From Jiangellaceae bacterium (lineage in GTDB: Bacteria > Actinomycetota > Actinomycetes > Jiangellales > Jiangellaceae), in the NCBI GenBank assembly GCA_036566745.1, contig DATCVR010000339.1, forward strand, positions 2,580-66,579: DNA of 64,000 bases, read 5' to 3'. Below the pieces are notes generated by a model. That model worked only from the letters and a program-made list of their open reading frames with translations. It was not told where the DNA came from and did no database searches. Below are positions 1 to 64,000 of the stretch, piece by piece. A program made the position numbers and the translations under genes. Positions within the stretch are counted from its first letter, which is position 1, and each line of letters opens with the position of its first letter.

Positions 1-231
1 GCGGTCGAGGCCGGCGCCGACACGGTGCTGCTTGACAACTTCGAGGTGGCGGAGGTCCGCGAGGCGGTCGCCGCGATCGCCGGGCGGGCCCGCATCGAGG
101 TGAGCGGTGGGCTGACCCTCGACGAGGCCCGGGCCTACGCCGAGACCGGCGCCGACTACCTCTCCGTCGGTGGCCTCACCCACTCGGTGATCGCCCTCGA
201 TCTCGCCCTCGACGTCCAGAGCGTCGGCTGA
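1..231 (+). CDS. nadC: Nicotinate-nucleotide (quinolinate) pyrophosphorylase, C-terminal part; gene starts upstream of the window
   Basis: The open frame runs from the window edge. The tail ...[29 protein letters not shown]... looks like a QPRTase C-terminus. It stops 1 nt before coaX. Confidence 0.65.
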
Positions 232-232
232 C

Positions 233-1009
233 ATGCTGCTCGCCATCGACGTCGGCAACACCGAGACGGTCATCGGGCTGCTCGACGGCACCGACGTCGT
301 CCATCACTGGCGCATCGCCACGGTGTCGCGGCGCACGGCCGACGAGATCATGGCCCTGCTCCACGGACTGTTCGCGACTGCGGGGCTCGACGACCACGTC
401 GGCGGTGTGGCGGTCTGCTCGACCGTTCCGGCCGTCCAGCACGAGATGCGTGCGCTCGTCGGGCGCTACTACTCGGGAGTGCCGTCCCTGCTGGTCGAGC
501 CCGGGGTCCGCACCGGCGTTCCGGTCCTCATGGACAACCCCCGCGAGGTCGGCACCGATCGCATCGTCAACGCCCTCGCCGCCCACCACCTGTATGCGGG
601 GCCGTGCATCGTCGTCGACTTCGGCACGGCCACCACGTTCGACGTGGTCTCGGAGCGGGGCGAGTACATCGGCGGGGCCATCGCTCCGGGCATCGGCGTG
701 TCCCTGGACGCACTCGGCGACGCCGGGGCGCAGCTGCGGCGCGTCGAACTGGTGCGACCGCGTTCGGTGATCGCCAAGAACACCGTCGAGGCGCTGCAGT
801 CCGGCGCCCTCTACGGGTTCAGCGGCCAGGTCGACGGCATCGTCACCCGCATGGCGGCCGAGCTGGGCATCCCGCTCGCGCGGCTCACGGTGATCGCCAC
901 CGGCGGGCTGGCCACGCTGGTCCTCGACGAGCTGACCACCGTCCACCGGCACGAGCCGTGGCTCACGCTGATCGGCCTGCGCCTCGCCTACGACCGCAAC
1001 ATCACCTGA
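233..1009 (+). CDS. coaX: Type III pantothenate kinase
   Basis: N-terminal LLAIDVGNTETV (DxGNT phosphate-1 motif), 258 aa, high GC3 in frame. Confidence 0.9.
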   Translation: MLLAIDVGNTETVIGLLDGTDVVHHWRIATVSRRTADEIMALLHGLFATAGLDDHVGGVAVCSTVPAVQHEMRALVGRYYSGVPSLLVEPGVRTGVPVLMDNPREVGTDRIVNALAAHHLYAGPCIVVDFGTATTFDVVSERGEYIGGAIAPGIGVSLDALGDAGAQLRRVELVRPRSVIAKNTVEALQSGALYGFSGQVDGIVTRMAAELGIPLARLTVIATGGLATLVLDELTTVHRHEPWLTLIGLRLAYDRNIT

Positions 1010-1060
1010 CCGGGTGGTTGGAGGAAGGTGGCTGCCAGAGCGGCCGGAATCGTCCAACGA

Positions 1061-1984
1061 TCACCCGGCTGAAGGGCGGTCCTGCAGCAACGCGTTCATG
1101 TCGCCGACCTCGCCGAGGTGGTGCAGCTTGTCGGGGTTGATGAGGTTGCGCAGCGCCTGAACCCGGCCGTCGGCGATGTCGATCGACAGCACCCCGAGCA
1201 GCCGGCCGTCCCGATCGACGATGCGCGCGGCCGGCCCGCCGTTGGCCTCGGTGAGCTCGAGACGGCCCCCGACACGGTCGCCGACGCGCACCAGGCCCAC
1301 GAGGAAGCGGGCCACCTGGGTGCGCCCGGTCATCGGCGTGCGGATGGCCGGCGCCTTTCCGCCGCCGTCGCCCACGAACACGATGTCGTCGGCGAGCAGC
1401 CGCTCGACGGCCGCGACGTCGCCCTCGGCGAGCGCGGCGAGGAAGCCGCGCGTCAGCTCGTCGCGGCGCTCGGGCGACGGTTCGAACCTGGGGCGGTCGG
1501 CGTCGATCCGCTGACGCGACCGCACGAGGATCTGGCGGCAGTTGGCCTCGCTCTTGCCGATGATCGCGGCGATCTCGGGGTAGCCGTAGTCGAAGACCTC
1601 ACGCAGCACGAACACCGCCCGCTCGACCGGCGCCAGCTGCTCCAGGAGCACCAGGAAGGCCGTGGTCACCGTCTCGTCCAGCTCGATGCGATGGGACGGA
1701 TCGGTGTCGACCGATCCGACCACCGGCTCGGGCAGCCACGGCCCGACGTACTCCTCACGCCGCACCCGCGCCGCCCGCAGTGCGTCGATGGCCAGGCGGG
1801 TGGTGACCGTGGTGGCGAACGCCTCGGGCCGCTGCACGACGGTGCCCTCGAGGTCGGTCTTGTGCATGCGCAGGAACGCCTCCTGCACGACGTCCTCGGC
1901 CTCGGCGACGCTGCCCAGCATCCGGTAGGCGATCGAGAACATCAACGGCCGCAGCGAGTCGTGTTCCGCGATGAGGTTCGTCAC
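1061..1984 (-). CDS. ECF sigma factor, ECF41/SigJ-like, with a fused SnoaL-like C-terminal domain
   Basis: Region 2 (MFSIAYRMLGSVAEAEDVVQEAFLRM) and region 4 (YPEIAAIIGKSEANCRQILVRSR) are followed by about 100 extra residues. I trimmed the 420-aa ORF to the GTG at 1984 (VTNLIAEHDS...). Confidence 0.8.
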   Translation of the reverse strand: MTNLIAEHDSLRPLMFSIAYRMLGSVAEAEDVVQEAFLRMHKTDLEGTVVQRPEAFATTVTTRLAIDALRAARVRREEYVGPWLPEPVVGSVDTDPSHRIELDETVTTAFLVLLEQLAPVERAVFVLREVFDYGYPEIAAIIGKSEANCRQILVRSRQRIDADRPRFEPSPERRDELTRGFLAALAEGDVAAVERLLADDIVFVGDGGGKAPAIRTPMTGRTQVARFLVGLVRVGDRVGGRLELTEANGGPAARIVDRDGRLLGVLSIDIADGRVQALRNLINPDKLHHLGEVGDMNALLQDRPSAG

Positions 1985-2004
1985 GCCCTCGATCCAACCA
2001 CCGC

Positions 2005-2031
2005 TGTCACAGATCGGGTCGCGGGGCCGTC
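2005..2031 (+). promoter_or_regulatory. ECF41-type target promoter TGTCACA-N16-CGTC in front of the epimerase gene
   Basis: TGTCACA at 2005-2011, a 16-nt spacer, CGTC at 2028-2031. It lies 38 nt upstream of the ATG at 2069, in the gap between the divergent sigma and epimerase genes. Confidence 0.6.
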
Positions 2032-2068
2032 GGACGGGATGAGACGGGACGAGAGATGGGAGAACACC

Positions 2069-3010
2069 ATGAAGGTCTTCCTGGCCGGAGCCACCGGTGC
2101 GGTGGGTCAGCGGCTGGTGCCGAAGCTGGTGGCAGCGGGCCACGAGGTCGTGGGCACCACACGAGCGGCGTCGAAGCTCGCCGAGCTCGAGGCGAACGGA
2201 GCCGAAGGGGTCGTCGTGGACGGCCTCGACCGCGACGGCGTCGTCGAGGCGGTGCGCAAGGCCCAGCCCGACGTCATCGTCCACCAGCTCACCGCGCTGA
2301 GTGGATCGCCCGACTACAAGCACTTCGACCGCTACTTCGCGGCGACGAACCAGCTGCGCACGGTCGGCACCGACAACCTGATCGCCGGTGCCCGGGCGGC
2401 CGGCGTGCCACGCATCGTGGCGCAGAGCTACACGGGCTGGCCGAACCCGCGGTCCGGCTCATGGGTGAAGACGGAGGACGACCCGCTGGACTCGCACCCC
2501 ACCGCGGTCTCGCGGGAGTCGCTGGCGGCCATCCGCTATGTCGAGTCGGTGGTTCCGGCCCTCGACGGCATCACCGGCGTCGTGCTCCGGTTCGGCTCGT
2601 TCTACGGACCGGGCACCTCGCTGGGCGCCGGGGGCGAAATCGTCGACCTGATCCGGGCCCGCAAGTTCCCGATCGTGGGCGGTGGCACCGGCGTGTGGTC
2701 CTTCCTGCACATCGACGACGCCGCCACGGCAACGATCGCGGCGCTGGACCACGGCACGGCAGGGCTCTACAACGTGGTCGACGACGACCCGGCGCCGGTC
2801 ACCCAGTGGCTGCCCTACCTGGCCGAATGCCTCGGCGCGAAGGCACCGATGAAGGTGCCGGCCTGGCTGGTCCGGCCGCTGCTCGGCGAGCACACGCTGG
2901 CCGCGATGACGTCCATGCGGGGCTCCTCGAACGCCAAGGCCAAGCGTGAACTCGGCTGGATCCCGTCACACGCCAGCTGGCGCGAGGGATTCCGCACGGC
3001 GCTGGGCTGA
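2069..3010 (+). CDS. NAD(P)-dependent epimerase/dehydratase-family oxidoreductase (the 'COE' partner of the ECF41 sigma)
   Basis: MKVFLAGATGAVGQ Rossmann motif. The 630-aa ORF is trimmed to the ATG at 2069, because the upstream part is antisense to the sigma gene. Confidence 0.8.
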   Translation: MKVFLAGATGAVGQRLVPKLVAAGHEVVGTTRAASKLAELEANGAEGVVVDGLDRDGVVEAVRKAQPDVIVHQLTALSGSPDYKHFDRYFAATNQLRTVGTDNLIAGARAAGVPRIVAQSYTGWPNPRSGSWVKTEDDPLDSHPTAVSRESLAAIRYVESVVPALDGITGVVLRFGSFYGPGTSLGAGGEIVDLIRARKFPIVGGGTGVWSFLHIDDAATATIAALDHGTAGLYNVVDDDPAPVTQWLPYLAECLGAKAPMKVPAWLVRPLLGEHTLAAMTSMRGSSNAKAKRELGWIPSHASWREGFRTALG

Positions 3011-3106
3011 GGGCTGCGGGGCTGCGGGGCTGAGGGCGGCGGGGCCGAGGCGGCGGGTGGTTAAGGTCGTCGGGTCAGCTCCGACGGTTCGGCGATCACG
3101 GGACGG

Positions 3107-4078
3107 GTGACGGAGCGGCCTCCGTACGACCGATGGTTCGGCGCGGAGGCCTTCGACGCCACCTACGGCTACGACCTCGACGCCCTGCTCGCCGTCGAGG
3201 CACCGCCCGAGCCGCCGGGCTTCGCGGACTTCTGGTCCGGTCTGTACTCCCGGGCCGCCGCCGTCGATCCCGCGCCCCGGCTGACCAGGATCGACGCGAG
3301 TGGCGACACGCACGTGTTCGAGGTCGCGTACACCTCGCTCGGTGGGGTGCGGCTCGGCGGCTGGGTCAGCCTGCCGGCCCGGGGTGACGCCGAGGACGCC
3401 ATGGTCGTGGGTCACGGATACGGCGGGCGCGACGCGCCGGACCTCGACCTCGTGCCCGATCGCACCGCGGCGATCTTCCCGGTCGCTCGCGGGTTGCCCA
3501 CGGCCGGCCTGGCCGACGGCATCCCCGCGGCGTCCGGCGAGCACGTGTTGCACGGGATCGAGGCGGTCGAGTCCTATGTCCACGGCGGGTGCGCTGCGGA
3601 CCTCTGGATCGCGGCGTCGGCCCTGCTACGGGTCGTGGGCGAGGCTCCGGCGCGGCTCGACTACGTGGGGGCGAGCTTCGGCGGCGGCATCGGTGCCCTG
3701 GCGCTGCCGTGGGATCCCCGGTTCACCGCCGCCGTGCTGCGGGTGCCGAGCTTCGGCCAGCACGACCTCAGGCTCACGATGCCGTGCACGGGCAGTGGCG
3801 AGGCGGTGCGCGGGTACGTCGCCGAGCATCCCGAGGCCCGCGACGTCCTGCGCCACTTCGACGCGGCCACGGCAGCCGGCCGGCTGCGGATCCCGACGAT
3901 GGTCGCGCCCGCGACCTGGGATGCCGCGGTGCCACCGCCTGGCCAGTTCGCCGTGTACAACGCGCTGGCCGGACCGAAGGAGCTGTTCGTGTTCAGCGCG
4001 GGGCACGCCGACTACCCCGGCGAGCCGGACGAGTACACGCGGTTCGTCAGGGCGGCGACGGCGTTTCTGCGCTCGTGA
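3107..4078 (+). CDS. Acetylxylan esterase / cephalosporin-C deacetylase-like (CE7, AXE1) alpha/beta hydrolase
   Basis: AXE1-like N-terminus (FWSGLY...), HGYGG, and the nucleophile elbow GASFGG. Confidence 0.65.
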   Translation: MTERPPYDRWFGAEAFDATYGYDLDALLAVEAPPEPPGFADFWSGLYSRAAAVDPAPRLTRIDASGDTHVFEVAYTSLGGVRLGGWVSLPARGDAEDAMVVGHGYGGRDAPDLDLVPDRTAAIFPVARGLPTAGLADGIPAASGEHVLHGIEAVESYVHGGCAADLWIAASALLRVVGEAPARLDYVGASFGGGIGALALPWDPRFTAAVLRVPSFGQHDLRLTMPCTGSGEAVRGYVAEHPEARDVLRHFDAATAAGRLRIPTMVAPATWDAAVPPPGQFAVYNALAGPKELFVFSAGHADYPGEPDEYTRFVRAATAFLRS

Positions 4079-4433
4079 CCGGGCTGGTGCCCTTGCGCTG
4101 GGACGGCACCGTCAGCGGGCTGGGCTCCATGAAATGCCACCCGGCGGCTTCGACGGCTCGGTGTGCGGGTCCGCTCATGGCGGCGAACGACACCTGGAAA
4201 CCGGCCTGGGCGCCGCGGCCGGACAGCTCGCGGAGGAACGCCAGCGCGGCGTCGCCCAACGCGGTGACCCGGTGCATGTCGACCACGACGTGATCGAGCC
4301 CATTGAGCGCCTCGAGACGGGCCACCTCGTCGACGGCCTCGTGCAGCGTGCTGGTCAGTTCGGCTCCCACATCGCCGGAGAGGAACACGACGATCTCGCG
4401 GGCACCTCGGTCGACGACCTCGACATCGCCCAT
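4047..4433 (-). CDS. STAS-domain protein (anti-sigma-factor antagonist family)
   Basis: VVFLSGDVGAELTSTLHEAVDEV...VVVDMHRVTALGDAALAFL is a typical SpoIIAA/STAS pattern. Start set at MGDVEVV. Its 3' end overlaps the convergent esterase by 32 nt. Confidence 0.6.
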   Translation of the reverse strand: MGDVEVVDRGAREIVVFLSGDVGAELTSTLHEAVDEVARLEALNGLDHVVVDMHRVTALGDAALAFLRELSGRGAQAGFQVSFAAMSGPAHRAVEAAGWHFMEPSPLTVPSQRKGTSPVTSAETPSPP

Positions 4434-4509
4434 CGACCTCACCTCCCTCTCCCAGCAGCGTGGCACCTTCGCGACGATCGGGCAACGCCGCGTCATACCC
4501 TTGTGCCTC

Positions 4510-6006
4510 ATGGGTGAGCAGTCCACGGCGCATGACGACGACCTTCCGGAACAGATCCGGGTGCGTCGTGAGAAGCGCGCCGAGCTGCTCGCCAGCGGTG
4601 TCGAGCCCTACGTGCTCGGCTTCGACCGCACCCACACCATCGCCGAGCTCCGAGCGGCCTACCCCGACCTCGAACCCGGCACCGAGACCGGCGACCGGGT
4701 GGCCGTCGCCGGTCGGGTGATCTTCCTCCGCGACACCGGCAAGCTGTGTTTCGCGCGGCTGCGCGCCGGCGAGGGCACCGAGCTGCAGGCGATGCTGTCC
4801 CTCGACCGCATCGGCGAGGAGCGGCTGGCCGAGTGGAAGCACCTCGTCGACATCGGCGACCACGTCGGGATCGAGGGCGAGGTCATCGCGAGCAAGCGCG
4901 GCGAGCTCTCGGTGATGGCTGATCGCTGGACGATGGTCTCCAAGGCACTTCGGCCGCTGCCGGTGGCCCACAGGCCGCTCAACGAGGAGACCCGCGTCCG
5001 GCAGCGGTACGCCGATCTCATCGTCAACGAGCACGCCCGCGAGATGGTGCGCACGTGTGCCGCCGTGATGCGCTCGTTGCGCGAGACATTGCACCGCTAC
5101 GGGTTCGTCGAGGTCGAGACCCCGGTCCTGCAGTCCATCCAGGGCGGCGCGGCGGCCCGACCCTTCGAGACCCATCTCAACGTCTTCGACATCCCGATGA
5201 CGCTTCGGATCGCCCTCGAGCTGTATCTCAAGCGAGCGGTGGTGGGCGGTATCGATCGGGTCTACGAGATCGGGCGGATCTTCCGTAACGAAGGCGTTGA
5301 TTCCACCCACAGCCCCGAATTCACGATGCTGGAGGCATACGAGGCTTACGGTGATTACGACACCATGGCGACGCTGACCCGAGATCTTGTTCTCGACGCC
5401 GCCCGAGCCGTCGGCCGAACCGCTGTTCCGGACGGTCACGGCGGCCAGATCGATCTCGAACAGCCGTGGTCGCGAGTGACGATTCACGAAGCCGTCTCCA
5501 ATGCCGTGGGCGACGAGATCACGATCGATACGTCCGAGGCTCGGCTGCGCGAACTGGCCGACAAGCACGATGTCGCGCTCCGGCCTTCCTGGGGCCATGG
5601 CGAAATCGTCCTCGAGCTGTTCGAGAAGCTCGTCGAGCACACCCTGATGAGCCCGACATTCGTATGCGACTATCCCGAATCGGTACGTCCGCTCGCCCGG
5701 CCCCACCGCGACGATTCCCGGCTCGTCGAGGCGTGGGATCTGATCATCGGGGGAGTCGAGCTCGCTCCGGCCTATTCGGAGCTGGTCGACCCGGTGATTC
5801 AGCGTGAGCGACTCATGGCCCAATCACTCCTCGCCGCGGCCGGCGATCCCGAGGCGATGCGGTTGGACGAGGACTTTCTGCGAGCCCTCGAATACGGAAT
5901 GCCACCCACCGGCGGGGTGGGTGTGGGTGTCGACCGGCTCGTGATGCTCCTGACCGGCACCGGAATTCGCGAAACGATCTTGTTCCCGCTTGTGAAGCCC
6001 GAATGA
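4510..6006 (+). CDS. lysS: Lysine--tRNA ligase, class II
   Basis: IFRNEGVDSTHSPEFTMLEAYEAY (motif 2 region) and GGVGVGVDRLVMLLTG (motif 3). ORF trimmed to MGEQST at 4510. Confidence 0.92.
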   Translation: MGEQSTAHDDDLPEQIRVRREKRAELLASGVEPYVLGFDRTHTIAELRAAYPDLEPGTETGDRVAVAGRVIFLRDTGKLCFARLRAGEGTELQAMLSLDRIGEERLAEWKHLVDIGDHVGIEGEVIASKRGELSVMADRWTMVSKALRPLPVAHRPLNEETRVRQRYADLIVNEHAREMVRTCAAVMRSLRETLHRYGFVEVETPVLQSIQGGAAARPFETHLNVFDIPMTLRIALELYLKRAVVGGIDRVYEIGRIFRNEGVDSTHSPEFTMLEAYEAYGDYDTMATLTRDLVLDAARAVGRTAVPDGHGGQIDLEQPWSRVTIHEAVSNAVGDEITIDTSEARLRELADKHDVALRPSWGHGEIVLELFEKLVEHTLMSPTFVCDYPESVRPLARPHRDDSRLVEAWDLIIGGVELAPAYSELVDPVIQRERLMAQSLLAAAGDPEAMRLDEDFLRALEYGMPPTGGVGVGVDRLVMLLTGTGIRETILFPLVKPE

Positions 6007-6575
6007 GCTCGGACGCCACCCGCGCGGGCGAGGCCGCCGACCAGATCGCTCAGCCGGCTCTCCCGACCCGCTTCGGCGTGCGTAGAGCGCGCACCGGTGA
6101 CGTGCGCACCATTCGATCGCTGGTCGATGGATATGCGGCCCAGCGCATTCTGCTCTCGAAGGAGACGGTCACCTTCTACGAGGACGTACAGGAGTTCTGG
6201 GTCGCCGAGGCCACCGACACTCGTGAAGTGATCGGATGTGGCGCACTTCACGTCATGTGGGAAGATCTGGCCGAGGTCCGCACACTGGCCACCGCACCCG
6301 AATGGCGCGGCCACGGAGTCGGACATGCCGTACTCACGCAGTTGCTCGACGTGGCGTCCGATCTCGGGGTGTCTCGCGTGTTCTGTCTCACGTTCGAGGT
6401 CGACTTCTTTGCCCGCCACGGATTTGACGTGGTCGAAGGAACGCCCGTCGATCAGGATGTCTACACGCAGCTGCTGCGCTCCGGCGACGAGGGTGTGGCC
6501 GAGTTTCTCGACCTCGATCGGGTCAAGCCGAACACTCTCGGCAACTCCCGGATGCTCCGTCGTATTGCCCGCTGA
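6003..6575 (+). CDS. GNAT-family N-acetyltransferase (amino-acid N-acetyltransferase-like)
   Basis: RGHGVGHAVL acetyl-CoA motif. The ATGA overlap with the lysS stop suggests translational coupling. Confidence 0.7.
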   Translation: MSSDATRAGEAADQIAQPALPTRFGVRRARTGDVRTIRSLVDGYAAQRILLSKETVTFYEDVQEFWVAEATDTREVIGCGALHVMWEDLAEVRTLATAPEWRGHGVGHAVLTQLLDVASDLGVSRVFCLTFEVDFFARHGFDVVEGTPVDQDVYTQLLRSGDEGVAEFLDLDRVKPNTLGNSRMLRRIAR

Positions 6576-6689
6576 CTGTTGATCATGAAATCCGGTCAAG
6601 CGTTTCGAATTGAAATTCCCGGGTATATGGCGTATCTATAGTGGCGTCACGGCAATCTCTGCGTTAAACATACTCAGGAAGGACCACCG

Positions 6690-7022
6690 ATGGCCCAGAA
6701 GGTTCAGGTCATTCTCCTCGACGATCTCGACGGTGGTTCCGCCGACGAGACGGTGAGCTTCTCGCTGGACGGTGTCGCCTACGAGATCGACGTCTCCAAG
6801 GCCAACGCCGCGAAGCTTCGCGATGCGTTCGCTCCCTTTGTCGCCTCGGCTCGCCGAGCCGGCGGACGACGTGGGCGCCGCGGCCCGGCGGGCGGCGCTC
6901 GCAGCGGCCGCACCGACACCTCTGCTGTGCGCGACTGGGCGCGCGGCCAGGGGCTCAAGGTGTCCGATCGCGGTCGGATCCCCTCCGACATCCTCGAGAA
7001 GTACGAAGCCGCAAACGGCTGA
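6690..7022 (+). CDS. lsr2: Nucleoid-associated protein Lsr2
   Basis: MAQKVQVILLDDLDGG...VSFSLDGVAYEIDVS dimerisation domain, an RG-rich linker, and the C-terminal RDWARGQGLKVSDRGRIP DNA-binding motif. SD AGGAAGGA lies 7 nt upstream. Confidence 0.9.
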   Translation: MAQKVQVILLDDLDGGSADETVSFSLDGVAYEIDVSKANAAKLRDAFAPFVASARRAGGRRGRRGPAGGARSGRTDTSAVRDWARGQGLKVSDRGRIPSDILEKYEAANG

Positions 7023-7071
7023 GCCGGTCCCGCCGCGTCACCGGGGAGGCGCGGCGGGCCGTCGTCCCAGC

Positions 7072-7116
7072 AGGGGCGTCCACCACGATCGGTATCCGGT
7101 CGAGGTGGGCGCCCCT
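7072..7116 (+). terminator. Hairpin downstream of lsr2 (probable intrinsic terminator), preceded by a second hairpin at 7029-7058
   Basis: AGGGGCGTCCACC (7072-7084) pairs with GGTGGGCGCCCCT (7104-7116): 13 bp with one G-U pair, followed by GTTGTCTG. Upstream, CCCGCCGCG (7029-7037) pairs with CGCGGCGGG (7050-7058). Confidence 0.45.
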
Positions 7117-7255
7117 GTTGTCTGCCGGCCGGGTTGGCGTCGGGCGGCGTGCGCGTCGATGACATGCGGCCTCGATAGACTGCCGCGCTGACGGCGTTCG
7201 AGGGACGCCGCGGGTGCGGATCCCGCACCGCACGGCACTGGGATGAGAGCGGTCG

Positions 7256-8143
7256 ATGCTGGGACGTAGCGAACTCGAGTCCGGGGCGCAGGCACGGTCG
7301 GCGGCCCGGATCGCCGGCTGGATCGACGAGGACGACGCCACCTTCGGCGCCCTGCTCGATCTCGGCCCCACCACGGCCACCCTGTCCACCGTCGCCCACA
7401 TGCCGGGTCTGGCGGCCGTGGTCCACCTCGGTCACCCCGCACAGCCGTCGCACGAGCTCGAGCGAGCGTTGCTGGCCGCGCCGCCGGCGCTGATGATCAC
7501 GTCGGCCGTGGCCATCCCCGCCGAATGGGTGTGGGTCGGCCGCACCGCCGAGGCCGCGGCCGGGGTCGTGGTCGACGACGCCGCGATGCGCGACTGCCAG
7601 CACACGCTGCGGATGATGGGCCTCAACCCCCAGCTGGTCTCGACCAGGACGCCCATCGACACCCGCATCGAGCTGGCCGGTGCCGGCGGCACCCTCGTGG
7701 TCGAGCGGACGAACGTCCCGCCCGGGTTCGTCGAGCTGCCCGGCAGCGCCCAGCTCGCCGAGGGTGCGGCCATCTGGTACGGCCTGGTCGAGGCGCGCGA
7801 CCACCTGCCCGACACCCTCGTGTCGTCGCAGGTGTGGCTCGCCTTCGGCCCCCACGACGACCACCGCGGCTCGCTCCAGCAGACCCTCGCCGTGATCGCC
7901 GACGCCGGCATCGACCTCCAACACCTGCGCAGCCACGAGTCGAAGGCCGGTCCCCACGTCTTCTTCTCGGCCTTCACGTGCGACGACCGCTCCGCCCTCG
8001 AGCAGCTCGTCCGCGAGTTCGACGACCGCGAGGTCGCCCACCGGGTGCTCGCGGTGGTCCCCGGCCAGGGTTTCGCGCCCTGTCCCGACGGCATCGTCCC
8101 GATGTGGTCCACCCGCGAGGTCGCGGAGACCGCCGGCGCGTGA
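7256..8143 (+). CDS. Divergent prephenate-dehydratase-like protein (PDT-like N-terminal part plus ACT-like C-terminal domain), possibly non-catalytic
   Basis: Strong GC3 bias in frame. VVHLGHPAQPSHE resembles the PheA N-terminus IGYLGPEGTFTHQ. The C-terminus VWLAFGPHDDHRGSLQQTLAVIADAGIDLQHLRSHES..GPHVFFSAF fits the ACT pattern. I found no TRF motif. The stop overlaps the pheA GTG (GTGA). Confidence 0.5.
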   Translation: MLGRSELESGAQARSAARIAGWIDEDDATFGALLDLGPTTATLSTVAHMPGLAAVVHLGHPAQPSHELERALLAAPPALMITSAVAIPAEWVWVGRTAEAAAGVVVDDAAMRDCQHTLRMMGLNPQLVSTRTPIDTRIELAGAGGTLVVERTNVPPGFVELPGSAQLAEGAAIWYGLVEARDHLPDTLVSSQVWLAFGPHDDHRGSLQQTLAVIADAGIDLQHLRSHESKAGPHVFFSAFTCDDRSALEQLVREFDDREVAHRVLAVVPGQGFAPCPDGIVPMWSTREVAETAGA

Positions 8144-9129
8144 GCCGCATCGGTTACCTCGGACCCGAGGGCACGTTCACCCATCAGGCCGCCCTGGCGT
8201 GCGCCGGCGCGGGTGGTCCGGACGTCCTTCGCGGTGCCGAGCTCGTGCCGTTGGGCACCGTCGCCGACATCTGCGCCCAGGTGGCCTCCGGTGAGGTCGA
8301 GGCCGGAGTCGTGGCCATCGAGAACACCGTCGAGGGGTACGTCGTGCCGTCCCTCGAGGCGATCATGGGCGCGACGAACGTCATCGCGGTCGACGAGGTC
8401 GTGCTCGGCATCAGCTTCGATGCCTTCGCCCGTCCCGACGCCACGGGCGAGTTCACCGAGGTGGCGGCACATCCGCACGGCCTGGCCCAGTGCAGCGGCT
8501 TCGTCGCGCAGTCCGGCCTGGCCCCGATCTCGGCGACCTCCAACGCGGCGGCCTGCCGCGATATCACCGTTGGTCAGCTGGCGCTCGGCCCGGCGATCTG
8601 TGGCGAGCTGTACGGCCTGCGGACCCATGCCCGCGCCGTTGAGGACTTCCACGGCGCCCGTACCCGATTCCTCCTGCTCACCCAGCGCACCCCGGCCCGC
8701 GACACTGCCGCGGGTCCGTCGGCCGCCGCCGCGCTCGATCCCCGGAACCGTCGCGACGAGCGGCCCTCCGCGGGCTGGCGCACGATGCTGGCCGTCACGC
8801 CGCACCTCACCGGCCCCGGCGTGCTCGCGCGGATCACCCAGGCGTTCGGGGCCGCCGGCGTGAACCTCTCGAGCCTGATCACCCGGCCGCTCAAGGCCCA
8901 GGAGGGCAAGTACGTCTTCGTGCTGACCGTCGACGCCGCGCCCTGGGAGCCCTCGGCGCGCGCGGTGTTCGAGGCCCTTCTCGCGGCCGGCGACTCGCTC
9001 AAGACACTCGGCGTCTACCCGGGCCGGGGGGACCTCGACGACGAGTTCGACTCCGAGCGGGTCCCGCTGGGCAGCGTCCGCGCCACGTCGAGCTCCGATG
9101 ACCGGGCCGGCGCCCTCCTGTGGGACTGA
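8140..9129 (+). CDS. pheA: Prephenate dehydratase
   Basis: RIGYLGPEGTFTHQAA, the ARTRFLLL (TRF) motif, and the C-terminal ACT domain GVLARITQAFGAAGVNLSSLITRP...YVFVLTVD. GTG start at 8140. Confidence 0.85.
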   Translation: MSRIGYLGPEGTFTHQAALACAGAGGPDVLRGAELVPLGTVADICAQVASGEVEAGVVAIENTVEGYVVPSLEAIMGATNVIAVDEVVLGISFDAFARPDATGEFTEVAAHPHGLAQCSGFVAQSGLAPISATSNAAACRDITVGQLALGPAICGELYGLRTHARAVEDFHGARTRFLLLTQRTPARDTAAGPSAAAALDPRNRRDERPSAGWRTMLAVTPHLTGPGVLARITQAFGAAGVNLSSLITRPLKAQEGKYVFVLTVDAAPWEPSARAVFEALLAAGDSLKTLGVYPGRGDLDDEFDSERVPLGSVRATSSSDDRAGALLWD

Positions 9130-9181
9130 CCTGCCACGCCGACGGGCTCGACCCCTGCCACGCCGACGGGCAGCCCGGCCG

Positions 9182-10039
9182 TCAAGCCTGACGGACCTGC
9201 TGGCGCTGGCGGCCCAGCCCGTCGATCTCGAGCTCGACGACGTCGCCGTCGCGCAGGTACGGCTGGCCGGGCAGTCCCATGGCGACTCCCGCGGGCGTGC
9301 CGGTGTTCACCAGGTCGCCCGGGTCGAGCACCATGAACTGGCTGAGGTACCAGACCACGTGCCCGATGCCGAAGATCAGGTCGGCGCTGGTGCCGTCCTG
9401 ACGCAGCTCACCGTTGACCCACAGCCGCAGGCCCAGCTTGCCGGGCACCTCGACGCCGGCCGCGGGCACGAGCCACGGCCCGAGCGGGTTGAACGTCTCG
9501 CACGACTTGCCCTTGTCCCACTGGCCACCGCGTTCGAGCTGGAACTCGCGCTCGGAGACGTCGTGCGAGACGACGTAGCCGGCGATCACGTCGAGCGCGG
9601 CCTCGGGGGAGTCGAGGTAGCGGGCGGTCTTCCCGATCACCACGCCGAGCTCGACCTCCCAGTCGGTCTTGACGCTGGCCCGGGGGATGAGGACGTCGTC
9701 GTTCGGGCCCACCACCGTGTTCGACGCCTTCATGAAGACGACCGGCTCGGCCGGGACGGCCAGACCGCTCTCGGCGGCGTGGTCGCGGTAGTTCAGGCCA
9801 ATGCAGACGACCTTGCCCGGCCGGGCGATCGGAGCGCCCACGCGTTCGTCGGCGGCTCCGGCATCGAGGACCGGCACCTCACCCGCGTCGAGGGCGGCCT
9901 CGGCCCGGGCGATGCCGCCGCCCGCGAGGAACGCGCCGTCGATGTCGGTGGTGAGGGCGCCGAGGTCGTGCACGACGCCGTCATCGGTGCGGAGGGCGGG
10001 TCGTTCGGCGCCGATCGGGCCGAGGCGCATGAGCTGCAT
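9182..10039 (-). CDS. Fumarylacetoacetate hydrolase (FAH)-family protein; candidate 2,4-diketo-3-deoxy-L-rhamnonate hydrolase (LRA6-like)
   Basis: A 285-aa FAH fold (KVVCIGLNYRDHAAE..., WEVELGVVIGK, DGDVVELEIDGLG). The function is inferred from the neighbouring lldD and the rhamnonate module. Confidence 0.75.
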   Translation of the reverse strand: MQLMRLGPIGAERPALRTDDGVVHDLGALTTDIDGAFLAGGGIARAEAALDAGEVPVLDAGAADERVGAPIARPGKVVCIGLNYRDHAAESGLAVPAEPVVFMKASNTVVGPNDDVLIPRASVKTDWEVELGVVIGKTARYLDSPEAALDVIAGYVVSHDVSEREFQLERGGQWDKGKSCETFNPLGPWLVPAAGVEVPGKLGLRLWVNGELRQDGTSADLIFGIGHVVWYLSQFMVLDPGDLVNTGTPAGVAMGLPGQPYLRDGDVVELEIDGLGRQRQQVRQA

Positions 10040-10126
10040 GGCTGTCTCCGTGAGGTCGGGAGTCTCGACAGGTGAGTCTGACTGTTCCGGTGTGTGGACG
10101 GCAGGCCGGGGTCGGCTACGGGATCG

Positions 10127-11338
10127 TCAGGGCAGCCGGACGTGGTCGGGCGTGAGCTCGCCGACGCTGCGGACGCCGAGCAGCTGCATGGTGCGACGGA
10201 TCTCGCGGGCGAGGATGTCGGCGGCTCGGGCGACGCCCCGCTCGCCCCCGGCCATGAGCCCGTACAGATAGGCACGCCCGACCAGGCAGGCGTCCGCTCC
10301 GAGCGCCACGGCGGCGACCACGTCGGCGCCGTTCATGATCCCGGTGTCGAGGTAGATCTCGGTCCGGTCGCCGACCTCGGCGGCCACCTCGGGGAGGATC
10401 CGCAGCGGCGTGGGAGCCCGGTCGAGCTGGCGGCCGCCGTGGTTGGAGAGCACGATCGCGTCGGCTCCGGCGTCGACGACGCGCCGGGCGTCGTCGACGG
10501 TCTGGATGCCCTTGACGATCAGCGGACCGTTCCAGATCGAGCGGAGCCAGGCGAGGTCGTCGATGGTCATGGTCGGGTCGAACAGCGTGTCGAGCAGCTC
10601 GGCCACGGTGCCCTGCCACGACGACAGCGACGCGAAGGTGAGCGGCTTGGTGGTGAGGAGGTTCGCCCACCACCTCGGGTGGGTCGCGGCGTCGAGCACC
10701 GTCTTCGCCGTGAGCGACGGGGGGATGGTGAAGCCGTTGCGGACGTCACGCAGCCGGGCGCCGGCGACCGGCACGTCCACGGTCAGCATCAGCGCCTCGT
10801 AGCCCGCGGCGGCGGCCCGCTTGACGAGGTCCTCGCCCGCGGCTCGGTCCTTCCACACGTAGAGCTGGAACCACGTCCGGGCCGCCGGTGCGGCTGCCGC
10901 CACGTCCTCGATCGAGGTCGTGCCCATGGTCGAGAGAGCGTACGGGATGCCGACGCGCTCGGCGACCCGCACCACCGCGCTCTCGCCCTCGTGGTTCATC
11001 ATCCGGGTGAATCCGGTGGGGGCGAAGGCGAACGGGAGCGCCGCCTTCGTGCCGAGCATCGTCGTGGTCGTGTCGACGTCGGCCACGTCGTGCAGGATCG
11101 ACGGCCGCAGCTCGAGGTTCGCGAACAGCGCCCGCGCGCGGTTCAAGCTGATCTCCGCCTCGGCCGCCCCGTCGGTGTAGTCGAACACCGAGCGTGGTGT
11201 CCGGCGGCGAGCCACCCGACGCAGGTCGGCGATGGTGAGCGCCTTGGCCAGCCGCCGGTCGGTGGCGTTGAGCGTGACCGGCTTGGTGCGCAGCAGTGGC
11301 TTGAGTTCGGACCAGCGAGGTCGTTGGCGCTCGGTCAT
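10127..11338 (-). CDS. lldD: FMN-dependent alpha-hydroxy-acid dehydrogenase (L-lactate dehydrogenase)
   Basis: RSVFDYTDGAAEAE and VLSNHGGRQLD motifs, 403 aa. Confidence 0.85.
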   Translation of the reverse strand: MTERQRPRWSELKPLLRTKPVTLNATDRRLAKALTIADLRRVARRRTPRSVFDYTDGAAEAEISLNRARALFANLELRPSILHDVADVDTTTTMLGTKAALPFAFAPTGFTRMMNHEGESAVVRVAERVGIPYALSTMGTTSIEDVAAAAPAARTWFQLYVWKDRAAGEDLVKRAAAAGYEALMLTVDVPVAGARLRDVRNGFTIPPSLTAKTVLDAATHPRWWANLLTTKPLTFASLSSWQGTVAELLDTLFDPTMTIDDLAWLRSIWNGPLIVKGIQTVDDARRVVDAGADAIVLSNHGGRQLDRAPTPLRILPEVAAEVGDRTEIYLDTGIMNGADVVAAVALGADACLVGRAYLYGLMAGGERGVARAADILAREIRRTMQLLGVRSVGELTPDHVRLP

Positions 11339-11365
11339 GAGGGGCAGGCTCCGTGGCTGACGTTG

Positions 11366-11405
11366 TGTGGTCTGACCACACTGTAGAGGGTGTGGTCAGA
11401 CCACA
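11366..11405. promoter_or_regulatory. Two 15-bp palindromic GntR/FadR-type operators in the lldD-lldR divergent gap
   Basis: TGTGGTCTGACCACA (11366-11380) and TGTGGTCAGACCACA (11391-11405). Each is a perfect palindrome and they are reverse complements of each other, with centres 25 bp apart. Confidence 0.6.
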
Positions 11406-11421
11406 CCAGTAGGGTGTCGGC

Positions 11422-12111
11422 GTGAAGACGTACGAGCTGGTGTTGCAGCAGGTCGAGACAGACCTGGCGGCGGGGAGGCTGCGGCTCGGCGAACGCCTGC
11501 CGGGCGAGCGCGGACTGGCCGAGCAGCTCGGCGTGAGTCGCGCGTCGGTGCGCGAGGCCATCCGGGTGCTCGAGGCGATGGGCGTGGTGCGGACGTCGGT
11601 GGGCTCGGGTCCCGACGCCGGCGCGGTCATCGTGGCCGATCCGTCGTCGGCGCTCAGCTCAGCGCTCCGGCTCCACCTGGCGACGAGTCATCTGCCCATC
11701 TCCGACATCGTCCAGACCAGGGTGCTGCTGGAGTCGTGGGCGGCCCGTGAGGCGGCGCGGCGCAGCGGTGCGGGCGACCTGGCTGCGGCCGAGCTGCTGC
11801 TCGACGAGATGGACGACCCCGGCCTCACCCCCGAGCGGTTCCACCTGCTCGACGCCGAGTTCCACGTCACCCTGACCGCGCTCGCCGGCAACGTCCTGAT
11901 CGCGGCGGTGATGTCGGCGCTGCGCGAGTCGATCCACGGGTACGTCATGGCGGCGGTGCCCCAGCTCGCCGATTGGGAGAGCACCGCCCGGCGCCTGCGC
12001 AGCGAGCACCGCGCGGTGGTGGCGGCTGTGCGGGCCGGCGACGGCGGGGCCGCTGCCACGATCGTGTCCGCCCACATCGCGGGCTTCTACCGCGAGACGC
12101 ACCTCGGCTGA
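11422..12111 (+). CDS. lldR: GntR/FadR-family regulator (FCD domain), probable L-lactate regulator
   Basis: wHTH LPGERGLAEQLGVSRASVREAIRVLEAMGVV. It is divergent from lldD, with TGGT-N3-ACCA operators between them. GTG start. Confidence 0.7.
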   Translation: MKTYELVLQQVETDLAAGRLRLGERLPGERGLAEQLGVSRASVREAIRVLEAMGVVRTSVGSGPDAGAVIVADPSSALSSALRLHLATSHLPISDIVQTRVLLESWAAREAARRSGAGDLAAAELLLDEMDDPGLTPERFHLLDAEFHVTLTALAGNVLIAAVMSALRESIHGYVMAAVPQLADWESTARRLRSEHRAVVAAVRAGDGGAAATIVSAHIAGFYRETHLG

Positions 12112-12115
12112 GCTG

Positions 12116-13300
12116 TCAGCTACCGAATCGCCGCAGCTCGCACGCGGGGTCGAGGCGCACGCCGAAGCCGGGCCGGTCCAGTGCCGACACGGCGAGCCGC
12201 CCGTCACGCGGGACCGGCTCGTCGAGCAACAGCGGCGCGAACATCGGCACCACCTCGGTGCCGTCGGGGTGCATCATCAGGAACTCCGCGAACGGGCTGG
12301 AGTGCCGGGTGGCGACGAAGTGGTACGAGTACACGCTCGAACCGTGTGGGATCACGAACGCGTTGCGGGCCTCCGCCAGGGCGGAGATCTTCACCAGCTC
12401 GGTCAGCCCGCCGCACCACCCGACGTCGGGCTGGATGACGTCGACGTCGCCGGTCTCCAGCAGCAGCCGGAAGCCGTACCGGGTGGCCTCGTGCTCGCCG
12501 CTGCTGAGCAGGACCGTGGGCGGCATCCTCCGGCGCAGCTCGGCCAGCGACCAGTAGTCGTCGGGCAGGAACGGCTCCTCGAGCCAGTGCAGGCCGAGGT
12601 CGCCGAACGCGTGCGACAGCCGGATCGCCTCGTCCAGGTTCAGCGACATCCAGCAGTCGACCATCAGCCAGAAGTCCGACCCCACGGCCTCGCGCGCCGC
12701 CGCAAGCGCCTCGACGTTGCGGCGGAACCCGTCGGCACCCTCGGCCGGGCCGTGGTGCAGCGGGATCTTCGCACCGACGAACCCCAGCTTCCGCGCGAGA
12801 TCGGGCCGTGGCCCGGTGGCGTAGAGGACCAGCTCGTCGCGGACCGCGCCGCCGAGCACGACGTGGACCGGTTCGTCGCGCAGCTTGCCGAGCAGGTCCC
12901 ACAGCGCGAGGTCGACGCCGCTGATCGCGTTCAGGGCCAGGCCCTTGCGGCCGTAGTGGAGGCTCGAGAGGAACATCTGGTCCCAGATCCGCTCGAGTTC
13001 GGTGACCGGAGCGCCCACGAGCAGCCCGGCCAGATGGTTCTCGACGATCCAGGCGGCCGGCTCACCCCCGACCGTGGGGGCGAACCCCACCGTGCCGTCC
13101 GACGCCTCGACCTCGACGACCACCGTGCCGAGCAGGTGCAGCCCGAACGACTGCCGGCTGGACCGGTAGGCCGGGTACTTCGCCATCGGGCTGGCGATGT
13201 GGTCGTCGATCCAGTGGCCGGACGGCTGGTCGTGGTAGTCCGCTCCGCCGCTGCTCACGGGCAGGTAGGCCCGTACGGCGGCGATCGTCGGGGTACTCAT
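12116..13300 (-). CDS. rhmD: L-rhamnonate dehydratase (enolase superfamily, RhamD group)
   Basis: By eye it aligns over its full length to E. coli RhmD as I recall it: GGADYHDQPSGHWIDDHIASPMAKY, FWLMVDCWMS, WLEEP, SGEHE, IQPDVGWCGGLTE, IPHGSSVYSYH. The 732-aa ORF is trimmed to MSTPTIAAV. Confidence 0.85.
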   Translation of the reverse strand: MSTPTIAAVRAYLPVSSGGADYHDQPSGHWIDDHIASPMAKYPAYRSSRQSFGLHLLGTVVVEVEASDGTVGFAPTVGGEPAAWIVENHLAGLLVGAPVTELERIWDQMFLSSLHYGRKGLALNAISGVDLALWDLLGKLRDEPVHVVLGGAVRDELVLYATGPRPDLARKLGFVGAKIPLHHGPAEGADGFRRNVEALAAAREAVGSDFWLMVDCWMSLNLDEAIRLSHAFGDLGLHWLEEPFLPDDYWSLAELRRRMPPTVLLSSGEHEATRYGFRLLLETGDVDVIQPDVGWCGGLTELVKISALAEARNAFVIPHGSSVYSYHFVATRHSSPFAEFLMMHPDGTEVVPMFAPLLLDEPVPRDGRLAVSALDRPGFGVRLDPACELRRFGS

Positions 13301-14214
13301 GGCGTGGACGGGGCGGTGGGGAGGTCCAACCGGTACACGCGCTGTGCCGTCCCGGAGAACAACGCGCTCCGCTCGTCCGGCGAGAAGTCGGCCGTGAGGG
13401 TGTCGAACGCGCCGTAGAGCTGGGCATAGGTGGAATAGAGGCTGTCGACCGGGAAGTTGCTGGCGAACATCGCCCGATCGGGCCCGAACGCCTCGATCGT
13501 GTCCAGGACGATCGGGCGCAGGGAGTCGAGCGTCCAGCGGTGATCGGTCATCCCGATTCCGGAGATCTTCACCGTGGTGTTCGGCTGGGCGGCAAGGGTG
13601 GCCAGACCGGATCGCCAGGCCGCGAGGGTCTCGTCGTCGCGTTCCGTGGGCATGCCGGCGTGGTCGAGGATCACCGGTGTGTCCGGATGGGCCGCTGCCA
13701 GCTCCGCAGCTTCGGCCAGCTGGTGTGGGTACACCTGCAGGTCGAACGAGAGCCCGTGATCGGCCAGCCGGGCGTAGCCGACCAGCCACGCCGGGTCGCT
13801 CATGAGGTCGGGCCGGTCGGTGTAGGTCAGCGCGGGGTCGGCGTGCCAGTTCAGGATGTGCCGCACGCCGCGCACATTGGGCAGGGCGGCGAGGCTGTCG
13901 AGCGCGTCGCCGACGTCGTCGGCGTCGAGGCGGACGCCGGCAACGATGCCCTGGGGAAAGCCGGAGTCGTCGGCCAGGTCCTGCAGCCAGCGCGCCTCTT
14001 CCAGCGGATCGCCCGCCCCCGCGTCGACGTGGACCGACGCCACGGGCCGGAGCGGCTCGGCCTCGCGCAGGAAGTCGCCCAGCAGGTAGTCGCGGCGGAT
14101 GGCGGTGTCCTCGCCGTGGACCTTCAGCCGGCCGGCCGGCTCCTGGAGCCACGGGTAGGACCGGGACAGGTCCCAGAGGTGGTGATGCGCGTCGACGATG
14201 TCGAGTTCGAGCAT
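13297..14214 (-). CDS. Amidohydrolase-2 family protein, candidate L-rhamnono/fucono-lactonase
   Basis: LDIVDAHHHLWD metal motif and DHAGMP. ATGA overlap with the rhmD start. Start set at MLELDIV. Confidence 0.7.
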   Translation of the reverse strand: MLELDIVDAHHHLWDLSRSYPWLQEPAGRLKVHGEDTAIRRDYLLGDFLREAEPLRPVASVHVDAGAGDPLEEARWLQDLADDSGFPQGIVAGVRLDADDVGDALDSLAALPNVRGVRHILNWHADPALTYTDRPDLMSDPAWLVGYARLADHGLSFDLQVYPHQLAEAAELAAAHPDTPVILDHAGMPTERDDETLAAWRSGLATLAAQPNTTVKISGIGMTDHRWTLDSLRPIVLDTIEAFGPDRAMFASNFPVDSLYSTYAQLYGAFDTLTADFSPDERSALFSGTAQRVYRLDLPTAPSTP

Positions 14215-14366
14215 CGATCCCCCCTGGGATGTCCGGCAAGCACCCCCGATGGGCACAACACGGAACGATGTTCTGATTCCCGACATCCCAGCGTGCGTGC
14301 GGGCTTCGGCTCAATGCACAGGTCGCTCAAGGCGTTGCACGGGTCGCCGACCCGGCCCGCTGCCGA

Positions 14367-15200
14367 TCAGGACAGGGCGGAGCCGCGCCGCCGGACCTCG
14401 CCCGGCGTGCACGACATCGCCGACTTGAGGTGGCGGCTCAGGTGGCTGGGGGAGTGGTAGCCGCACCGGTCGGCGATGGAGGCCAGGGTCAGGTCGGAGG
14501 TCTGGAGCAAGGCCACGGCGTGGCCGAGCCGGATCTGGAGCAACCTGGCCTGGGGTGGCATGCCCAGCTCGCCGGTGAAATAGGCGCGCAGGGTCGAGCC
14601 CGACACCCCCACCTCGCGGGCGAGGTCGTCGATGCGGACGTGCTCGGCGTGGCGCTCTTCCAGCAACTGGTCGACGGCGTTGACGATGGCCCGTGCCTGG
14701 GACTCGTGACGCCGGGCGTGGTCGCGCCGGAGCACGATGTCGATCTGCTGGACCAGAGCGTCGATCATGGTCTCGGCGAGGTCGTCGGGCGAGGCCATCT
14801 CGCGGGCCAGGCCGGCGAACGCGCTGCCGAGCCGGTGCGAGCCGTCGTCGGCGGTCACGCTCGGCCACGGCCAGTCGGGCAGGGCGTTCACGAGCACGTA
14901 GTAGTTCGAGTAGGCGGTGTGGGCGATCTCCGCGTGGTCGACGTGGGGCGGCACGACGAGCACGGTGCCCGCGGTGACGGCGTAGCGGGTGTCGTCGACC
15001 AGTGCATCGATGCGCCCCGAGCGGTAGTAGGTGAGCTTCCAGACGGCATACCGGTGCGGAGCGGCGTCCTGCCGGATGGGCGCGGAGTAGGCGCCCGCGG
15101 AGACGAACATCGGGCGCGGCGGGCGGGGCCACTGGACGGCCGCCTTGGCTGCCCGGGCCAGGGACGATCCCGCGAACACCACGGACGGCCGGTCGCTCAT
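14367..15200 (-). CDS. AraC-family transcriptional regulator (cupin plus HTH)
   Basis: C-terminal HTH_18 pattern IDDLAREVGVSGSTLRAYF...IADRCGYHSPSHLSRHLK. Confidence 0.8.
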   Translation of the reverse strand: MSDRPSVVFAGSSLARAAKAAVQWPRPPRPMFVSAGAYSAPIRQDAAPHRYAVWKLTYYRSGRIDALVDDTRYAVTAGTVLVVPPHVDHAEIAHTAYSNYYVLVNALPDWPWPSVTADDGSHRLGSAFAGLAREMASPDDLAETMIDALVQQIDIVLRRDHARRHESQARAIVNAVDQLLEERHAEHVRIDDLAREVGVSGSTLRAYFTGELGMPPQARLLQIRLGHAVALLQTSDLTLASIADRCGYHSPSHLSRHLKSAMSCTPGEVRRRGSALS

Positions 15201-15356
15201 GGACGCAGGATGCTACCGGCGGAGCGCGTCGTTGGATACGTGTGAGTTGCCTTCATGTGGATCATCGGGCAGCGCGGCGCCAGTTCGGTGGCACGGCGAT
15301 CCGTGCAACGTCCACGTCGAGGCCTGCATTGAGCTGCCACCCCCGGCGCCCGTGCA

Positions 15357-16151
15357 ATGGACGGCATGACCACGACGTCCGACACGGCCACACCCACCAC
15401 CGTCGACGCCGCGCTGTCCGCGCTCGGTGTCATTGCCGACACGCTGGGCGCCGACCAGCTCCGACAGCTCGACACCGACGGATTCCTCGTCCTGCCCGGC
15501 CGGATCGGCGACGCCCGGCTCGCGGCGCTGCGCGAGCGCACCGAGGAGCTCCAGGCGGCCGAGGGGCCGGCTGCCGGTCACGAGGTGGGACGCCAGCAGG
15601 GTGCGGCGATGCTGGCCGACCTGATCAACAAGGGCGAGGTCTTCGAATCGGTCTTCGTCGAACCCGAGGTGCTGGCGGCCATGCGGCAGGTCCTCGGGGA
15701 CTTCCGGGTGAACTCGCTGAACTTCCGGGCCGCGCTCCCCGGCGAGGGCCACCAGAACCTCCACTCGGACTGGGGCAGACCGGTGGCCGCCGACGACTTC
15801 CGCATCTGCAACTCGATGTGGCTGCTCGACGACTTCACCCCGGAGAACGGCGCCACCCGGGTGGTGCCGGGATCGCACCGGTGGGGCCGGGTCCCGGCGG
15901 ACGACCTGGCCGATCCGGCCGACGCCCACCCGGACGAGCAGCTGGTGCTCGGGCCCGCCGGCACGGTGGTCGTCTTCAACGCCCACCTGTGGCACGGCGG
16001 CACCCGGAACCGCACCGGCACCCCACGCCGCGGCCTGACGATGTCGTACTGCCGGCGTGACGAGCCGCAACAGGTCGACCAGGCCGCTCACGTCCGCAAG
16101 GCGGTGTACGACCGGCTCTCGCCGGCTGCGCGCTTCGTCCTCGACGTCTGA
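15357..16151 (+). CDS. Phytanoyl-CoA dioxygenase (PhyH)-family Fe(II)/2-oxoglutarate oxygenase
   Basis: LHSDW...(H-x-D), ENGATRVVPGSH, and HGGTRNRT are typical PhyH signatures. Confidence 0.7.
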   Translation: MDGMTTTSDTATPTTVDAALSALGVIADTLGADQLRQLDTDGFLVLPGRIGDARLAALRERTEELQAAEGPAAGHEVGRQQGAAMLADLINKGEVFESVFVEPEVLAAMRQVLGDFRVNSLNFRAALPGEGHQNLHSDWGRPVAADDFRICNSMWLLDDFTPENGATRVVPGSHRWGRVPADDLADPADAHPDEQLVLGPAGTVVVFNAHLWHGGTRNRTGTPRRGLTMSYCRRDEPQQVDQAAHVRKAVYDRLSPAARFVLDV

Positions 16152-16179
16152 GCACGCCGGGTCCCACAGGCGTGGGCCG

Positions 16180-17277
16180 TCAGCCGGCCTGGCGGATCGG
16201 TCCCGTGCCGGCGGTGGACTGACGCTCGGTGAGGTGGGGCTGGAAGACGATGCGCTCGTGGCGGGCGTCCGGCCCTCCGGCGATCTCCTTGAGCAGCAGC
16301 TCCGCCGCGACCTGGCCCAGCTCGTACTTCGGCTGCCCGATGGAGGTGAGCGGAATCGGCGCCTCGGCCGCGAGCTCGACGTCGTCGTACCCGGCCACGG
16401 CGACGTCGTCGGGCACGTTCAGCCCCGCCTCGGTGAGCCGGCGGGTGACGCCGATGGCCATGAGGTCGTTGGCGCAGAACACGGCGTCGGGGCGGATGTC
16501 GAGGGCGAGGAGGCGTTCGGCGGCGGCGACCCCGGCGTGGATGCTCATGGTCTCCATGGAGACCTCGACGAGGTCGTCGGCGGCACGCCCGGCCTTGTCG
16601 AGGGCCTTGCGGGCGCCGCGCCGGCGGTCGGCGCACTGGCGCAGGGTGGCCGGGCCGTTGACCATCGCGACGGTGCGAGCGCCGCTGGCCAGGAGGTGTT
16701 CGACGGCCACCTGGCCGCCGCGGACGTCGTCGACGGCGACCGAGGAGTACTCGCTGACCTTGGCGGTGCGGTCGACCAGCACCACGCCCGATCCGCGGTC
16801 GCGCAACCGGCCCAGCCGTGACGGGATCTTGCCGATGGGGTTGATCAGCACCCCGGCCACGCGTTGTTCCTCGAGCACGTCGAGGTAGCCGTCCTGCTTG
16901 CCGATGTCCTGGTCGCTGTTGCACAACACCACGACGTAGCCCTGCTGGCTGGCGGCGTCGACGGCGCCGCGAGCCACCTCGGCAAAGAAGGGGTTGGTGA
17001 TGTCGGGGACGACGAGGCCGATCATCCGGCTGCGGCCGGTACGCAGGTCGGCGGCGCCGCGGTTGGGGACGAAGTCGAGGCGCTCGATGACCTGCTCGAC
17101 CCGGCGCAGGGTCTCCTCGGAGACCTTCTCGGGACGGTTCAACACGTTGGACACCGTGCCCACCGACACGCCGGCCAGGCGGGCGACCTCGCGGATGCCG
17201 GTCAGCGGCTTCGCGGCGGACGTGCGTGCCGAGCGACGCGCCTTGTCGATCGCCATCTCGACCTCGTTCCCGCTCAT
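16180..17277 (-). CDS. LacI-family transcriptional regulator, candidate rhamnose regulator (RhaR-type)
   Basis: HTH IREVARLAGVSVGTVSNVLN plus a periplasmic-binding-protein-like core. It is divergent from a GH78 gene with an operator in between. Start ambiguous (17277 or 17256). Confidence 0.85.
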   Translation of the reverse strand: MSGNEVEMAIDKARRSARTSAAKPLTGIREVARLAGVSVGTVSNVLNRPEKVSEETLRRVEQVIERLDFVPNRGAADLRTGRSRMIGLVVPDITNPFFAEVARGAVDAASQQGYVVVLCNSDQDIGKQDGYLDVLEEQRVAGVLINPIGKIPSRLGRLRDRGSGVVLVDRTAKVSEYSSVAVDDVRGGQVAVEHLLASGARTVAMVNGPATLRQCADRRRGARKALDKAGRAADDLVEVSMETMSIHAGVAAAERLLALDIRPDAVFCANDLMAIGVTRRLTEAGLNVPDDVAVAGYDDVELAAEAPIPLTSIGQPKYELGQVAAELLLKEIAGGPDARHERIVFQPHLTERQSTAGTGPIRQAG

Positions 17278-17367
17278 CGTTCGGACAGGTTGCGATTGTG
17301 TCACGCCGGACCTGTGCAGGTCGGTCACCGAGTCGGCGTGTGACAGGCCCGCTCCAGCCGGCCTGTG

Positions 17368-17423
17368 TTGACACCCGCCGAACCGGACTCTAGCGTGCCT
17401 CACCACGGTTTGAAACGTGTCAA
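17368..17423 (+). promoter_or_regulatory. Promoter (TTGACA-17-TAGCGT) plus LacI-type operator TTGAAACGTGTCAA for GH78 gene 1
   Basis: -35 at 17368-17373, -10 at 17391-17396, operator at 17410-17423. Confidence 0.55.
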
Positions 17424-17452
17424 TTACGGTCCGTCGTCAGGAGTCGGAGTCC

Positions 17453-20400
17453 GTGCCGCACCACCCGCCCACGCCGCCCGTCGACCCCGCCGGTGCACCG
17501 AACGTGGTGGATCTCCGGGTCGAGCGTCTGGTGAACCCGCTCGGTGTGGGTGAGGCGCGTCCGCTGTTCGGCTGGCGCCTGGAGGCCGCTGGGCGGGACC
17601 GCAGGCAGACGGCCTACCGCATCAGGGTCACCACCGACGATGCCGCGCTGGCGGTGTGGGACTCCGGCCTGGTGCGGTCGAGCCGCTGCCACGACGTGCG
17701 CCATGACGGCCCTCCGCTGCGCTCGCGCACGCGGTACCAATGGTCGGTGCGGGTGTGGGACGAGTCGGCCCGGTCCTCGCCCTGGAGTGCTCCGGCCACC
17801 TTCGAGACCGCCCTGGCCGACGACCAGTGGCACGCCGCCGCCTGGATCGGCTCGTCCATCGAGCGTGACGCCCGGAGGCTGCCATCGCTCGACCCGACCT
17901 CGCAGTTCGGCGACATCTGCCGGGTGTGGGCGCCGGACGTCGACGGAGCGGTGCCGCGGGCGGCGGTGTTCGGCACCGTCGTGTCGCTGCCGGACGAGCC
18001 CGTGGCGGGTGCCGGCGCCGTCGTGGTGGGTGCCGGGCACGCCGAGCTCTGGGTGAACGACACGCTCGTCGACCTCGATGCCGGTGGCGTCGTCGACGGC
18101 GCGCTGGTGGCCGCCCTGGTGCCGGGCCCGAACCGCATCGTCGTGAGCGCCGCCACCGATCTGGGCGGACCGCCGGGGGTGCTGGCGCGCGTGGACGTCC
18201 GGCTGCGGTCGGGGGCGACGATGTCGGTCGGCACGGACGGGCGGTGGCGGTGTGGCGACACGCCGGCTGCGGTGTCGGCGCCGACGTCCGCGCTGGCGGT
18301 CGAGGTGGGCGCGCACGGCGATCCGCCGTGGGGGCGCGAGGTCATCACCCACCGGCCGAGCCCTTACCTGCGCCGCGAGATCGACCTGCCCGCGCCGGTC
18401 CGTCGTGCTCGGGCCCGCTCCACCGCCCTGGGCGCGTACGAGCTGCGGATCAACGGCCGTCGCGTAGGGGAGAGCCGGCTGAGCCCGGGCTGGACCGACT
18501 TCGCCACCCGTGTCGCGTATCAGACCCATGACGTGACCGACCTGTTCCAGCCGGGTGCGAACGCCGTCGGCGCGGTCCTCGCGGACGGCTGGTACGCCGG
18601 TCACCTCGCCGACTGGGGCCCCTTCCAGTACGGCGACCAGCGGCTGTTCCGGATGCGGATCGACCTCGAGCTCGAGGACGGCAGCCGGGTCGTCGTGGTC
18701 ACCGACCGGGACTGGCGCGTCGGCGACGGTGCCACGCGGTATGCCGACCTCCAGAACGGCGAGGTGGTCGACCTCCGGCTGGAGCCCACGCGGTGGGACT
18801 GCCCCGGCTTCGACGACACCGACTGGGCGGCGGCGCTGGTGGCCGAGCCGTCGCACGGGCGGCTGGAACCTGAGTCGGCTCCGCCCATCGTGGCCACTCA
18901 GGAGATCCCCGCCGAGACGGTCGTCACCCGGGCCGACGGCGCCCACGTCGTCGACTTCGGGCAGAACGTCGTGGGCTGGGTGCGCCTGCGGCTCGCCGGG
19001 GCGGCCGGTACCCGGGTCCTGGTCCGGCACGCCGAGGTGCTCGACGCCGGGCCAGGCTCCGGACTCACGACGTCCGGCGAGCGGCCGTTCCTCTACACGG
19101 AGAGTCTTCGGCACGCCCGCTGCACCGACGAGTACATCCTGGCCGGGGACCCGGACGGCGAGTTGGCCGAGCCGCGCTTCACCGTCCACGGGTTCCGCTA
19201 CTGCGAGGTGATCGGGTACGACCGCCCGCTCGCGCCCGGCGACATCACGGCGGTGGTCGCGCACGCCGACCTCGAACCCACCGGCACCTTCGAGTGCTCC
19301 GACGCCCGGCTGAACCGGCTCCACGCCAACATCGGCTGGAGCCAGCGCGGCAACTTCCTGGCCGTGCCCACCGACTGTCCCCAGCGGGACGAGCGCATGG
19401 GCTGGACCGGCGACGCCCAGGCCTTCGCGTCGACCGCGGCGTTCGGCTACGACGTGCGGGGATTCCTGCGCAAATGGCTCCAGGACGTGCGCGACGCCCA
19501 GTTCGCCGACGGCTCGGTGCCGCACGTCGCGCCCGACCTGTTCACCAAGGCCGGCGTCGCCCGAGGTGACGCGGGGGGAGCTGCCGGGTGGGGCGACGCG
19601 ATCGTCGTCGTGCCGGCTGAGCTGGCGCGGCTGTACGGCGACGACCGCGTCGTGGAGGAGAACCTGGAGGCGATCGGCGCCTGGCTGGAGTTCTGCCGCG
19701 GGTCCAGCGCCGGCGGCATCCGTCCGGACAGTGGGTTCGGCGACTGGCTGGCGGTCACGCACACCCCGCGGGACCTCGTGGCCACGGCGTTCTTCGCGCA
19801 CTCGGCGCGACTGGCGGCCGGGCTGGCAGCGCGGGTCGAGCGCCCCGATCTCGTCGCCCGGTGGTCGGCACTGCACGCCGAAGTGCGGGCGGCGTTCCGG
19901 GCGCGGTGGGTCCGGGGCGGCGGTGTGATCGTTCCCGGGACCCAGGCGGCCTACGTCCTGGCGCTGCACTTCGGGTTGTTCGACGACGCCGAGCGTGACC
20001 GGGCGGCGGCCCGGCTGGCCGCCGAGGTGCGAGCCCGCCATGACCACCTGACCACCGGCTTCCTGGCCACGCCGTACCTCCTGCCGGTGCTGTCGTCGCA
20101 CGGGTACGAGGACATCGCGTTCCGGCTGCTCGGCCAGGAGAGCTATCCGTCGTGGCTGTACCCGGTGGTCCACGGCTCGGCGACCACGATCTGGGAGCGG
20201 TGGGACTCCTGGAGCGACTCGCGTGGCTTCCAGGACCCGTCGATGACCTCGTTCAACCACTACGCCTACGGAGCGGTCGGGGAGTGGATGTATCGCACGC
20301 TCGGCGGCATCGAGATCCTGGAGGACGGGCCGCACACGCTGCGGGTCCGTCCTCGTCCCGGCGGCGGGGTGACGTGGGCTCGGGCGACGCTGCGCACGGT

Positions 20401-20635
20401 GATGGGTGACGTCTCGAGCGAGTGGCGGGTCGGCGAGGGCCGCTTCGAGCTGCGCGTCGGCGTGCCCGTGGGCGCGACGGCCGACGTCCGGCTCCCGACG
20501 TCGCGGCTGGACGACGTGCGCGAGTCCGGTGCGGTGGTGGCCGCCACCGCCACCGCCGCCGCCGCCGACGTCGGCGCCGAGGTCTCCGTGATCGTCGGCT
20601 CCGGCCGGTACGAGTTCACCGCACCCTGCGGCTGA
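17453..20635 (+). CDS. Alpha-L-rhamnosidase, GH78 (no signal peptide)
   Basis: GH78 N-terminal pattern (VERLVNPLGV...FGWRLEA...QTAYRIRV...WDSG) and the catalytic-domain motif FLAVPTDCPQRDERMGWTGDAQ. The GTG at 17453 follows AGGAG. The ORF-track start at 17417 lies inside the operator. Confidence 0.85.
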   Translation: MPHHPPTPPVDPAGAPNVVDLRVERLVNPLGVGEARPLFGWRLEAAGRDRRQTAYRIRVTTDDAALAVWDSGLVRSSRCHDVRHDGPPLRSRTRYQWSVRVWDESARSSPWSAPATFETALADDQWHAAAWIGSSIERDARRLPSLDPTSQFGDICRVWAPDVDGAVPRAAVFGTVVSLPDEPVAGAGAVVVGAGHAELWVNDTLVDLDAGGVVDGALVAALVPGPNRIVVSAATDLGGPPGVLARVDVRLRSGATMSVGTDGRWRCGDTPAAVSAPTSALAVEVGAHGDPPWGREVITHRPSPYLRREIDLPAPVRRARARSTALGAYELRINGRRVGESRLSPGWTDFATRVAYQTHDVTDLFQPGANAVGAVLADGWYAGHLADWGPFQYGDQRLFRMRIDLELEDGSRVVVVTDRDWRVGDGATRYADLQNGEVVDLRLEPTRWDCPGFDDTDWAAALVAEPSHGRLEPESAPPIVATQEIPAETVVTRADGAHVVDFGQNVVGWVRLRLAGAAGTRVLVRHAEVLDAGPGSGLTTSGERPFLYTESLRHARCTDEYILAGDPDGELAEPRFTVHGFRYCEVIGYDRPLAPGDITAVVAHADLEPTGTFECSDARLNRLHANIGWSQRGNFLAVPTDCPQRDERMGWTGDAQAFASTAAFGYDVRGFLRKWLQDVRDAQFADGSVPHVAPDLFTKAGVARGDAGGAAGWGDAIVVVPAELARLYGDDRVVEENLEAIGAWLEFCRGSSAGGIRPDSGFGDWLAVTHTPRDLVATAFFAHSARLAAGLAARVERPDLVARWSALHAEVRAAFRARWVRGGGVIVPGTQAAYVLALHFGLFDDAERDRAAARLAAEVRARHDHLTTGFLATPYLLPVLSSHGYEDIAFRLLGQESYPSWLYPVVHGSATTIWERWDSWSDSRGFQDPSMTSFNHYAYGAVGEWMYRTLGGIEILEDGPHTLRVRPRPGGGVTWARATLRTVMGDVSSEWRVGEGRFELRVGVPVGATADVRLPTSRLDDVRESGAVVAATATAAAADVGAEVSVIVGSGRYEFTAPCG

Positions 20636-20689
20636 GCGCGGCGGGCGCGGGCGCACGTGGCCGGTCCCGGCCGTGCGTGGTGGTCGTCC

Positions 20690-20743
20690 TTGACCGCCGA
20701 TCTCGGGCCGACCTAGCGTGATCCGGGATTGAAACGGATCATT
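20690..20743 (+). promoter_or_regulatory. Promoter (TTGACC-18-TAGCGT) plus operator ATTGAAACGGATCATT for the enolase-paralog operon
   Basis: -35 at 20690-20695, -10 at 20714-20719, operator at 20728-20743. Confidence 0.55.
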
Positions 20744-20789
20744 GCGCCTGCCCCCGCGCTCGCCGCGATCGCGCGCTGAGAGGACTCCT

Positions 20790-22025
20790 GTGACCACGAC
20801 TCCAGGCGATCGGATCGTCGCCGTCCGGGCCTATTTCGAAGATCAGCCCGACGCTCCGGCCGCCGAGGCCGCGGCCGAGCCCGGGAGCACCGACGCTGGC
20901 GTGAGCGAACCGGAGAAGCCTGCCCACTGGCTCCAGGGCAAGGTCGCGAACCCGATGACGAAGTACGCCGAGTTCCGCGACAACCGGCACGCCGCGATCG
21001 GCCCGAAGGCCAACCGCGGTGTGATCGTGGAGGTCGAGAGCGCCTCGGGACACCGCGGGTACGCGACGACGTCGGGCGGCCTGGCGGTGGCGGCGATCAT
21101 CGAGCAGCACCTCGAGTACCTGCTCGTCGGCGAGAGTGCCTACTCCCACAGCCGGCTGTGGGACCGGATGTTCTCGAGCACCCTGCTGTACGGGCGCAAG
21201 GGCATCGTCCTGCACGCCATCTCCGGCGTGGACCTCGCGATCTGGGACCTCCACGGCCGGATCAGCGGCCTCCCGGTCCACGCCCTCCTGGGCGGCAAGA
21301 TCCGCGACGCCGTGCGCGTCTACGCCACGGGCCCGGAGCCCGCCACGGCCCGTGACCTGGGATTCGCCGGCTCCAAGCTGCCGCTCACGTACGCACCCTG
21401 CGAGGGCGAGGCCGGCTTCCGGGCCAATGTCGAGATCGCCGCGAAGGCCCGCGAGTCGCTGCCCGACGACTTCCCGATCATGTACGACTGCTGGATGTCG
21501 CTCGACGTCGACTACGCCGCGCGGCTGGCCCACGCCGTCTCCGACCTGGGCTTCGCTTGGATCGAGGAGCCGCTGCCGCCGGACGACTACTCGGGGCTGC
21601 GCCGCCTGCGCGACAGGATGCCGCCGGACATGATGCTGACGACCGGCGAGCACGAGTACACGGCCAGGGGATTCCGGCTGCTGTGCGAGGCCGGCGTCGA
21701 CATCGTCCAGCCCGACCCTGCCTGGTGTGGTGGCCTGACGGAGCTGCTGCGCATCTCGGCGGTGGCCCAGACGTTCGGCGTCAAGGTGATCCCGCACGTC
21801 GGAGGCATGGCCGCCTACCACTTCGTCGCGACCCGCCCCGACGGCGACCTGGCCGAGTTCCCCGTGCTCTCCGCCGACGGCGGCACCGTGACCGGGCAGC
21901 ACGCGCCGCTGTTCACCGGCGAGGTGCTGCCGGTCGACGGGTGGATCACCCCGAACGACGAGCCGGGCTTCGGCCTCACGCTGAACCCGGACGCCGTCCT
22001 GCGGCGAGCAGTCCCGGAGGGCTGA
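20790..22025 (+). CDS. Enolase-superfamily dehydratase, divergent paralog of L-rhamnonate dehydratase
   Basis: Collinear with rhmD (YDCWMSLDV, WIEEP, TGEHE, VQPDPAWCGGLTE, IPHVGG). The N-terminal GGADYHDQ..HWIDDHIA block is replaced by a different, longer segment. GTG start at 20790 after GAGAGGA. Confidence 0.8.
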   Translation: MTTTPGDRIVAVRAYFEDQPDAPAAEAAAEPGSTDAGVSEPEKPAHWLQGKVANPMTKYAEFRDNRHAAIGPKANRGVIVEVESASGHRGYATTSGGLAVAAIIEQHLEYLLVGESAYSHSRLWDRMFSSTLLYGRKGIVLHAISGVDLAIWDLHGRISGLPVHALLGGKIRDAVRVYATGPEPATARDLGFAGSKLPLTYAPCEGEAGFRANVEIAAKARESLPDDFPIMYDCWMSLDVDYAARLAHAVSDLGFAWIEEPLPPDDYSGLRRLRDRMPPDMMLTTGEHEYTARGFRLLCEAGVDIVQPDPAWCGGLTELLRISAVAQTFGVKVIPHVGGMAAYHFVATRPDGDLAEFPVLSADGGTVTGQHAPLFTGEVLPVDGWITPNDEPGFGLTLNPDAVLRRAVPEG

Positions 22026-23083
22026 TGAGACGTCCCCGGATCGCCGTCGTCGGCACCGGATGGTGGGCCGCCGCGCATCACATCCCGTCGCTGGCCGGCT
22101 ACGACGGCGCCGACCTGGTGGCCTTGTGTGACCCCGAGCGGGCGCGGGCCGACGAGCTGGCAGCGCGGCACGCCGTACCGGCCGTGTACGCCGACCTCGA
22201 CCAGCTGCTGCACGCGGGTGGCGTGGACGCGGTCGTGATCGCCACGCCGCACTCGACGCACCACCGGCTGGCCCGGGCCGCCCTCGACGCCGGACTCCAC
22301 GTGCTGGTGGAGAAGACGATGACCACCACCGCCGCGGACGCCTTCGACCTGGTCGTGGCGGCGGAGAAGGCCGGGCTGCACCTCAGCGTCGGATACACCT
22401 ACCAGCACGCCGCCACGGCCGAGCTGGCCCGCGCCGCCGTTCAGCAGGAGATCGGTGACCTGGTGCAGGTCGTGGCCGAGTTCGCCTCCGGCACCGAGTC
22501 GTTGTTCGCGGCGGCCGGCTCCGGCGACGAGGGCGACGCGGTGGACGCCCCGCACCCGGTCACGTACTCCGCCCGGCTGGGTGGCGGCCAGGCGCACACC
22601 CAGCTCACCCACGTTCTGGGGATGGTCTGCTGGGCCACCGGCCGCGAGATCGCCGACGTCATGGCCTTCGTCGACCATCGTGGCCTGGAGGTCGACGTCG
22701 ACGACGTGGCGGCCTTCCGGTTCACCGGCGGTGGCACCGGCGTGGTGGCGTCCACGGGGGTGGCCGGCGAGGTCGGCGGGATCCGCCACCACGTGCGCTA
22801 CCTCGGTACCCGCGGCACGGTGGAGCAGGACATGTTGTCGGCGCGGGTCGTGGTCCGCCGGGCCGACGGAACCCACACCGTCCACGAGCCGGGCGACGAC
22901 GGCCGGTCCACCTATCGGGCAGGTCAGCCGGCCCGCGCGTTCGCCGACCTCGTGGCCGGACGCGGGCCGAACCGCTCGCCGGGCAGGCCGGCGGCGGCCG
23001 CGGTCGCGTGCATCGAGGCGGTGCTGGAGTCGGCTCGATCCGGTCGGGTCGCCTCCGTCGAGCAGCTTCCGCCCCAGACCTGA
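22025..23083 (+). CDS. Gfo/Idh/MocA-family NAD(P) oxidoreductase (candidate sugar 1-dehydrogenase)
   Basis: RIAVVGTGWWA Rossmann motif and VLVEKTMT (EKP-like). TGATG overlap with the upstream enolase gene. Confidence 0.8.
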   Translation: MRRPRIAVVGTGWWAAAHHIPSLAGYDGADLVALCDPERARADELAARHAVPAVYADLDQLLHAGGVDAVVIATPHSTHHRLARAALDAGLHVLVEKTMTTTAADAFDLVVAAEKAGLHLSVGYTYQHAATAELARAAVQQEIGDLVQVVAEFASGTESLFAAAGSGDEGDAVDAPHPVTYSARLGGGQAHTQLTHVLGMVCWATGREIADVMAFVDHRGLEVDVDDVAAFRFTGGGTGVVASTGVAGEVGGIRHHVRYLGTRGTVEQDMLSARVVVRRADGTHTVHEPGDDGRSTYRAGQPARAFADLVAGRGPNRSPGRPAAAAVACIEAVLESARSGRVASVEQLPPQT

Positions 23084-23090
23084 GCGCCGC

Positions 23091-26000
23091 TCACCAGGTC
23101 CGCCGCGCGGCACTCCAGCCGACCTCGCCGAGGTGGAACGCCACCGGGACGGCCGGGGCGTCCGCCTGGTAGAGGACGCTGTCCGTGGCGGCGACGTCGT
23201 GGCGGAACCGCACCCCGGCCTCGACGGCGACGACGTCGGCGCGGCCGGCCCAGTCGCCGAGACCCGCCGCCACCCGGTTCCAGCCCGCCGGCCAGACTCG
23301 CGCGTACCCCACCCGCTCGCCCGCGGTGGCGCTGTGCACGCGCAGGACCAGCTCGGGCCGCATCCCATGTGGCGTGGCCAGGCACAGGTCGACCATCGCG
23401 TAGCCGAACGTCGCCGTGGTCAGGTCGAGTGGCTCCGGGAAGTCGATCCGCAGCAGCTGGGGGACTTCGGCGCCGGTGTCGGTGCGACCCGTCGCCCGGA
23501 CGACCGGCCCGCCGAGCTGCGCGTGATGGACCGGCATGCAGACGATGCCCTCGGGCAGGACGTCGAGGGCGGCGAGGTCGACGGTCGGGGTGAGCGACCC
23601 TGCCTCGACCGCCGCGGCCAGCCAGCCGCCTCCGCCTCGGACGTCGGACGGCACCGGCGCCCGCGCGGGTGCCTGGAACGGCGGCGTCGGCGCAGGTGAC
23701 GATGCAGTCGGCGCGGGCCAGCCGGTCTCGGTGCGGTGGCGTCCGGATCCCAGCTCGACGTCGTCCGTGCCCGGCAGTCGCACCGTCGCCGACGAGCCGA
23801 CCGGCACCTCCACGTCGACGACCAGACGGTCGCCGACGCGCTGCCAGCCGGCCCGGACGGTGCCGCGCACCGTCTCGGTGACCGAGGCCGCCCGGCTCAC
23901 CCCGTCGACCGGCTGCGGAGCGACGACGAACGACCGGAACCCCGGTGCCGACGGCCGCACTCCGACCAGCGTCGTCCACACCCATCCGGCGAACGGTCCG
24001 CCGAGGCCGACGTGGTCGAGCGACCCCGTGCCGGTGTTGCGCGGGTCGATCCACCACGACTCCCAGAGCGTTCCCGGACCGTCGACCAGCATCGCGCCCA
24101 CACCGGGCTGGGCCGGCTGGTGGATCGCGTCGCTGATCGCCTGCGAGCGCCCCACACCGGCCAGCGCCCGCACGACCGTGCTGGTGGCGCCGAAGCCGGT
24201 GGTGATCCGGTTGCCCCGGGCGTGCATGACCTCGGCGACCCGCGCTCCGAGCAGCCGTGCCTCGGCGGGGGTGGCGAGGCCCGCGGCCATCGCCACGCCG
24301 GACGAGCCCTGTGAGCCGTTGCCCCAGGTGCCGCGCTCGGGGTCGTGGAACACCGCGCGCGCGGAGGCTCGCAGGGTGGCCGCCTGGCCTCGCCGGAGCT
24401 CGGCCGCCGGGTCGTCGCCCAGCGCGGCCTCGAGCTCGGCCAGGCTGTCGAGGGCGTCCAGCGCGGCTCCGGTGTGCAGGACCTCCGGCGGGGTCTGTTC
24501 GAGGCCGAGCCAGTCGTGGCCGTAGCTGATCGCGGCCCCGGACACGACGCCGTCGCGGACGAGTCCGAGCTGGTAGTCGGCCCAGCGCCGCAGGCTGTCG
24601 AGGTGGGCCTCGACCACGCTGCGGTCGCCATAGTGGTGCCAGTGGCCGAGCAGGACGCGTTGCAGCGCCGAGCCCCACACCGGGTCCGGCGGCGTCGCGT
24701 CCGGGCGCAGGCTGGGTGCGATGGCGGGGAGGGCGCCGTCGTCGCGCTGGCTCGTAGCGAGGTCGCCCAGCCACTTGCGGTAGAAGCCGGCCAGGTCGAG
24801 GTGGGCGAGCGCGAGGTCGGTGGTGGCCGCGGCGTCGCCGGTCCAGCCCGACTGCTCGCGGGTGGGGCAGTCCTCGGGGATGCCGTGGGCGTTGTTGAGC
24901 TGCGTCCGGGACGCCGCGGCCACGAGCCGTTCGAGCGTGGCGTCGTCACTGCTGAAGCCGGCCAGCCGGGGGAGATCGGAGTGCAGGACCAGCGCGTGGA
25001 CCTCGACCTCGGCGTCGTCGGGCAGCCCGATGACCTCGACGTAGCGGAAGCCGTGGAACGCGAACCACGCCTCGGCCTGCTCGCCCGGGCGCCCGGCGGC
25101 GGTGTACTCGACGGACTGGCGGTGCCGGCCGGTGTCGTAGGGCATCTTCAGGTTGGTGGTGTCCACGCCGCCGTCGGGGTGCAGCAGCTCGCCGTGGACC
25201 AGGGTGAGCGAGGTGCCCGGCGGCAGCGCGCTGTGCAGCGTGAGGCGGCTGCGTCCGGCGATGTTCTCGCCCGCGTCGAAGATCCGGCTCCCCGTGGTGG
25301 TCCGGCGGAGCTCCCGGGTGCCGAGCTCGGCGCCCACCCGGATCGGGGGCGCGGGATCGGGCTCGATCCGGCGCGGAAGCAGGGGCACCGGCTCGGTTCC
25401 CGTCGTCACGCCGGCCGGTCCGAGCACCGTCGCCGGTTCGCCGCCGGACGCGTCGGCGGCGTGCCGGCCGTCGTGGGCTTCGACGTAGAACGCCTCGTCG
25501 ACGACGACCTGGGACCGGCGGGTGCGCCAGCCCGTCCCGGTGCCGGCGCGATGCACCGAGCCGTCGGGCAGCACCGCGACGACCTCGGCGAGAACGCGCG
25601 GATCCAGCCCACTCGCCCGCCAGTGGCTCGCGCCCAGGACCAGCTCGAGGTCGTTCTGGCCCTCGCGCAGCAGATCCGTGACGTCGTAGGTGCGGCTGAG
25701 GGCGCGGACGGGATCGGTGCGCGACGGCTCGGCGGTGCCCGGATTCACCGCCACGCCGCCGATCGAGGCGCGGTACAGACCTTGTCCGGTGACGTGCAGG
25801 CGGGCCCGGATCGGCGCGCCGGGCAGGACGACGACCCCGGTCACGGCGCTGGTCGAGGGTGCGCCGAGCCACGACGCCGACCAGTCCGCCGCGCTGAACG
25901 GCCCGGTCTCGAGCGCCACCGGATCGGCCCAGGGCGACCACGCGTCGTGCTCGTCACACACCCGGACCGTCCACGCCCACCTGCCGTGTGCGGTCAGCTC

Positions 26001-26276
26001 GGCGTCCGGCCGGATCCAGGTCGACTCCGCGGACTCGACCCGGCCGGAACCCCAGGTCAGTTCGGCGCGAGGGCAGCCGCGCGGGTCGAGTCCGTCCGGC
26101 GCGACCCGGATCTCGTACGCGGTCTGGGCCTGTCCGTCGCGCCACAGGGGGACGACCCACGACAGGCGGGGGCGCGGCTCGATCGCGACGTCCACGAACC
26201 GGTCCGGCCGGGCGGGCTGATCCGCGGGCGGACGGTCGTCGACCCGCAACCGGATCGGCGCGGGACTCGACGACAT
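23091..26276 (-). CDS. Alpha-L-rhamnosidase, GH78, with an extra C-terminal module of about 210 aa (no signal peptide)
   Basis: QTAYEIRV...WGSG N-terminal pattern and GIPEDCPTREQSGWTGDAA. ORF trimmed to MSSSPAPIRL at 26276, 2 nt after the upstream stop. Confidence 0.85.
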   Translation of the reverse strand: MSSSPAPIRLRVDDRPPADQPARPDRFVDVAIEPRPRLSWVVPLWRDGQAQTAYEIRVAPDGLDPRGCPRAELTWGSGRVESAESTWIRPDAELTAHGRWAWTVRVCDEHDAWSPWADPVALETGPFSAADWSASWLGAPSTSAVTGVVVLPGAPIRARLHVTGQGLYRASIGGVAVNPGTAEPSRTDPVRALSRTYDVTDLLREGQNDLELVLGASHWRASGLDPRVLAEVVAVLPDGSVHRAGTGTGWRTRRSQVVVDEAFYVEAHDGRHAADASGGEPATVLGPAGVTTGTEPVPLLPRRIEPDPAPPIRVGAELGTRELRRTTTGSRIFDAGENIAGRSRLTLHSALPPGTSLTLVHGELLHPDGGVDTTNLKMPYDTGRHRQSVEYTAAGRPGEQAEAWFAFHGFRYVEVIGLPDDAEVEVHALVLHSDLPRLAGFSSDDATLERLVAAASRTQLNNAHGIPEDCPTREQSGWTGDAAATTDLALAHLDLAGFYRKWLGDLATSQRDDGALPAIAPSLRPDATPPDPVWGSALQRVLLGHWHHYGDRSVVEAHLDSLRRWADYQLGLVRDGVVSGAAISYGHDWLGLEQTPPEVLHTGAALDALDSLAELEAALGDDPAAELRRGQAATLRASARAVFHDPERGTWGNGSQGSSGVAMAAGLATPAEARLLGARVAEVMHARGNRITTGFGATSTVVRALAGVGRSQAISDAIHQPAQPGVGAMLVDGPGTLWESWWIDPRNTGTGSLDHVGLGGPFAGWVWTTLVGVRPSAPGFRSFVVAPQPVDGVSRAASVTETVRGTVRAGWQRVGDRLVVDVEVPVGSSATVRLPGTDDVELGSGRHRTETGWPAPTASSPAPTPPFQAPARAPVPSDVRGGGGWLAAAVEAGSLTPTVDLAALDVLPEGIVCMPVHHAQLGGPVVRATGRTDTGAEVPQLLRIDFPEPLDLTTATFGYAMVDLCLATPHGMRPELVLRVHSATAGERVGYARVWPAGWNRVAAGLGDWAGRADVVAVEAGVRFRHDVAATDSVLYQADAPAVPVAFHLGEVGWSAARRTW

Positions 26277-26278
26277 GC

Positions 26279-28303
26279 TCAGGCCCCCTGGTCGTCGGCG
26301 AGGAAGGACAGGAGGTTGACCGCGATGGTGTCCGGCATGATCGCCATGCCGCCGTACCTGCCGGTGGTGGAGTTGTGGGTGTCCGGCAGGCACAGGTCGA
26401 ATCGGCCCTCGCGGTAGGCGTCGAGGGTCGCGGGCAGGTTGTGTGGGCGCCACGAGTCGTCGTCATGATCGAGCAGCCAGCGCACCGCGGCCCAGGTGAC
26501 GCCCTTCTGGAAGCGTCGCCAGTCGATCTCCGGATCCGCCTCGGCGAGATCCAGACCATGCGCGATGGCCAGCGCGAATGTCGCCAGCACCTCCCACTGC
26601 ACGTGGTCGCGTACCCAGTGCGCGAAGTACCAGTCCGACGAGCACAGGCAGGGCTTGGTGTTGTAGAGCATCGGGGTGTCGCGCGGCTCCCACAGGTGGG
26701 TGAACGCGAGCAGGGTACGCAGCCAGTGGGCCGCGCGAGCCCGGTACCGGGCGTCGCCGAAGACCCGGTGGCCCAGCTCGTAGGCCACCGCGGCGTGACC
26801 GGCGGCGAGGAGGTTGGGTGCGTGCAGGGGCGTCTCCCAGAAGTCGCCACCCTCGGGCCGGTGCAGGTCGAGGCACGCGTCGAGGGCCCGCCGGGCGCCC
26901 TCGGCGAAGGCCTTGTCGCCGGTGGCGTCGTGCAGCTCGAAGAGCCGGATCGCCGGGGTCATGCTCAGGTCGAGGGCGGTGTCGCCGGCCAGGCCCATCG
27001 GCGCCACGAGGTCGCGCGCCACCACGAAGTCGTCCTTGCTCTTGTGTCGGCCGTCCGGCTCGAAGGCGAAGGTGCCGTCGTCGCGCTGGTGGGACAGCAG
27101 CTCGTGCCCCTCGGCACGCAGTTCGTCGACGCCGGGCTCGACGCGCGGAGGCAGGGTGGCCAGCTGGTCGACCAGGTGCCGGGAATGCGGGCTCTGCGGG
27201 AACCGCTCGACGTAGCCCGCCGCGAACGCGGGCGCGGTGGGACGGACGTCGGTCGGGGTCTGCGCGGGTCCGTAGCCGCGGCCGTCGTGCCAGAGGTGGG
27301 TGGTGACCGCCTCGGCGATGCGGTGCAGGGTCTCCTCCAGCGGCCACCGTGGCGCCGGAGGCTCGGGCAGGCCGTGCCGGAGCACCCAGTCGGTGACGGC
27401 GTCGAGGCTGCGTCCGGCAACGACGCTGATCTCGGCGCCGAGCTCGATCCGCTGGCCCTTGTGCAGTTCCATCGGCGGATCGGCGTGCCAGCCGTCGCCG
27501 GAGAGGTCGCGCGCCTCCGGCAGCATGAGCCCGAGCAGTGAGTTGTCGCGGCGCTCGACCACGTTCGGCGAGGAGAACACCGGCTGGGGGTGCTCGCGGC
27601 TCATGCTGAACCAGCCGGTGGCGTCCTGGTCGGGATCCCACGACAGCGCCACCGCGGTGCCGTGGTGCGACACCGCCATGACCGGCACCGACACCGTCTG
27701 GCGATGGGGGACCGTCCGCATCGCCCACGGGTCGCGGAACCAGTCGGTGCCGCTGGTCCACTCCCGGTCCAGCGCCCACTCGACCCCCGGCAGCAGGGCG
27801 TCGTCGCGGGCCGCTCCGAACGAGCCCTCGCCCACCCGCAGCCAGGGCCCGCGCAGGTAACGCACATAGAGGTCGGCCTGCGACTCCAGCCGATAGTCGA
27901 GCCGGAGCCGGGCCGCCGTGGCGTCGAGGGTGAGGGTGACCCGGCCGGTGATCGCCGGACCGTCGAAGGGCGAGCCGATCCAGCTGCCGAAGGACGTGGT
28001 GCGCAGCGCGTCGGCCACCACCATCGACCGGACCTCGAACGCCAGCTGCTGCTCGCCTTCGGCGCCGGCGCTCGACTCGACCTCGGCCGCCTCCAGCCGC
28101 ACCGGCACCGGCGAGTCCCGCAGCGACAGCTCGCCGAGGTGGTCGAGCACACCCAGCAGGGTGCCGTCCTGAGCGACGAGCTCGGCCCAGCCCCAGCCGG
28201 TGGTGCGGCGGTGCGCCTCCACCCGCAGGGCGTGGTTGGCGATCACCCGCGTGTCGTGTCCGTACACCGCGTGGCGATAGCGCGGCTGGGCCGGGGTCGG
28301 CAT
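26279..28303 (-). CDS. Hypothetical 674-aa cytoplasmic protein with no family assignable by eye (beta-rich N-terminal half, helical repeat/toroid-like C-terminal half)
   Basis: Strong SD (CCAGGAGGCCACGATG), high GC3, tight packing between the amidohydrolase and GH78 genes. The C-terminal half is rich in helical G-x-A-x repeats, plus HQRDDGTFAF. Confidence 0.7.
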   Translation of the reverse strand: MPTPAQPRYRHAVYGHDTRVIANHALRVEAHRRTTGWGWAELVAQDGTLLGVLDHLGELSLRDSPVPVRLEAAEVESSAGAEGEQQLAFEVRSMVVADALRTTSFGSWIGSPFDGPAITGRVTLTLDATAARLRLDYRLESQADLYVRYLRGPWLRVGEGSFGAARDDALLPGVEWALDREWTSGTDWFRDPWAMRTVPHRQTVSVPVMAVSHHGTAVALSWDPDQDATGWFSMSREHPQPVFSSPNVVERRDNSLLGLMLPEARDLSGDGWHADPPMELHKGQRIELGAEISVVAGRSLDAVTDWVLRHGLPEPPAPRWPLEETLHRIAEAVTTHLWHDGRGYGPAQTPTDVRPTAPAFAAGYVERFPQSPHSRHLVDQLATLPPRVEPGVDELRAEGHELLSHQRDDGTFAFEPDGRHKSKDDFVVARDLVAPMGLAGDTALDLSMTPAIRLFELHDATGDKAFAEGARRALDACLDLHRPEGGDFWETPLHAPNLLAAGHAAVAYELGHRVFGDARYRARAAHWLRTLLAFTHLWEPRDTPMLYNTKPCLCSSDWYFAHWVRDHVQWEVLATFALAIAHGLDLAEADPEIDWRRFQKGVTWAAVRWLLDHDDDSWRPHNLPATLDAYREGRFDLCLPDTHNSTTGRYGGMAIMPDTIAVNLLSFLADDQGA

Positions 28304-28351
28304 CGTGGCCTCCTGGGTTCCTGGATCGGGCGGGCGGGGCAGCTGGCCCGG

Positions 28352-29251
28352 TCAGGGGAGCGGCGTGGCAGCGGGCACGGTGGAGGGCCGGCGGGTGCGC
28401 AGGACCTGGTCGAGGGTGCCGCCCAGCACGAGCCCCAGCTCGATCGCGTCCCACCACGGTGAGAGGTCGCGCACGACGGCCAGGGACTGGGTGTACGTGA
28501 GATGGGTGCGCGCGGCCGGGAAGTCCGATCCCCAGGCCAGCCGGTGCGCGCCGAAGGCGTGGGCGATCGGCCGGGTGATCCGCTCACGCGCCTCGGCGTA
28601 CGGAAAGCTCCACGACGGCACCGTCAGGTAGTGGTACCCCGAGATCTTGACGTGCACGTTCGGCAGCTCCGCGAGGGCGAGCAGGGCGGCGAGGTCGGCG
28701 TCGAAGGTGGGCGAGTCCAGCCGGACGCCGCCCTGGTGGTGCAGCAGGATCGGCAGGCTCGGATGACGTCGCGCGACCTCACGCAGCGCGGCGAACCAGG
28801 CCGGCGTCACCGCGAGCGAGGCCACCAGGTCGAGCTCGGCCGCCGCGGCGAAGAACTCCAGCCCGTCGTCGTGGGCGAACCATCCGTCGTCGGTGTCGCC
28901 GACGTAGTGGGTGAACGCGCCCAGCTCGTAGCGCTCGACGCTCTCGCGGAGCCGTTCGGCCGCGCCGGGGCGGTGGTGTTCCGGCCGCCACACGCAGTCG
29001 ACGTCGGCGACCACGACCAGCCGGTCCGGATGCCGGGCGGCCGCCGCGGCGACGTAGTCGTTGTCGTCGTCGTTGGCGAAGTCGGGGCCGATCTCGTGCC
29101 CGATGCGCGCACACACGACGGCCGCGCGTTCGACGTCGTGCCGGTCCATCTCGTAGAGCAGGGCCTCGACGGAGCCCTTGTGGTCGGCGTCGGGTACCCG
29201 CGCGTCGTAGGGCCAGCGTCGCCAGGCATGGCAGTGGCTGTCGAGGATCAC
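28352..29251 (-). CDS. Amidohydrolase-2 family protein (second copy in the window)
   Basis: VILDSHCHAW metal motif, LLHHQGG, WGSDFP. GTG start at 29251 after GAGG. Confidence 0.75.
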   Translation of the reverse strand: MILDSHCHAWRRWPYDARVPDADHKGSVEALLYEMDRHDVERAAVVCARIGHEIGPDFANDDDNDYVAAAAARHPDRLVVVADVDCVWRPEHHRPGAAERLRESVERYELGAFTHYVGDTDDGWFAHDDGLEFFAAAAELDLVASLAVTPAWFAALREVARRHPSLPILLHHQGGVRLDSPTFDADLAALLALAELPNVHVKISGYHYLTVPSWSFPYAEARERITRPIAHAFGAHRLAWGSDFPAARTHLTYTQSLAVVRDLSPWWDAIELGLVLGGTLDQVLRTRRPSTVPAATPLP

Positions 29252-29259
29252 TCGTGGCC

Positions 29260-29592
29260 TCAGATGAGGTGGCGCCGGGCCGCCCAGGCCACGACCTGGA
29301 TGGTGCTGACGACGCCGAGACGGTCGCACATCGCCCGTGAGCGCCGGCGGATGGTGCGGTCGGACAGGTCCAGGCGCCGGGCGATGGCCTCGATGCACAG
29401 GCCGTCGGCGAACAGCGAGAGCAGCGCCAGCTCGTCGACGGTGAAGACGGGCGGACGCGCGCCGTCGGCCGCGGTCACGGTCGAGCCCGCGGCCGGCGCC
29501 GTGTCGCCCTCGAGCGGCGGGCAGACGCGCAGATGCGGGTGTCGGTCCTGCGTGGGGTGGGCCACCGGGGCGGAAGAACGGTTCAGCGTCAT
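29260..29592 (-). CDS. LuxR/GerE-type HTH protein with no receiver or ligand domain (110 aa 'solo' DNA-binding domain)
   Basis: C-terminal FTVDELALLSLFADGLCIEAIARRLDLSDRTIRRRSRAMCDRLGV fits a GerE HTH. The N-terminal 50 aa are low complexity. Confidence 0.6.
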   Translation of the reverse strand: MTLNRSSAPVAHPTQDRHPHLRVCPPLEGDTAPAAGSTVTAADGARPPVFTVDELALLSLFADGLCIEAIARRLDLSDRTIRRRSRAMCDRLGVVSTIQVVAWAARRHLI

Positions 29593-29649
29593 GGCGTCGA
29601 CCTGTTCGGGAGAGCGGATTTTCGCCTGATCTGATGTTTCTCAGGTGTG

Positions 29650-29711
29650 AACGTACGGGGTCTACGCGGTGACGGTCAATCGGTGTTCGGTAACTATTTG
29701 ATACGGTTCAA
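29650..29711 (-). promoter_or_regulatory. Candidate promoter (TTGACC-18-TACGTT on the minus strand) with a weaker operator-like site TTGAACCGTATCAA upstream
   Basis: -35 is the complement of 29674-29679 and -10 the complement of 29650-29655. The 14-mer is the complement of 29698-29711. This is a locally AT-rich gap. Confidence 0.35.
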
Positions 29712-29721
29712 CCAGGTGAAC

Positions 29722-29752
29722 GGCCCCGGCCGCGACGAGCGCGACCGGGGCC
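29722..29752 (-). terminator. Hairpin immediately after the secreted-enzyme gene
   Basis: GGCCCCGGCCGCG (29722-29734) pairs with CGCGACCGGGGCC (29740-29752): 13 bp with one mismatch and a 5-nt loop. Confidence 0.5.
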
Positions 29753-29769
29753 GAATCTGGCCGGCGGGC

Positions 29770-32700
29770 TCAGGCGTCCGCGCCGAACCAGCCGATCGAG
29801 TCGACCTGGAAGTGCGGGTTCCAGGTTGGGTAGTCGGCTCCCACGGCGTGCATGGTCACCTCGACGTGATCGACGGACGAGCGCCCCGCCCAGCCCGAGA
29901 CGTCGAGCGACACCTCGTTCCAGCCGTCCGGCGCGTAGGGCTCGGTGACGGTGAGCGTGTCCGTCCCCGAGGCCAGCGTGAACGTGACCTCGTAGCTCGT
30001 CGCGCCCGGCGCGCCGCCGTAGGAGTTGACGTACGCGACCACCGTCGCCGCGTCGCCGAGGTCGATCGGTTCGGCGGCGTCGACGAACATCGTCTTGGGC
30101 GCCAGCGACGATCCCACCGTCGCGGCCCCGTCCAGGGCGTGCGATCCGCTCTGGGGCGAGCCCGGGCCGTTGGCCGTGGAGGTCACGGCCGCCACCGAGT
30201 CCATGCCCTCACCGGCCTGCCAACCCTGGACCGTGCCGTCGTCGAAGTCGTAGATCGGCGTCGCGACGGGCACCGGCTTGGGCGGGACGTCGACCTTCTC
30301 CGCGTACTGCCGGGTGGCGATCGAGAAGCACATCGTCGGGTCGTACGGGTCGGCCGGCGCGGAGCCGGTGACCGTCACCGTGAAGGTCCGGCTCTCGCCC
30401 GGAGCGAGGCCCTGGGCGCCGAGTTCGGCCGGGCTGACCCGGATCCCGTCGCACGCCTTGACCTCGATCTCCTCCTCGAGCGGGCTGAGGTCGTCGTTGC
30501 GCACCGTGACCTCCACGGACTCGCCCACGCCGATCCCGCCGGTCGCGGCCGCGTCGATCTCGACGTTGACCGCGCGATCGGCACCGGCGAGCTGGCGAGC
30601 CACCTGGACGTCGTCGAGGTCGACGTGTCCGGACCACTCGGCGTTCGTGTCTCCGCGTGCCCAGACCTTGATCCGCGCGATCGAGCTGCGCCCGTCCCAG
30701 CCGGACAGGTCGACGCTGACCCGCTGCCAGTCGCCGTTCTCGGGCAATCGGGCCGTGCCTTCGGCGACGCTGCCATCGGCGCCGTACACCTTGACCTTGG
30801 CGTAGCGGGACCCGATGTCGGCGTCCGCGGGGATTCGCACCCTCAGGCTGAGCGCCGTCGCCGACGACGCGTCGAGCGGCTCGGGGAGGACGACGTCGGT
30901 GCCCCTCCAGAGCTTGGCCAGGTTGGCCGCCATGCCTGCCTCGTAGGTGAAGCTGGTGCGCAGGAATCCGCCGGTGGCCGCCACGGTGTTGGCCGCGTCC
31001 GAGGTCCGCCAGCCCTGGGTGCCGTCGGAGAAGTCGGACACCGTGGTGGTCTTCCTGGGCGTGGCGGTGCTGCTCGCCCCGACCGTCACCGGGAGGTCAC
31101 GTACCGCCAGCGCGTCCGGATCCCAGCCGTCGACCACCTCGGACCAGTCGTCGATCCCGATGACGTCGAGGGCGAAGTCGGTGACCTCGAGCGAGCGCTC
31201 GGTGTCGATGTACTTGAACACGTCGTAGATCAGCTTCTGCTCGGCGGGCGGTGCGGGCGCGTCGACCGTGTCGTCCCACCACCACAGCCCCAGCCGCAGT
31301 CCGCCCTCGACCTTGTGGTCGACGTGGCGGTGCAGGATGAAGGAGTCGATCGCGGGCAGGAAGCGGATCTTGTAGTACGCCAGCGCATAACAGGCGGCCT
31401 GCAGCTTCTCCGCCTCGGCCGACGTCCCCGGGGTGTTGCAGCCCTGCTCGGAGAGGATGACGCGACGCGGCTGGCCGTTGTACAGCTGCTCGTCTCGGAG
31501 CAGGTACTCGTTGAGCACCTCGATGTTCTTGAACGTGATGCGCTCGGTGGTCTCCGGGTCCGGCGTGGCCGTCACGTCCTCCCAGAACGCCGGATCCAGC
31601 AGGTTCTCCGGGTAGGGGTGGTGGGCGATGTACCAGGGGTAATCGCCGTGTGCCTTGGTCAGCGCGTTCAGCCCGTCCACCACGTCGCGGCCCGGATAGA
31701 AGCGTCCGGGCGGGTCGGTCGGTCCGCTGGCGGTGCGCCACGAGTGGGTCAGCGAGGTGTAGGTGCGAGCCTCGTCGTAGGCCGTGCGGGTGGCGAGGTA
31801 GGTGATCCGCAGGGCCCGCTCGTAGGCGAGCAGGAATTCGTCGAGCGTCTTGACTCCCATGTTCTGCCACACCCACTGCGCGTCGACCTCGTTGCCGACG
31901 ATGAAGCCGGTGGCGCGGCCGAACTGCTGGTCCTCGCGGGTGTAGCGCTCGGCCAGGAACTCGATCGCGGCCGTGTAGTACGCCACCCCCTCGGCGGTCT
32001 CGGTGTTGAAGCCGAATACCGGGCCGCCGCTGAGGTCGGCGTCGGGGTGCTTGAGCACCGGCCAGGCGGAGTTGGCCGCCCCGTCGCGGTACAGGATGAG
32101 GATGAGGTTCACCACCGCGCCGTTGTCCGACAGCGGCTTGATCTGGCGGTCGAGTCCGGCCACGGCGTCGGCGTCGAAGTAGTACTCCGTGCCGTTCGAC
32201 GTGAACGGGATCGACTGCCCGTCGCCCTTGTCCTCGAGCTGCATGAGCGAGTTGAACGCGACGTTGATGCCCGCGTGGCCGATGCCCAGCTCCTCGGCGT
32301 CCGCGGTCAGCTGGACCTGCAGCCCCTTCTTGGTGGGGCTGTCGGGATAGGGGAACTGGTTGGTGGAAGTGATCTGGACGTCGTCGACGTAGTGGTACGT
32401 CCCGAGGGCGGCACCGTCGGCGACGGCCAGGTACTTGGCGTAGTAGAGGTCACGCTCGCCCGAGGTGCGGGCGACGTCCGCGCTGAAGGTGCCGTCTGCG
32501 GCGGTCGTGACGGTGGCGACCGGCTCGCCCGAGGCCCACGACGACTCGTCGGCCTCGGTGGCGAGCGCGTAGAGGTCCACGGTCGATCCGGCGGCCGCGA
32601 GGCCCGAGACCGTGACGGCCGCGTCGGTGGCGCGCACGCTCGTCACACCGGTTCCGGCCGCTGCCGGGGAGGCGGGTGGCGCCTCGCCGGCGGTGCTGGT

Positions 32701-32799
32701 GGGTGCGGCGACGGCTGGCGTGCCGGCCAGGGCGCTCCAGCCCAGCGCTAGTGCGAGCAGCGGCGACAACGTGGTGCGGAGGTGACGGGGTCTTCGCAT
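29770..32799 (-). CDS. Secreted multidomain glycoside-hydrolase-like protein (signal peptide, Ig-like domain, clan-GH-A-like TIM barrel, repeated beta-sandwich/CBM-like modules)
   Basis: Signal peptide MRRPRHLRTTLSPLLALALGWSALAGTPAVAA. FIVGNEVD (Asn-Glu acid/base-like) and VILSEQG (nucleophile-like). Two D-F-[SD]-D-G-T-Q-G-W module starts. My recollection is that the barrel resembles Pfam DUF5722 (unverified). Confidence 0.8.
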   Translation of the reverse strand: MRRPRHLRTTLSPLLALALGWSALAGTPAVAAPTSTAGEAPPASPAAAGTGVTSVRATDAAVTVSGLAAAGSTVDLYALATEADESSWASGEPVATVTTAADGTFSADVARTSGERDLYYAKYLAVADGAALGTYHYVDDVQITSTNQFPYPDSPTKKGLQVQLTADAEELGIGHAGINVAFNSLMQLEDKGDGQSIPFTSNGTEYYFDADAVAGLDRQIKPLSDNGAVVNLILILYRDGAANSAWPVLKHPDADLSGGPVFGFNTETAEGVAYYTAAIEFLAERYTREDQQFGRATGFIVGNEVDAQWVWQNMGVKTLDEFLLAYERALRITYLATRTAYDEARTYTSLTHSWRTASGPTDPPGRFYPGRDVVDGLNALTKAHGDYPWYIAHHPYPENLLDPAFWEDVTATPDPETTERITFKNIEVLNEYLLRDEQLYNGQPRRVILSEQGCNTPGTSAEAEKLQAACYALAYYKIRFLPAIDSFILHRHVDHKVEGGLRLGLWWWDDTVDAPAPPAEQKLIYDVFKYIDTERSLEVTDFALDVIGIDDWSEVVDGWDPDALAVRDLPVTVGASSTATPRKTTTVSDFSDGTQGWRTSDAANTVAATGGFLRTSFTYEAGMAANLAKLWRGTDVVLPEPLDASSATALSLRVRIPADADIGSRYAKVKVYGADGSVAEGTARLPENGDWQRVSVDLSGWDGRSSIARIKVWARGDTNAEWSGHVDLDDVQVARQLAGADRAVNVEIDAAATGGIGVGESVEVTVRNDDLSPLEEEIEVKACDGIRVSPAELGAQGLAPGESRTFTVTVTGSAPADPYDPTMCFSIATRQYAEKVDVPPKPVPVATPIYDFDDGTVQGWQAGEGMDSVAAVTSTANGPGSPQSGSHALDGAATVGSSLAPKTMFVDAAEPIDLGDAATVVAYVNSYGGAPGATSYEVTFTLASGTDTLTVTEPYAPDGWNEVSLDVSGWAGRSSVDHVEVTMHAVGADYPTWNPHFQVDSIGWFGADA

Positions 32800-32822
32800 G
32801 GCGGACTCCTGTCCGGCGGGGT

Positions 32823-32866
32823 TGAGACGTTTCAGAGACTGTGGCCCAGCAGGTACCCGGAGGCAA
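32823..32866 (-). promoter_or_regulatory. Operator TGAAACGTCTCA with CAGTCT -10 (minus strand) upstream of the secreted enzyme gene
   Basis: The operator is the complement of 32823-32834, the -10 of 32836-32841, and a possible -35 TTGCCT of 32861-32866 (19-nt spacer). Confidence 0.45.
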
Positions 32867-33064
32867 CGGTCCGCCGGCCCGGTGACCTGATCCGGTCAGG
32901 TGGCGGGCCGGTGCGGGAGCTCTGGTGGGTGAGCCGCCGCGCCATGCCGGACGACACCTGAGCGGTCCCTGACCGGTACCGGCCGGGGCCTCGCGCGATC
33001 GCGGGACGGCTGCCTAGCGTCGGAGCCGCCGAACCCGTTCACGGACCTCCCGAGGAGACCCACG

Positions 33065-34315
33065 ATGACGAACCCGGTACCGCTCGGACTGGTCGGCTGC
33101 GGCGGCATGGGGCAGCGGCACGTCCTCGGCTACGAGGCGCTGCGGGCCACCGGTCACGCCGCCGTCGAGATCGTGGCCGTGTGCGACACCAACGAGGAGA
33201 ACGCCCGGCGCGCCGCCGCCGAGGTGGCACGGGTGGACGGTCGCACGCCGTCGGTCCATCTCAGCGTGGAGTCCGCCCTCGCCGATCCGGCCATCGCCGC
33301 GTTCGACGTGGTCACCGACGCGAGCAGCCACGTCGGCGTCGTCGTCCCGCTGCTCGAGGCCGGCCGGCATGTCATGTCGGAGAAGCCGCTGGGCCTCACC
33401 GTGCGGTCGTGCCGGCGGATGATCGAGCTGGCGGCGAAGGCCGGCGTCGTGCTGGCCACGGCCGAGAACTACCGGCGCGATCCGGTGAACCGGCTGGCCA
33501 AGGCGGTCGTCGACAGCGGACTCCTGGGTGAGCTGCACCTGATGACCCAGACCGCCGTGGGCGGTGACGACCGTATCGTCATCACGCCGTGGCGGCACCT
33601 CAAGGAGCGCGGCGCCATCGGCCTCGACATGGGCGTGCACCTCACCGACATCGTGCGGTACTACCTCGGCGAGATCGAGAGCGTGTTCGGCCGCGGGCTC
33701 ATCGCCGAGCCGGTGCGCCGCCGCCAGCCCGGGCCGGAGCTCGAGCTGGAGTCCTACCGGGCGCGCTTCGCTGAGATCCCCGAGCAGGTGGTGGCCACGG
33801 GCGAGGACTCGGTGATCGCGATGTACCGGATGCGGTCCGGCGTGAGCGTCACCGTGGCCTACGTGCCGTCCGGGCCCGGGCACTCGTACTGGCAGCGCAC
33901 TGTGCACGGGCGGGCGGGGTCGATGGCGGTCCCGGTGGATCGCAGCGGCGGGCCGGTGGAGGTGCGGCGGGCCGCGGGCGTCCTGCGTGGCCGCGAGCTC
34001 CTCGGCGAGCTCGACGGCTTCGAGCTCGACCGCACCACCGCCGAGCTCTTCGGCCCCGGCGGTGTCACCTACGACCTGGCCTCAGCGCAGGTCGACGCTG
34101 CTCTGCTGGCGATCGAGCTGCAGGACTTCGGCGAGGCGATCCAGGCCGGTCGCCCGCCGGAGGTGGACGGGACCGGAGGGCTGAACGCCGTCGCGGCGGT
34201 GCTCGCGGCGTACGAGTCCGACCGGCTCGGGCGCTCGGTCACGATGTCCGAGGTGCTCGACGGATCCGTCTCGGGCTATCAGGACGAGATCGACGCGGCC
34301 CTGGGCTTGCGGTAG
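33065..34315 (+). CDS. Gfo/Idh/MocA-family oxidoreductase
   Basis: LGLVGCGGMGQRH Rossmann motif and HVMSEKPL. SD GAGGAG upstream. Confidence 0.8.
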   Translation: MTNPVPLGLVGCGGMGQRHVLGYEALRATGHAAVEIVAVCDTNEENARRAAAEVARVDGRTPSVHLSVESALADPAIAAFDVVTDASSHVGVVVPLLEAGRHVMSEKPLGLTVRSCRRMIELAAKAGVVLATAENYRRDPVNRLAKAVVDSGLLGELHLMTQTAVGGDDRIVITPWRHLKERGAIGLDMGVHLTDIVRYYLGEIESVFGRGLIAEPVRRRQPGPELELESYRARFAEIPEQVVATGEDSVIAMYRMRSGVSVTVAYVPSGPGHSYWQRTVHGRAGSMAVPVDRSGGPVEVRRAAGVLRGRELLGELDGFELDRTTAELFGPGGVTYDLASAQVDAALLAIELQDFGEAIQAGRPPEVDGTGGLNAVAAVLAAYESDRLGRSVTMSEVLDGSVSGYQDEIDAALGLR

Positions 34316-35109
34316 CCCGTGCGCACGGCCAGTTCGGAGGCGATGGCGTCGAGGTCGTGGCGGCAGCGGGCGATCCGCTCACGGGTGGCCTGCGACTTGA
34401 GCATGGTCAGGCTGACACCGTGCAGGCCGCGCTGCGGGTCGTCGCTCGGGACCACGCGTCCGACGCAGTACATGCCCTCCAGGGTCTCCTCGTCGTCGAC
34501 CGCGAACCCGTCGGCACGCACCTTCTCCAGCTCGGCCGCCAGCGAGCGCGCATCGGCGATCGAGTGGGGCGTCAGTCGGGGAAGCGGTCCGGAGGCCCGC
34601 AGCCTGGCCTGCACCTCCGGCCACGGCAGCGTGCTGAGCATGGCCTTTCCGGTGGCGGTGGTGGTGGCGACGAGGCGACGGCCGACGTCGGAGGCGATCC
34701 GGACCGGGCCGGTGCCCTCCTTGCGGGCGAGGTACGCGACGTCGAGGCCACGGTCGAGGATGGACAGCTGCACGGTCTCCTGCAGGCCGGGCGCGACTTC
34801 GCGGCAGACGGCGTAGAAGGTCGTGACGATGTCGACCGTGCGCAGGTAGGCGCTGCCGAGCCCGACCAGCCGGTGACCGAGCTGGTAGCCGACGCCCTCG
34901 CGGCGGGCCAGCCCCGACTCCACCAGCGCGTCGCAGATGTAGGCCGCCGACGATTTGGCGATGCCCAGCTCGCGGGCGATCTCGGTGGGGCCGACGGCGT
35001 TGCCCTCGGCGGCGGCGAAGATCTCCAGGATCGCCGCCGCGCGGCTGACCGCAGGCGCGCGGCTGCGTCCGATGTCGAGCGTGGCGCCGGTGGTCGAGGG
35101 TGCGGGCAT
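34279..35109 (-). CDS. IclR-family transcriptional regulator
   Basis: HTH GPTEIARELGIAKSSAAYICDALVESGL plus an IclR effector domain. The 860-aa ORF is trimmed to MPAPSTTG at 35109. Confidence 0.85.
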   Translation of the reverse strand: MPAPSTTGATLDIGRSRAPAVSRAAAILEIFAAAEGNAVGPTEIARELGIAKSSAAYICDALVESGLARREGVGYQLGHRLVGLGSAYLRTVDIVTTFYAVCREVAPGLQETVQLSILDRGLDVAYLARKEGTGPVRIASDVGRRLVATTTATGKAMLSTLPWPEVQARLRASGPLPRLTPHSIADARSLAAELEKVRADGFAVDDEETLEGMYCVGRVVPSDDPQRGLHGVSLTMLKSQATRERIARCRHDLDAIASELAVRTGYRKPRAASISS

Positions 35110-35238
35110 GGCGCTCCCTTCGGAGCAACGTCGGGCAACACGGTGGCGCGGCCGCCGAGGGTGGCCGTGACCGGACACGGTGCTGCGCAGGTCGTGCCGG
35201 CGCGGCAATGATAGGCCGTGTTCATCACCAGGCGTCAT

Positions 35239-35254
35239 GTTCGCTCTAGAGAAC
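35239..35254. promoter_or_regulatory. Imperfect 16-bp palindrome GTTCGCTCTAGAGAAC (candidate IclR operator)
   Basis: 6 of 8 half-site matches around a perfect CTCTAGAG core. It is unusually AT-rich for this genome and lies 11 nt before the ALDH GTG. Confidence 0.3.
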
Positions 35255-35265
35255 GGTCGGACAGA

Positions 35266-36648
35266 GTGACCCCAACGAACGCGGTACGCACCGTCGACCC
35301 GTCCACCGGCGAGCTCCTCGCCGAGCACCCGCTGTGGAACCACGCGCAGGCCGCCGCCGCACTCGACGACGCCTGGACCGCCTGGCAGTCGTGGCGCCGG
35401 CGCTCGCTCCATGACCGGGCCGCCGCGCTGGCCCCGCTGGCCGATGCGCTGCGCGAGCGCGAGGACGATCTCGCCGGGATGCTGACCGCCGAGATGGGCA
35501 AGCCACTGGCGGCAGCGCGGGCGGAGATCCGCAAGACCGCCGACGCGGTGACCGCCGTGGTGCGCCACGCCCCCGACGCGCTGGCCTCGGAGGAGCGCGC
35601 GGCCGATCCGCCGGGCCGAGCGCTGGTGCGCTACGACTCTCTCGGACCCCTGCTCGGCATCATGCCGTGGAACTTCCCGTACTGGCAGAGCGCGCGGTTC
35701 CTCCTCCCCGCGCTGGTGGCGGGCAACGTCGTGCTGATCAAGCCGGCACCGTCGACGCTCGGCAGCGCGGGCGTCCTCCAGTCGGTGATCGACTCGCTCG
35801 GCCTGCCGTCCGGCGTGGTGCGGACCGTGCCCGTCGACGTCGACGAGGTGGCGGCGCTCATGGCCGACCCGAGGCTGCGCGGGGTGAGCCTCACCGGGAG
35901 CGCCCGGGCGGGGCGAGCCGTGGCCGAGCTGGCCGGCCGGCACCTCACCAAGGTCGTCCTCGAGCTGGGTGGATCGGATCCGTTCATCGTGCTGCCGGAC
36001 GCCGACGTCACGGCGGCCGCCGCGGCGGCGATCGCCTCGCGGATGCAGAACAGCGGGCAGAGCTGCATCGCCGCCAAGCGGTTCCTCGTCCACCCCGACG
36101 TGGCCGAGGAGTTCGTCGCGGCTCTGGTCGACGGTGTGGCCGGCCTCGTCGTCGGCGATCCGACCGACCCGGAGGTGAGCGTCGGGCCGCTCGCCACGGC
36201 CGACGCCGTCGCCACGATCGAGGCCCAGGTCCGCGCGAGCGTCGACGCGGGCGCCACCGTGGCGATCGGCGGCAGGCGGCTGGACCGACCGGGATTCTTC
36301 TACGCGCCGACGGTCCTCACCGGCGTCGACGCCTCCATGCCGTGCGTGGCGGAGGAGGTGTTCGGGCCGGTCGCGGCCGTCTCGACGGTCGCCGACGTCG
36401 ACGACGCCGTCGCGCAGGCGAACGCCAGCGAATACGGCCTGGGCGCCAGCGTCTGGACGGCCGACCACGGCCTCGCCACCGACCTGGCGGCGCGGCTCGA
36501 GGTCGGGCAGGTGTTCGTCAACGGCATGGTGGTGTCGGACGCGCGGTACCCCTTCGGCGGGGTCAAGAGCTCCGGCTTCGGCCGCGAGCTGGGCCCGGAG
36601 GGGTTCCGCGAGTTCACCAACGTCAAGCTCGTGCGGGTGATGGGATGA
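35266..36648 (+). CDS. NAD(P)-dependent aldehyde dehydrogenase (succinate-semialdehyde/lactaldehyde DH-like)
   Basis: VLELGGSDP and the catalytic NSGQSCIAAKR. GTG start at 35266 (VTPTNAVRTVDPSTGE); the ORF-track start is 35218. Confidence 0.85.
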   Translation: MTPTNAVRTVDPSTGELLAEHPLWNHAQAAAALDDAWTAWQSWRRRSLHDRAAALAPLADALREREDDLAGMLTAEMGKPLAAARAEIRKTADAVTAVVRHAPDALASEERAADPPGRALVRYDSLGPLLGIMPWNFPYWQSARFLLPALVAGNVVLIKPAPSTLGSAGVLQSVIDSLGLPSGVVRTVPVDVDEVAALMADPRLRGVSLTGSARAGRAVAELAGRHLTKVVLELGGSDPFIVLPDADVTAAAAAAIASRMQNSGQSCIAAKRFLVHPDVAEEFVAALVDGVAGLVVGDPTDPEVSVGPLATADAVATIEAQVRASVDAGATVAIGGRRLDRPGFFYAPTVLTGVDASMPCVAEEVFGPVAAVSTVADVDDAVAQANASEYGLGASVWTADHGLATDLAARLEVGQVFVNGMVVSDARYPFGGVKSSGFGRELGPEGFREFTNVKLVRVMG

Positions 36649-37202
36649 GCCCGCCGGTCCATCGGGCCGACCGGGCAGACCTGGCCGACCGGGCAGACCG
36701 GGTCGCGGCGCTGCTGGGTGCTCCGGTGCGCCAGCTCGCATTCGTGGTGCGCGATCTCGAGGCGAGCATGCGGTCCTGGGCCGATCTCCTCGACGTCGGC
36801 CCATGGTCGGCGTACCCGCTAGGCCCGCCGCGGTTGCGGGAGATGGTCTACCGCGGCACACCGGCCGAGTTCTCCTTCTGGCACGCCCTGGCGTGGTCGG
36901 GCGAGCTGCAGGTCGAGCTGGTGCAGCCGGTGAGCGGCCCGAGCATCTTCGCCGAGCACCTCGAACGACACGGCGAGGGGATGCACCACGTCGGCGTCGT
37001 CGTGCCGGACCACGCCGCGGCGAGCCGGCTGCTGCTCGCGCGAGGGTTCACGCCCGTGCAGAGCGCCGCCGGGTTCGGCCTCGACGGCAGCGGGCGTTTC
37101 GCCTACTTCGAGCCGCCGCCCGGCCTGGGCATCGTCGTCGAGCTGATCGACCCGCCCGTGGTCCGGGCCGAGCCCGACGCCGTCTACCCGAAGGAGCGCT
37201 GA
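36645..37202 (+). CDS. VOC (glyoxalase/dioxygenase) family protein
   Basis: VRQLAFVVRDLEASM...GEGMHHVGVVVPD...VELI pattern. ATGA overlap with the ALDH stop. Confidence 0.7.
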   Translation: MSPPVHRADRADLADRADRVAALLGAPVRQLAFVVRDLEASMRSWADLLDVGPWSAYPLGPPRLREMVYRGTPAEFSFWHALAWSGELQVELVQPVSGPSIFAEHLERHGEGMHHVGVVVPDHAAASRLLLARGFTPVQSAAGFGLDGSGRFAYFEPPPGLGIVVELIDPPVVRAEPDAVYPKER

Positions 37203-37205
37203 GCG

Positions 37206-38333
37206 ATGCGGATCGAGCAGGTCGAGGTGCTGCCAGCGGCGGGCGCCCTCTACGTCCGGATCACCACGGACGACGGCACGACCGGGGTGGGGGAGAGCAC
37301 CTTCTTCGGCTGGCCGGCGGCCGCAGGGGTGATCGCGGACTCGTTCGTGCCCCCTCTCGTCGGAGCCGACCCCTTCGACACCGAGCATCTCTGGCTCACG
37401 CTCTACCGGGCGTTCTGCTTCCGGGGGATGGCCGTCGTCGGGGCGATCAGCGCGGTCGACCAGGCGCTGTGGGACCTCAAGGGCAAGGCGCTCGACGAGC
37501 CGGTGTGGCGGCTGCTGGGTGGTCGCGTGCGCAAGGGCGTACGGGCGATGCGGGTGCTGCCCTACGGCACGCCGGACGAGGTCGCGAAGGCGGGCCTGGC
37601 GGCGGTCGAGGAGGGATACACCGCCGTGAAGGCGCTGCTCTTCCAGAGTGAGCACCACCGGATGCCGCTGGCCCGGCGGCTGGGTGATCTCGTCGACCGG
37701 ACCGCCCTGCTGCGCGACGCGCTCGGCCCGGACGTCGACCTCGCGATCGAGCTGCACCGCAACATGGGGCCGGGCGACTCCCTCATGCTCATGGACGAGA
37801 TCGCGCGCTTCCGGCCGATCTTCGTCGAGGACCCGATCCCGCCGGACAGCGTCCTTTCCCTGGGCGAGATCGCGCGCAAGGCCCGGGTGCCGATCGCCGC
37901 GGGCGAGCGCAACACGACCATCTGGGAGTTCCGCGAGTACATCGAGCACGGCGGCATCGACGTGGTGCGGCCGGACGTCGGCATCGCGGGTGGCATCACC
38001 CACGTCCGAAAGATCTGCGCGCTGGCCGAGTCACACCACCTGCTGATCGCTCCGCACGCGGTGCCCTCGGGCCCGGTCGCCACCGCGGCGCACGTCCAGC
38101 TGGGCCTGGCGAGTCCGGGGTGGGAGTGGCAGGAACACGTGCCGCAGGACACCGACCCGCGCTGCGCCGAGGTGGTCGACGCGGTCGTGCCGGTGGTCGA
38201 CGGGTGGCTGGTCCCGCCGGATCGTCCCGGGCTGGGCATCGAGCTCGACGACGACGGGCTGGCGCGGCACCCCGCGACGGCTCCCGCGATCGAGGTGCCC
38301 CTGCGCGAGAGCGAGGCGGTGGCGTTCCGATGA
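37206..38333 (+). CDS. Enolase-superfamily (mandelate racemase/galactonate-dehydratase-like) acid-sugar dehydratase
   Basis: GVGESTFFG, AISAVDQALWDLKGK, DLAIELH, FVEDP, AAGER, VRPDVGIAGGIT. SD AAGGAG upstream. Confidence 0.85.
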   Translation: MRIEQVEVLPAAGALYVRITTDDGTTGVGESTFFGWPAAAGVIADSFVPPLVGADPFDTEHLWLTLYRAFCFRGMAVVGAISAVDQALWDLKGKALDEPVWRLLGGRVRKGVRAMRVLPYGTPDEVAKAGLAAVEEGYTAVKALLFQSEHHRMPLARRLGDLVDRTALLRDALGPDVDLAIELHRNMGPGDSLMLMDEIARFRPIFVEDPIPPDSVLSLGEIARKARVPIAAGERNTTIWEFREYIEHGGIDVVRPDVGIAGGITHVRKICALAESHHLLIAPHAVPSGPVATAAHVQLGLASPGWEWQEHVPQDTDPRCAEVVDAVVPVVDGWLVPPDRPGLGIELDDDGLARHPATAPAIEVPLRESEAVAFR

Positions 38334-39463
38334 CGCGGAAACCGATGGGTGCGCGGCCCGCGGTGGCGATCGCCCTCCGCGCCGACCTGCGCGCGAGCAT
38401 GATCGCCGACGCCGAGCTGGCCCGGCTGCGGGAGTTCGCCGACGTCCGCATCGCCGAGTTCGGCGGAGCCGTGCACACCTACGAGCGCCCCGAGCCCGAC
38501 GCCGAGGCAGAGGCCGGGCTCGCGGCGTTCGCGGCCGGTGCCGACGCGCTGGTCGTCACGCACGGCGCCCCGCGGGTCACCGCCGAGGTGCTCGCCGCCT
38601 GCCCGGACCTGCGGTTCGTGGGCGAGCTGGAGGGTGATCGCTTCGCCGGCCGGATCGACGTGGACGCGGCTGCGGCCCGTGGCGTCGTCGTGGTCGACAC
38701 CACGCACGGCTCGTCCTGGCCGGTCGCCGAGTACGCGCTGGCCATGGCGATCCTCGGGCTCCGCGACTCGGGGCGCTACGTCCGGGCGCTGGCCGAGGGC
38801 GAGCCGGTGGCGAACGCGGCCCGCGGTGACGCGGCGCGCCTGGGCAACCGGGAGCTGACCGGGCGGCGCGTCGGCCTGGTCGGCTTCGGCCACATCGCCT
38901 GGCGGCTGGTCGAGTTCCTCCGGCCGTTCCGGGTCACGCTGGTGGCGCACGATCCCTACGCGCCGCGAGAGATCGGCGACGCCCTGGGCGTGTCGTTCGG
39001 CTCGCTCGACGCGGTCATGTCCACCAGCGACGTGGTGATCTGCCTGGCGCCCCTCACGCCGTCCAGCCGAGGCTCGATCACCGAGCGTCACCTGCGGTCG
39101 CTCCGTCCGGGCAGCGTGTTCGTGAACGTCTCCCGGGGCGCGGTGGTCGACGCCGTGGGCCTCGAGGCTGTGGCGGCTCGGGGCGAGGTGGTGTTCTGCC
39201 TCGACGTGCTCGATCCGGAGCCGGTGCCCGTCGGCCATCCACTGCGCGCTCTGCCCAATGTCCTGCTCACCCCCCATCTGGCCGGCACCACCGACGACGC
39301 CGGGCAGCGCTTCTTCGCCCTCATGGTCGACGAGCTGCATCGCTTCGCCGCCGGCCTGGAGCCGCAGGCTCAGCTCACCCCGCGGGTGATGGCCGGCCGG
39401 CACGACGACGGCGCCCACGCCCGCCTCACGACCACCCTCTCCGCGGAAGGATCCAGCCGATGA
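38330..39463 (+). CDS. D-isomer-specific 2-hydroxyacid dehydrogenase family protein
   Basis: GLVGFGHIAWRL, NVSRGAVVD, DVLDPEP, TPHLAG. ATGA overlap with the enolase stop. Confidence 0.8.
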   Translation: MTRKPMGARPAVAIALRADLRASMIADAELARLREFADVRIAEFGGAVHTYERPEPDAEAEAGLAAFAAGADALVVTHGAPRVTAEVLAACPDLRFVGELEGDRFAGRIDVDAAAARGVVVVDTTHGSSWPVAEYALAMAILGLRDSGRYVRALAEGEPVANAARGDAARLGNRELTGRRVGLVGFGHIAWRLVEFLRPFRVTLVAHDPYAPREIGDALGVSFGSLDAVMSTSDVVICLAPLTPSSRGSITERHLRSLRPGSVFVNVSRGAVVDAVGLEAVAARGEVVFCLDVLDPEPVPVGHPLRALPNVLLTPHLAGTTDDAGQRFFALMVDELHRFAAGLEPQAQLTPRVMAGRHDDGAHARLTTTLSAEGSSR

Positions 39464-39756
39464 TCGTCCTGGTCGCCAAGTACTACCTGAAGTCCGTCGA
39501 CGACCTCCCGGCGGTGCGGTCCGCGCTCGAGGAGATGGCCGTGCGAGTCCGGGCCGACGAGCCGGCCTGCACGCTCTACCAGGCCTCGGTGTCGACCGAG
39601 CGTCCCGATCTGGTCATGCTCTACGAGCACTACACCGACGAGGCCGCCTTGCTGGCTCACCGCGAGACCCCGCACTTCGCCGAGCTGGTCGAGGGTCGCG
39701 TGGTGCCGTTGCTCGACCGCCGCGAGCGCGAGGTCTACGAGCTGCTGGTGTCCTGA
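39460..39756 (+). CDS. ABM-domain (dimeric alpha+beta barrel) protein
   Basis: 98 aa with MIVLVAKYYLK...LYEHYTDEAALLAHRETPHF, a typical ABM pattern. ATGA overlap upstream and TGATG overlap downstream. Confidence 0.7.
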   Translation: MIVLVAKYYLKSVDDLPAVRSALEEMAVRVRADEPACTLYQASVSTERPDLVMLYEHYTDEAALLAHRETPHFAELVEGRVVPLLDRREREVYELLVS

Positions 39757-40826
39757 TGCGGCTCGTCTCGTTCACCACGGAGGTGGCCGGTGTCGGCCGC
39801 CGGCATCACCTGGGTGCGCTCGCCTCCGACGCCACCACCGTCGTCGACCTGCCGACGGCCACCGAGGCCCGGCTGGTGGCGCACGGGCTGCCGGTGTCGG
39901 CCGCGACGCGGGTGGCGGCCGGCCTCGTGCCGGCCGAGCTGCGCGCGTTCGTCGAGAACGCGGAGCTCGATCTCGACGCCGCCCGCGAGGCGCTGACCTG
40001 GGTCGAGGCCACGGGCACCGAGCTCGGGCCTAGCGGCGCGGCGCTCGTGCACGAGCTCGACACCGTGACGGTGCGCCCGGCCGTGCCCGAACCCTCGCTC
40101 ATCCGCGACTTCATGGCCTTCGAGCAGCACCTGCGCAACATCTATCCGCGGCTCGGCCGGGAGATCCCGGAGGAGTGGTTCGCCCTGCCGGTCTACTACA
40201 AGGGCAACCCGCAGTCGGTCGGGGCGCATCTGGACGAGATCGTCATGCCCGACTACGCCGAGGGGCGGCTCGACTTCGAGTTCGAGGTGGCGGCGGTGAT
40301 CGGCCGGGGTGGTCGCGACATCGCGGTCGAGGACGCGATGTCGCACGTCTACGGCTACACGATCTACGACGACTTCTCCGCCCGCGACACCCAGGCCCGC
40401 GAGATGTCCGTGGGTCTCGGGCCGGCCAAGGGCAAGGACTTCGACCGCGCCCACGTCCTCGGACCGTGGCTCGTCACGACCGACGAGATCGCCGACCCGT
40501 ACGCCCTGGCCATGCATGCCGACGTCAACGGCGAGGCGTGGGCGACCGGGTCCACCGGCGACATGCACTGGCGGTTCGAGCAGATGATCGCCCACGCCTC
40601 GCGCGGGGAGACGCTCCGGCCGCTGGAGGTGTTCGGCTCCGGGACGGTCGGCGGAGGAAGCGCGGCCGAGCGCGGGGCCACGCTGGGCGCCGGCGACGTC
40701 GTGGAGCTCCGCGTCGACGGCCTCGGCCTGCTGCGCAACACGATCGTGGCCGCAGGAGGCCGGAATCGACCGGAATCGGACGTGCCACAGGTCCGTAACA
40801 CTCCCTTGACACCACCGACACGATGA
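39756..40826 (+). CDS. Fumarylacetoacetate hydrolase-family protein (long form with N-terminal domain)
   Basis: IRDFMAFEQH, FEFEVAAVIGRGG, YGYTIYDDFSARD, GPAKGKDF, GDVVELRVDGLG. The non-conserved C-terminal tail runs into the next promoter. Confidence 0.8.
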   Translation: MRLVSFTTEVAGVGRRHHLGALASDATTVVDLPTATEARLVAHGLPVSAATRVAAGLVPAELRAFVENAELDLDAAREALTWVEATGTELGPSGAALVHELDTVTVRPAVPEPSLIRDFMAFEQHLRNIYPRLGREIPEEWFALPVYYKGNPQSVGAHLDEIVMPDYAEGRLDFEFEVAAVIGRGGRDIAVEDAMSHVYGYTIYDDFSARDTQAREMSVGLGPAKGKDFDRAHVLGPWLVTTDEIADPYALAMHADVNGEAWATGSTGDMHWRFEQMIAHASRGETLRPLEVFGSGTVGGGSAAERGATLGAGDVVELRVDGLGLLRNTIVAAGGRNRPESDVPQVRNTPLTPPTR

Positions 40827-40850
40827 GACAGTCTCACTGAATCGTTTTTA
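40806..40850 (+). promoter_or_regulatory. Promoter (TTGACA-17-CAGTCT) plus operator TGAATCGTTTTTA for the ABC permease genes
   Basis: -35 at 40806-40811, -10 at 40829-40834, operator at 40838-40850. Confidence 0.5.
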
Positions 40851-40923
40851 TGGACGACGTCATGGACGACGCCGGCGGGTAGCCGGCGACCGCGCGGGTC
40901 ACCCGTCGACGGAGGACAGACAG

Positions 40924-41880
40924 ATGGCAACAACCACTGGCGCTCCACCGGTAGTGCCACCGGTCGGCGATCCCGAGCCGCCGAGAGCGCGGCGGCGGAG
41001 CATCCCGTGGTTCGTCTACGTGGCGCTGCTGCCCCTGGCCGCGGTGCTCGCGCTCTTCCAGTACTACCCGGCGCTGAGCGGGATCTTCAGGTCGTTCTGG
41101 GACTGGAATCCCGGCCTCGAGTCGACCTTCGTCGGCCTCGACAACTTCGCCACGATGATGGACGACGAGATCTGGTGGCGGTCGTTCAAGAACCTCGGCT
41201 ACATCTTCGTGTTCGGGGTGGTGTCGTGGATCATCCCGATCATCGCCGCCGAGCTGCTCATCACGCTGCGCAGTGACCGGGCCCAGTTCGTGTTCCGCAC
41301 GCTGCTGATCATCCCGATGGCCTTCCCCGGCGTGGTGACGGCGCTGGTGTGGTCGTTCATGTACCACCCGAACAACGGCGTGATCAACAAGGCGCTGACC
41401 GCGATCGGGCTGGAGAGCCTGGCGCAGAACTGGGTCGGCGACCCGTCGTTCGCCTTGTGGTCGCTGCTGTTCATCGGGTTCCCGTTCATCGCCGGATTGC
41501 CGTTCCTGATCTTCTACTCGACCTTGCGGAACATCCCGCGGGAGATCTTCGAGGCCGCGGCGCTCGACGGCGTGAGCCGGGTGCGGAGGTTCTGGTCGAT
41601 CGACCTGCCGTTGATGGCCCGCCAGGTGAAGCTCCTGGTGTTCCTGGCCGTCATCGGCACCCTGCAGTACGGCTTCATGGCCTACATCGTCACCTCCGGC
41701 GGCCCGGACAACTCGACCATGGTGCCGGTGCTCCGGATGCTGAACGTCGCCTTCCAGGGCCAGGACTGGGGCTACGCCGCCGCGCTGTCCACCACGCTGT
41801 TCGTCTTCACGCTCGTCCTGAGCGGGCTCGTGGTGTTCGTCCGGCGCCGCGACTCCTCCACCAACGTCCGCGGCATGTGA
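40924..41880 (+). CDS. Carbohydrate ABC transporter permease (MalF/UgpA-like)
   Basis: Multiple TM segments and the EAA loop EAAALDGVSRVRRFWSIDLPLM. SD GGAGGA. Confidence 0.85.
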   Translation: MATTTGAPPVVPPVGDPEPPRARRRSIPWFVYVALLPLAAVLALFQYYPALSGIFRSFWDWNPGLESTFVGLDNFATMMDDEIWWRSFKNLGYIFVFGVVSWIIPIIAAELLITLRSDRAQFVFRTLLIIPMAFPGVVTALVWSFMYHPNNGVINKALTAIGLESLAQNWVGDPSFALWSLLFIGFPFIAGLPFLIFYSTLRNIPREIFEAAALDGVSRVRRFWSIDLPLMARQVKLLVFLAVIGTLQYGFMAYIVTSGGPDNSTMVPVLRMLNVAFQGQDWGYAAALSTTLFVFTLVLSGLVVFVRRRDSSTNVRGM

Positions 41881-41912
41881 GCGGCCCCGAGACGCAAGGA
41901 GTGTCTGTCACG

Positions 41913-42788
41913 ATGAGCACCGCCACGCTCGAGGCCCCGGCCACCACCAGGTCGGCGTCGCCGGCACCGAAGAAGCGGTCGCGGCAGTGGGGGGTGAAGG
42001 CGGCCCTGAGCGGGCTGGTCTTCGTCAGCCTCTTCCCGTACCTGTTCATGCTCGGCACGTCGGTCAAGGACAACCTGCAGTTCTCCGAGAACTACTGGAT
42101 GCCGGTGCTGCCGTTCCACTGGGAGAACTACGGCCGGGCATGGGAGCAGATCCAGCCCTACATGGTGGCCTCGGTGGTGGTCGCCGTGGTGGCGATCGTG
42201 GCCATCGTGGCGTTGTCGCTGGTGGCGGGGTTCGTGCTGGCGCGGTACTCGTTCCCGGGGCGCAGCTTCTTCTTCGTGATGATCGCCGCGCTGATGATGG
42301 TGCCGAGCATCTCCAGCCTGATCCCGCTGTTCGTGATGATGCGCGACTTCGGGCTGCTCAACACGTATCCGGTGCTGATCATCCCGCACGTGGCCGGCGG
42401 CGTGGTCATCGGCACGATCCTGATGAAGACGTTCATCGAGGGCATCCCGCAGGAGCTGTTCGACGCCGCGCGGGTCGACGGCGCCGGTGGCCCGAGGATG
42501 TTCGCCTCGATCATGATGCCGCTGTCGCTTCCGGTCATCGGCACCGTCGCGCTCATCACCATCAACGGGGTGTGGAACGACTTCTTCTGGCCGCTGCTCA
42601 CGGTCACCGAGAACGAGCTGCGCACGGTCTCGGTCGGGCTGCTGTTCTTCCAGGGGCAGTCAGGCACCGAGTACGGCCCGATGTTCGCGGGCTACATGCT
42701 GGCGAGCGTGCCGCTGTTGCTGCTGTTCACCTTCCTGTCCAAGTATTTCCTGGCCGGGGTGCAAGGCGGACTGCCCGGATCGCACTGA
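41913..42788 (+). CDS. Carbohydrate ABC transporter permease (MalG/UgpE-like)
   Basis: EAA loop DAARVDGAGGPRMFASIMMPL. ORF trimmed to the ATG at 41913 after AAGGAG. Confidence 0.85.
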   Translation: MSTATLEAPATTRSASPAPKKRSRQWGVKAALSGLVFVSLFPYLFMLGTSVKDNLQFSENYWMPVLPFHWENYGRAWEQIQPYMVASVVVAVVAIVAIVALSLVAGFVLARYSFPGRSFFFVMIAALMMVPSISSLIPLFVMMRDFGLLNTYPVLIIPHVAGGVVIGTILMKTFIEGIPQELFDAARVDGAGGPRMFASIMMPLSLPVIGTVALITINGVWNDFFWPLLTVTENELRTVSVGLLFFQGQSGTEYGPMFAGYMLASVPLLLLFTFLSKYFLAGVQGGLPGSH

Positions 42789-42976
42789 GCACGGCGGCGG
42801 CATCCGTCGCGTTCCGGCCGGGTCGTGTCCGGCGGCTGGGGGATGAACCGGCTCAATCGAAGCCAGGGTCCGCGCCTGTCCGGCCGGAGCCGGTGCACGC
42901 GACCCGGCAACGATGCGGTTGGCCAGGCGTGACCTGATCCGGCCAGTGCTGGCGGCCAGGTTCTCCCGAGCATCTC

Positions 42977-43021
42977 TTGACACGCGGCTGCTCCGGGCCG
43001 AGCCTGAGTGAAACGTTTTTA
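42977..43021 (+). promoter_or_regulatory. Promoter (TTGACA-17-GAGCCT) plus operator TGAAACGTTTTTA for rhaI-SBP-rhaM-SDR
   Basis: -35 at 42977-42982, -10 at 43000-43005, operator at 43009-43021. Confidence 0.5.
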
Positions 43022-43053
43022 GACGTACGTCGAGACGACGCGGGAGTGCATGG

Positions 43054-44220
43054 ATGTCTGACCGGGCGAGGGCCGTCGAGGCCCTGAAGGCGCAGCAGAT
43101 CGAGCTACCGTCGTGGGCCTTCGGCAACTCCGGGACGCGGTTCAAGGTGTTCGCCCAGCCCGGTGTGCCCCGTACGCCGGAGGAGAAGATCGACGACGCC
43201 GCCCAGGTGCACGCCTTCACCGGCGCCGCGCCGATCGTGTCGCTGCACATCCCGTGGGACCAGGTCGACGACTACGAGAAGCTCGCCGCTCATGCCCAGG
43301 ACCGTGGCGTCCGCATCGGTGCCATCAACGCCAACGTCTTCCAGGACGACGAGTACCTGCTCGGCAGCGTCACCAGCCCGCGGCCGGCCGTCCGCCGCAA
43401 GGCCACCGACCACCTGCTCGCGTGCGTCGAGATCGCCCGGGCCACCGGCTCGCGGGACATCAAGCTGTGGTTCTCCGACGGCACGAACTACCCGGGGCAG
43501 GACAGCATCCGCGCTCGTCAGGACCGCCTGGCCGGCGCGCTGGACGAGGTGTATGCCGCGCTCGGCCCGGACCAGCGCATCCTGCTGGAGTACAAGTTCT
43601 TCGAGCCCGCGTTCTACACCACGGACGTGCCCGACTGGGGCACGTCGTACGCCCACTGCCTGCGCCTCGGCGACCAGGCGATGGTCTGTGTCGACACCGG
43701 CCACCACGCGCCCGGCACCAACATCGAGTTCATCGTCGCCTTCCTCGTGCGGGAGGGGAAGCTCGGAGCCTTCGACTTCAATTCCCGCTTCTACGCCGAC
43801 GACGACCTCATGGTCGGGGCCGCCGATCCGTTCCAGCTGTTCCGGATCATGCACGAGATCGTGCAGGCTGGCGTGGTCGAACCGGACTCGGGCATCAACT
43901 TCATGCTCGACCAGTGCCACAACATCGAGCCCAAGATCCCGGCCCAGATCCGGTCGGTGATGAACGTTCAGGAGGCCACCGCGAAGGCTCTGCTGGTGGA
44001 CTCCGAAGCGCTCGCGGCGGCCCAGGCCGCGGGCGACGTCCTGGGCGCCCACGGCGTCCTCATGGACGCCTACGACACCGATGTCCGCCCGATGCTCGCC
44101 GAGATCCGGCAGGAGCAGGGACTCGACCCGGATCCCGTGGCCGCCTTCACCAGGTCGGGCTACCACGAGCGGGTCGTCGACGCTCGCCAGGACGGAGTCC
44201 CGGCCGGCTGGGGAGCCTGA
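43054..44220 (+). CDS. rhaI: L-rhamnose isomerase (actinobacterial/Pseudomonas stutzeri type, xylose-isomerase-like TIM barrel)
   Basis: IELPSWAFGNSGTRFKVF, LHIPWD, DTGHHAPGTNIE, DQCHNIEPK. 388 aa. Confidence 0.88.
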   Translation: MSDRARAVEALKAQQIELPSWAFGNSGTRFKVFAQPGVPRTPEEKIDDAAQVHAFTGAAPIVSLHIPWDQVDDYEKLAAHAQDRGVRIGAINANVFQDDEYLLGSVTSPRPAVRRKATDHLLACVEIARATGSRDIKLWFSDGTNYPGQDSIRARQDRLAGALDEVYAALGPDQRILLEYKFFEPAFYTTDVPDWGTSYAHCLRLGDQAMVCVDTGHHAPGTNIEFIVAFLVREGKLGAFDFNSRFYADDDLMVGAADPFQLFRIMHEIVQAGVVEPDSGINFMLDQCHNIEPKIPAQIRSVMNVQEATAKALLVDSEALAAAQAAGDVLGAHGVLMDAYDTDVRPMLAEIRQEQGLDPDPVAAFTRSGYHERVVDARQDGVPAGWGA

Positions 44221-44286
44221 TGCGCCCGCACCCACGTCTGACCCGTACACACTCACCGTCGAGGTGTCGAGAGAAGAGGATCCGTC

Positions 44287-45741
44287 ATGTCCGTGCTTGA
44301 ACACCGCCGCAGACGTGCCGTCGCCGTGTTCGCGACGCTGGCGGCCACGTCCCTGGTGGCCACTGCCTGTGGTTCGGACTCGGCCGACGGCGGTGACGGT
44401 GACCAGGTCACCATCACGCTGTCCGGGCCGAACCAGTGGAACAACGACCCGCAGAGCTTCGGCCCGGCGTGGGAGGACCTGATCGAGCGGTTCGAGAAGG
44501 CCGAGCCGGACATCAACGTCGAGACCACCGTGCTCCCGATCCCGGAGTTCGCCCAGACGCTGTCGACGCAGCTCTCGGCCGGCACCGCGCCGGAGCTGAT
44601 CTTCAACCAGGCGCCGCACACCCCGGAGCAGATCCATCCCCTCGACGAGTACCTCGAACAGCCGAACCCCTATGTCGACGGCAACGAGAAGTGGGTCGAC
44701 CTGTTCAACCAGGACTACTTCGGGCCGGATGCCAGCGGCGCGCGCAACGCGGCCGGCAACTACGAGTTCATCCCGTTCAACCTGGTGATCGTCGGTCTGT
44801 ACTACAACGCCGACATCCTCGACGAGGCCGGCGTCGAGGCGCCGATCGAGACCTACGGCGACCTGATGGACGCCTGCGCCGACATCAAGGACGCCGGCTA
44901 CGTCCCGTTCTCGATGGACCAGGGCTGGCTGGGTCAGGGCTGGACGCTGGGCACGATCGGCTCGATGCTGCTCAACAAGTACGCCGAGGACTTCAACCAG
45001 TTCGGCGCCGACAACGAGCCCGGCACGGCCCGCCAGCTCACCGGGAAGAGCATGGCCAAGGCGATCCTCACCGGCGAGCTCGACCCCACCACCACGCCCG
45101 AGGTCGCCGAGACGATGACCCTGCTCAAGCAGGTGTTCGACGAGTGCGCCACCCCGAACTGGTCCGGCGTCACCGGCGGAGCCGCCTTCATCGGCTACGA
45201 CGACTTCGTCGGAGGCAGGGCGGCGCTCAGCTACGGCACGAACTTCGCCGCCGAGAACCTCGCCGACGTCGAGTGGGACTGGGGCACCATGCCGTTCCCG
45301 ACCATCGCCGAGGCCGACAGCGACGTCTCGACCGGCCAGGAAGCGCAGTTCGGCGCGGCCGTCGGTGGCACGAGCTACATGATCCCCGCCACCACCGAGG
45401 GCGCGAAGCTCGACGCCGCGGTGAAGTTCCTGCAGTTCGTCAGCAGCCCCGAGGGTGGCCAGCCGTGGCTCGACGGCTCCGGCGGCATCCCGGCGGCGGC
45501 CGAGGCCGAGCCCGCGCCCGGACTCGAGGGCCTGATGTCCGGGGCGTGGTTCGAGACGCCCACCGTGCCGGCGATCACCTTCGTGCCCAAGGCCAGGGCC
45601 GGTCAGTCGGTGTACGACGGCTTCCTCCTCGGCACCAAGTCGCTGGAGGACCAGCTGGCCGAGATGAAGAGCGACTGGACGGAATGGGCCAAGGAGCAGG
45701 CCGTCGACGGTGGCTGGACCGACGACTGGGCCCAGGGATAG
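44287..45741 (+). CDS. ABC transporter sugar-binding lipoprotein (family 1 SBP)
   Basis: Signal peptide with lipobox LVATAC, 484 aa. It lies in the rha operon, separate from the permease genes. Confidence 0.85.
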   Translation: MSVLEHRRRRAVAVFATLAATSLVATACGSDSADGGDGDQVTITLSGPNQWNNDPQSFGPAWEDLIERFEKAEPDINVETTVLPIPEFAQTLSTQLSAGTAPELIFNQAPHTPEQIHPLDEYLEQPNPYVDGNEKWVDLFNQDYFGPDASGARNAAGNYEFIPFNLVIVGLYYNADILDEAGVEAPIETYGDLMDACADIKDAGYVPFSMDQGWLGQGWTLGTIGSMLLNKYAEDFNQFGADNEPGTARQLTGKSMAKAILTGELDPTTTPEVAETMTLLKQVFDECATPNWSGVTGGAAFIGYDDFVGGRAALSYGTNFAAENLADVEWDWGTMPFPTIAEADSDVSTGQEAQFGAAVGGTSYMIPATTEGAKLDAAVKFLQFVSSPEGGQPWLDGSGGIPAAAEAEPAPGLEGLMSGAWFETPTVPAITFVPKARAGQSVYDGFLLGTKSLEDQLAEMKSDWTEWAKEQAVDGGWTDDWAQG

Positions 45742-45755
45742 GAACCCTGACCTGC

Positions 45756-45798
45756 GAGCCGGCCGGGGTGAGCTGCGTCGCCAGCCCCCGGCCGGCTC
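45756..45798 (+). terminator. Perfect 13-bp stem hairpin after the SBP gene (attenuator/mRNA-stabiliser or terminator)
   Basis: GAGCCGGCCGGGG (45756-45768) pairs with CCCCGGCCGGCTC (45786-45798), with a 17-nt loop. Confidence 0.45.
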
Positions 45799-45874
45799 GT
45801 GTGAACAGCCTCGTGTGACCAGTCAGCGCGCCGCCGGGCCCGGACCGGCGGCGCCCGAGCGAGAGGTGCCAGCG

Positions 45875-46261
45875 ATGCCGCGGGTGTGTTTCCTGTCCCG
45901 CATCAAGCCGGATCGGCTCGAGGAGTACCGCGCCCGCCACCGCGCGGTGTGGCCGGAGATGGTGCGAGCGCTGCACGACGCCGGCTGGCGCAACTACTCG
46001 CTCTTCGTCACCGCCGAGGGCGTCCTCGTCGGGTACTACGAGATCGACGATCCCGACGCAGGCAACCAGGCCATGGCCGCCGCGGAGGTCAACGCCCGCT
46101 GGCAGGCCGAGATGGGGGAGTACTTCGTCGACACCGACGGTCAGCGCCCCGACGAGAGCTTCAGCCCGCTCGAGGAGGCCTTCAACCTGGCCGAGCACCT
46201 CGATCGTTATGGTCGCGACGGAGAGTCCGCACGTGGCCACGACACCGGAGAGCACTCATGA
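45875..46261 (+). CDS. rhaM: L-rhamnose mutarotase
   Basis: RIKPDRLEEYRARHRAVWPEM...AGWRNYSLF...YYE, a typical RhaM/YiiL pattern. Start at ATG 45875 after GAGAGG. Confidence 0.85.
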   Translation: MPRVCFLSRIKPDRLEEYRARHRAVWPEMVRALHDAGWRNYSLFVTAEGVLVGYYEIDDPDAGNQAMAAAEVNARWQAEMGEYFVDTDGQRPDESFSPLEEAFNLAEHLDRYGRDGESARGHDTGEHS

Positions 46262-47010
46262 TCAGCTTCGAGGACCAGTCGGCCGTCGTGGTCGGAGCCG
46301 GCGCGGGCATCGGCCGAGCGGCCGCCTTGGCGCTCGCGGAGCTCGGCGCCGCTGTGACCTGCGTCGACCGGGACGAGGAGGCCGCGGCCAAGGTCGCGGC
46401 CGAGATCGGTGCGGCGCACGGAGCCGCGACGTCGGTGGGTGCCGACATCACCGACCCGCCCGCAGTGCGGTCGGCCTTCGCGCTCGCCACGGCCGCCCAC
46501 GGGCAGGTCCACGCGGTGGTGAACTGCGCCGGCATCACCGGGCAGACCGGCGCGCCCAGCCACGAGGTGAGCCTCGACGACTTCGAACGCGTCTACCGCG
46601 TCAACGTGGTGGGGGCGCTCGTGGTCAGCCAGGTGGCGGTCGAGCACATGCTGCCGCACGGCTACGGCCGGATCGTCCACGTCGCCTCGATCAGCGGCAA
46701 GGACGGCAACCCGAACATGGTGGCCTACTCGTCGTCCAAGGCCGCCCTGATCGGCATGGTCAAAGCCCAGGGCAAGGAGTACGCGCAGTCGGGCATCACC
46801 GTCAACGCCATCGCGCCCGCCGTCATCCGCACCGACATGGTCGACGCGATGCCCGACGACGTCGTGGCGTACATGGTGTCCAAGATCCCGATGGGCCGCA
46901 CGGGCGAGTTGTCCGAGGCAGCGTCCCTGATCGCCTTCGCGGCGTCGTCGGTGTGCAGCTTCACCACCGGGTTCACCTTCGACCTGACCGGCGGCCGGGC
47001 CACCTACTGA
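46258..47010 (+). CDS. Short-chain dehydrogenase/reductase (candidate L-rhamnose 1-dehydrogenase or KDR 4-dehydrogenase)
   Basis: VVGAGAGIGRA, NCAG, and YSSSK catalytic motifs. ATGA overlap with the rhaM stop. Confidence 0.8.
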   Translation: MISFEDQSAVVVGAGAGIGRAAALALAELGAAVTCVDRDEEAAAKVAAEIGAAHGAATSVGADITDPPAVRSAFALATAAHGQVHAVVNCAGITGQTGAPSHEVSLDDFERVYRVNVVGALVVSQVAVEHMLPHGYGRIVHVASISGKDGNPNMVAYSSSKAALIGMVKAQGKEYAQSGITVNAIAPAVIRTDMVDAMPDDVVAYMVSKIPMGRTGELSEAASLIAFAASSVCSFTTGFTFDLTGGRATY

Positions 47011-47024
47011 TGCCGCCGGCCACG

Positions 47025-47079
47025 TTGACGACCGCGGCCGCGTTGCCCTAGCGTGGCGCACCGATTGAAACGAATCAAT
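47025..47079 (+). promoter_or_regulatory. Promoter (TTGACG-18-TAGCGT) plus operator ATTGAAACGAATCAAT for rhaEW-rhaB
   Basis: -35 at 47025-47030, -10 at 47049-47054, operator at 47064-47079. Confidence 0.55.
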
Positions 47080-47102
47080 GCACTCGACTCGTGAGGGATG
47101 AC

Positions 47103-49142
47103 ATGGCCAGCGACAGTCCCGTCTCCGCCCTGGTCGACCGGAGCAACCGGCTCGGTTCGGACCCGCGCAACACGAACTTCGCCGGCGGGAACACCTCGGC
47201 CAAGGGGACCGGCGTCGACCCGGTGACCGGCGAGGACGTCGAGCTGCTGTGGGTCAAGGGCTCGGGCGGCGACCTCGGCACGCTGACCTCCGCGGGGCTG
47301 GCCACGCTCCGCCTTGACCGGCTGCGCGCGCTCGCGGGGGTCTACCCCGGCGTCGAGGCCGAGGACGAGATGGTCGCGGCGTTCGACTACTGCCTGCACG
47401 GCAAGGGCGGCGCGGCGCCGTCGATCGACACCGCGATGCACGGGCTCCTCGACGTCGCCCACGTGGACCACCTGCACCCCGACTCCGGCATCGCCCTGGC
47501 CACGGCGGCCGACGGCGAGGCGCTGACCGAGGAGTGCTTCGGCGGGCGCGTGGTGTGGGTGCCCTGGCGCCGTCCCGGGTTCCAGCTGGGCCTGGACATC
47601 GCGGCGATCGCGGCCGAGTTCCCGCAGGCGATCGGCTGCGTCCTCGCCGGCCACGGCATCACCGCCTGGGGGTCCACCAGCGACGAGTGCGAGAGCCGCT
47701 CGCTGGAGATCATCCGGACCGCCGAGGCCTTCCTCGCCGAGCGCGGGGTGGCCGAGCCGTTCGGAGCGGTGGTCCCGGGGTTCGAGGCCCTGGCCGCGGA
47801 CGAGCGCCGGGCCCGGGCGGCCGCGCTGGCACCGATCGTGCGCGGGCTGGCGTCGACCGACCAGCCCCAGGTCGGCCACTTCACCGACGCCGACGTGGTC
47901 CTCGACTTCCTGTCCCGTGAGAAGCTGCGGACGCTCGCCGCCCTGGGCACGTCGTGCCCCGACCACTTCCTGCGTACGAAGGTGCGTCCGCTCGTCCTCG
48001 ACCTGCCGGCGGCAGCGACGGTCGAGGAGTCGGTCACCCGGCTGCGTGAGCTGCACGAGGAGTACCGCGCCGAGTACGCCGCGTACTACGAGCGCCACGC
48101 CGAGCCGGACAGCCCGGCGATGCGTGGCGCCGACCCGGCGATCGTGCTGGTGCCGGGCGTGGGCATGTTCAGCTTCGGCAAGGACGCCCAGACCGCGCGC
48201 GTGGCCGGCGAGTTCTACGTCAACGCGATCAACGTCATGCGGGGCGCCGAAGCCGTCTCCACGTACGCCCCCATCCCGGAGAGCGAGAAGTTCCGGATCG
48301 AGTACTGGACCCTCGAGGAGGCCAAGCTCCGGCGGATGCCCACGCCGAGGCCGCTGGCCTCCAGGGTCGCCCTTGTGACCGGCGCGGGCTCCGGCATCGG
48401 CAGGGCGATCGCCACCCGGCTCGCCGCAGAGGGAGCCTGCGTCGTCGTCGCCGACCGTGACGGAGCCGCCGCGGCGGAGGTGGCCGCTGGGCTCGGCAGT
48501 ACCGACGTGGCCCTGCCCGTGACCGTCGACGTCACCGACGAGGCGCAGATCGGGGCCGCGTTCGACGCGGCGGTGCTGGCCTTCGGCGGGGTGGACCTCG
48601 TGGTCAACAACGCCGGGCTCTCGATCTCCAAGCCGCTGCTCGACACCACCGTCGCCGACTGGGACCTCCAGCACGACGTGATGGCCCGCGGGTCGTTCCT
48701 GGTCGCCCGGGAGGCTGCCCGGGTGATGATCGACCAGGGACTCGGCGGCGACCTCGTCTATATCGCCAGCAAGAACGGCGTCTTCGCCGGACCCAACAAC
48801 ATCGCCTACGGCGCCACCAAGGCCGATCAGGCCCACCAGGTCCGGCTCCTCGCCGCCGAGCTCGGCGAGCACGGCATCCGGGTCAACGGCATCAACCCCG
48901 ACGGCGTGGTGCGCGGCTCCGGCATCTTCGCTTCCGGCTGGGGTGCCAAGCGCGCGGCCGTGTACGGAGTCCCCGAGGAGGAGCTGGGAGCCTTCTACGC
49001 CCAACGCACGCTGCTCAAGCGCGAGGTCCTGCCCGAGCACGTCGCCAACGCGGTGATCGCCCTGACCAGCGGGGAGCTGAGCCACACGACCGGGCTCCAC
49101 ATCCCGGTCGACGCAGGCGTCGCGGCGGCCTTCCTGCGATGA
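47103..49142 (+). CDS. rhaEW: Bifunctional rhamnulose-1-phosphate aldolase / lactaldehyde dehydrogenase (class II aldolase fused to SDR)
   Basis: NFAGGNTSAKG, VKGSGGDLGTL, and the SDR half VTGAGSGIGRA...YGATKA. Start probably ATG 47103 (the ORF-track GTG is at 47091). Confidence 0.88.
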   Translation: MASDSPVSALVDRSNRLGSDPRNTNFAGGNTSAKGTGVDPVTGEDVELLWVKGSGGDLGTLTSAGLATLRLDRLRALAGVYPGVEAEDEMVAAFDYCLHGKGGAAPSIDTAMHGLLDVAHVDHLHPDSGIALATAADGEALTEECFGGRVVWVPWRRPGFQLGLDIAAIAAEFPQAIGCVLAGHGITAWGSTSDECESRSLEIIRTAEAFLAERGVAEPFGAVVPGFEALAADERRARAAALAPIVRGLASTDQPQVGHFTDADVVLDFLSREKLRTLAALGTSCPDHFLRTKVRPLVLDLPAAATVEESVTRLRELHEEYRAEYAAYYERHAEPDSPAMRGADPAIVLVPGVGMFSFGKDAQTARVAGEFYVNAINVMRGAEAVSTYAPIPESEKFRIEYWTLEEAKLRRMPTPRPLASRVALVTGAGSGIGRAIATRLAAEGACVVVADRDGAAAAEVAAGLGSTDVALPVTVDVTDEAQIGAAFDAAVLAFGGVDLVVNNAGLSISKPLLDTTVADWDLQHDVMARGSFLVAREAARVMIDQGLGGDLVYIASKNGVFAGPNNIAYGATKADQAHQVRLLAAELGEHGIRVNGINPDGVVRGSGIFASGWGAKRAAVYGVPEEELGAFYAQRTLLKREVLPEHVANAVIALTSGELSHTTGLHIPVDAGVAAAFLR

Positions 49143-50587
49143 GCCGGGCGCCACGATCGGCTACGTCCGGCGACGAGCTGGTGGCTGCCGCGGTCGATCT
49201 CGGCGCGTCCAGCGGTCGGGTGGTGGTCGGGCGGATCGGGCCCGAGCGGCTCTCGGCCGAGGTGGTCCACCGGTTCGAGAATCGTCCGGTGCGTCGCGAC
49301 GGCCGGCTGACCTGGGACTTCGATGCCCTGATCACCGGCGTCGTCGACGGGCTACGCCAGGCCGTCGCGCTCAGTGGCGGGCTGGACTCGGTCGGTGTCG
49401 ACGCATGGGCGGTCGACTACGGGCTGCTCGACGCCGAGGGCGGTCTGATCGGCCCGCCGGTGCACTACCGCGACGACCGCACGGCCGGCGCCATGGAGCG
49501 GGCGCGGGCTCGGCTCGGCGACGATCGCCTGTACGACGTGACCGGCGTCCAGTTCCTCCCGTTCAACACGCTGTACCAGCTGATGGCCGAGGACCCGGGT
49601 CGGCTGGCCGCGGCGTCGACGCTGCTGATGGTCCCCGATCTCGTGGTGCACGTCCTGACCGGGGCCGTCGGCGCAGAGCGGACCAACGCCTCGACCACCC
49701 AGTTCTACGACGTCGGCCGGGGCGAATGGGCCGGCGACCTGCTGAGCGACCTCGGCCTGCCCACTCACCTCCTGCCCGGCCTGCACGACCCCGGAGCCCG
49801 GCGCGGATCGTTGCTCGGGCCGGTGCGCGAGCGGATCGGCGACGACGGCCGGGCGGTCGTGCGCGCGGTCGCCTCGCACGACACTGCATCCGCGGTGGCG
49901 GCGGTGCCGGCGCGGGACGAGCGATTCGCCTACATCTCGTGCGGGACGTGGTCGCTGGTCGGTGTCGAGCTCGACGCGCCGGTGCGGACCGCCGCCAGCC
50001 GGGCCGCGAACTTCACCAACGAGGTGGGCGTCGACGGAACCGTGCGCTTCCTGCGCAACGTCATGGGCCTGTGGCCACTGCAGGAGTGCCTGCGGCACTG
50101 GGCCGAGCGAGGCGGGCCGTCCGACCTGGCGGGGCTTCTGGCGGCGGCCGAGAGTGAGCCGCCTCGGCGCAGCGTGATCGACGCCGAGGCCCCTGAGCTG
50201 TTGCCGCCCGGCGACATGCCCGCGCGGATCGCCGCACTGTGCCGGAGCGCCGGCCAGCCGGTACCGGCCTCACCTGCGGCGTCCGTGCGGTGCATCCTCG
50301 ACAGTCTCGCGATCGGGCACGCCCGGGCCGTCCGTGCCGCGCGGGAGCTGTCCGGCCAGGCGGTCGAGGCGATCCACCTCGTGGGCGGCGGCGCTCGCAA
50401 CCGCCTGCTGGCCCAGCTCACGGCCGACGCCGCGGGGCTGCCGGTGATCGCGGGACCGGTCGAGGCGACGGCGCTGGGCAATCTGCTGGTCCAGGCCCGG
50501 TCGGCCGGTGTGCTGGGTAGCCGCGACGAGGCGCGGGCGCTCGTGGCGGACACCCAGCCGGTGGAGCGGGTCGAGCCGGCGACCTGA
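49139..50587 (+). CDS. rhaB: Rhamnulokinase (FGGY family)
   Basis: AAVDLGASSGRVVVG and HLVGGGARN. ATGA overlap with the rhaEW stop. Confidence 0.88.
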   Translation: MSRAPRSATSGDELVAAAVDLGASSGRVVVGRIGPERLSAEVVHRFENRPVRRDGRLTWDFDALITGVVDGLRQAVALSGGLDSVGVDAWAVDYGLLDAEGGLIGPPVHYRDDRTAGAMERARARLGDDRLYDVTGVQFLPFNTLYQLMAEDPGRLAAASTLLMVPDLVVHVLTGAVGAERTNASTTQFYDVGRGEWAGDLLSDLGLPTHLLPGLHDPGARRGSLLGPVRERIGDDGRAVVRAVASHDTASAVAAVPARDERFAYISCGTWSLVGVELDAPVRTAASRAANFTNEVGVDGTVRFLRNVMGLWPLQECLRHWAERGGPSDLAGLLAAAESEPPRRSVIDAEAPELLPPGDMPARIAALCRSAGQPVPASPAASVRCILDSLAIGHARAVRAARELSGQAVEAIHLVGGGARNRLLAQLTADAAGLPVIAGPVEATALGNLLVQARSAGVLGSRDEARALVADTQPVERVEPAT

Positions 50588-50633
50588 CCGGGGGGCGGGC
50601 ACCGGTGCCCTGGTCGCATCGCTGTCCGTCCGC

Positions 50634-51554
50634 TTGCAGAGCTCGGCGCTCGCCGCGGCGCGACGATGCGGCGACCGGCGGGAGGAGTCCCGAGCCGAGA
50701 ACGCGCTGGGTTCCGCCACCGCGCGGATGGGTGTCCACGACCAGGCCCAGCGGCACCACGAGCGGGCACTGGAGCTCGCCCGCGACGCCGGCGACCGGAT
50801 GCTCCAGGCAGCCGCGCTGAACAACCTCGGCGTGCTCCATCGGCTGATGGGCTTTCTGCGCAAGTTACATCTGGACTTCGGCGCGGCGCTCGATCTCTGC
50901 CGCGCCGAGGGCGACGAGCAGCGGGCATGTATCGCCCTCGGCAACCTCGGTGACAACCTCGTACAGCTCGGCGAGTACGACGCCGCCCGCACGTACATCG
51001 ACGAAGCACACGACGTGTCGATCGCCGTGGGGAACAGCCATCTCCAGGCATGGGCGCGTCGATGCCGGGCTTCGATCCTCGAGGCGAGCGGTGATCCGGC
51101 GAGCGCGCTCGCCGTCGCCCAGCTGGCCATCGAGTCGGCCCGTCGGGGTGGCGATCGGCTGATCGAGTGCGAGGCGGTCGAGACGATGGCGCTGGCGCAC
51201 GTGACGCTGGGCGACCACGAACGCGCTGGCGAGCTCTTCGCCACCGCGCACGACATCGCCCGTGAACTCGGTGACCACGGGATGATCGTCGACACGCTCG
51301 AAGGCCGCGGGCGCGCGCTGGCCGCCACCGACCCAGGGTCGGCGATCGACCTGCTCGGCCAGGCACACACCCTGGCCCGCCGCCATGGCATGCGCCTGCG
51401 TGAGGCCAAGGCGTGCCTGGCTCTCGCGGATGTCCATGAGAAGGCAGGCGACGCCGTAGCTGCCCGTGACCGGCTGGAGAACGCCCTCCGACTGTGCGAG
51501 GAGATCGACGATCCGCGCGCTGAGACGATCCGCGCTCGGCTGGCGGCCGCGTGA
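50634..51554 (+). CDS. Tetratricopeptide-repeat protein; start codon unresolved (TTG 50634 or ATG 50727)
   Basis: Repeated 34-40-aa helical units (ALNNLGVLHRLMG.., ALGNLGDNLVQLGEYDAARTY...). No N-terminal output domain and no clear SD. Confidence 0.45.
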   Translation: MQSSALAAARRCGDRREESRAENALGSATARMGVHDQAQRHHERALELARDAGDRMLQAAALNNLGVLHRLMGFLRKLHLDFGAALDLCRAEGDEQRACIALGNLGDNLVQLGEYDAARTYIDEAHDVSIAVGNSHLQAWARRCRASILEASGDPASALAVAQLAIESARRGGDRLIECEAVETMALAHVTLGDHERAGELFATAHDIARELGDHGMIVDTLEGRGRALAATDPGSAIDLLGQAHTLARRHGMRLREAKACLALADVHEKAGDAVAARDRLENALRLCEEIDDPRAETIRARLAAA

Positions 51555-51564
51555 TCGAGCCCGG

Positions 51565-54500
51565 TCAGCTGGCTGGCCGGAGGGTCCGCTCGATGTAGAC
51601 CGGCGCCGGTTCGTCGGCGACGATCCGTCCGCCGGCCACCACCAGCACCCGGTCCACCCAGCGCAGCGACTGCGGCCGGTGGGTCACCACGAGCGTCGTG
51701 CGGCCGGCCGAGGCCACCCGCATCGCCTGGTTGACGCGCCGCTCGCTGGCCAGGTCGAGGTTCGACGTCGCCTCGTCGAGGATCAGGATCGACGGGTCGC
51801 CGAGCAGGGCCCGGGCCAGGCACACGAGCTGACGCTGGCCCGCCGACAGCGAGCGTCCGCGCTGGGCCACGACGTGGTGGTAGCCGCCGGGCAGCCGCTG
51901 GATGAAGGCGTGCGCCCCGACCGCGCGGCTGGCCGCCTCGACCTCCGCCGCGCTGGCGTCGGGCCGGGCGTAGGCGATGTTGTCCCGGATGGTGCGCGAG
52001 AACAGGAACGGCTCCTGTGGCACGTAGCCGAGGTGTTGCCGGTAGCTCGTCACGTCGAGCTCGTCGAGCGGGCGGCCGTCGACGAGCACCGCGCCCTCGG
52101 TGGGGTCGTAGAAGCGCGCGATCAGCTTGGACAGCGTCGACTTGCCGGCGCCCGTCCGTCCCACGAAGGCAACCCGCTGACCGGCCGGAACATGCAGGTC
52201 CACGTCGCGGATCGCATCCGTGGAGGCGCTCGCATAGCGCAGCCGCACCGAGTCGAAGCGCAGCTCGCCGCGCACGTCGTCCACAGGCGTGGCGTCCGGG
52301 CGCACCGGTGTCGACGTCTCGAGCGAGAGCAGACCACGCACCCGCACCAGCCCGGTGCGGGCGCGCTGGTAGACGTCGAAGACCTGCGACATCTGCTGGA
52401 TCGGGGCGAACACCTGAGCCAGGTACAGCAGGAAGGCCACGAGCGTCCCAAGGGCCAGCGTGCCCGACTCGATCCGCGCGGCGCCGACACCGAGAACGGC
52501 CGCGATGGCGAGCACCGAGAGCAGCTCGACCGTGGCGACGTACACGGCGGTGGCGAAGAGCCCACGCAGGCTTGCGGCCACGTACGCCCGGCCCAGCGCG
52601 GCGAACCGCGCCAGGTTCACCGCTTCCCGACGGTAGGCGTGCGTGATCCGGATTCCGGCCATGCCCTCCTGGATGGTGGCGTTGATCGTCGAGACTTGTT
52701 CGCGGGCCTCGTCGTAGGCGACCGAGGCCCTGCGGCGATACCACCAGGTGATGGCCGCGGCGAAGGGGATCACGCTGAGCACGACGAGGGCCAGCGTCGG
52801 GTCGAGCGCCACGACGACCACCGTCATGCCGCTGAACGTCGCGATGCTGACCACGGCGTTGATCAGCCCGATCTGGAACAGCTCGGCGATCGCGTCGACG
52901 TCGGAGGTCATCCGGGTCATCACCCGCCCGGCCTGGGTCCGGTCGTAGAAGTCGATGCCCAGACGCTGGAGCTGGCCGAAGATCCGCACCCGCAGGGCCA
53001 GCAGGAGTCGCTCGGTGCTGCGGGAGGTCCAGAGGTAGCCGGTGCGCTGGTCGAGCCAGAGCAGGACCACGAGCACCGCGGAGACACCGCAGATCGTGAC
53101 CAGTGCGGGGACCGAGCCGGCCAGCATCCCGTCGTCGACGGCCTCGCGGACCAGCATCGGGTTGACGAGGAGGATCGCTGCTTCGAGGACGACCAGCGCC
53201 AGCCCGACGAGCAGCCCACCGGCGTACGGGCGCAGGAACGCCACCAGCCGCAACGGACCCCGCGCGGCGCCTTCGCGGGTGAAGTCGACGACGGGCGGGT
53301 CCGTGGGCGCCGGGAGCGCGGCGATCTGCTCGGCGACCTCGGGCGGGATCGCCGTATCGGCGCCGGGGAGGTGGCCGGTGGCGTCCTGCCGCGACTCCCA
53401 GGCCGATGCCGTCACCGCGAACCGGCCGGTGCGGGCCCGGCTGATGAGCTCGGCGGAGTCCGGAGCGGCATCGGCCGGACCACCGCCCGGGGCCGGCACT
53501 GCGGCGTCCTCCCCGAACAGGTCGCGGTACAGCGCGGAGCGGACGAGCAGCTCGGTGTGGCTGCCCTGGTCGACGACCCGGCCGTCGTCGACCAGCACGA
53601 CGCGGTCGGCCAGCCTGAGCGTGGACTCGCGATAGGCGACGAGCAGGACGGTGCGCACGGCGAGGAACGGCGCGAGGTTGGCGTGGATCTCCTCCTCCAC
53701 CTGCACGTCCACCGATGACGTCGCGTCGTCCAGCAGCAGGATGCCGGGCTCGGCGAGCAGCGCCCGGGCCAGTGCCACGCGCTGACGCTGGCCGCCGGAG
53801 AGGGTGATGCCCTCCTCGCCCACCACGGTGTCGTAGCCCTCGGGCAGGCCGGTGATGAAGGTGTCGGCCGCCGCCGCCCGGGCCGCCGTGCGGATCTCCT
53901 CCAGCGTCGCTTGCGGGCGTCCGTAGGAGATGTTCGCCGCGATGGTGTCGGAGAACAGGAAGCTGTTCTCGAACACCACCCCGATCCGTCGCCTGAGCTC
54001 GGGCAGCGACCACCGCCGCACGTCGATGCCGTCGATGGTCACGGTGCCCGCGTCGGCGTCGAAGAACCTCGGCAGCATGGTCAGCGCCGTCGACTTGCCG
54101 CACCCCGACGCCCCGACCAGCGCCACCGTCTCACCCGCGGCGACGTCGAGGGTGAATCCGCGCAGCACCTGGTGGCCGTCGCCGTCGGCGTAGGCGAAGC
54201 GCACGTCCCGGAAGGACACCACACCGCCCTGGTCGGCGACGTCGATCGGGCGCAGCGGCTCGGTGATCTCCGCCTCGAGGTCGAGCAGCTCACCGACCCG
54301 CTCGGTGGCCGCCCGGCACAGCGGTGCGTGGACCATGATCACCCCGGCGACCCGGGCCAGGCCGACCAACTCGGCCAGGTAGCCCGTGCACGCCAGGAAG
54401 ACGCCGACCGTCAGCTGCCCGTTCAGGACGAGCAGGCCGCCCACCAGCAGCACCAGGACCTGCCCGGCGAGCGGCGCGCCCTGCAGTGAGGCGATGAACG

Positions 54501-55314
54501 GCGCCCGCAGCCGGACCGCCCGCACTCGCGAGGCGAACATGCCCAGGAGCGATCCGTGGAGGCGCCGGGTCTCGGCCGGTTGCTGGCCGAAGGCCCGCAC
54601 CACCCGCACGCCGGTGACCGCCTCCTCGACCAGCGACGTCATCTCGGCTTCGCGCTCCTGCGCGTCCCAGCCCGCGGCGTACACCCGGCGGCGCTGCCGG
54701 TGGGTGACGGCGAACACGGCCACGATCACGCCCAGGACCAGCGCAGCGACCGGGGGAGACAGGACGAACATCACGACCAGCGCGAGGCTCGCCGAGGTGG
54801 CCGCAGCGGCGACCTGGGGGATCCAGCTCAGCAGCAGGTGGACGTAGCGCAGGTCGCTGCTGATGCGCGACACCAGCTGGCCGCTCTGCAGCTGCGCGTG
54901 ACCGGTGAAGTCGAGGCGCTGCAGCGTGTCGTACACGTCGCGACGCAGCTCGTCCTGGATTCGGAACGCGGTCGTGCCGCCGAGGTAGCGCCAGCCCGCC
55001 GACAGGACGAACCGGCTCACCGCGAGGACGGCCAGCAGCATCAGCAGGGGCATCAGCGGCGCGGTGCCGGCCACGATCGCGTCGTCGATGACCCGGCCCT
55101 GCGTGACGGGGAGGAAGGCGACGGTCACCGCCCACCCGATCGCCAGGACGGCCGAGACGAGCAGGGTCCGCTTGTGCCGGAGGAGATAGGGGGCGAGGCG
55201 GCGGAAGGAGCCCGGAGGAGCGGCCGGCCGGCCGGGTGACTCTGTGTCGATCGGGAGCGAGACCGAGGCAGCGGCGGGATCTGAGGGGCGCGAGGAGGAT
55301 GTGCGACTGGGCAC
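51565..55314 (-). CDS. Fused full-length ABC exporter (TMD-NBD-TMD-NBD in one 1249-aa polypeptide), Rv0194-like architecture
   Basis: Two Walker A motifs (GASGCGKST, GRTGAGKST), two signature motifs (LSGGQRQR, LSAGQRQL), and two TMD blocks. GTG start after GGAG. Confidence 0.85.
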   Translation of the reverse strand: MPSRTSSSRPSDPAAASVSLPIDTESPGRPAAPPGSFRRLAPYLLRHKRTLLVSAVLAIGWAVTVAFLPVTQGRVIDDAIVAGTAPLMPLLMLLAVLAVSRFVLSAGWRYLGGTTAFRIQDELRRDVYDTLQRLDFTGHAQLQSGQLVSRISSDLRYVHLLLSWIPQVAAAATSASLALVVMFVLSPPVAALVLGVIVAVFAVTHRQRRRVYAAGWDAQEREAEMTSLVEEAVTGVRVVRAFGQQPAETRRLHGSLLGMFASRVRAVRLRAPFIASLQGAPLAGQVLVLLVGGLLVLNGQLTVGVFLACTGYLAELVGLARVAGVIMVHAPLCRAATERVGELLDLEAEITEPLRPIDVADQGGVVSFRDVRFAYADGDGHQVLRGFTLDVAAGETVALVGASGCGKSTALTMLPRFFDADAGTVTIDGIDVRRWSLPELRRRIGVVFENSFLFSDTIAANISYGRPQATLEEIRTAARAAAADTFITGLPEGYDTVVGEEGITLSGGQRQRVALARALLAEPGILLLDDATSSVDVQVEEEIHANLAPFLAVRTVLLVAYRESTLRLADRVVLVDDGRVVDQGSHTELLVRSALYRDLFGEDAAVPAPGGGPADAAPDSAELISRARTGRFAVTASAWESRQDATGHLPGADTAIPPEVAEQIAALPAPTDPPVVDFTREGAARGPLRLVAFLRPYAGGLLVGLALVVLEAAILLVNPMLVREAVDDGMLAGSVPALVTICGVSAVLVVLLWLDQRTGYLWTSRSTERLLLALRVRIFGQLQRLGIDFYDRTQAGRVMTRMTSDVDAIAELFQIGLINAVVSIATFSGMTVVVVALDPTLALVVLSVIPFAAAITWWYRRRASVAYDEAREQVSTINATIQEGMAGIRITHAYRREAVNLARFAALGRAYVAASLRGLFATAVYVATVELLSVLAIAAVLGVGAARIESGTLALGTLVAFLLYLAQVFAPIQQMSQVFDVYQRARTGLVRVRGLLSLETSTPVRPDATPVDDVRGELRFDSVRLRYASASTDAIRDVDLHVPAGQRVAFVGRTGAGKSTLSKLIARFYDPTEGAVLVDGRPLDELDVTSYRQHLGYVPQEPFLFSRTIRDNIAYARPDASAAEVEAASRAVGAHAFIQRLPGGYHHVVAQRGRSLSAGQRQLVCLARALLGDPSILILDEATSNLDLASERRVNQAMRVASAGRTTLVVTHRPQSLRWVDRVLVVAGGRIVADEPAPVYIERTLRPAS

Positions 55315-55444
55315 GGTGAACTCCGAGGCGAGGCTCGAGCGACGGGGTGATGGCCCGATCTGGACCGATAGTGACCCTACGCGGGCAACTGAACGGTCTC
55401 AACACGATTCGCCGGCCCGGTCGTGGCCAGGATCGGCCATCGGC

Positions 55445-55822
55445 TCAGATCTCCGGGAACGGGTCCTCCGGCAGGGCATCCGGCCCGTCGAGCTCCGCGT
55501 CGGCGGCGGCCACGGCGGCGAGGTACTCCTCGGCGATCTCGTAGTAGCGACCGCCGAACTCGATCGTCGGCGTGAGGGAGGTGTCGATCGGCCCCAGCCG
55601 CTGCGAGCGGGGGAACTCCTGGGCGATCTGGGCGGGCCGATGCCGGCGGAACGTGCCGCCCACGACGATCACGATGCGGCGGTCGGTGACGACGATGAAG
55701 CACTCGGCGGCGTAGGCGATCACGCCCACGCCGGCGGCCAGGGTGGGAATCAGGTAGCGGATCGATTCGCCCTGGTCGAGGAGCTCCCGACACCGTCGGC
55801 GTACGTCGGCCGGGACCGGCAT
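55445..55822 (-). CDS. Hypothetical small soluble protein (PH/GRAM-like pattern) upstream of the ABC exporter
   Basis: SD GAGGAGG lies 8 nt before the ATG at 55822, and GC3 is high. ESIRYLIP...FIVVTDRRIVIV resembles bacterial PH-like domains (weak). Confidence 0.5.
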   Translation of the reverse strand: MPVPADVRRRCRELLDQGESIRYLIPTLAAGVGVIAYAAECFIVVTDRRIVIVVGGTFRRHRPAQIAQEFPRSQRLGPIDTSLTPTIEFGGRYYEIAEEYLAAVAAADAELDGPDALPEDPFPEI

Positions 55823-55913
55823 CGGCGCCACCTCCTCGTGGGACCGTTTCGTGCCGCGAACCTAAGCCCGGCCGGCGGGTCGCGTCGAGATGTCGAGACG
55901 TCGAGACCGCGAC

Positions 55914-55940
55914 CAATCCGGATCCGGACCGGTCGCGAAC
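55914..55940 (+). promoter_or_regulatory. ECF-type promoter candidate CAATCC-N16-CGAAC (shared with the sigK upstream region)
   Basis: CAATCC at 55914-55919 and CGAAC at 55936-55940. The 14-mer GACCAATCCGGATC (55911-55924) is identical to 59887-59900. The ATG at 55948 implies a near-leaderless mRNA. Confidence 0.4.
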
Positions 55941-55947
55941 ACCGGGC

Positions 55948-57584
55948 ATGAAGCTTCGGCCGTCGTCGACGACAGTGCGCGCCGCCCTCGCTGGCGCGCT
56001 CGCAGGAGGCGTCGCGCTCGGGGTCGGCGAACTGGTGTCGGCTGCGGTCGGCCCGGCGTCGGCGCCCTTCCTCGCGGTCGGCAACGCGTTCGTCGACCTC
56101 ACGCCGGAGTGGCTGAAGAGCTTCGCGATCCGCACGTTCGGCCAGAACGACAAGATCGTGCTGCTGCTGGGGATGGCCGGGGTGATCGCCCTGGGTGCGG
56201 CTCTGGCCGGGGTGCTCGAACTGCGCCGCCCGCCCGCGGGCTCGGTGGTGCTGGCGGCGGCCGGCCTCGTGGCCGGTGCGGCGGCGCTGACCCGTCCGGC
56301 CGCGACGCTGGTCGACGTGGTGCCGACGGTGGCCGGGATCGCGCTCGGCGTCGTGGTGCTGCGCGTCCTGGTGGGACACCTGCGTGCCGCGACCAAGACA
56401 CCCGCGGTGCCGGAGGCGGCGGGCCCGACGGTCGAGTCGGCCGGCGAGTCGGTAGCCGAGCCGACTGGCGATTCGGCTGCTCAGCTGACCGGCGAGACGG
56501 CCGGCGAGGCCCGGCTGCGCCGCCGCCGTTTCCTCGTGTTGTCGGCGGCTGCGGCCGGGCTCGCCGTGCTGGCGACCGTCGGAGGCCGGCGGCTCGGTCA
56601 GGCCGCGCAGGACGTGCGGGCCGCGCGTGATCGGCTGCGACTCCCCACGCCGGCCGGTGTCGCCCCGGCACTGCCTTCGGGCGTCCAGCTCTCGACGTCG
56701 ACGGCATCACCGCGTTCCGCACGCCGAATGCCGACTTCTACCGCGTCGACACCGCGCTGTCGGTGCCGAAGGTCCTTCCGGAGGACTGGCGGCTACGGGT
56801 CCACGGCATGGTCGAGAGCCCGTTCGAGCTGGACTTCTCCGACGTCCTCGACCTCGAGCTGGTCGAGCGGATGATCACGCTGACCTGCGTCTCGAACGAG
56901 GTGGGCGGCGACCTCGCCGGCAACGCGACCTGGCTCGGCTACCCGCTGGCCGCCCTGCTGGACCGCGCCGGGCCGAGCGCCGACGCCGACATGGTCCTCT
57001 CGACCAGCGTCGACGGCTTCACGGTCGGGACCCCGCTGGCCGCGCTCACCGACGGCCGCGACGCGCTGCTCGCGATCGGGATGAACGGCGTACCGCTGCC
57101 GCTCGAACACGGCTTCCCGGCCCGGATGGTGGTGCCCGGCCTGTACGGCTACGTCTCGGCGACGAAGTGGGTCGTCGACCTGGAGGTCACCCGGTTCGAC
57201 CGGGCCAGCGCGTACTGGACCGACCGCGGCTGGGCCGCCGAGGCGCCGATCAAGACCGCCTCGCGGATCGACGTCCCGGGCTCGTTCGCCAAGCTCACCG
57301 CGGGCCCGACCACGGTCGCCGGCGTCGCGTGGGCCCAGCACCGGGGTGTCTCCGCGGTCGAGGTCCGCGTCGACGACGGGCCGTGGGACGAGGCCCGACT
57401 CGCGGACGAGGCATCCGTGGACACCTGGCGGCAGTGGGTGTGGGAGTGGGACGCCACCCCTGGCCGCCACACCCTCCGGGTCCGGGCCACCGACGGCGTC
57501 GGTGCGGTCCAGATCGAGGACACGGCTCCGCCGTTCCCCGAGGGGTCCAGCGGCTGGCACTCCGTCTCGGTGGAGGTGAGCTGA
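55948..57584 (+). pseudogene. Membrane-anchored molybdopterin-dependent (sulfite-oxidase-fold) oxidoreductase, split by a frame shift of -1 near 56690
   Basis: Frame A (55948-) encodes TM helices and reads ...ALPSGVQL. Frame B continues DVDGITAFRTPNADFYRVDTALSVPKV...TLTCVSNEVGG...GFPARMVVPGLYGYVSATKW to 57584. The junction lies in the TCGACGTCGACG direct repeat. Confidence 0.7.
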
Positions 57585-57642
57585 CCAGACCTGACGGCTT
57601 CATCTGCTCGGAACCGCATCCGCATTCACGAGAGGACCTGTC

Positions 57643-58317
57643 ATGAAGTTCCTGAACATCCGCCGTTCCGCCCTCGTCGCCACCGCGGCGTTCCTGGCCC
57701 TGACCACGGCCGCCTGTGGCGCCGACGACACCTCGACCGGCTCCGGCTCGGACGACACGTCGACGTCGGCGGCCGAGGAGCCGACCGAGGACGACCTGGC
57801 GAGCGAGAGCCCCGAGGAGATGGCCGGGCCGGTCGGCCCGGGCTGCGCCGACTACGCCGCCATGGTTCCCGACGGCGCCGGCTCGGTCGAGGGCATGTCC
57901 GAGGCCCCCGTGGCCACGGCGGCGTCCAACAACCCGCTGCTCACGACTCTGGTCAAAGCCGTCTCCGGGCAGCTCAACCCGGACGTGAACCTCGTCGACA
58001 CCCTCAACGGCGACGAGTTCACCGTCTTCGCGCCCGTGGACGACGCGTTCGCCGCGGTCGACCCCGCGACCATCACGGCTCTCTCGACCGACGCGGACCT
58101 GCTGTCCACGGTGCTCACGTACCACGTGGTGCCGGGACAGCTCGCGCCCGAGGACGTCGTGGGCGACCAGACCACCGTCCAGGGCGGCACCGTCACCGTG
58201 ACGGGCACGCCCGCGGCGCTCGAGGTCAACGACGCCGGCGTGATCTGCGGTGGTGTCACGACGGCCAACGCGACCGTCTACCTGATCGACGGCGTGCTGA
58301 TGCCGCCCACCAGCTGA
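57643..58317 (+). CDS. Fasciclin (FAS1)-domain lipoprotein, MPT70/MPT83-like
   Basis: Lipobox [17 protein letters not shown], and [10 protein letters not shown]. Confidence 0.85.
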
Positions 58318-58324
58318 TCACCGA

Positions 58325-58386
58325 CGGGGAGGAGCCCGGTCCGGGGCGAGTCGGCTCCGGGCCGGGCTTCGTCGTAGTCCTCCCCG
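58325..58386. terminator. Nested hairpin in the convergent gap between the fasciclin and cfa genes (bidirectional terminator candidate)
   Basis: Outer stem CGGGGAGGA (58325-58333) pairs with TCCTCCCCG (58378-58386). Inner stem is GCCCGGTCCGG/CCGGGCCGGGC. Confidence 0.45.
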
Positions 58387-58394
58387 CCGAGGGG

Positions 58395-59660
58395 TCAGCG
58401 CACGCCTCCGGTGCTGAGAGTGAGCTGGCTGACGTCGATCCGACCGGCCCGGAATCCCGCCTCGCAGTAGGCGAGGTAGTACTCCCACATCCGGCGGAAG
58501 ACGTGGTCGAATCCGAGGGCCGCCACCGTCTCCTCGGCCGCGAGGAAACGCTCGCGCCACAGCCGGAGCGTCTCGGCGTAGTGCTGCCCGAACGCGCGGC
58601 GGTGGAGGACCCGGAGGCCGCCGTCACGCGCGGCGTGGTCGCGGATCGCGGTCGTCGACGGGATCAGCCCGCCCGGGAAGATGTACTTGTGGACCCAGCC
58701 CCACGACCGGCGGGTGTTGAGCAGGTGCTGGTGGGGCATGGTGATCGCCTGCAGGCCCACCCGCCCGCCGGGCGCCAGCAGCCGGCCCAGCGCGCCGAAG
58801 TAGTCGGGCCAGTACCGCTCGCCCACCGCCTCGATCATCTCGACGCTGACGATCGCGTCGAACTCTCCCTCGACGTCGCGGTAGTCACGCACCACGACGT
58901 CCACCCGATCGGCCACCCCGGCGTCGTCCACCCGCTGCTGGGCCAGGGCCCGCTGCTCCGCCGAGAGGGTGATCGTGGTGACCCGGGCCGAGCGCTCGGT
59001 CGCGGCCCGCACCGCGAGCGCGCCCCAGCCGCTGCCGATCTCCAGGAGGTGGGTGTCCCGGCCCACCGACGCGGCATCGAGGATCGCGTCGATCTTGCGC
59101 AGCTGGGCCCGTTCGAGGTCGTCGCCGGGGGAGAACAATGCCGACGAGTAGGTCATCGTCGGGTCGAGGAACGCCGCGAACAGCTCGTTGGACAGGTCGT
59201 AGTGGCGGGCGACGTTGCGCCGCGCGCCGTGGCGGTCGGGGTCCTCGCCTTCGGGCATCGGAGCGTCGACGAGGCGACGCACACGCTGCAACGGCTCGGG
59301 GACCAGGTCGGTGAGCCGGTCCGCCATCACGGCGAGGAGGCCGGGGAGGTCGTCGGTGTCCCAGGCCCCGCTCATCCAGCCCTCGCCGAAGCCGATGAGT
59401 CGATCGGCGCCGAGGCGGGAGAAGAATTCGTCAGGCCGGACGACCCTGAGCACAGGCACTCCGGCTCCTGCCCCGAACGTGGTTCCATCGGGCAGCCGCA
59501 CCTGGAACCCGGCCACCTCCGACGCTCTCCGGAGCACCGCGCGGGCGATCCGCGCCCGTCCGGGGGCCCAAGGTCGAGCGGCGATGTCCGGCCAGAGCCG
59601 GGCGTCGACGGGAGCAGGGCGCGGCGCCCTGCCGGTCGATGAGGTCGGATACGTGGTCAT
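58395..59660 (-). CDS. cfa: Cyclopropane-fatty-acyl-phospholipid synthase-family SAM methyltransferase (UfaA1-like)
   Basis: HYDLSNELFAAFLDPTMTYSSALF, LLEIGSGWGALA, and the C-terminal WEYYLAYCEAGF. Confidence 0.88.
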   Translation of the reverse strand: MTTYPTSSTGRAPRPAPVDARLWPDIAARPWAPGRARIARAVLRRASEVAGFQVRLPDGTTFGAGAGVPVLRVVRPDEFFSRLGADRLIGFGEGWMSGAWDTDDLPGLLAVMADRLTDLVPEPLQRVRRLVDAPMPEGEDPDRHGARRNVARHYDLSNELFAAFLDPTMTYSSALFSPGDDLERAQLRKIDAILDAASVGRDTHLLEIGSGWGALAVRAATERSARVTTITLSAEQRALAQQRVDDAGVADRVDVVVRDYRDVEGEFDAIVSVEMIEAVGERYWPDYFGALGRLLAPGGRVGLQAITMPHQHLLNTRRSWGWVHKYIFPGGLIPSTTAIRDHAARDGGLRVLHRRAFGQHYAETLRLWRERFLAAEETVAALGFDHVFRRMWEYYLAYCEAGFRAGRIDVSQLTLSTGGVR

Positions 59661-59845
59661 CAGCTCGCCTCCCAGAATCGGCTGGCAACTATCCGCATGC
59701 GTGCTCCATTCTCAGGTGGTGCCAGCGCCGTCCGGCCCGGGGCCCGTCCCAGCCACGTGCACCAGCACAGCGGTCGGCGGTTTCCGTTCGGTTGCTGCTC
59801 ACTTGTCGATCGAGCTGTCAGGCATCGTGGCGGAGCATCATCCGG

Positions 59846-59916
59846 ATTCGTGAGGCCGATCCGTGGTCGGATTGGTGCATGTCGCGGACCAATCCGGATC
59901 GGCCGCCGCGACGAAT
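59846..59916. promoter_or_regulatory. Back-to-back ECF-type promoter candidates (ACCAATCC boxes on both strands) between cfa and sigK
   Basis: Plus strand: CAATCC 59890-59895, N16, CGAAT 59912-59916. Minus strand: CAATCC is the complement of 59869-59874, N18, CGAAT the complement of 59846-59850. Confidence 0.4.
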
Positions 59917-59990
59917 GACGGGCGGGAAGCGACGGGACCCGACCCGAAGGAGCCGGTCATGACGACGAACCCGCCGATCGGGGGCTGCTG

Positions 59991-60581
59991 ATGCCGACCC
60001 TGCGTTCCGTGCCGGCCGGCGAGTCCGGAGCCGGAGGCGATCCGCTGGGCGCGCTCCTCGACCGCACCGCGCGTGGCGACGTCGCGGCGTTCGACCAGGT
60101 CTACGACCGGGTGGCCGGTGCGGTGCTCGGCCTGGCCACGCGGGTGGTGCGTAACCGCGCGCTGGCCGAGGAGGTCGCGCAGGACGTGCTGGTCGAAGTG
60201 TGGCGGACCGCTGCCCGGTACGAGTCCGGCCGGGGCTCCGCGCAGGGCTGGATCATGACGATCGCGCATCGTCGCGCTGTCGACCGGGTGCGGCGGGAGC
60301 AGGCCGCCACCGAGCGCGAGGAGCGGGTGGCCGCCCGTGACGAGCGGCGTCCTCACGACGAGGTGGGCGAGGCCGTCGAGACGAGCCTCGAGCGCGAGCA
60401 GGTGCGACGATGCATGGGCTCGCTCACCGACCTCCAACGCGAGTCCGTCGCGCTCGCGTACTACGACGGGTACACCTACCGGGAGGTGGCGCAGTTGCTC
60501 CATACGCCACTGGGCACCATCAAGTCCCGGCTGCGCGACGGCTTGATCCGGTTGCGCGACTGCATGGGGCTGGGGCGATGA
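59991..60581 (+). CDS. sigK: ECF sigma factor SigK-like
   Basis: By eye it is collinear with M. tuberculosis SigK as recalled (WIMTIAHRRAVDRVRREQ, LTDLQRESVALAYYDGYTYREVA, TIKSRLRDGL). An RskA-type anti-sigma gene follows. Confidence 0.8.
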   Translation: MPTLRSVPAGESGAGGDPLGALLDRTARGDVAAFDQVYDRVAGAVLGLATRVVRNRALAEEVAQDVLVEVWRTAARYESGRGSAQGWIMTIAHRRAVDRVRREQAATEREERVAARDERRPHDEVGEAVETSLEREQVRRCMGSLTDLQRESVALAYYDGYTYREVAQLLHTPLGTIKSRLRDGLIRLRDCMGLGR

Positions 60582-61390
60582 CGATGGCTTCCGACGCCGA
60601 GATCCACACCCTCGCCACCCCCTACGCGCTGCACGCGTTGCCCGCCGACGAGGTCGAGCTGTTCGAGCGGCACCTGGCTGAGTGCTCGGCGTGCCGGAGC
60701 GAGGTCGACGAGATCCGCGAGACCTCCTCGCGACTGGGCCTGGCCATGACCACCACGCCGCCACCCGAGCTGAAGTCCCAGGTCATGGCTCGTATCGCCG
60801 GGGTCCGTCCGTTGCCGCCGGTGCCCGAGGTGGAGTCGGACACCGCGGAGCCGGGCCGGGGGACCGGGCCGGTGGCCGGATCGGCGGACGGCGCGGGGGC
60901 CGGGCCCGCGCAGGCTCGGGCCTGGCAGCGTTGGTGGCCGCGGATCGCGACCGGGGTGGCCGCGGCCATGACGGCAGCGGTGGTGGCGCTGGCCGCGCAG
61001 CTCGCCGATGTCCGCGACGACCTCGAGCGCTCGCAGGCGATCGGGGCGCAGATGCGCGAACTCGTCGAGGCTCCGGACGTCGCGATGGTGCGTGCCTCGG
61101 ACGACGGCTCGAACGGCACGGTTCTCATGGCGCGTTCGATCGACACCGCCGTGCTGATCGCCGACGGGATGAACCCCGCGCCGGACGCGCACACCTACCA
61201 GCTGTGGTTCATCGAGGACGGCGACATGCGTTCGGCCGGGATCCTCGGCAGCGACGACGACGGCCGGCTGGGCCCGTTCACCGCGCACGGACTCGACGAT
61301 GCCGGTCAGCTGGGCATCACGGTCGAGCCCGCGGGCGGATCGGAGCAGCCCACGACCGACCCGGTGATGGTGATCGACCTCCCGGCGTGA
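60578..61390 (+). CDS. rskA: Anti-sigma-K factor RskA-like (zf-HC2 N-terminus, one TM helix, extracytoplasmic RskA domain)
   Basis: ALHALPADEVELFERHLAECSACRSEV, a TM segment (IATGVAAAMTAAVVALAA), and the C-terminal YQLWFI...GITVEPAGGS. ATGA overlap with the sigK stop. Confidence 0.8.
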   Translation: MTMASDAEIHTLATPYALHALPADEVELFERHLAECSACRSEVDEIRETSSRLGLAMTTTPPPELKSQVMARIAGVRPLPPVPEVESDTAEPGRGTGPVAGSADGAGAGPAQARAWQRWWPRIATGVAAAMTAAVVALAAQLADVRDDLERSQAIGAQMRELVEAPDVAMVRASDDGSNGTVLMARSIDTAVLIADGMNPAPDAHTYQLWFIEDGDMRSAGILGSDDDGRLGPFTAHGLDDAGQLGITVEPAGGSEQPTTDPVMVIDLPA

Positions 61391-61420
61391 GGCGGGCCCC
61401 CCGTGAGGTCGATCACCGAG

Positions 61421-62572
61421 CTACGAGCGGTAGACGATGACCTTGTCGCCGACGCTGACCTGGTCGAACAGCGAGGCGATGGCGCCGCGGTCGCGGACGT
61501 TCGCGCAGCCGTGGGACGAGCCGTTGTAGCCGTTGGCCGCGAAGTCGGCGGAGTAGTGGACCGCCTGACCGCCGCTGAAGAACATCGCGTACGGCATGGG
61601 CGTGTGGTACAGCGACGACACGTGGTCGCGCGACTTCGAGTTGACCTGGAAGGCGCCCTCGCGGGTGGGCGTGAGCTCCGAGCCGAAGCGGACGTCGAGG
61701 GTCATCAGGACCTCGCCGTTGACGACCCACCGCAGGCTGCGCGAGGTCTTGTCGATGCACAGCGCCCGGCCGGTGGTGCAGCGCGGATCGAGGCCGGCGT
61801 CGCCGCCGCCGTTGTTCTCGGACTCGCGGTTGTGCAGCTCGTCGTCGGTGGGCGTGCTGGTCATCGCCACCAGCTTGTCCCAGGTGCGCTGGTCGACCTC
61901 GCCGGTCGAGGGGATCGAACGCTTGGTCTGGAAGCCCGCGACCGCGGCGCGGGTGGTCTCGCCGTAGTCGGGCGTGACGTCGCCGCTGTACCAGCTGATC
62001 TGCTTGAGCCGCGCCTGGAGTTCACGCACCTGGTCGCCGGAATCGCCGGGACCGAGGATGGCCGGGCCGGGGACGAGGCGGTTGTGCTTCTCGTCGTCGG
62101 TGGGCGTGCGCGTCATCGCGACCAGCTTGTCCCAGGTGGCCTGGTCGACCGAACCGGTCTGCGGCAGCTCGCGCTTGCCCTGGAAGCCACTGACGGCGTC
62201 GGCGGTGACGGTGTCGTACTGACCGGTGATGTCCGGGGTGTACCAGCTGATCTGCTTGAGCCTCGACTGCAGCTCGCGCACCTGGTCGCCGTGGGTGCCG
62301 GGCGCCATGAGCAGGGCGGGGGCGGGCGGCGTGGTGGGCACCGGTGTGGTGGGAGCAGGCGTGACGGGCGGAGCCGGGACGGCCGTCGGGGTCGGGGATT
62401 CCGTCGGTGTGTCGGTCGGAGTCGGTGTGACCGAGGCGGCGCTCGACGTGCTGGGCGATGCGGTGGGTTCGTCGCCACCGAGCTGGTTGACGCCATAGGC
62501 GGCGCCCGCAGCCACGGCAACGGCGGCCAGGGCCGCAACGATGCCCGTGCCGATCCTTCTACCTCGTGCCAC
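61421..62572 (-). CDS. L,D-transpeptidase with two peptidoglycan-binding (PG_binding_1) domains
   Basis: N-terminal TM anchor, Pro/Thr-rich linker, two GDQVRELQ.RLKQISWY repeats, and the YkuD catalytic motif SSHGCANV. Confidence 0.85.
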   Translation of the reverse strand: MARGRRIGTGIVAALAAVAVAAGAAYGVNQLGGDEPTASPSTSSAASVTPTPTDTPTESPTPTAVPAPPVTPAPTTPVPTTPPAPALLMAPGTHGDQVRELQSRLKQISWYTPDITGQYDTVTADAVSGFQGKRELPQTGSVDQATWDKLVAMTRTPTDDEKHNRLVPGPAILGPGDSGDQVRELQARLKQISWYSGDVTPDYGETTRAAVAGFQTKRSIPSTGEVDQRTWDKLVAMTSTPTDDELHNRESENNGGGDAGLDPRCTTGRALCIDKTSRSLRWVVNGEVLMTLDVRFGSELTPTREGAFQVNSKSRDHVSSLYHTPMPYAMFFSGGQAVHYSADFAANGYNGSSHGCANVRDRGAIASLFDQVSVGDKVIVYRS

Positions 62573-62675
62573 GATCCTGTGTCCTTCCTCCCGGAACGGC
62601 GCCCGTCACGCCGCCCCCAACCGGGATGACGCCTATGGTGCCGGTCAGGTTGCGTCGATTGCACCAAGATCTGTA

Positions 62676-63185
62676 TTACGACTCGGTCTCGACGGATCTG
62701 AACGCTTGATAGGCGCGAGCTGAGAAGAGTACGAACCGCGCGAGCTCCACCCGTGTCGGCGTAGACCGTACCGTGTGGACGGCGATTCGGGCAGCGCCGT
62801 CCATCGGCCAGCCGAAGATTCCCGCCGACACGGCCGGAAAGGCCATCGTCGCGGCGCCCAGCTCGTCGGCCACGCGCAACGCTTCGCGGTAACACGACGC
62901 GAGCAGGTCCGGATCGTTCTGGCCGGCCCGGCGATCGGGACCCACGACGTGGACGACCCAGCGCGCCGGCAGGTCCCCGGCCGTGGTCCAGCCGGCCTGG
63001 CCGGTGGGCAGGCCGTCGGGGAATCGCCGTACGCAGTCGGCCAGGATCGCCGGACCTCCGGCTCGGTGGATCGCCCCGTCGACCCCGCCTCCGCCGCGCA
63101 TCCGGGAGTCGGCGGCGTTCACGATGACGTCCACGTGCTGGGTCGTGATGTCGCCCTGGACGTACTCGAGTTCCATGTCATCCAT
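62676..63185 (-). CDS. Macro-domain protein (O-acetyl-ADP-ribose deacetylase / ADP-ribose-binding)
   Basis: [34 protein letters not shown] and [12 protein letters not shown]. The 428-aa ORF is trimmed to MDDMELEY. Confidence 0.8.
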
Positions 63186-63284
63186 GGTGGCCGGAATGGA
63201 ACGGCCCCGGAATCCGGCACCCGCGCCGGGCCGGACCGCCGCGAGTGGGACCATGAGCGGGGCGGCGCGAAGGGAGTACCCACG

Positions 63285-64000
63285 GTGACTGGCTCGAACC
63301 GCGGCTCGGTTCCGCGCCGCGTGGCGATGCTCAGTGTCCACACCTCCCCCCTGGACCAACCCGGTTCCGGCGACGCCGGTGGCCTGAACGTGTACGTCGT
63401 CGAGCTGGCCCGTCGCCTCACGCGTCACGACGTCGAGGTCGAGATCTTCACCCGCGCCATCGCCTCCGACCAGCCGCCCGTGGTCGAGGCGGCTCCCGGG
63501 GTCCTCGTCCGGCACGTCATGGCCGGGCCGTTCGAGACGCTCCCCAAGGAGGAGATGCCGGCCCAGCTGTGCGCCTTCGCCTCCGGCGTGCTGCGAGCCG
63601 AGGCGGCCCACGAACCCGGGTGGTACGACGTCGTCCACTCGCACTACTGGCTCGCCGGCCAGGTCGGCTGGCTGGCCAGCGAGCGGTGGGGCGTCCCGCT
63701 GATCCACTCGATGCACACGATGGCCCGCGTGAAGAATCTCGCGATCGCCGACGACGACCTGCCCGAGCCGCCCGCGCGCGAGCTGGGTGAGCAACAGGTC
63801 GTCGAGGCGGCCGATCGGCTCGTGGCCAACACCGACGACGAGGCCACGGCGCTGATCGAGCTCTACCGGGCGCCGCCGGACAAAGTCGTGACGATCGCTC
63901 CCGGCGTCGACCTCGACGTGTTCTCGCCCGGGTCCCGGGCCGAGGCGCGGGCCCGCCACCACCTGCCGGCCGATGCCGTGGTGGTGCTCTTCGTGGGCCG
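63285..64000 (+). CDS. mshA: D-inositol-3-phosphate glycosyltransferase (mycothiol biosynthesis), 5' part; continues past the window end
   Basis: Read directly from the sequence; it is absent from the ORF track because there is no stop in the window. [31 protein letters not shown]..., [14 protein letters not shown] at 63285 after AGGGAG. Confidence 0.85.

What the first reader, a model, noticed from the sequence alone, without database searches (positions are those of the whole stretch)
17368..47079. A TGAAWCG-core LacI-type operator recurs just downstream of TTGAC-type promoters at six or more transcription units
I read the same architecture six times. (1) 17368-17423: TTGACA-17-TAGCGT, then TTGAAACGTGTCAA, for GH78 gene 1 and the divergent LacI gene. 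(2) 20690-20743: TTGACC-18-TAGCGT, then ATTGAAACGGATCATT, for the RhmD paralog and Gfo/Idh/MocA gene. (3) 47025-47079: TTGACG-18-TAGCGT, then ATTGAAACGAATCAAT, for rhaEW-rhaB. (4) 42977-43021: TTGACA-17-GAGCCT, then TGAAACGTTTTTA, for rhaI-SBP-rhaM-SDR. (5) 40806-40850: TTGACA-17-CAGTCT, then TGAATCGTTTTTA, for the permeases. (6) Minus strand, 32823-32841: CAGTCT, then TGAAACGTCTCA, for the secreted enzyme. Three promoters share the identical -10 hexamer TAGCGT. A site directly after the -10 is the classic repressor position. The regulon therefore covers both known rha genes and the unknown enzymes. A weaker seventh site (complement of 29698-29711) sits upstream of the LuxR/amidohydrolase/unknown/GH78 operon.
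Basis: partly seen in the sequence, partly recalled or inferred. Interest (0 to 1): 0.6.

Follow-up and report, generated by a model that had tools for sequence, protein, structure and literature searches.

The report
Rhamnose repressor operators at eight promoters
The repeated TGAAWCG-core sequence is real. It is the binding site of a LacI-type rhamnose repressor (RhaR) placed just after eight sugar-utilisation promoters, and this is a local, enlarged copy of a regulon already predicted for actinobacteria in 2013, so it is well supported but ordinary.

Summary
All six promoter-operator cassettes and the weak seventh site are at the stated coordinates.

- **Motif significance.** The bare heptamer TGAAWCG is not enriched: 249 copies against about 310 expected. 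The 12-16 bp motif is almost private to this locus.
  - A matrix built from the six sites puts them, plus one new site on contig C183, above everything else in the 4.9 Mb genome.
  - The C183 site lies upstream of a secreted GH106 alpha-L-rhamnosidase behind the same promoter layout.
- **The regulator.** The LacI gene at 16180-17277 is the reciprocal best hit (47-51% identity) of the LacI gene next to rhaI in eight relatives. It shares their recognition helix, VSVGTVSNVLNRPE, which its own paralogs lack.
- **Conservation elsewhere.**
  - In 35 of 80 named actinobacterial rhaI loci, Streptomyces included, TGAAWCGWTTCA lies upstream of rhaI.
  - In 24 of those 35 it sits 9-20 nt after a TTGACN-16..19-TANNNT promoter.
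  - A matrix from those foreign sites finds the eight rhamnose sites among the top nine hits of this genome.

This is the LacI-family RhaR regulon predicted by Rodionova et al. 2013, here extended to a DUF5722 enzyme, a GH106 enzyme, a rhamnonate-dehydratase-like pair and a LuxR-solo operon.

Caveats: there are no TSS or binding data. RhaR autoregulation is not shown. The seventh site lies upstream of its -35 box. Verdict: new member of a known kind, low to moderate interest.

The parts
16180..17277 (-). rhaR: LacI-family repressor gene (365 aa). HTH residues 28-72, then a periplasmic-binding-protein-type core.
   Evidence: Pfam LacI, Peripla_BP_1 and Peripla_BP_3. Reciprocal best hit of the rhaI-adjacent LacI in 8 relatives at 47-51% identity, while the next paralog is at 30-36%. 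The recognition helix VSVGTVSNVLNRPE is identical to the orthologues and different in 6 own-genome paralogs.
17368..17396 (+). Promoter P1 (TTGACA-17-TAGCGT) for GH78 gene 17453-20635.
   Evidence: Sequence. One of 11 TTGACN-17/18-TAGCGT matches in the genome. No TSS data.
17409..17424 (+). Operator O1, TTTGAAACGTGTCAAT. Centre is 20 nt after the -10 end and 36 nt before the GH78 GTG.
   Evidence: PWM score 25.8, leave-one-out rank within the top 5. Foreign-PWM score 22.6, third in the genome.
20690..20719 (+). Promoter P2 (TTGACC-18-TAGCGT) for the RhmD-like gene 20790-22025 and the Gfo/Idh/MocA gene 22022-23083.
20728..20743 (+). Operator O2, ATTGAAACGGATCATT. Centre is 16 nt after the -10 end.
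   Evidence: PWM score 23.8, leave-one-out rank within the top 7. Foreign-PWM score 17.0.
29697..29712 (-). Operator O7, GTTGAACCGTATCAAA. It lies 17 nt upstream of the -35 box of the LuxR-operon promoter.
   Evidence: Foreign-PWM score 15.5, ninth in the genome. In the alignment with the G016 orthologous spacer, 14 consecutive columns are invariant while the flanks diverge.
29650..29679 (-). Promoter P7 (TTGACC-18-TACGTT) for LuxR-solo 29592-29260, the amidohydrolase, the 674-aa unknown protein and GH78 number 2.
   Evidence: Both hexamers are conserved in G016.
29572..29587 (-). Possible auxiliary weak site GCTGAACCGTTCTTCC over the start of the LuxR ORF, 125 bp from O7.
   Evidence: It is below the PWM threshold here. 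The G016 counterpart, GCTGAAACGTTCCACT, scores 16.7 at the same position. Inference only.
32821..32836 (-). Operator O6, TCTGAAACGTCTCAAC. Centre is 30 nt upstream of the ATG of the secreted DUF5722 protein (32799-29770).
   Evidence: PWM score 21.7. Foreign-PWM score 18.4. An operator sits at the same place upstream of the 74%-identical G016 orthologue.
32836..32866 (-). The -35 box is weak.
   Evidence: CACAGT is conserved in G016. Uncertain.
40806..40834 (+). Promoter P5 (TTGACA-17-CAGTCT). It overlaps the 3' end of the FAH gene and serves ABC permeases 40924-41880 and 41874-42788.
40836..40851 (+). Operator O5, ACTGAATCGTTTTTAT. Centre is 9 nt after the -10 end. The right half-site is degenerate.
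   Evidence: PWM score 24.2. Foreign-PWM score 15.7, eighth in the genome. TGAAWCGTTTTTA occurs only twice in the genome.
42977..43005 (+). Promoter P4 (TTGACA-17-GAGCCT) for rhaI 43054-44220, SBP 44287-45741, rhaM and SDR 46255-47010.
43007..43022 (+). Operator O4, AGTGAAACGTTTTTAG. Centre is 9 nt after the -10 end.
   Evidence: PWM score 23.0. Foreign-PWM score 16.3. This is the rhaI promoter, which carries the operator in relatives.
47025..47054 (+). Promoter P3 (TTGACG-18-TAGCGT) for rhaEW 47091-49142 and rhaB 49139-50587.
47064..47079 (+). Operator O3, ATTGAAACGAATCAAT. Centre is 17 nt after the -10 end.
   Evidence: PWM score 26.7, the best in the genome. Foreign-PWM score 23.4, second in the genome.

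Best explanation
**What it is.** The repeated element is the operator of RhaR, the LacI-family repressor encoded at 16180-17277.

**How it works.** RhaR would bind as a dimer to a palindrome of consensus TGAAWCGWTTCA. Its two helix-turn-helix heads read the TGAA/TTCA arms, and the hinge-helix leucines sit in the central CG step, as in PurR and CcpA.

**Where the sites lie.** At six window promoters, and at a GH106 rhamnosidase promoter on contig C183, the operator is centred 7-20 nt after the -10 hexamer. That places it over the transcription start or the first transcribed bases of a housekeeping-sigma promoter of the type TTGACN-17/18-TANNNT. Bound RhaR therefore blocks RNA polymerase binding or escape.

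**Induction.** A rhamnose-derived effector, probably L-rhamnose or L-rhamnulose but untested, releases RhaR. This switches on, together:
- extracellular and cytoplasmic rhamnosidases (GH78 x2, GH106, DUF5722);
- a CUT1-type ABC importer (two permeases and a binding protein);
- the phosphorylated catabolic pathway (rhaI, rhaM, rhaEW, rhaB);
- a rhamnonate-dehydratase-like enzyme with its dehydrogenase.

**What is shown and what is inferred.**
- Shown here: the sites, their near-uniqueness in the genome, orthology of the regulator, and conservation of motif and position in other actinobacteria.
- Inferred: binding, repression, the effector and the transcription start sites.
For: **Sites in this genome**
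- The six sites and the untrained C183 site outscore the rest of the genome. Leave-one-out ranks are 4-10.
- The C183 site lies 18 nt upstream of a secreted GH106 alpha-L-rhamnosidase, behind TTGACG-17-TAGTCT.

**The regulator**
- The window holds only one LacI gene. The genome holds about 8 LacI paralogs, and the next closest is 36% identical.
- The window gene is the reciprocal best hit of the rhaI-adjacent LacI in 8 relatives.
- LacI, RhaI and RhaEW co-occur in the same 10-12 of 41 related genomes.
- The recognition helix VSVGTVSNVLNRPE and the hinge Leu are identical in the orthologues and differ in the paralogs.

**Conservation in other genomes**
- The rhaR-rhaI spacers of relatives hold TGAAWCGWTTCA 7-23 nt after TTGAC[AGT]-17/18-TANNNT.
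- Of 80 named actinobacterial rhaI loci, 35 have a site scoring at least 15 within 300 bp upstream, against 2.2% of control windows.
- Of those 35, 24 have a strict promoter ending 9-20 nt before the operator centre, against 4 of 1750 controls. TAGCGT and TAGCTT are the commonest -10 boxes.
- A PWM made only from those foreign sites ranks 8 rhamnose sites among the top 9 hits of this genome.
- Orthologous DUF5722 and LuxR spacers in G016 conserve the operators while their flanks diverge.

**Other**
- No Rfam family lies on these sites.
- PMC3870299 predicted exactly such a LacI-type RhaR co-regulating rha genes, ABC transport and rhamnosidases in Actinomycetales.
Against: - There is no experimental binding, expression or TSS evidence.
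- The E. coli-type promoter scanner calls none of these promoters. The -10 boxes fit only the looser actinobacterial TANNNT, and three of them (GAGCCT, CAGTCT x2) lack the first T.
- All six window operators have a right half 1-2 mismatches off consensus. O4 and O5 lack the TCA arm altogether (TTTTTA), so their affinity could be low.
- The heptamer alone is not enriched.
- Orthologues are only about 50% identical, and here rhaR is not next to rhaI.
- The published RegPrecise logo could not be read because it is a figure only, so motif identity with it rests on my re-derivation.
- The foreign PWM was seeded with the window PWM, so that test is only semi-independent.
Confidence: 0.85

Rival explanations
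1. The motif is bound by a different LacI-family protein of this genome, or by a CcpA-like global catabolite regulator, rather than by the 16180-17277 protein.
For: The genome has about 7 other LacI paralogs. Motifs with a TGAAA..CG..TTTCA shape are common in the family. Larger relatives have 2-4 RhaR-like paralogs with clusters of similar sites elsewhere, for example G022 around 5.04 Mb.
Against: - The paralogs of this genome are at most 36% identical and have different recognition helices.
- Only the window protein shares the helix of the rhaI-linked orthologues.
- High-scoring sites number only 8-9 in the genome and all lie at rhamnose genes, so the pattern is not that of a global regulator.
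- One site lies in the rhaR-GH78 spacer.
Confidence: 0.05
2. Only the near-palindromic sites (O1, O2, O3, O6 and C183) are functional operators. The two TGAAWCGTTTTTA cassettes (O4, O5) are half-sites with little or no RhaR control, conserved for another reason such as a shared promoter-proximal or 5'-UTR element.
For: - O4 and O5 lack the TTCA arm. They are 12 of 13 identical to each other and share further flanks, CTTGACAC and GACG.
- Their foreign-PWM scores are the lowest of the six, at 15.7-16.3.
Against: - They still rank seventh and eighth in the whole genome with the foreign PWM.
- O4 sits at the rhaI promoter, the one promoter that carries the operator throughout actinobacteria.
- Another MAG has a similar degenerate TGAAACGTTTTAGA at rhaI (L100).
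- Their position 9 nt after the -10 equals that in G005, G014 and G029.
- The spacers between the boxes differ, so they are not a recent duplication.
Confidence: 0.12
3. At the LuxR-solo operon, RhaR does not act as a simple steric repressor. The conserved site upstream of the -35 box, possibly with a second weak site over the start codon, either activates transcription (as CcpA does from upstream cre sites) or represses by DNA looping.
For: - O7 lies 17 nt upstream of TTGACC-18-TACGTT.
- In the alignment with G016, the conserved islands are O7, the -35 box, the -10 box and the ATG-proximal GCTGAA(A/C)CGTTC.
- In G016 the second site scores 16.7.
- The centres are 125 bp apart here and 128 bp apart in G016.
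Against: - Only two genomes were compared, and they may simply be too close for the conservation to be meaningful.
- The second site is below threshold in this genome.
- Most LacI-family members are dimers that do not loop DNA.
- There are no expression data.
Confidence: 0.2
4. The recurrence is a chance or compositional artefact of AT-rich spacers in a 72% GC genome.
For: - AT-rich words concentrate in intergenic DNA.
- The 7-mer core is not enriched genome-wide.
Against: Leave-one-out ranks, clustering of 4 of the 9 TGAAWCGNNTCA matches within 30 kb, the independent GH106 site and cross-genome conservation all exclude chance.
Confidence: 0.01

Closest known systems
RhaR, the LacI-family regulator of L-rhamnose utilisation predicted for Actinomycetales (Rodionova et al. 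2013, Front Microbiol 4:407, PMC3870299; RegPrecise regulog)
   Same: - A LacI-type transcription factor orthologous to the one beside rhaI.
- A palindromic operator with a central CG.
- Co-regulation of rhaI, rhaB, rhaEW, rhaM, an oligosaccharide-type ABC importer and alpha-L-rhamnosidases.
   Different: - Here rhaR is detached from rhaI and sits beside a GH78 gene.
- The regulon is split into at least 8 transcription units.
- It also covers a DUF5722 secreted protein, a GH106 enzyme, an L-rhamnonate-dehydratase-like plus Gfo/Idh/MocA pair, and a LuxR-solo operon.
- Most operators have a degenerate promoter-distal half.
- The published logo itself could not be compared.
PurR, CcpA and RbsR: structurally solved LacI/GalR-family repressors
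   Same: - Full-length homology: RbsR 9ny7 at E 1.5e-55, CcpA 1zvv, PurR 1jh9.
- An HTH plus a hinge helix with a conserved Leu.
- Palindromic operators with a central CpG, placed over or after the promoter.
   Different: - A different effector (unknown here) and a different arm sequence.
- In the CcpA cre consensus, as I recall it, the TG arm is one base further from the central CG. cre sites are also global, whereas these sites number 8-9 per genome.
RhmR (Chloroflexus), RhiR (Rhizobiales, Erwinia) and RhgR (Bacillales): regulators of rhamno-oligosaccharide and rhamnogalacturonan utilisation (PMC3870299)
   Same: They control rhamnosidases and oligosaccharide ABC importers. RhmR and RhiR are LacI-family proteins with 20-bp palindromes.
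   Different: In those lineages a separate regulator controls the upstream hydrolytic and uptake genes. Here a single RhaR appears to control both hydrolysis and uptake and monosaccharide catabolism, as the paper notes for Actinomycetales.
E. coli RhaS/RhaR
   Same: The same physiological task: rhamnose-responsive control of the rha genes.
   Different: These are AraC-family activators that bind direct or inverted half-sites upstream of -35 and depend on CRP. Here the regulator is a LacI-type repressor bound downstream of -10. The AraC gene at 14367-15200 has no link to this motif.

Membership tests
LacI/GalR family of transcription factors | N-terminal LacI-type helix-turn-helix domain | tested here: met
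   PF00356 at residues 28-72, E 5.6e-18.
LacI/GalR family of transcription factors | C-terminal type-I periplasmic-binding-protein-like effector domain | tested here: met
   PF13377, PF00532 and PF13407. Full-length matches to RbsR, CcpA and PurR structures.
LacI/GalR family of transcription factors | Hinge helix with a Leu that inserts into the central CpG of a palindromic operator | tested here: met
   AADLRT in the window protein and ARQLR in the orthologues align with the family hinge. All sites have a central CG. The contact itself is inferred.
Actinomycetales RhaR (LacI-type) regulog, PMC3870299 | The regulator is the orthologue of the LacI gene clustered with rhaI-rhaEW-rhaB | tested here: met
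   Reciprocal best hits with 8 rhaI-adjacent LacI genes at 47-51% identity, the next paralog at 30-36%. Shared phyletic pattern. Identical recognition helix.
Actinomycetales RhaR (LacI-type) regulog, PMC3870299 | The same palindromic operator motif as in the reference species | tested here: met
   The motif re-derived from 35 named actinobacterial rhaI upstream regions, Streptomyces, Kitasatospora and Amycolatopsis among them, is TGAAWCGWTTCA. It retrieves the window sites. A direct comparison with the RegPrecise logo was not possible, because the logo is a figure and its supplement holds no site list.
Actinomycetales RhaR (LacI-type) regulog, PMC3870299 | The regulon holds rha catabolic genes plus an ABC importer and alpha-L-rhamnosidases | tested here: met
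   RhaI (TIGR02635), RhaEW (TIGR02632), RhaB, RhaM, SBP with two permeases, two GH78 and one GH106 all lie behind sites.
Actinomycetales RhaR (LacI-type) regulog, PMC3870299 | Repression relieved by L-rhamnose or a catabolite | not testable with these tools
   Needs EMSA or reporter assays. I found no experimental paper on an actinobacterial LacI-type RhaR in the library.
CcpA/cre global catabolite control | Many sites spread over diverse catabolic operons | tested here: not met
   Only 8-9 high-scoring sites per genome, all at rhamnose-related genes.

The most novel reading that the evidence does not exclude
RhaR may control the LuxR-solo operon (LuxR, amidohydrolase, the 674-aa unknown protein, GH78 number 2) by a non-canonical geometry. 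One conserved operator is centred about 61 nt upstream of the start. A second, weak operator lies over the LuxR start codon, 125-128 bp away. This would give either activation or loop-mediated repression, and it would set up a RhaR-to-LuxR-solo cascade that extends rhamnose control to genes lacking the operator.
Probability: 0.2. Interest if true: 0.45.

Novelty: new member of a known kind. Interest (0 to 1): 0.25.

Why it matters
- **Shared substrate context.** The result ties several enzymes of unknown function to one context. These are the secreted DUF5722 protein, the 674-aa protein without any Pfam domain, the divergent rhamnonate-dehydratase-like enzyme with its Gfo/Idh/MocA partner, and a LuxR-solo. 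That context is rhamnose-containing glycans in an uncultured actinobacterial lineage, which is useful guidance for enzyme discovery.
- **Ready-made parts.** It provides compact repressor/operator/promoter cassettes in two spacing classes that could serve as rhamnose-responsive parts for actinobacteria.
- **What it does not change.** It does not alter how such regulons are understood. The regulator type, the operator shape and the regulon logic were predicted in 2013.

Tried and rejected
- **E. coli-type promoter and terminator scan.** It found no promoters, because TAGCGT matches only 3 of 6 positions of TATAAT. The tool does not suit actinobacterial TANNNT promoters, so the result is not evidence either way.
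- **Heptamer enrichment.** TGAAWCG alone is not enriched. I dropped it as a statistic and used the 12-16 bp motif instead.
- **Crude GC3 gene caller for an intergenic-versus-coding test.** Its longest-ORF starts swallow the upstream spacers. I used local GC3 only as a rough guide, which flags C354:1704 as coding and probably a chance hit.
- **Search for a minus-strand promoter for rhaR in 17278-17452.** None of the TTGAC-16..19-NANNNT type was found, so the autoregulation claim stays open.
- **RegPrecise logo or site list from PMC3870299 and its supplements.** Neither is held as text.
- **Literature search for experimental work on a LacI-type RhaR in actinobacteria.** Nothing was found beyond the 2013 prediction.
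- **RhmD-like orthologues in relatives.** There were two hits at about 50% identity with no nearby site, which is uninformative.
- **Rfam scan of 15000-51000.** No RNA family was found, so an RNA-element reading was rejected.

Full report
**1. Observation**

The window is a 72% GC actinobacterial contig (G000:C339), part of a 4.9 Mb assembly in 422 contigs.

Centred on the CG and oriented with the perfect half first, the sites are:

| Site | Coordinates | Strand | Sequence |
|---|---|---|---|
| O1 | 17409-17424 | + | TTTGAAACGTGTCAAT |
| O2 | 20728-20743 | + | ATTGAAACGGATCATT |
| O3 | 47064-47079 | + | ATTGAAACGAATCAAT |
| O4 | 43007-43022 | + | AGTGAAACGTTTTTAG |
| O5 | 40836-40851 | + | ACTGAATCGTTTTTAT |
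| O6 | 32821-32836 | - | TCTGAAACGTCTCAAC |
| weak seventh | 29697-29712 | see section 5 | TTTGATACGGTTCAAC (+ strand reading) |

Pfam and NCBIfam confirm the gene assignments:
- a LacI regulator (16180-17277, minus strand);
- GH78 rhamnosidases (17453-20635, plus strand; 23091-26453, minus strand);
- an L-rhamnonate-dehydratase-like MR_MLE protein (20790-22025), followed by a Gfo/Idh/MocA dehydrogenase;
- a LuxR/GerE solo, an amidohydrolase and a 674-aa protein with no family hit;
- a 1009-aa DUF5722 protein (32799-29770);
- two ABC permeases;
- RhaI (TIGR02635, above cutoff), an SBP, RhaM and an SDR;
- RhaEW (TIGR02632) and RhaB.

An IclR gene (about 35100-34279, minus strand) heads a separate six-gene operon that carries no site.

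**2. Is it more than chance?**

- **PWM scan.** A matrix from the six 16-mers, run over the whole genome, gives 21.7-26.7 for the six sites. One untrained hit, at C183:4293, scores 22.2. Nothing else scores above 18.6.
- **Leave-one-out.** Each site left out of the matrix still ranks among the best 4-10 positions of 9.8 million.
- **Pattern counts.** TGAAWCGNNTCA occurs at 9 places, against 1-5 in third-order Markov genomes. Four of the nine lie in this 30 kb and a fifth is the C183 site.
- **Promoter pattern.** TTGACN-17/18-TAGCGT occurs only 11 times in the genome, and three of these are the window promoters.
- **Negative result.** The heptamer TGAAWCG by itself is not enriched: 249 observed against 285-329 simulated. 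The significant unit is therefore the longer palindrome.

**3. The independent eighth site**

On its gene strand, C183:4293 reads TTGACG-17-TAGTCT, then 10 nt, then AATGAATCGTTTCAGA. The ATG of a 1032-aa protein with a signal peptide follows 10 nt later. That protein is a GH106 alpha-L-rhamnosidase (PF17132, E 3e-48).

A site found without any training on it, with the same architecture and in front of a rhamnosidase, is strong support for a rhamnose regulon.

**4. Which protein binds?**

- The window has one LacI gene. The genome has about eight LacI paralogs, and the next closest is 36% identical.
- Among 41 related genomes, homologues of this LacI (E ≤ 1e-60), of RhaI and of RhaEW occur in essentially the same 10-12 genomes.
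- In those genomes the arrangement is rhaR divergent from rhaI-(rhaM)-rhaEW-rhaB.
- The rhaI-adjacent LacI proteins hit the window gene best in this genome, at 47-51% identity against 30-35% for the next paralogs.
- The recognition-helix segment AGVSVGTVSNVLNRPE is identical in the window protein and in the orthologues aligned (the L052 row came out empty). The six own-genome paralogs read VSxxTVSRxLN and similar instead. The hinge Leu is also conserved.
- The protein is full-length homologous to the solved repressors RbsR, CcpA and PurR.

**5. Conservation of motif and position**

*Close relatives.* In the relatives' rhaR-rhaI spacers, the window PWM finds TGAAWCGWTTCA. It sits behind TTGAC[AGT]-17/18-TA(G/C)NTT. 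The operator centre lies either about 9 nt or about 17-23 nt after the -10 end. The same two classes appear in the window: 7-9 nt for O4-O6 and 16-20 nt for O1-O3.

*Named actinobacterial loci.* fetched 80 named rhaI loci, from Streptomyces, Kitasatospora, Amycolatopsis, Kribbella, Micromonospora and others.
- 35 of the 80 have a site scoring at least 15 within 300 bp upstream of rhaI, against 2.2% of control windows. Their consensus is a perfect TGAA(A/T)CG(T/A)TTCA.
- 24 of those 35 have a strict TTGACN-16..19-TANNNT ending 9-20 nt before the operator centre, against 4 of 1750 random positions. TAGCTT (7) and TAGCGT (4) are the commonest -10 boxes (examples).
- A symmetrised PWM made only from these foreign sites ranks this genome's positions as follows: C183 GH106, O3, O1, O6, one probably coding chance hit (C354), O2, O4, O5, and the seventh site. 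That is eight rhamnose sites in the top nine.
- This test is only semi-independent, because the foreign sites were picked with the window PWM. The palindromic right half was not imposed by that PWM, however.

*The G016 genome.* G016 has DUF5722 and LuxR orthologues at 74% and 67% identity. It carries an operator at the same place before the DUF5722 gene. It also carries the seventh site. In the alignment of the LuxR spacers, the conserved islands are the operator, the -35 TTGACC, the -10 TACGTT and the start-codon region, and the sequence between them has diverged.

**6. Mechanism**

The best-supported reading is a classical LacI-type repressor regulon. A RhaR dimer on an operator that overlaps the start site or the early transcribed region blocks initiation, and a rhamnose-derived effector relieves it.

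Shown by computation: the sites, their specificity, the orthology, and conservation of both sequence and position.

Inferred: binding, the sign of regulation, the effector and the TSS positions.

Points that limit the reading:
- The generic promoter scanner finds none of the promoters, because the -10 boxes fit only the actinobacterial TANNNT pattern.
- The -10 boxes of P4-P6 (GAGCCT, CAGTCT) are weak and uncertain by about 2 nt. For P6, TTGCCT-17-CACAGT agrees better with G016.
- Autoregulation of rhaR is not shown. O1 is 132 nt from the rhaR ATG and no minus-strand promoter was recognisable.
- The seventh site lies upstream of the -35 box. This suggests a different mode there, either activation or looping with the weak ATG-proximal site 125 bp away. 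That is speculative.

Two smaller features:
- In all six window sites the perfect half, TGAAWCG, is the promoter-proximal one.
- The distal half carries 1-2 mismatches, whereas foreign sites are near-perfect on both sides.

**7. Comparison with what is known**

Rodionova et al. [quoted passage not shown] They described 20-bp palindromic motifs, with the rhiLFG-type ABC importer and the ramA/rhmA rhamnosidases in the regulon.

The present locus meets each testable defining feature of that regulog; see the membership table. I found no experimental study of an actinobacterial LacI-type RhaR in the held library.

What is specific to this genome:
- rhaR is separated from rhaI;
- there are at least eight transcription units;
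- the regulon includes a DUF5722 secreted protein, a GH106 enzyme, a rhamnonate-dehydratase-like plus Gfo/Idh/MocA pair and a LuxR-solo operon.

No Rfam family overlaps the sites.

**8. Verdict**

This is a new member of a known kind. Its value is mainly as functional context for the unknown enzymes of the island. Interest: 0.25.

Earlier first-reader notes on the same window describe the same cassettes and the same LuxR promoter. They are not independent evidence.

Noticed in passing
G000 contig C183:1184-4340 (outside the window): A secreted 1032-aa GH106 alpha-L-rhamnosidase lies behind TTGACG-17-TAGTCT plus a perfect operator, AATGAATCGTTTCAGA. It is the best match in the genome to the foreign RhaR matrix.
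   Followed up: yes
window 34279-40826: An IclR gene (minus strand, about 35100-34279) is divergent from a six-gene operon: aldehyde dehydrogenase, glyoxalase/VOC, MR_MLE dehydratase, 2-hydroxyacid dehydrogenase, ABM and FAH hydrolase. The operon has no RhaR site. It looks like a separate non-phosphorylative deoxy-sugar-acid pathway, and it runs straight into promoter P5.
   Followed up: partly
window 29572-29712 and L172:6243-6386 (G016): The LuxR-solo promoter is flanked by two operator-like sequences. One is upstream of the -35 box and one is over the start codon. They are 125 bp apart here and 128 bp apart in G016. Both are conserved islands in the two-genome alignment.
   Followed up: partly
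window O1-O6: In six of six sites the perfect half, TGAAWCG, faces the promoter, and the promoter-distal half carries 1-2 mismatches. Foreign rhaI operators are near-perfect on both halves. This may mean tuned, weaker operators in this genome.
   Followed up: no
G000 contigs C27:8885, C251:5469, C418:666: Other TTGACN-17/18-TAGCGT promoters in the genome carry obvious palindromes between the -35 and -10 boxes: TTGACAACACTGTTGTCA, TCCTTACGGCGTAAGG and TTCAAGTACTTGAAG. They are probably operators of unrelated repressors, for example TetR-type.
   Followed up: no
G022:C1:5005913-5043723 and 3577143-3582370; G029:C1:492820-500199: Larger relatives have 2-4 RhaR-like LacI paralogs (41-46% identity), each beside its own cluster of TGAAWCGNNTCA sites. 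In G022 the pattern occurs 15 times, against 0 for the reversed control. This genome has only one such regulator.
   Followed up: partly
window 33015-33020: A fourth TAGCGT hexamer lies 45 nt upstream of the Gfo/Idh/MocA gene 33065-34315, but without a TTGAC box or an operator. In G016 the corresponding divergent promoter carries a strong operator, TGTGAAACGATTCATT at L172:9539, for a gene that is not orthologous.
   Followed up: partly
window 12128-13264 (minus), 13297-14286, 14367-15200: A second L-rhamnonate-dehydratase homologue (51% identical to the 20790 gene), an amidohydrolase_2 (a lactonase candidate) and an AraC regulator lie just left of rhaR and carry no RhaR site. They are presumably under AraC or GntR control.
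   Followed up: no
G000 contigs C311:116 and C187:245: GGAAACG-type near-palindromes (TCGGAAACGTATCGAT and ACGGAAACGCATCAAT) lie in spacers at contig ends, one of them before a lipoprotein-like gene. They are probably operators of another LacI paralog.
   Followed up: no

Follow-up and report, generated by a model that had tools for sequence, protein, structure and literature searches.

Judged by Pfam, NCBIfam, the PDB and Foldseek, the protein encoded by target gene T and its family match neither a described protein family nor a solved structure. We see roughly an even chance that T provides the catalytic subunit of a carbohydrate-active enzyme family not yet described. Its likeliest activity is that of an exo-acting glycoside hydrolase, which would combine a sandwich with a six-hairpin toroid and act together with a GH78 enzyme on imported oligosaccharides. 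The gene lies in a 64,000-nucleotide stretch of a Jiangellaceae contig (hereafter, the window), where its setting comprises two cytoplasmic GH78s, a secreted DUF5722 enzyme, an ABC importer and a rhamnose catabolic island (Table 1). The remainder of the window contains an isomerase gene and oxidative catabolic genes for rhamnose.

Table 1. Position and basis of the features of T and its surroundings in the window.
Feature	Coordinates	Strand	Basis
Target gene T, 674-aa ORF, ATG start	26279..28303	minus	ORF and translation
Shine-Dalgarno sequence AGGAGG, 5-nt spacer to T ATG	28309..28314	minus	read off the sequence
T N-terminal beta-rich domain, super-sandwich type, residues 1-296	27416..28303	minus	AlphaFold DSSP strands
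Most conserved N-domain segment, residues 172-200, PGVEW..REWTSGTDWFRDPWA.R.VPH	27704..27790	minus	invariant columns, hhalign with distant tier
T C-terminal alpha/alpha toroid, residues 298-674	26282..27412	minus	domain model pLDDT 84.9, pTM 0.88
Signature loop R482-P-E484-G-G-D-F-W489-E490-T-P-L-H494-A-P-N497	26813..26860	minus	joint alignment, alignments A1 and A3
GH78 alpha-L-rhamnosidase, 1061 aa, no signal peptide, downstream of T	23091..26276	minus	five Pfam GH78 domains
Amidohydro_2 gene, 299 aa, lactonase-type family, 48 nt upstream of T	28352..29251	minus	Pfam, frame analysis, public gene call
Small LuxR/GerE-type HTH gene, 110 aa, between DUF5722 and Amidohydro_2	29260..29592	minus	Pfam GerE E 1.4e-5, GC3 0.83-1.0, public gene call
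Secreted DUF5722 protein, 1009 aa, signal peptide, first in same-strand cluster	29770..32799	minus	Pfam E 1.4e-130
Second GH78, 1072 aa, convergent with T cluster	17417..20635	plus	Pfam; PDB 3w5m E 5.7e-218

At its three codon positions T has GC contents of 0.74/0.51/0.93, a bias usual for coding DNA in a 72% GC window. A public gene annotation made independently for the identical ENA contig gave the same T boundaries (674 aa) and placed the GH78 start 2 nt on; in the sequence, the T stop codon TGA occupies 26279-26281 and is followed by 'GC' and then by the GH78 ATG (26276). The N-terminus of T (MPTPAQPRYRHAVYG...) has no hydrophobic signal sequence. The first-pass annotation had described an upstream AGGAGG, a coding-type GC3 bias, a position 2 nt ahead of the GH78 start and the lack of a signal peptide, all of which we could confirm. 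The two motifs that it quoted were found at residues 405-414 (HQRDDGTFAF) and 552-558 (CLCSSDW). Its placement of T in the cytoplasm beside two GH78 enzymes also held; both GH78s are cytoplasmic, and the window encodes an ABC importer. The nearest PDB relative of the 1061-aa GH78 is 6i60 (E 8e-72), and the second GH78 is a full-length homolog of Streptomyces SaRha78A. T and the 1061-aa GH78 gene are closely spaced and may be translationally coupled. A promoter and terminator scan of 22800-33200 found none, such a scan being uninformative in a 72% GC actinobacterium, and 14 presumed intergenic regions of the window yielded no convincing shared operator or palindrome.

Searches of Pfam-A returned 0 families for T at E<=10 and those of NCBIfam 0 matches at E<=1, and PDB sequences gave noise only against both the single sequence and a 57-sequence profile (libraries: Pfam 2025, NCBIfam June 2026, PDB 2026). 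With no confident HMM or structural match to a characterized family in these libraries or by Foldseek, T is as unassignable as had been claimed. The source annotations of its homologs all read 'hypothetical protein', and our literature search found no description of the T family or of DUF5722. A tblastn search of 72,556 plasmids with T gave no match.

T nevertheless has many relatives. We identified more than 400 close homologs, at about 50% identity, in Actinomycetota, Chloroflexota, Bacillota, Deinococcota, Planctomycetota and Bacteroidota, and 1002 relatives among cluster representatives. An alignment of 57 homologs from at least six phyla had a mean column identity of 58%, with invariant clusters of acidic, basic and aromatic residues. 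A distant tier is homologous to T over 606 columns (hhalign E 1.6e-67) and includes secreted multidomain forms carrying CBM9, NPCBM_assoc, CARDB, dockerin/cohesin or T9SS tails, with a GH42-like domain in one; the predicted domain architecture of this tier is that of secreted polysaccharide-degrading enzymes. Two distant-tier loci were inspected, one adjoining ABC sugar permeases and the other uninformative.

The N-domain segment 172-200 contains E175 together with the superfamily-invariant E181 and S184. In the signature loop of the toroid, close family and distant tier alike keep R482, P483, E484, W489, E490 and H494 at 95% conservation or more. The joint alignment showed superfamily-wide conservation of E181, E484, E490 and D641. 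Within the close family, H420, K423, R482, R529, Y547, K550, R565 and H567 are also invariant; most basic residues are not kept in the distant tier, whereas the glutamates are. The CLCSSDW segment, highlighted earlier as a motif, is present in T but does not hold up as a catalytic signature, its cysteines not being conserved: C552 occurs in 84% and C554 in 81% of the close family, V, S or T replaces them in the rest, and the distant-tier consensus has no Cys there.

The AlphaFold model of T (pLDDT 85.9, pTM 0.89) comprises a beta-sandwich followed by an alpha/alpha toroid, with strands as far as residue 296 and then some 14 helices between residues 299 and 673. The first-pass annotation had anticipated both halves from the letters, a beta-rich N-terminal part of about 300 aa and a C-terminal helical alpha/alpha toroid, and the model and Foldseek agree with it. 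Model confidence is lowest in loops 186-196 and 555-564, which are also the two that are most conserved. The full-length Foldseek matches listed (E 2.5e-9 to 1e-5) are nearly all sandwich-containing glycosidases, phosphorylases or lyases; sandwich-first enzymes among them include GH94, GH116, GH101/129 and PL26/27, and those with a toroid as well are GH94, GH116, GH63, GH65-type and PL27. With the toroid only, nearly all of the 50 matches listed are alpha/alpha-toroid proteins, mostly six-hairpin enzymes (probability 0.66-1.00). The six-hairpin neighbors are remote (E ~1e-3, TM 0.24-0.46) and comprise AGE isomerases, GH76, GH88/105, GH127 and PL27; non-hydrolases in the list include AGE isomerases/epimerases, PL27 and terpene cyclases. 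The T model thus has the six-hairpin (alpha/alpha)6 glycosidase-like fold, which is a structural class rather than a family.

Among known enzymes, GH94, GH65, GH15, GH63, GH116 and GH78 combine a sandwich with an (alpha/alpha)6 toroid in the same domain order and overall architecture as T, and process oligosaccharides in the cytoplasm or periplasm. The lowest E-values among the full-length Foldseek matches listed also fall to this group. In GH65 and GH94, N-domain loops are often part of the active site. T, however, has no sequence or profile similarity to these enzymes (TM ~0.2), and its superfamily differs from them in carrying its most conserved segment in the N-domain. T is not a divergent GH78 or GH106 (hhalign probability <1%; 0.2% against 36 GH78 sequences), nor does it match PF17389 (Bac_rhamnosid6H) or the flanking GH78 domains at E<=10, whereas both GH78s of the window do. 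Kinship with co-located families was likewise rejected, hhalign against GH78, GH106, DUF5722-like, c15, c16, PKD/c7, GH43 and GH92 giving 11% at most. Membership of GH94 or GH65 was rejected on the lack of a PDB or Pfam match, the TM of ~0.2, the signal peptides of many members and the secreted relatives.

GH127 (DUF1680, HypBA1) required closer comparison. It shares the six-hairpin toroid with T, and HypBA1 is in the toroid Foldseek list (TM 0.24-0.30). One distant-tier protein carries an NCBI GH127 label and a sub-threshold PF07944 match; the distant relative P0291 scored 16.1 bits against PF07944, for which the cut-off is 24.9. Against four GH127 sequences, hhalign gave a probability of 14% for T; the distant tier reached 75%, but over just two hairpins. 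GH127 is defined by a Cys nucleophile and a Cys3-Glu zinc site, known from HypBA1 structures, and its domain order is reversed relative to that of T. Because T has no PF07944 match, similarity is confined to two hairpins and the Cys/Zn site is not conserved, we rejected membership; a remote fold relationship is possible.

The best toroid-only neighbors of T are the GH76 alpha-1,6-mannanases and the AGE superfamily (TM 0.38-0.46); both lack an N-terminal sandwich, and T has no Pfam match to either. GH76 catalysis uses an adjacent Asp-Asp pair, which D424-D425 of T recalls, but this pair, although invariant in the close family, is not conserved in the distant tier. AGE membership was rejected because there is no Pfam match, the structural likeness is remote (TM 0.34-0.40), T has an extra conserved 300-aa N-domain and some members are exported. 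PL27 (BACCELL_00875, PDB 5no8) shares the sandwich and toroid with T and acts on a rhamnose-related substrate (TM 0.28-0.32 among the matches listed); we rejected homology to BACCELL_00875 or BT0263 since family profiles found no sequence match to 5no8, the TM is far below fold-family level and no identified neighbor family is GH88, GH105 or PL. GH154/glucuronate dehydratase (BcGDH, BD-beta-Gal 8OI4) was set aside as well, having no PDB match, no place in the 50 Foldseek matches listed per model and no GH88 or GH105 among the identified neighbor families. A P29_PDnc-like enzyme (ulvan dehydratase, PL37-related), compared by pattern only, was rejected because its published catalytic-residue pattern was, by eye, absent from T.

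To see which genes accompany T, we surveyed the loci of its homologs. GH78 or GH106 occurred within 10 kb of the T homolog in 26 out of 50 large genome loci and was adjacent in 16 out of 71, and the link between the family and rhamnosidases extends across phyla. DUF5722 or an unannotated GH99-like family lay within 10 kb in 23 of the 50 large loci, often directly upstream, and 37 of the 50 had either a rhamnosidase or DUF5722/GH99-like. DUF5722 and GH99-like are the most constant partners of T across phyla, at least as constant as GH78. Sulfatases were present in 18 of the 50, and SusC/D or ABC sugar importers recurred. In half of the large loci, no rhamnosidase lies within 10 kb, and those of Alistipes, for instance, have GH92 instead; a rhamnoside substrate is therefore not universal. 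None of the identified neighbor families was GH88, GH105 or PL, and phosphomutase domains occurred in 2 of 123 scanned neighbors. One single-linkage neighbor cluster (c1) was heterogeneous, containing DUF5722 and a separate family of ~600 aa, and was split by jackhmmer; the mixing apparently arose via multidomain and fused members. Some genomes encode fusions of DUF5722 with GH99-like.

Localization of the T homologs also varied. Signal peptides were found in Bacteroidota, Planctomycetota, Latescibacterota and Ignavibacteria, and none in Actinomycetota, Bacillota or Chloroflexota. This presence in diderms and absence in monoderms is the pattern that would be expected of oligosaccharide-processing glycosidases.

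We weighed several other readings of T against a hydrolase. It could be an eliminative enzyme, either an oligosaccharide lyase or a uronate dehydratase, acting on rhamnose-linked uronic acid, which we regard as unlikely. Precedents are PL27 (L-Rha-alpha-1,4-GlcA lyase), the former GH154 glucuronate dehydratases and the ulvan dehydratase P29_PDnc. PL27 (5no8) had the top TM (0.28) among the full-length matches listed and is in the toroid-only list too, many basic and His/Tyr residues are invariant in the close family, and the pairing of sulfatase with rhamnosidase recalls ulvan-type GlcA/IdoA-Rha3S units. In addition, GH154 was a glycosidase family assigned from context that turned out to be a uronate dehydratase (PMC12269599), a precedent for reassigning a hydrolase in this way. 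However, GH88/GH105 and PL families, the typical partners of such enzymes, are missing from the identified neighbor families; most of the basic residues are lost in the distant tier, where the glutamates are kept; the family profile has no PDB sequence match even though PL27 and GH154 structures are deposited there; and, by inspection, the P29_PDnc catalytic residue pattern has no counterpart in T. We favor a hydrolase over a lyase because no identified neighbor family is an unsaturated-uronyl hydrolase or polysaccharide lyase and because the superfamily as a whole retains E181, E484, E490 and D641.

It is improbable that T is an AGE-type isomerase or epimerase acting on a released sugar or disaccharide, as do mannose isomerase, cellobiose 2-epimerase and sulfoquinovose isomerase. 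The best toroid-only Foldseek matches are indeed a D-mannose isomerase, an AGE-family protein, cellobiose 2-epimerases and YihS (E 8e-4 to 1e-2, TM 0.34-0.40), the toroid has invariant His and Arg residues, and rhamnose has the manno configuration. Yet T matched no Pfam family, AGE families included, at E<=10, and its diderm members are exported, while the distant relatives are large, secreted and equipped with CBMs, dockerins or T9SS tails, unlike cytosolic isomerases. Moreover, T has an extra 300-aa N-domain that AGE enzymes lack, and it is there that conservation across the superfamily is highest.

Very little weight falls on T being a non-catalytic binding, scaffolding or regulatory protein that travels with glycan-degrading genes. 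T shows no catalytic motif attributable to a known family, and its constant partners DUF5722 and GH99-like are likewise uncharacterized. By contrast, identity stays at ~50% across phyla, with dozens of invariant polar residues clustered in the toroid and N-domain loops; the close spacing with GH78 and the localization switch are typical of enzymes; and the distant relatives already possess separate binding modules such as CBM9. A GH94/GH65-type phosphorylase acting on an imported disaccharide is hardly credible: GH94 cellobiose phosphorylases gave the lowest Foldseek E (2.5e-9), a GH65-type enzyme is also listed, the sandwich-then-toroid layout is held in common and T is cytoplasmic in this organism, but the TM is only ~0.2, sequence similarity is absent, some members are periplasmic or secreted, and phosphomutase domains are as rare as noted above.

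For T as an exo-acting glycoside hydrolase, observation covers the gene, its conservation and neighborhood, the predicted fold, the absence of a family match and the distribution of signal peptides; that T hydrolyzes its substrate and does so in exo fashion, which residues catalyze this, in what order the steps run and what the substrate is are all inferred. Outside the cell, the secreted DUF5722 enzyme would cut a rhamnose-containing glycan, and the ABC system would import the fragments. In the cytoplasm, T and the adjacent GH78 would dismantle them, T taking off a residue or linkage beyond the reach of GH78 and GH78 freeing L-rhamnose, which would then pass to the isomerase and oxidative catabolic genes of the window. 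A candidate catalytic center would lie at the domain interface, formed by the toroid loop RPEG..WE..LH (E484, E490, H494) and D641 together with the N-domain loop bearing E175, E181 and S184, and lined by invariant tryptophans. Conservation alone suggests that the N-domain loop may reach the toroid center.

Taking T beyond this organism, we give a little under an even chance to the view that it is the founder of a new glycoside hydrolase family, possibly a new clan, with an active site built from a sandwich loop and the toroid, and that with DUF5722 and GH99-like it makes up an unrecognized module, found in at least eight phyla, that degrades a methyl-pentose-rich (rhamnose-containing, often sulfated) glycan. 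Bacteria of soil, sediment, digesters and the gut, including Alistipes, apparently share T, DUF5722 and GH99-like as a conserved unit for glycan degradation. If T is catalytic, it would represent a new CAZyme family of ~1000 cluster representatives and provide a handle on two uncharacterized partner families, DUF5722 and GH99-like. Cultured strains of Jiangella, Paenibacillus and Alistipes hominis carry orthologs, and the residues of the proposed center are the catalytic candidates. Plant gums and pectins, microbial EPS and, among phototrophs, green algae, diatoms and cyanobacteria are sources of abundant rhamnose-rich and sulfated methyl-pentose glycans, whose full enzymatic breakdown is, to our knowledge, not understood. 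Enzymes that open linkages inaccessible to rhamnosidases would therefore improve the annotation of carbon cycling and of gut glycan use, and would have biotechnological use.

The gene under study, here called T, is as the first-pass annotation had described it in all details of its reading frame. In a window of 72% GC, its ORF runs for 674 codons from an ATG, with GC contents of 0.74, 0.51 and 0.93 at codon positions 1, 2 and 3, respectively, the last being the coding-type bias reported. The strong Shine-Dalgarno sequence (AGGAGG, 28309-28314) lies five bases before the ATG, two bases separate the TGA stop from the ATG of the downstream GH78 gene, and we found no signal sequence at the N-terminus. 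Independent gene calls on a 53-kb ENA metagenome contig, which encodes an identical protein (P0001), gave the same T boundaries and the same neighbours.

T had been called unassignable, and library searches bore this out. It matched no Pfam-A family even at E≤10, no NCBIfam (June 2026) family at E≤1 and PDB sequences only at noise level, and a profile of 57 close homologues (alignment A1) matched no PDB sequence; Pfam-A, NCBIfam, PDB and Foldseek thus gave no confident HMM or structural match to a characterised family. The close homologues are all named "hypothetical protein" at source and have no precomputed Pfam domains. We counted more than 400 homologues at E≤0.001 and took details from the 120 listed, all below 1e-230. 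Among these listed matches, identity is 48-60% across phyla, and the nearest named relatives are Jiangella species (75-77%). The homologues come from Actinomycetota, Chloroflexota, Bacillota, Deinococcota, Armatimonadota, Planctomycetota, Latescibacterota, Ignavibacteria and Bacteroidota, the last including gut Alistipes.

Searching 1.84 billion cluster representatives with a profile yielded 1002 relatives. A distant tier, with proteins of about 750 aa and others of 1000-1300 aa, shares homology with the T family across both domains (606 columns; hhalign probability 100%, E 1.6e-67). CBM9, NPCBM_assoc, CARDB, Ig-like, dockerin/cohesin or T9SS sorting domains are found in its large members, and one protein has a GH42-like region; this is the make-up of secreted enzymes that degrade polysaccharides. 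In one distant relative (P0213, 1626 aa), a dockerin and a cohesin occur alongside a C-terminal sorting domain of the T9SS type, an unusual case of cellulosome-type modules sharing a protein with a Bacteroidota secretion module. Mean column identity in A1 is 58%, with many polar and aromatic columns invariant. Conservation is 95% or higher in each tier at E181, S184, W222, Q406, R482, P483, E484, W489, E490, H494, W527, W538, Y547, T549, W563, W570, W595 and D641; position 175 (E175) is E or D in the entire close family. The CLCSSDW segment singled out by the first-pass annotation is present in T but did not hold as a conserved signature, its cysteines being 81-84% conserved in the close family and absent at that position from the distant-tier consensus.

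The AlphaFold2 model of T, with A1 as input, had a pLDDT of 85.9 and a pTM of 0.89, with pLDDT below 50 only in two strongly conserved loops (186-196 and 555-564). Residues 1-296 are modelled as beta-rich and residues 299-673 as about 14 helices, so the proposed fold, a beta-rich N-terminal half followed by an alpha/alpha toroid, was guessed correctly. Foldseek matches of the full-length model to the PDB were significant (E down to 2.5e-9), yet TM was only 0.2-0.28. They were mostly carbohydrate-active enzymes in which a beta-sandwich is joined to a toroid in some cases and to a barrel or propeller in others (GH94, GH116, GH63, GH65-type, GH101/129, GH38, PL26 and PL27). The toroid modelled separately (298-674, pLDDT 84.9) found only remote six-hairpin neighbours, namely AGE-type isomerases/epimerases, GH76, GH88/105, GH127 and PL27 (E about 1e-3 to 2e-2, TM 0.24-0.46). 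By these Foldseek searches, the PDB contains no solved structure close to T. Spatial statements on the putative active site are drawn from conservation.

The predicted build resembles that of sandwich-plus-toroid glycosidases, but every membership test we ran was negative. Profile comparison with GH78 and GH106 was negative. For GH127, similarity was below threshold, covered two hairpins and was seen only with the distant tier; the GH127 domain order is reversed relative to T, and the GH127 Cys/Zn site has no conserved counterpart in the T family. For GH94/GH65, PL27, GH154 and AGE, there was no sequence link and TM was below 0.5. The novelty of the family stands relative to Pfam, NCBIfam and PDB, with CAZy/dbCAN classification as the main residual risk.

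Within the window, the same-strand cluster runs DUF5722, GerE-type regulator, Amidohydro_2, T and GH78. The regulator gene is masked by a longer overlapping open frame (28352-29707); frame-wise GC3 and a public gene call both support it. A second GH78 (GTG start as called), a dehydratase of the enolase superfamily and a GFO-type dehydrogenase are convergent with the cluster, and neither GH78 has a signal peptide. Elsewhere in the window are LacI, AraC and GntR regulators, an ABC permease with a lipoprotein solute-binding protein, a PhyH dioxygenase, a TIM barrel of isomerase type, an aldolase-SDR fusion and additional MR_MLE, Amidohydro_2, FAA hydrolase, GFO, aldehyde dehydrogenase and FMN-dehydrogenase genes. 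The oxidative-type set of the catabolic island comprises two each of MR_MLE, Amidohydro_2, FAA hydrolase and GFO, plus aldehyde dehydrogenase and FMN-dehydrogenase. Judged against what is established for rhamnose breakdown, the catabolic genes are parts of both an oxidative (LRA-type) and an isomerase (RhaI/RhaEW-type) route; with routes duplicated, a second deoxy-sugar may be catabolised too. An AraC-PhyH pair occurs both here and in the Truepera T locus, and URO-D-like proteins, whose family includes methyltransferases, adjoin T in several other loci. Speculatively, the PhyH-type and URO-D-like proteins could be sugar O-demethylases, which would hint at a substrate containing methylated rhamnose or fucose. 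One further ORF has a strong coding signal.

Features of the window and of genome loci (L numbers) holding T homologues
Feature	Position	Strand	Remarks
T, 674 aa	26279-28303	-	
Secreted DUF5722 protein, 1009 aa	29770-32799	-	Signal peptide; first gene of cluster
GerE/LuxR-type HTH regulator, 110 aa	29260-29592	-	Between DUF5722 and Amidohydro_2
Amidohydro_2	28352-29251	-	Upstream of T
GH78 alpha-L-rhamnosidase, 1061 aa	23091-26276	-	All five Pfam GH78 domains
Second GH78	17417-20635	+	Full-length homologue of Streptomyces SaRha78A (PDB 3w5m, E 5.7e-218)
Rhamnose catabolic island	9185-23083 and 33065-49142		Two routes together
Xylose-isomerase-like TIM barrel	43012-44220		Isomerase-type gene
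Aldolase-SDR fusion	47052-49142		Isomerase-type gene
AraC and PhyH-type Fe/2OG dioxygenase pair	14370-16151; L004 4385-6154		
ORF, 298 aa	7247-8143	+	GC3 0.95; no Pfam match
URO-D-like proteins	L001 12094-13215; L069 5503-6636		Examples
GH99-like family, about 600 aa	L064:8031-9890; L013:8158-9936; L037:8252-9955; L025:8037-9749		Examples
DUF5722/GH99-like fusions	L045:4219-8109; L063:5998-9870		
c15 family, about 590 aa	L057:16198-17976		Also L036, L043, L045, L050, L067, L082

We then surveyed 80 genome loci by calling and clustering ORFs and annotating cluster representatives; T was called in 71, of which 50 were at least 15 kb. The link to rhamnosidases extends to these loci: GH78 or GH106 lies within 10 kb of T in 26 of the 50 large loci and directly adjoins it in 16/71. 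DUF5722 or an approximately 600-aa GH99-like family lies within 10 kb in 23/50, at least one of these partners, rhamnosidases included, in 37/50, and a sulfatase in 18/50. DUF5722 accompanies T in other phyla (L005, L034, L037, L045, L049, L059, L063, L064, L074, L076 and L077); it has no PDB sequence match, our literature searches found no paper mentioning it, and, itself uncharacterised, it is a second candidate glycanase. No Pfam family covers the GH99-like proteins, which are absent from the window and resemble GH99 only weakly, near an NEW motif. They are present in 29/71 loci, lie directly upstream of T on the same strand in 14, and are fused to DUF5722 (about 1290 aa) in two genomes.

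Also recurrent near T are SusC/D pairs, ABC sugar importers, GH43, GH92, GH127, DUF2961, GFO oxidoreductases, URO-D-like proteins and xylose-isomerase-like TIM barrels, the last among the commonest. Truepera has a compact operon (SBP, permease, permease, T, ADH, GFO, MR_MLE, Amidohydro_2, GH78), and Alistipes loci carry GH92 in place of rhamnosidases. The c15 family, which matches nothing in Pfam or PDB, recurs in Bacteroidales loci ordered T, sulfatase, GH43, c15, GH106. Anaerolineae loci (L013, L018, L020, L024; Chloroflexota) have no rhamnosidase near T, which is surrounded by GFO_IDH_MocA oxidoreductases (three to five) and several proteins of about 260-270 aa; if the latter are TIM barrels, these genes would look like a pathway for oxidative (3-keto) cleavage of glycosides.

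Typical signal peptides are found at the start of T homologues from Bacteroidota, Planctomycetota, Latescibacterota, Ignavibacteria and other such diderm phyla, whereas those of Actinomycetota, Bacillota, Chloroflexota and Deinococcota begin directly with a conserved MP.Y..ASY motif. Such a division, with the periplasm as location in diderms and the cytoplasm in monoderms, is usual for enzymes completing the breakdown of imported oligosaccharides.

T is probably catalytic, a carbohydrate-active enzyme with oligosaccharides as substrates, in support of the first-pass reading of a candidate family working on imported sugars beside GH78; the leading specific reading, at about even odds, is that T is a glycoside hydrolase with exo action and represents a new family of six-hairpin type (new relative to Pfam, NCBIfam and PDB). 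The secreted DUF5722 enzyme would produce glycan fragments outside the cell, the ABC system would take them up, and T and the closely spaced GH78 would process them in the cytoplasm. About half of the large loci have a rhamnosidase and about a third a sulfatase, and rhamnose and sulfate esters would be involved in those proportions. We favour hydrolysis because the superfamily-wide residues include three glutamates and one aspartate among many tryptophans, and because none of the usual partners of eliminative chemistry is among the neighbour families identified. A lyase or uronate dehydratase is unlikely: GH154, reassigned from hydrolase to dehydratase (PMC12269599), is a cautionary precedent, but the neighbour families identified in the scanned loci include no GH88/GH105 unsaturated-uronyl hydrolase or polysaccharide lyase. 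An AGE-like isomerase or epimerase is quite improbable, the localisation split arguing against a cytosolic monosaccharide-catabolic role; a non-catalytic protein is less probable still, and a phosphorylase, against which the same split speaks, is barely credible.

The predicted architecture is of a known enzyme kind, with nothing categorically new. The T family is widespread and strongly conserved but unannotated, and its two-domain proteins have a predicted six-hairpin-like fold. Its genes lie within loci for glycan degradation, where the constant companions, DUF5722 and the GH99-like family, are likewise uncharacterised, and T offers a concrete lead to a candidate new CAZyme family and an unrecognised degradation module.

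What the first reader, a model, noticed from the sequence alone, without database searches (positions are those of the whole stretch)
26279..29711. Unusual operon: LuxR-solo HTH, amidohydrolase-2, unknown protein, GH78
Four minus-strand genes are packed with gaps of 8, 48 and 2 nt behind a TTGACC-18-TACGTT promoter, in the most AT-rich gap of the island. The first gene encodes only a GerE/LuxR DNA-binding domain behind a roughly 50-aa low-complexity tail, with no receiver or ligand domain. It would therefore be made together with the enzymes it may regulate. An amidohydrolase-2 (metal-dependent lactonase/decarboxylase/hydratase fold) inside a glycosidase operon suggests that a modified or oxidised rhamnoside is processed, such as a lactone, uronate or N-acyl sugar.
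Basis: partly seen in the sequence, partly recalled or inferred. Interest (0 to 1): 0.6.

Follow-up and report, generated by a model that had tools for sequence, protein, structure and literature searches.

The report
Rhamnose-glycan operon led by mini regulator
Four tightly packed genes in a soil actinobacterium's rhamnose-utilisation island form a real unit: a tiny DNA-binding protein, a sugar-lactone hydrolase that supplies the step missing from a neighbouring sugar-oxidation pathway, an uncharacterised enzyme-like protein found across many phyla, and a rhamnosidase. Most of it is ordinary; the unknown enzyme and the mini regulator are not.

Summary
Four minus-strand genes lie behind TTGACC-18-TACGTT with gaps of 8, 48 and 2 nt: a 110-aa GerE-type HTH, a 299-aa Amidohydro_2, an unknown 674-aa protein and a 1061-aa GH78.

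The promoter is preceded by a 14-bp LacI-type palindrome, the same motif found at five other units of this rhamnose island. Palindrome, promoter and leader are conserved with identical spacing in two Haloactinopolyspora genomes. The HTH gene is under purifying selection and sits in rhamnose loci in most relatives where context could be read.

Orthologues of the amidohydrolase lie inside Gfo-VOC-enolase-2-hydroxyacid-DH-[lactonase]-ABM-FAH operons. The window's own copy of that operon lacks a lactonase. The nearest structures are COG3618 sugar and aromatic lactonases. It is therefore most likely the lactonase of an oxidative free-sugar pathway, not a rhamnoside-modifying enzyme.

The 674-aa protein has no Pfam, NCBIfam or PDB sequence match. 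It models as a beta-sandwich plus an (alpha/alpha)6 barrel, and 64% of its well-flanked loci carry rhamnose markers. Distant relatives carry CBM9, dockerin and T9SS modules, so it is a probable new CAZyme family. The scan had already flagged this protein separately in this same window.

The parts
29721..29753 (-). A 14-bp GC-rich hairpin directly after the DUF5722 stop codon. It is probably a U-tract-less terminator or insulator separating the upstream gene from this unit.
   Evidence: -37.7 kcal/mol for the 61-nt stretch, z -3.0, and 1 of 200 shuffles folds as well. It has no T-run and was not called by the terminator scan.
29698..29711 (.). LacI-type palindrome TTGAACCGTATCAA, a putative RhaR operator. 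It lies 18 nt upstream of the -35 hexamer, centred near -61.5.
   Evidence: 6 sites matching TTGAAACGTTTCAA within 3 mismatches, against 0.15 expected. The other five lie at promoters of other rhamnose units. The site is conserved with the same 18-nt spacing in Haloactinopolyspora sp. and H. alba. The same motif occurs near LacI genes in loci that have no LuxR-like gene.
29650..29679 (-). Promoter-like TTGACC, 18 nt, TACGTT.
   Evidence: Read directly. The hexamers are identical in two other genomes, with spacers of 18 and 17 nt and divergent flanks. Not called by the E. coli-type scan.
29260..29592 (-). A 110-aa stand-alone GerE/LuxR-type HTH protein. Residues 49-110 form the HTH; the N-terminal 48 residues are a variable Pro/Ala-rich tail.
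   Evidence: Pfam GerE 25.1 bits. The NarL C-terminal domain is the best PDB match, E 2e-4. 24 small homologues were found, named ones from Haloactinopolyspora and Jiangella, plus a 44%-identical match in Microbacterium. The alignment shows an invariant HTH core. dN/dS is 0.06-0.29.
28352..29251 (-). A 299-aa Amidohydro_2 protein of the COG3618 lactonase type. It is the probable sugar-lactone hydrolase of an oxidative pathway.
   Evidence: PF04909 83 bits. The profile's best PDB hits are 4dlf/4do7, 4i6k and 2ffi. The AF2 model has pLDDT 93.5, and Foldseek ranks 4dlf/4do7 first (TM 0.76-0.80), followed by LigI-type lactonases. Synteny. Invariant residues D4, H6, H8, H172 and D243.
26279..28303 (-). 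A 674-aa protein of an uncharacterised family, modelled as an N-terminal beta-sandwich plus a C-terminal (alpha/alpha)6 barrel. It is a probable new carbohydrate-active enzyme acting on imported oligosaccharides.
   Evidence: No Pfam, NCBIfam or PDB sequence match. Homologues are 50-60% identical across many phyla. AF2 gives pLDDT 80 and pTM 0.85. Weak fold matches to GH94, PL26, PL27, GH116 and GH63. Neighbourhood analysis. Distant relatives carry CBM9, dockerin and T9SS modules.
23091..26276 (-). A 1061-aa divergent GH78 alpha-L-rhamnosidase with no signal peptide. Its C-terminal ~120 residues resemble modules of the secreted DUF5722 protein.
   Evidence: Five GH78 Pfam domains. NCBIfam rhamnosidase equivalogs score well below cut-off. 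The C-terminal module is 31% identical, E 1e-7, to DUF5722 residues 901-1007 and also matches 638-715. The H. alba orthologue is 64% identical.
29770..32799 (-). Context: an upstream secreted DUF5722 protein with its own LacI-type operator at 32822-32835.
   Evidence: It lies adjacent to this unit in J. rhizosphaerae, J. asiatica and Haloactinopolyspora sp..
32933..40826 (+). Context: Gfo/Idh/MocA dehydrogenase, IclR regulator, then ALDH-VOC-enolase-2-hydroxyacid-DH-ABM-FAH. This oxidative sugar-acid pathway lacks its own lactonase.
   Evidence: Pfam; translations. Orthologous operons in other genomes contain the lactonase.

Best explanation
The cluster is one transcription unit of the LacI-family (RhaR-type) rhamnose regulon of a Jiangellaceae actinobacterium. 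Its products all lack signal peptides.

Proposed roles (inferred). Rhamnose-containing oligosaccharides are released outside the cell, probably by the secreted DUF5722 enzyme, and imported by the island's ABC system. In the cytoplasm they are trimmed by the GH78 rhamnosidase and by the 674-aa protein, a probable new glycoside hydrolase or lyase with a beta-sandwich plus (alpha/alpha)6 barrel. The Amidohydro_2 protein is a COG3618-type sugar lactonase. It supplies, in trans, the lactone-hydrolysis step that is missing from the neighbouring Gfo-dehydrogenase/enolase-dehydratase/2-hydroxyacid-DH/FAH pathway. It does not act on the glycoside itself. The first cistron is a ligand-independent GerE-type HTH protein, so its activity can only be set by its abundance. 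Because it has its own conserved operator-plus-promoter cassette, it is probably a second-tier regulator of the rhamnose locus, made when the cassette fires.

Shown here: gene order, domain content, fold, conservation and synteny.

Inferred: co-transcription, binding of the LacI protein to the palindrome, the lactone substrate, and the activities of the 674-aa protein and of the HTH protein.
For: Operon architecture and junctions.

No structured elements in the internal gaps, and a strong hairpin only upstream.

The LacI-type palindrome is shared with five other rhamnose units (6 sites against 0.15 expected). It also occurs near LacI genes in loci without the HTH gene. Rodionova et al. 2013 (PMC3870299) predicted a LacI-type RhaR in Actinomycetales that co-regulates rhamnose and rhamno-oligosaccharide genes, including rhamnosidases.

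Cassette conservation in two further genomes, of Haloactinopolyspora.

Operon ancestry. J. rhizosphaerae has DUF5722 | GerE | Amidohydro_2 | 674-aa. H. alba retains GerE, then a 39-codon remnant of the amidohydrolase, then the GH78 orthologue, then LacI. This implies an ancestral GerE-amidohydrolase-674-GH78 unit.

Lactonase assignment. Orthologues of 44-61% identity are embedded between the enolase, 2-hydroxyacid-DH and ABM/FAH genes in Leifsonia, Actinopolymorpha and two Jiangella genomes, or follow Gfo- and RhmD-like genes in Truepera and Deinococcales. The window's own operon lacks such a gene. The structural nearest neighbours are COG3618 lactonases.

The 674-aa protein as a CAZyme: 42 of 66 well-flanked loci hold GH78, GH106, DUF5722 or RhmD-like genes. 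Bacteroidota and Planctomycetes homologues have signal peptides. Distant homologues are fused to CBM9, dockerin/cohesin and T9SS modules.

The HTH gene is under purifying selection. It lies in rhamnose loci in most relatives where context could be read.
Against: An internal promoter inside a coding region cannot be excluded.

The palindrome sits upstream of the -35, centred near -61.5. At the other island units that have a recognisable promoter it lies just downstream of the -10. Simple repression by a LacI protein is therefore not the obvious mode of action here.

In three Jiangellaceae genomes the lactonase is adjacent to the 674-aa gene. This leaves room for a direct functional link between the two.

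The lactonase scores only 37 bits against the L-fucono-1,5-lactonase equivalog, whose cut-off is 400, so its substrate is unknown.

The window also holds a second Amidohydro_2 gene next to an L-rhamnonate dehydratase (13297-14310), so 'missing lactonase' is not the only possible assignment.

Fold matches of the 674-aa protein are weak (TM 0.2-0.3). No catalytic residues were assigned.

No target site for the HTH protein was found.
Confidence: 0.62

Rival explanations
1. The amidohydrolase acts on a modified or oxidised rhamnoside (a lactone, uronate or N-acyl sugar) within one dedicated glycoside-processing pathway together with the 674-aa protein and GH78. The LuxR-like protein regulates exactly this operon.
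For: Amidohydro_2 and the 674-aa gene are adjacent in the window, J. rhizosphaerae and J. asiatica, with 48-nt, 4-nt-overlap and about 60-nt junctions. The GerE gene directly precedes the amidohydrolase in three genomes, counting the H. alba remnant. Weak fold and Pfam hints for the 674-aa protein point to uronate-acting enzymes: PL26, PL27 and C5-epimerase C-terminal domain.
Against: Only 4 of 80 loci of the 674-aa family hold an orthologue of this amidohydrolase. Outside Jiangellaceae the amidohydrolase sits inside sugar-acid operons that have neither GH78 nor the 674-aa gene. Its nearest structures are lactonases acting on free lactones. The GerE gene is monocistronic, or beside other rhamnose genes, in other genomes.
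Confidence: 0.15
2. The four genes are not one operon. The conserved promoter serves only the small HTH gene, and the enzymes are driven by internal promoters or, ancestrally, by read-through from the DUF5722 promoter.
For: In Haloactinopolyspora sp. the same cassette drives a monocistronic HTH gene. In J. asiatica the amidohydrolase start overlaps the DUF5722 stop with no cassette between them, so there the enzymes are expressed from the DUF5722 promoter. The 48-nt gap carries its own strong ribosome-binding site.
Against: An 8-nt and a 2-nt gap leave no room for promoters between genes. No hairpin stands out in the gaps. No promoter-like or operator-like site was found inside 23091-29592. 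In H. alba the GH78 gene is translationally coupled to the amidohydrolase remnant behind the same cassette. A strong hairpin separates DUF5722 from the unit in the window.
Confidence: 0.15
3. The 14-bp palindrome is the binding site of the GerE-type protein itself (auto-activation from a class-I-like position), not of the LacI-family repressor.
For: It is centred near -61.5, upstream of the -35, with an invariant 18-nt spacing in three genomes. That position is typical of activators. GerE/LuxR-type dimers do bind inverted repeats (general knowledge).
Against: The motif has the central-CG form typical of LacI operators, and the same consensus occurs at five other island units in repressor positions. 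It also occurs in loci with a LacI gene but no GerE orthologue: Jiangella G022 locus L104 (four sites) and the Leifsonia operon.
Confidence: 0.08

Closest known systems
Actinobacterial LacI-family RhaR regulon for L-rhamnose and rhamno-oligosaccharide utilisation (Rodionova et al. 2013, PMC3870299)
   Same: A LacI-family regulator gene is present in the locus. Palindromic central-CG operators lie in front of several units. GH78 rhamnosidases, an ABC oligosaccharide importer, RhaI-type isomerase and RhaEW aldolase/dehydrogenase all belong to the same island.
   Different: That study describes no LuxR/GerE-type regulator (0 occurrences of 'LuxR'), no 674-aa family and no lactonase inside a rhamnosidase operon. 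Here the operator of this one unit lies upstream of the -35 rather than over the promoter.
COG3618 lactonases of the amidohydrolase superfamily: L-fucono-1,5-lactonase of Burkholderia multivorans (PDB 4dlf/4do7; Hobbs et al. 2013, cited in PMC13406643) and LigI 2-pyrone-4,6-dicarboxylate lactonase
   Same: The fold is shared (TM 0.76-0.80 to 4dlf/4do7). The N-terminal D-x-H-x-H, a later His and a strand-8 Asp are conserved. The gene associates with a sugar dehydrogenase, an enolase-superfamily dehydratase, a 4-dehydrogenase and an FAH hydrolase, as in the non-phosphorylative L-fucose and L-rhamnose routes.
   Different: It shares only 22-23% identity with 4dlf/4do7 and scores 37 bits against a cut-off of 400 for the fuconolactonase equivalog. 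The substrate is unknown. In this genome the gene is detached from its pathway operon and placed in a glycosidase operon.
GerE of Bacillus subtilis and other stand-alone LuxR-C-type HTH proteins
   Same: It is a small protein consisting essentially of the four-helix LuxR-C/GerE DNA-binding domain, without a receiver or ligand-binding domain.
   Different: It has a 25-60-residue variable Pro/Ala-rich N-terminal tail. Its homologues come from Haloactinopolyspora and Jiangella, plus one Microbacterium match, and it is linked to rhamnose loci. It is not a quorum-sensing 'LuxR solo', because it has no autoinducer-binding domain.
Two-domain beta-sandwich + (alpha/alpha)6-barrel carbohydrate enzymes: GH94 phosphorylases, PL26 exo-rhamnogalacturonan lyase and PL27 L-Rha-alpha-1,4-GlcA lyase (BACCELL_00875)
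   Same: The overall domain order of the 674-aa protein matches. Foldseek E-values are 1e-7 to 1e-5. It occurs in a glycan-degradation context rich in rhamnosidases.
   Different: No sequence similarity is detectable by HMMER to any Pfam, NCBIfam or PDB entry. TM scores are only 0.2-0.3. Catalytic residues were not identified.

Membership tests
GerE / LuxR C-terminal HTH family (PF00196) | A roughly 57-residue four-helix HTH matched above the family's gathering score. | tested here: met
   25.1 bits against a cut-off of 23.5, on residues 50-104. Orthologues score 23.7 bits or are flagged GerE. The NarL C-terminal domain is the best PDB match, E 2e-4.
Quorum-sensing 'LuxR solos' | An N-terminal autoinducer-binding domain, with no cognate LuxI. 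| tested here: not met
   No domain lies N-terminal of residue 49. The tail is variable and Pro/Ala-rich.
NarL/FixJ response regulators | An N-terminal receiver domain with a phospho-acceptor Asp. | tested here: not met
   The protein is 110 aa in total. NCBIfam hits cover only the C-terminal ~60 residues of the response-regulator models.
COG3618 lactonase subgroup of Amidohydro_2 | The PF04909 TIM-barrel fold, with characterised lactonases as nearest structures. | tested here: met
   PF04909 83 bits. Profile-to-PDB best hits are 4dlf, 4i6k and 2ffi. Foldseek ranks 4dlf/4do7, 4i6k, 2ffi and 4d8l at the top, with decarboxylases lower.
COG3618 lactonase subgroup of Amidohydro_2 | Conserved strand-1 HxH, a later His, and a strand-8 Asp. 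| tested here: met
   Invariant D4, H6, H8, H172 and D243 in 26 homologues. Their roles are assigned by analogy only.
COG3618 lactonase subgroup of Amidohydro_2 | Pathway context: sugar 1-dehydrogenase plus acid-sugar dehydratase. | tested here: met
   Orthologues are embedded in Gfo-VOC-enolase-2HADH-[lactonase]-ABM-FAH operons, or follow Gfo- and RhmD-like genes.
L-fucono-1,5-lactonase equivalog (NF052480) | A score above the curated cut-off of 400 bits. | tested here: not met
   37.2 bits. It should not be filed as a fuconolactonase orthologue.
GH78 alpha-L-rhamnosidase | The (alpha/alpha)6 catalytic domain with flanking GH78 beta-domains. | tested here: met
   PF17389 181.6 bits, plus PF25788, PF08531, PF05592 and PF17390. 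Catalytic residues were not checked.
Actinobacterial RhaR (LacI) regulon | A palindromic operator of the locus consensus upstream of the unit, and a LacI-family gene in the locus. | tested here: met
   TTGAACCGTATCAA differs at 2 positions from the consensus. There are 6 sites against 0.15 expected. The LacI gene is at 16180-17436. The H. alba unit ends with a 78%-identical LacI gene.
Actinobacterial RhaR (LacI) regulon | An operator overlapping or downstream of the promoter (repressor geometry). | tested here: not met
   The site lies 18 nt upstream of the -35 in all three genomes. At the other units with a recognisable promoter it follows the -10.
Single operon (one transcript) | Same strand, short gaps, and no terminator between the genes. 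| tested here: met
   Gaps of 8, 48 and 2 nt. Gap folds are not different from shuffles.
Single operon (one transcript) | A transcript spanning all junctions. | not testable with these tools
Any known CAZy, Pfam or NCBIfam family (674-aa protein) | A sequence match to a curated model or a solved structure. | tested here: not met
   No Pfam, NCBIfam or PDB hits for the single sequence or for a 28-sequence profile. Only sub-threshold C5-epim_C (4 of 28 members, E 0.012) and Pec_lyase. The CAZy database itself could not be queried.

The most novel reading that the evidence does not exclude
The unit contains two undescribed components.
(1) The 674-aa protein founds a new family of glycoside hydrolases or lyases. 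The family is widespread: 999 clusters at 50% identity, spanning Actinomycetota, Chloroflexota, Bacteroidota including gut Alistipes, Planctomycetota and Paenibacillus. It would perform a so far unassigned step in breaking down rhamnose-containing, often sulfated, glycans.
(2) The 110-aa GerE-type protein is a ligand-independent second-tier regulator of rhamnose loci. Its conserved cassette places the LacI-type operator at an activator-like position, giving a two-layer circuit not described for rhamnose regulons.
Probability: 0.4. Interest if true: 0.72.

Novelty: new variant of a known kind. Interest (0 to 1): 0.5.

Why it matters
Rhamnose-rich glycans include pectic rhamnogalacturonans, gum arabic, ulvan and rhamnan sulfates, and bacterial exopolysaccharides. 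They are abundant, and several linkages still have no known degrading enzyme.

This unit links a highly conserved, completely unannotated protein family to rhamnosidases, with homologues 50-60% identical across phyla. That gives a concrete candidate and a defined genetic context for enzyme discovery.

It also corrects an attractive but probably wrong reading, that the amidohydrolase acts on a modified rhamnoside. The gene is instead the displaced lactonase of a neighbouring orphan oxidative sugar pathway. This helps complete that pathway's reconstruction.

The small GerE-type gene adds an undescribed regulatory layer to actinobacterial rhamnose regulons.

Tried and rejected
- The generic sigma-70 and terminator scan of 22500-30500 found nothing. 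The promoter call rests on conservation instead.
- Rfam at E <= 1 over 22900-33100 gave no RNA family, so no known riboswitch or leader is present.
- PDB sequence searches with the 674-aa protein alone and as a profile gave nothing meaningful.
- The PDB search with the amidohydrolase sequence alone gave nothing. A profile was needed.
- A literature search for 'DUF5722' returned 0 papers. A search for new rhamnosidase-linked GH families found nothing matching the 674-aa family.
- Exact-sequence look-ups of P0131 and P0153 found no contigs.
- Searching 201 genomes of the class for the lactonase gave only 5 matches. That was too sparse for statistics, so individual loci were examined instead.
- The 599-aa unknown family, the most frequent neighbour of 674-aa homologues elsewhere, was not found in the window's genome assembly, which is 94.6% complete.
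- The conserved 16-nt leader CGAACAGGTCGACGCC was searched in the window. All other near-matches lie in coding sequence and are uninformative.
- I considered an upstream start for the HTH gene, as annotated for the Haloactinopolyspora protein. I rejected it because the window has an in-frame TGA at 29640 with no start codon before 29592, and H. alba has a 1-nt frame shift in the leader.
- I considered the HTH gene being a decayed fragment. I rejected it because of low dN/dS and the conserved promoter.

Full report
OBSERVATION. The window is about 73% GC. The best relatives of its proteins are Jiangella and Haloactinopolyspora, and the genome is a 4.9-Mb, 422-contig assembly of the same GTDB family. 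On the minus strand lie four ORFs with strong GC3 periodicity:
- 29260-29592, 110 aa, ATG start
- 28352-29251, 299 aa, GTG start
- 26279-28303, 674 aa
- 23091-26276, 1061 aa

The gaps are 8, 48 and 2 nt. The 48-nt gap carries an AGGAGG ribosome-binding site. Pfam gives GerE (25.1 bits, cut-off 23.5, residues 50-104 only), Amidohydro_2 (83 bits), nothing, and a full five-domain GH78 set. None of the four products starts with a signal peptide. TTGACC (29679-29674), an 18-nt spacer and TACGTT (29655-29650) are present. The intergenic stretch is the lowest-GC point of the 20-36 kb region.

CONTEXT. The window is a rhamnose island. It holds:
- a second GH78
- two L-rhamnonate dehydratases, both above the NCBIfam cut-off
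- a second Amidohydro_2
- LacI, AraC and IclR regulators
- two Gfo/Idh/MocA dehydrogenases
- an ALDH-VOC-enolase-2-hydroxyacid-DH-ABM-FAH operon
- ABC permeases and a binding protein
- a RhaI-like isomerase and a RhaEW-type aldolase/dehydrogenase fusion
- upstream on the same strand, a secreted 1009-aa DUF5722 protein

REGULATORY REGION. Following that lead, I searched the palindrome TTGAAACGTTTCAA and found six sites within 3 mismatches, against 0.15 expected.

The whole cassette recurs in two other genomes: palindrome, 18 nt, TTGACC, 17-18 nt, TACGTT, and a leader ending CGAACAGGTCGACGCC-ATG. It is found in Haloactinopolyspora sp. and in H. alba, while the bases between the elements diverge. 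That is a phylogenetic footprint for a real promoter and operator.

The same palindrome occurs next to LacI genes in loci that have no GerE orthologue: four sites in a Jiangella locus and one upstream of a Leifsonia operon. I therefore assign it to the LacI-family regulator. This agrees with the predicted LacI-type RhaR of Actinomycetales, which co-regulates rhamnose and rhamno-oligosaccharide genes (PMC3870299). That paper mentions no LuxR-type regulator.

One oddity remains. At the other island units with a recognisable promoter (rhmD2-gfo, rhaEW, the permease genes and rhaI) the operator follows the -10. Here it sits upstream of the -35, centred near -61.5, an activator-like or roadblock position, and this placement is conserved.

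A 14-bp GC hairpin follows the DUF5722 stop (z -3.0). The internal gaps show no unusual structure. No Rfam family matches.

THE SMALL HTH PROTEIN. Its homologues are few (24), small, and, where named, from Haloactinopolyspora and Jiangella. A separate tblastn match (44% identity) lies in a Microbacterium locus. The conserved part is the C-terminal 62 residues, a canonical LuxR-C/GerE four-helix HTH. The N-terminal tail is variable. dN/dS over the HTH is 0.06-0.29, so the gene is translated and constrained.

An upstream start is excluded in the window by an in-frame TGA at 29640. The 1-nt indel in the H. alba leader shows that the leader is conserved as DNA or RNA, not as protein.

The gene's position varies but usually stays inside rhamnose loci:
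- after DUF5722 in the window, J. rhizosphaerae and Haloactinopolyspora sp. (monocistronic in the last, followed by a convergent GntR gene)
- before GH78-LacI in H. alba
- after rhaEW in two further family members
- near a GH78 in another
- between gfo and DUF5722 in Microbacterium

. For three further relatives the context was uninformative or could not be read. In J. asiatica the cassette is absent at this position. There the TTG start of the amidohydrolase overlaps the DUF5722 stop.

The protein is not a quorum-sensing LuxR solo and not a response regulator. It resembles GerE-type stand-alone HTH proteins, whose activity is set by their amount.

THE AMIDOHYDROLASE. By sequence it is a distant Amidohydro_2. 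It scores 37 bits against the L-fucono-1,5-lactonase equivalog (cut-off 400) and has no single-sequence PDB hit. A 26-sequence profile finds 4dlf/4do7, 4i6k and 2ffi. A confident AF2 model (pLDDT 93.5) has 4dlf/4do7 as nearest structures, with TM 0.76-0.80. These entries are the Burkholderia multivorans COG3618 enzyme, characterised as L-fucono-1,5-lactonase by Hobbs et al. 2013 (cited in PMC13406643). LigI-type lactonases come next, and decarboxylases and hydratases rank lower. D4, H6, H8, H172 and D243 are invariant.

Synteny is decisive. In Leifsonia sp. Root112D2 and Actinopolymorpha singaporensis the orthologue (55-61% identity) lies inside Gfo-VOC-enolase-2-hydroxyacid-DH-[Amidohydro_2]-ABM-FAH(-ALDH). 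In two Jiangella genomes it lies between the enolase and the 2-hydroxyacid dehydrogenase. The flanking genes are the orthologues (47-62% identity) of the window's genes at 32933-40826. In the window's own copy of that operon the enolase and dehydrogenase genes overlap by 4 nt, and no lactonase is present. In Truepera and a Deinococcales genome the orthologue follows Gfo- and RhmD-like genes.

Only 4 of 80 loci of the 674-aa family hold this amidohydrolase. The parsimonious reading is a sugar-lactone hydrolase of an oxidative, non-phosphorylative route, analogous to the LRA and L-fucose routes, whose gene has been relocated into this unit. It is not an enzyme acting on a modified rhamnoside. 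The sugar is not identified.

THE 674-aa PROTEIN. It has no Pfam, NCBIfam or PDB sequence match, even as a profile. Homologues are 50-60% identical from Actinomycetota to Chloroflexota, Planctomycetota, Bacteroidota (including gut Alistipes), Deinococcota and Paenibacillus.

AF2 (pLDDT 80, pTM 0.85) gives an N-terminal beta-sandwich and a C-terminal (alpha/alpha)6 barrel. Foldseek gives significant E-values but low TM (0.2-0.3) to GH94 phosphorylases, PL26, PL27, GH116 and GH63.

In 80 loci the recurrent neighbours are:
- GH78 (25 loci)
- an unknown 599-aa family (23)
- sulfatases (16)
- Gfo-type dehydrogenases (15)
- DUF5722 (14)
- GH106 (12)
- RhmD-like dehydratases (12)

Of the 66 loci that are at least 12 kb long, 42 hold a rhamnose marker. 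Bacteroidota and Planctomycetes homologues carry signal peptides, while Gram-positive and Chloroflexota ones do not. That is the usual pattern for oligosaccharide-processing enzymes.

An exhaustive profile search finds 999 clusters at 50% identity. These include many 1000-1800-aa proteins in which the core (profile positions 115-610) is joined to CBM9, NPCBM-associated, dockerin/cohesin, T9SS sorting, CARDB and Big_1 modules. So the core behaves as a catalytic module of carbohydrate-active enzymes. It is a probable new CAZyme family, and its reaction is unknown. The scan had already flagged this protein separately in this same window.

GH78 AND OPERON ANCESTRY. The GH78 is divergent: it scores 181 bits on the catalytic domain, against 367 for the island's other GH78. 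Its C-terminal ~120 residues are 31% identical to two modules of the secreted DUF5722 protein, which hints at a shared glycan target.

In H. alba the cassette and HTH gene are followed by a 39-codon remnant of the amidohydrolase N-terminus (VICDSHGHAWRR...). Its stop overlaps (GTGA) the start of the GH78 orthologue (64% identity), and a 78%-identical LacI gene follows. This implies an ancestral GerE-lactonase-674-GH78 unit like the window's, with a later deletion. It also shows that the GH78 there depends on the cassette's promoter. J. rhizosphaerae keeps GerE-lactonase-674 without the GH78.

VERDICT. The enzymological interpretation needs revising. The unit is a lineage-specific variant of the known LacI/RhaR rhamnose regulon.

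It combines three things:
- an ordinary rhamnosidase
- a displaced pathway lactonase
- two components that are not ordinary: an unannotated, very widespread CAZyme-like family, and a small GerE-type regulator with a conserved, oddly positioned operator cassette

Interest is moderate (0.5), and most of it rests on those last two components.

Noticed in passing
L096:1199-1319 (Haloactinopolyspora alba PYGE01000022.1): A 39-codon remnant of the amidohydrolase N-terminus (VICDSHGHAWRRRPYDA...) lies between the GerE-type gene and the GH78 orthologue. Its TGA overlaps the GH78 GTG start (GTGA). This implies deletion of most of the amidohydrolase and all of the 674-aa gene from an ancestral four-gene unit.
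   Followed up: partly
L001:3405-3412 (Jiangella asiatica): The DUF5722 stop codon overlaps the TTG start of the amidohydrolase (gTTGAtc). The whole operator, promoter and GerE cassette (about 0.5 kb) is absent at this position, so the cassette behaves as a discrete insertion or deletion module.
   Followed up: partly
window 29698-29711 versus 20729-20742, 47065-47078, 43008-43021 and 40838-40850: The same LacI-type palindrome lies just downstream of the -10 at those four other island units. At the GerE unit it lies 18 nt upstream of the -35 (centre near -61.5), and this placement is conserved in three genomes. It could mean activation, a roadblock to read-through from DUF5722, or looping.
   Followed up: partly
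window 29593-29608; L089:6264-6279; L096:878-893: A 16-nt leader, CGAACAGGTCGACGCC, abuts the ATG of the GerE-type gene and is identical in three genomes. A 1-nt indel in H. alba shows it is not conserved as coding sequence. Its function is unknown; it may be a ribosome-binding region or a regulatory site.
   Followed up: partly
window 23094-23460 and 29773-30100 / 30650-30890: The C-terminal ~120 residues of the cytoplasmic GH78 are 31% identical (E 1e-7) to two repeated C-terminal modules of the secreted DUF5722 protein. They have no Pfam model and may form a shared carbohydrate-binding module.
   Followed up: partly
L008:8157-9956 and 22 other loci: A 599-aa protein family without any Pfam match is the most frequent close neighbour of 674-aa homologues: 23 of 80 loci, 17 of them within 3 kb. 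Two further unannotated neighbour families (representatives of 317 and 592 aa) look related to it. The 599-aa family was not found in the window's own genome assembly.
   Followed up: partly
P0294, P0350, P0406 and about 100 other proteins: Proteins of 1000-1800 aa share the core of the 674-aa family (profile positions 115-610). They add CBM9, NPCBM-associated, dockerin plus cohesin, T9SS sorting, CARDB or Big_1 modules. This is a second, secreted branch of the superfamily.
   Followed up: partly
window 32933-40826: The neighbouring Gfo / IclR / ALDH-VOC-enolase-2HADH-ABM-FAH set is the same pathway as in Leifsonia, Actinopolymorpha and Jiangella, but it lacks the lactonase those operons carry. 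Its lactonase and the rest of the pathway appear to be under different regulators (LacI-type site versus IclR).
   Followed up: partly
window about 45875-46200: An ORF starting MPRVCFLSRIKPDRLEEYRARH... lies upstream of the SDR gene and looks like an L-rhamnose mutarotase. This is from memory of the family and was not checked with a profile.
   Followed up: no
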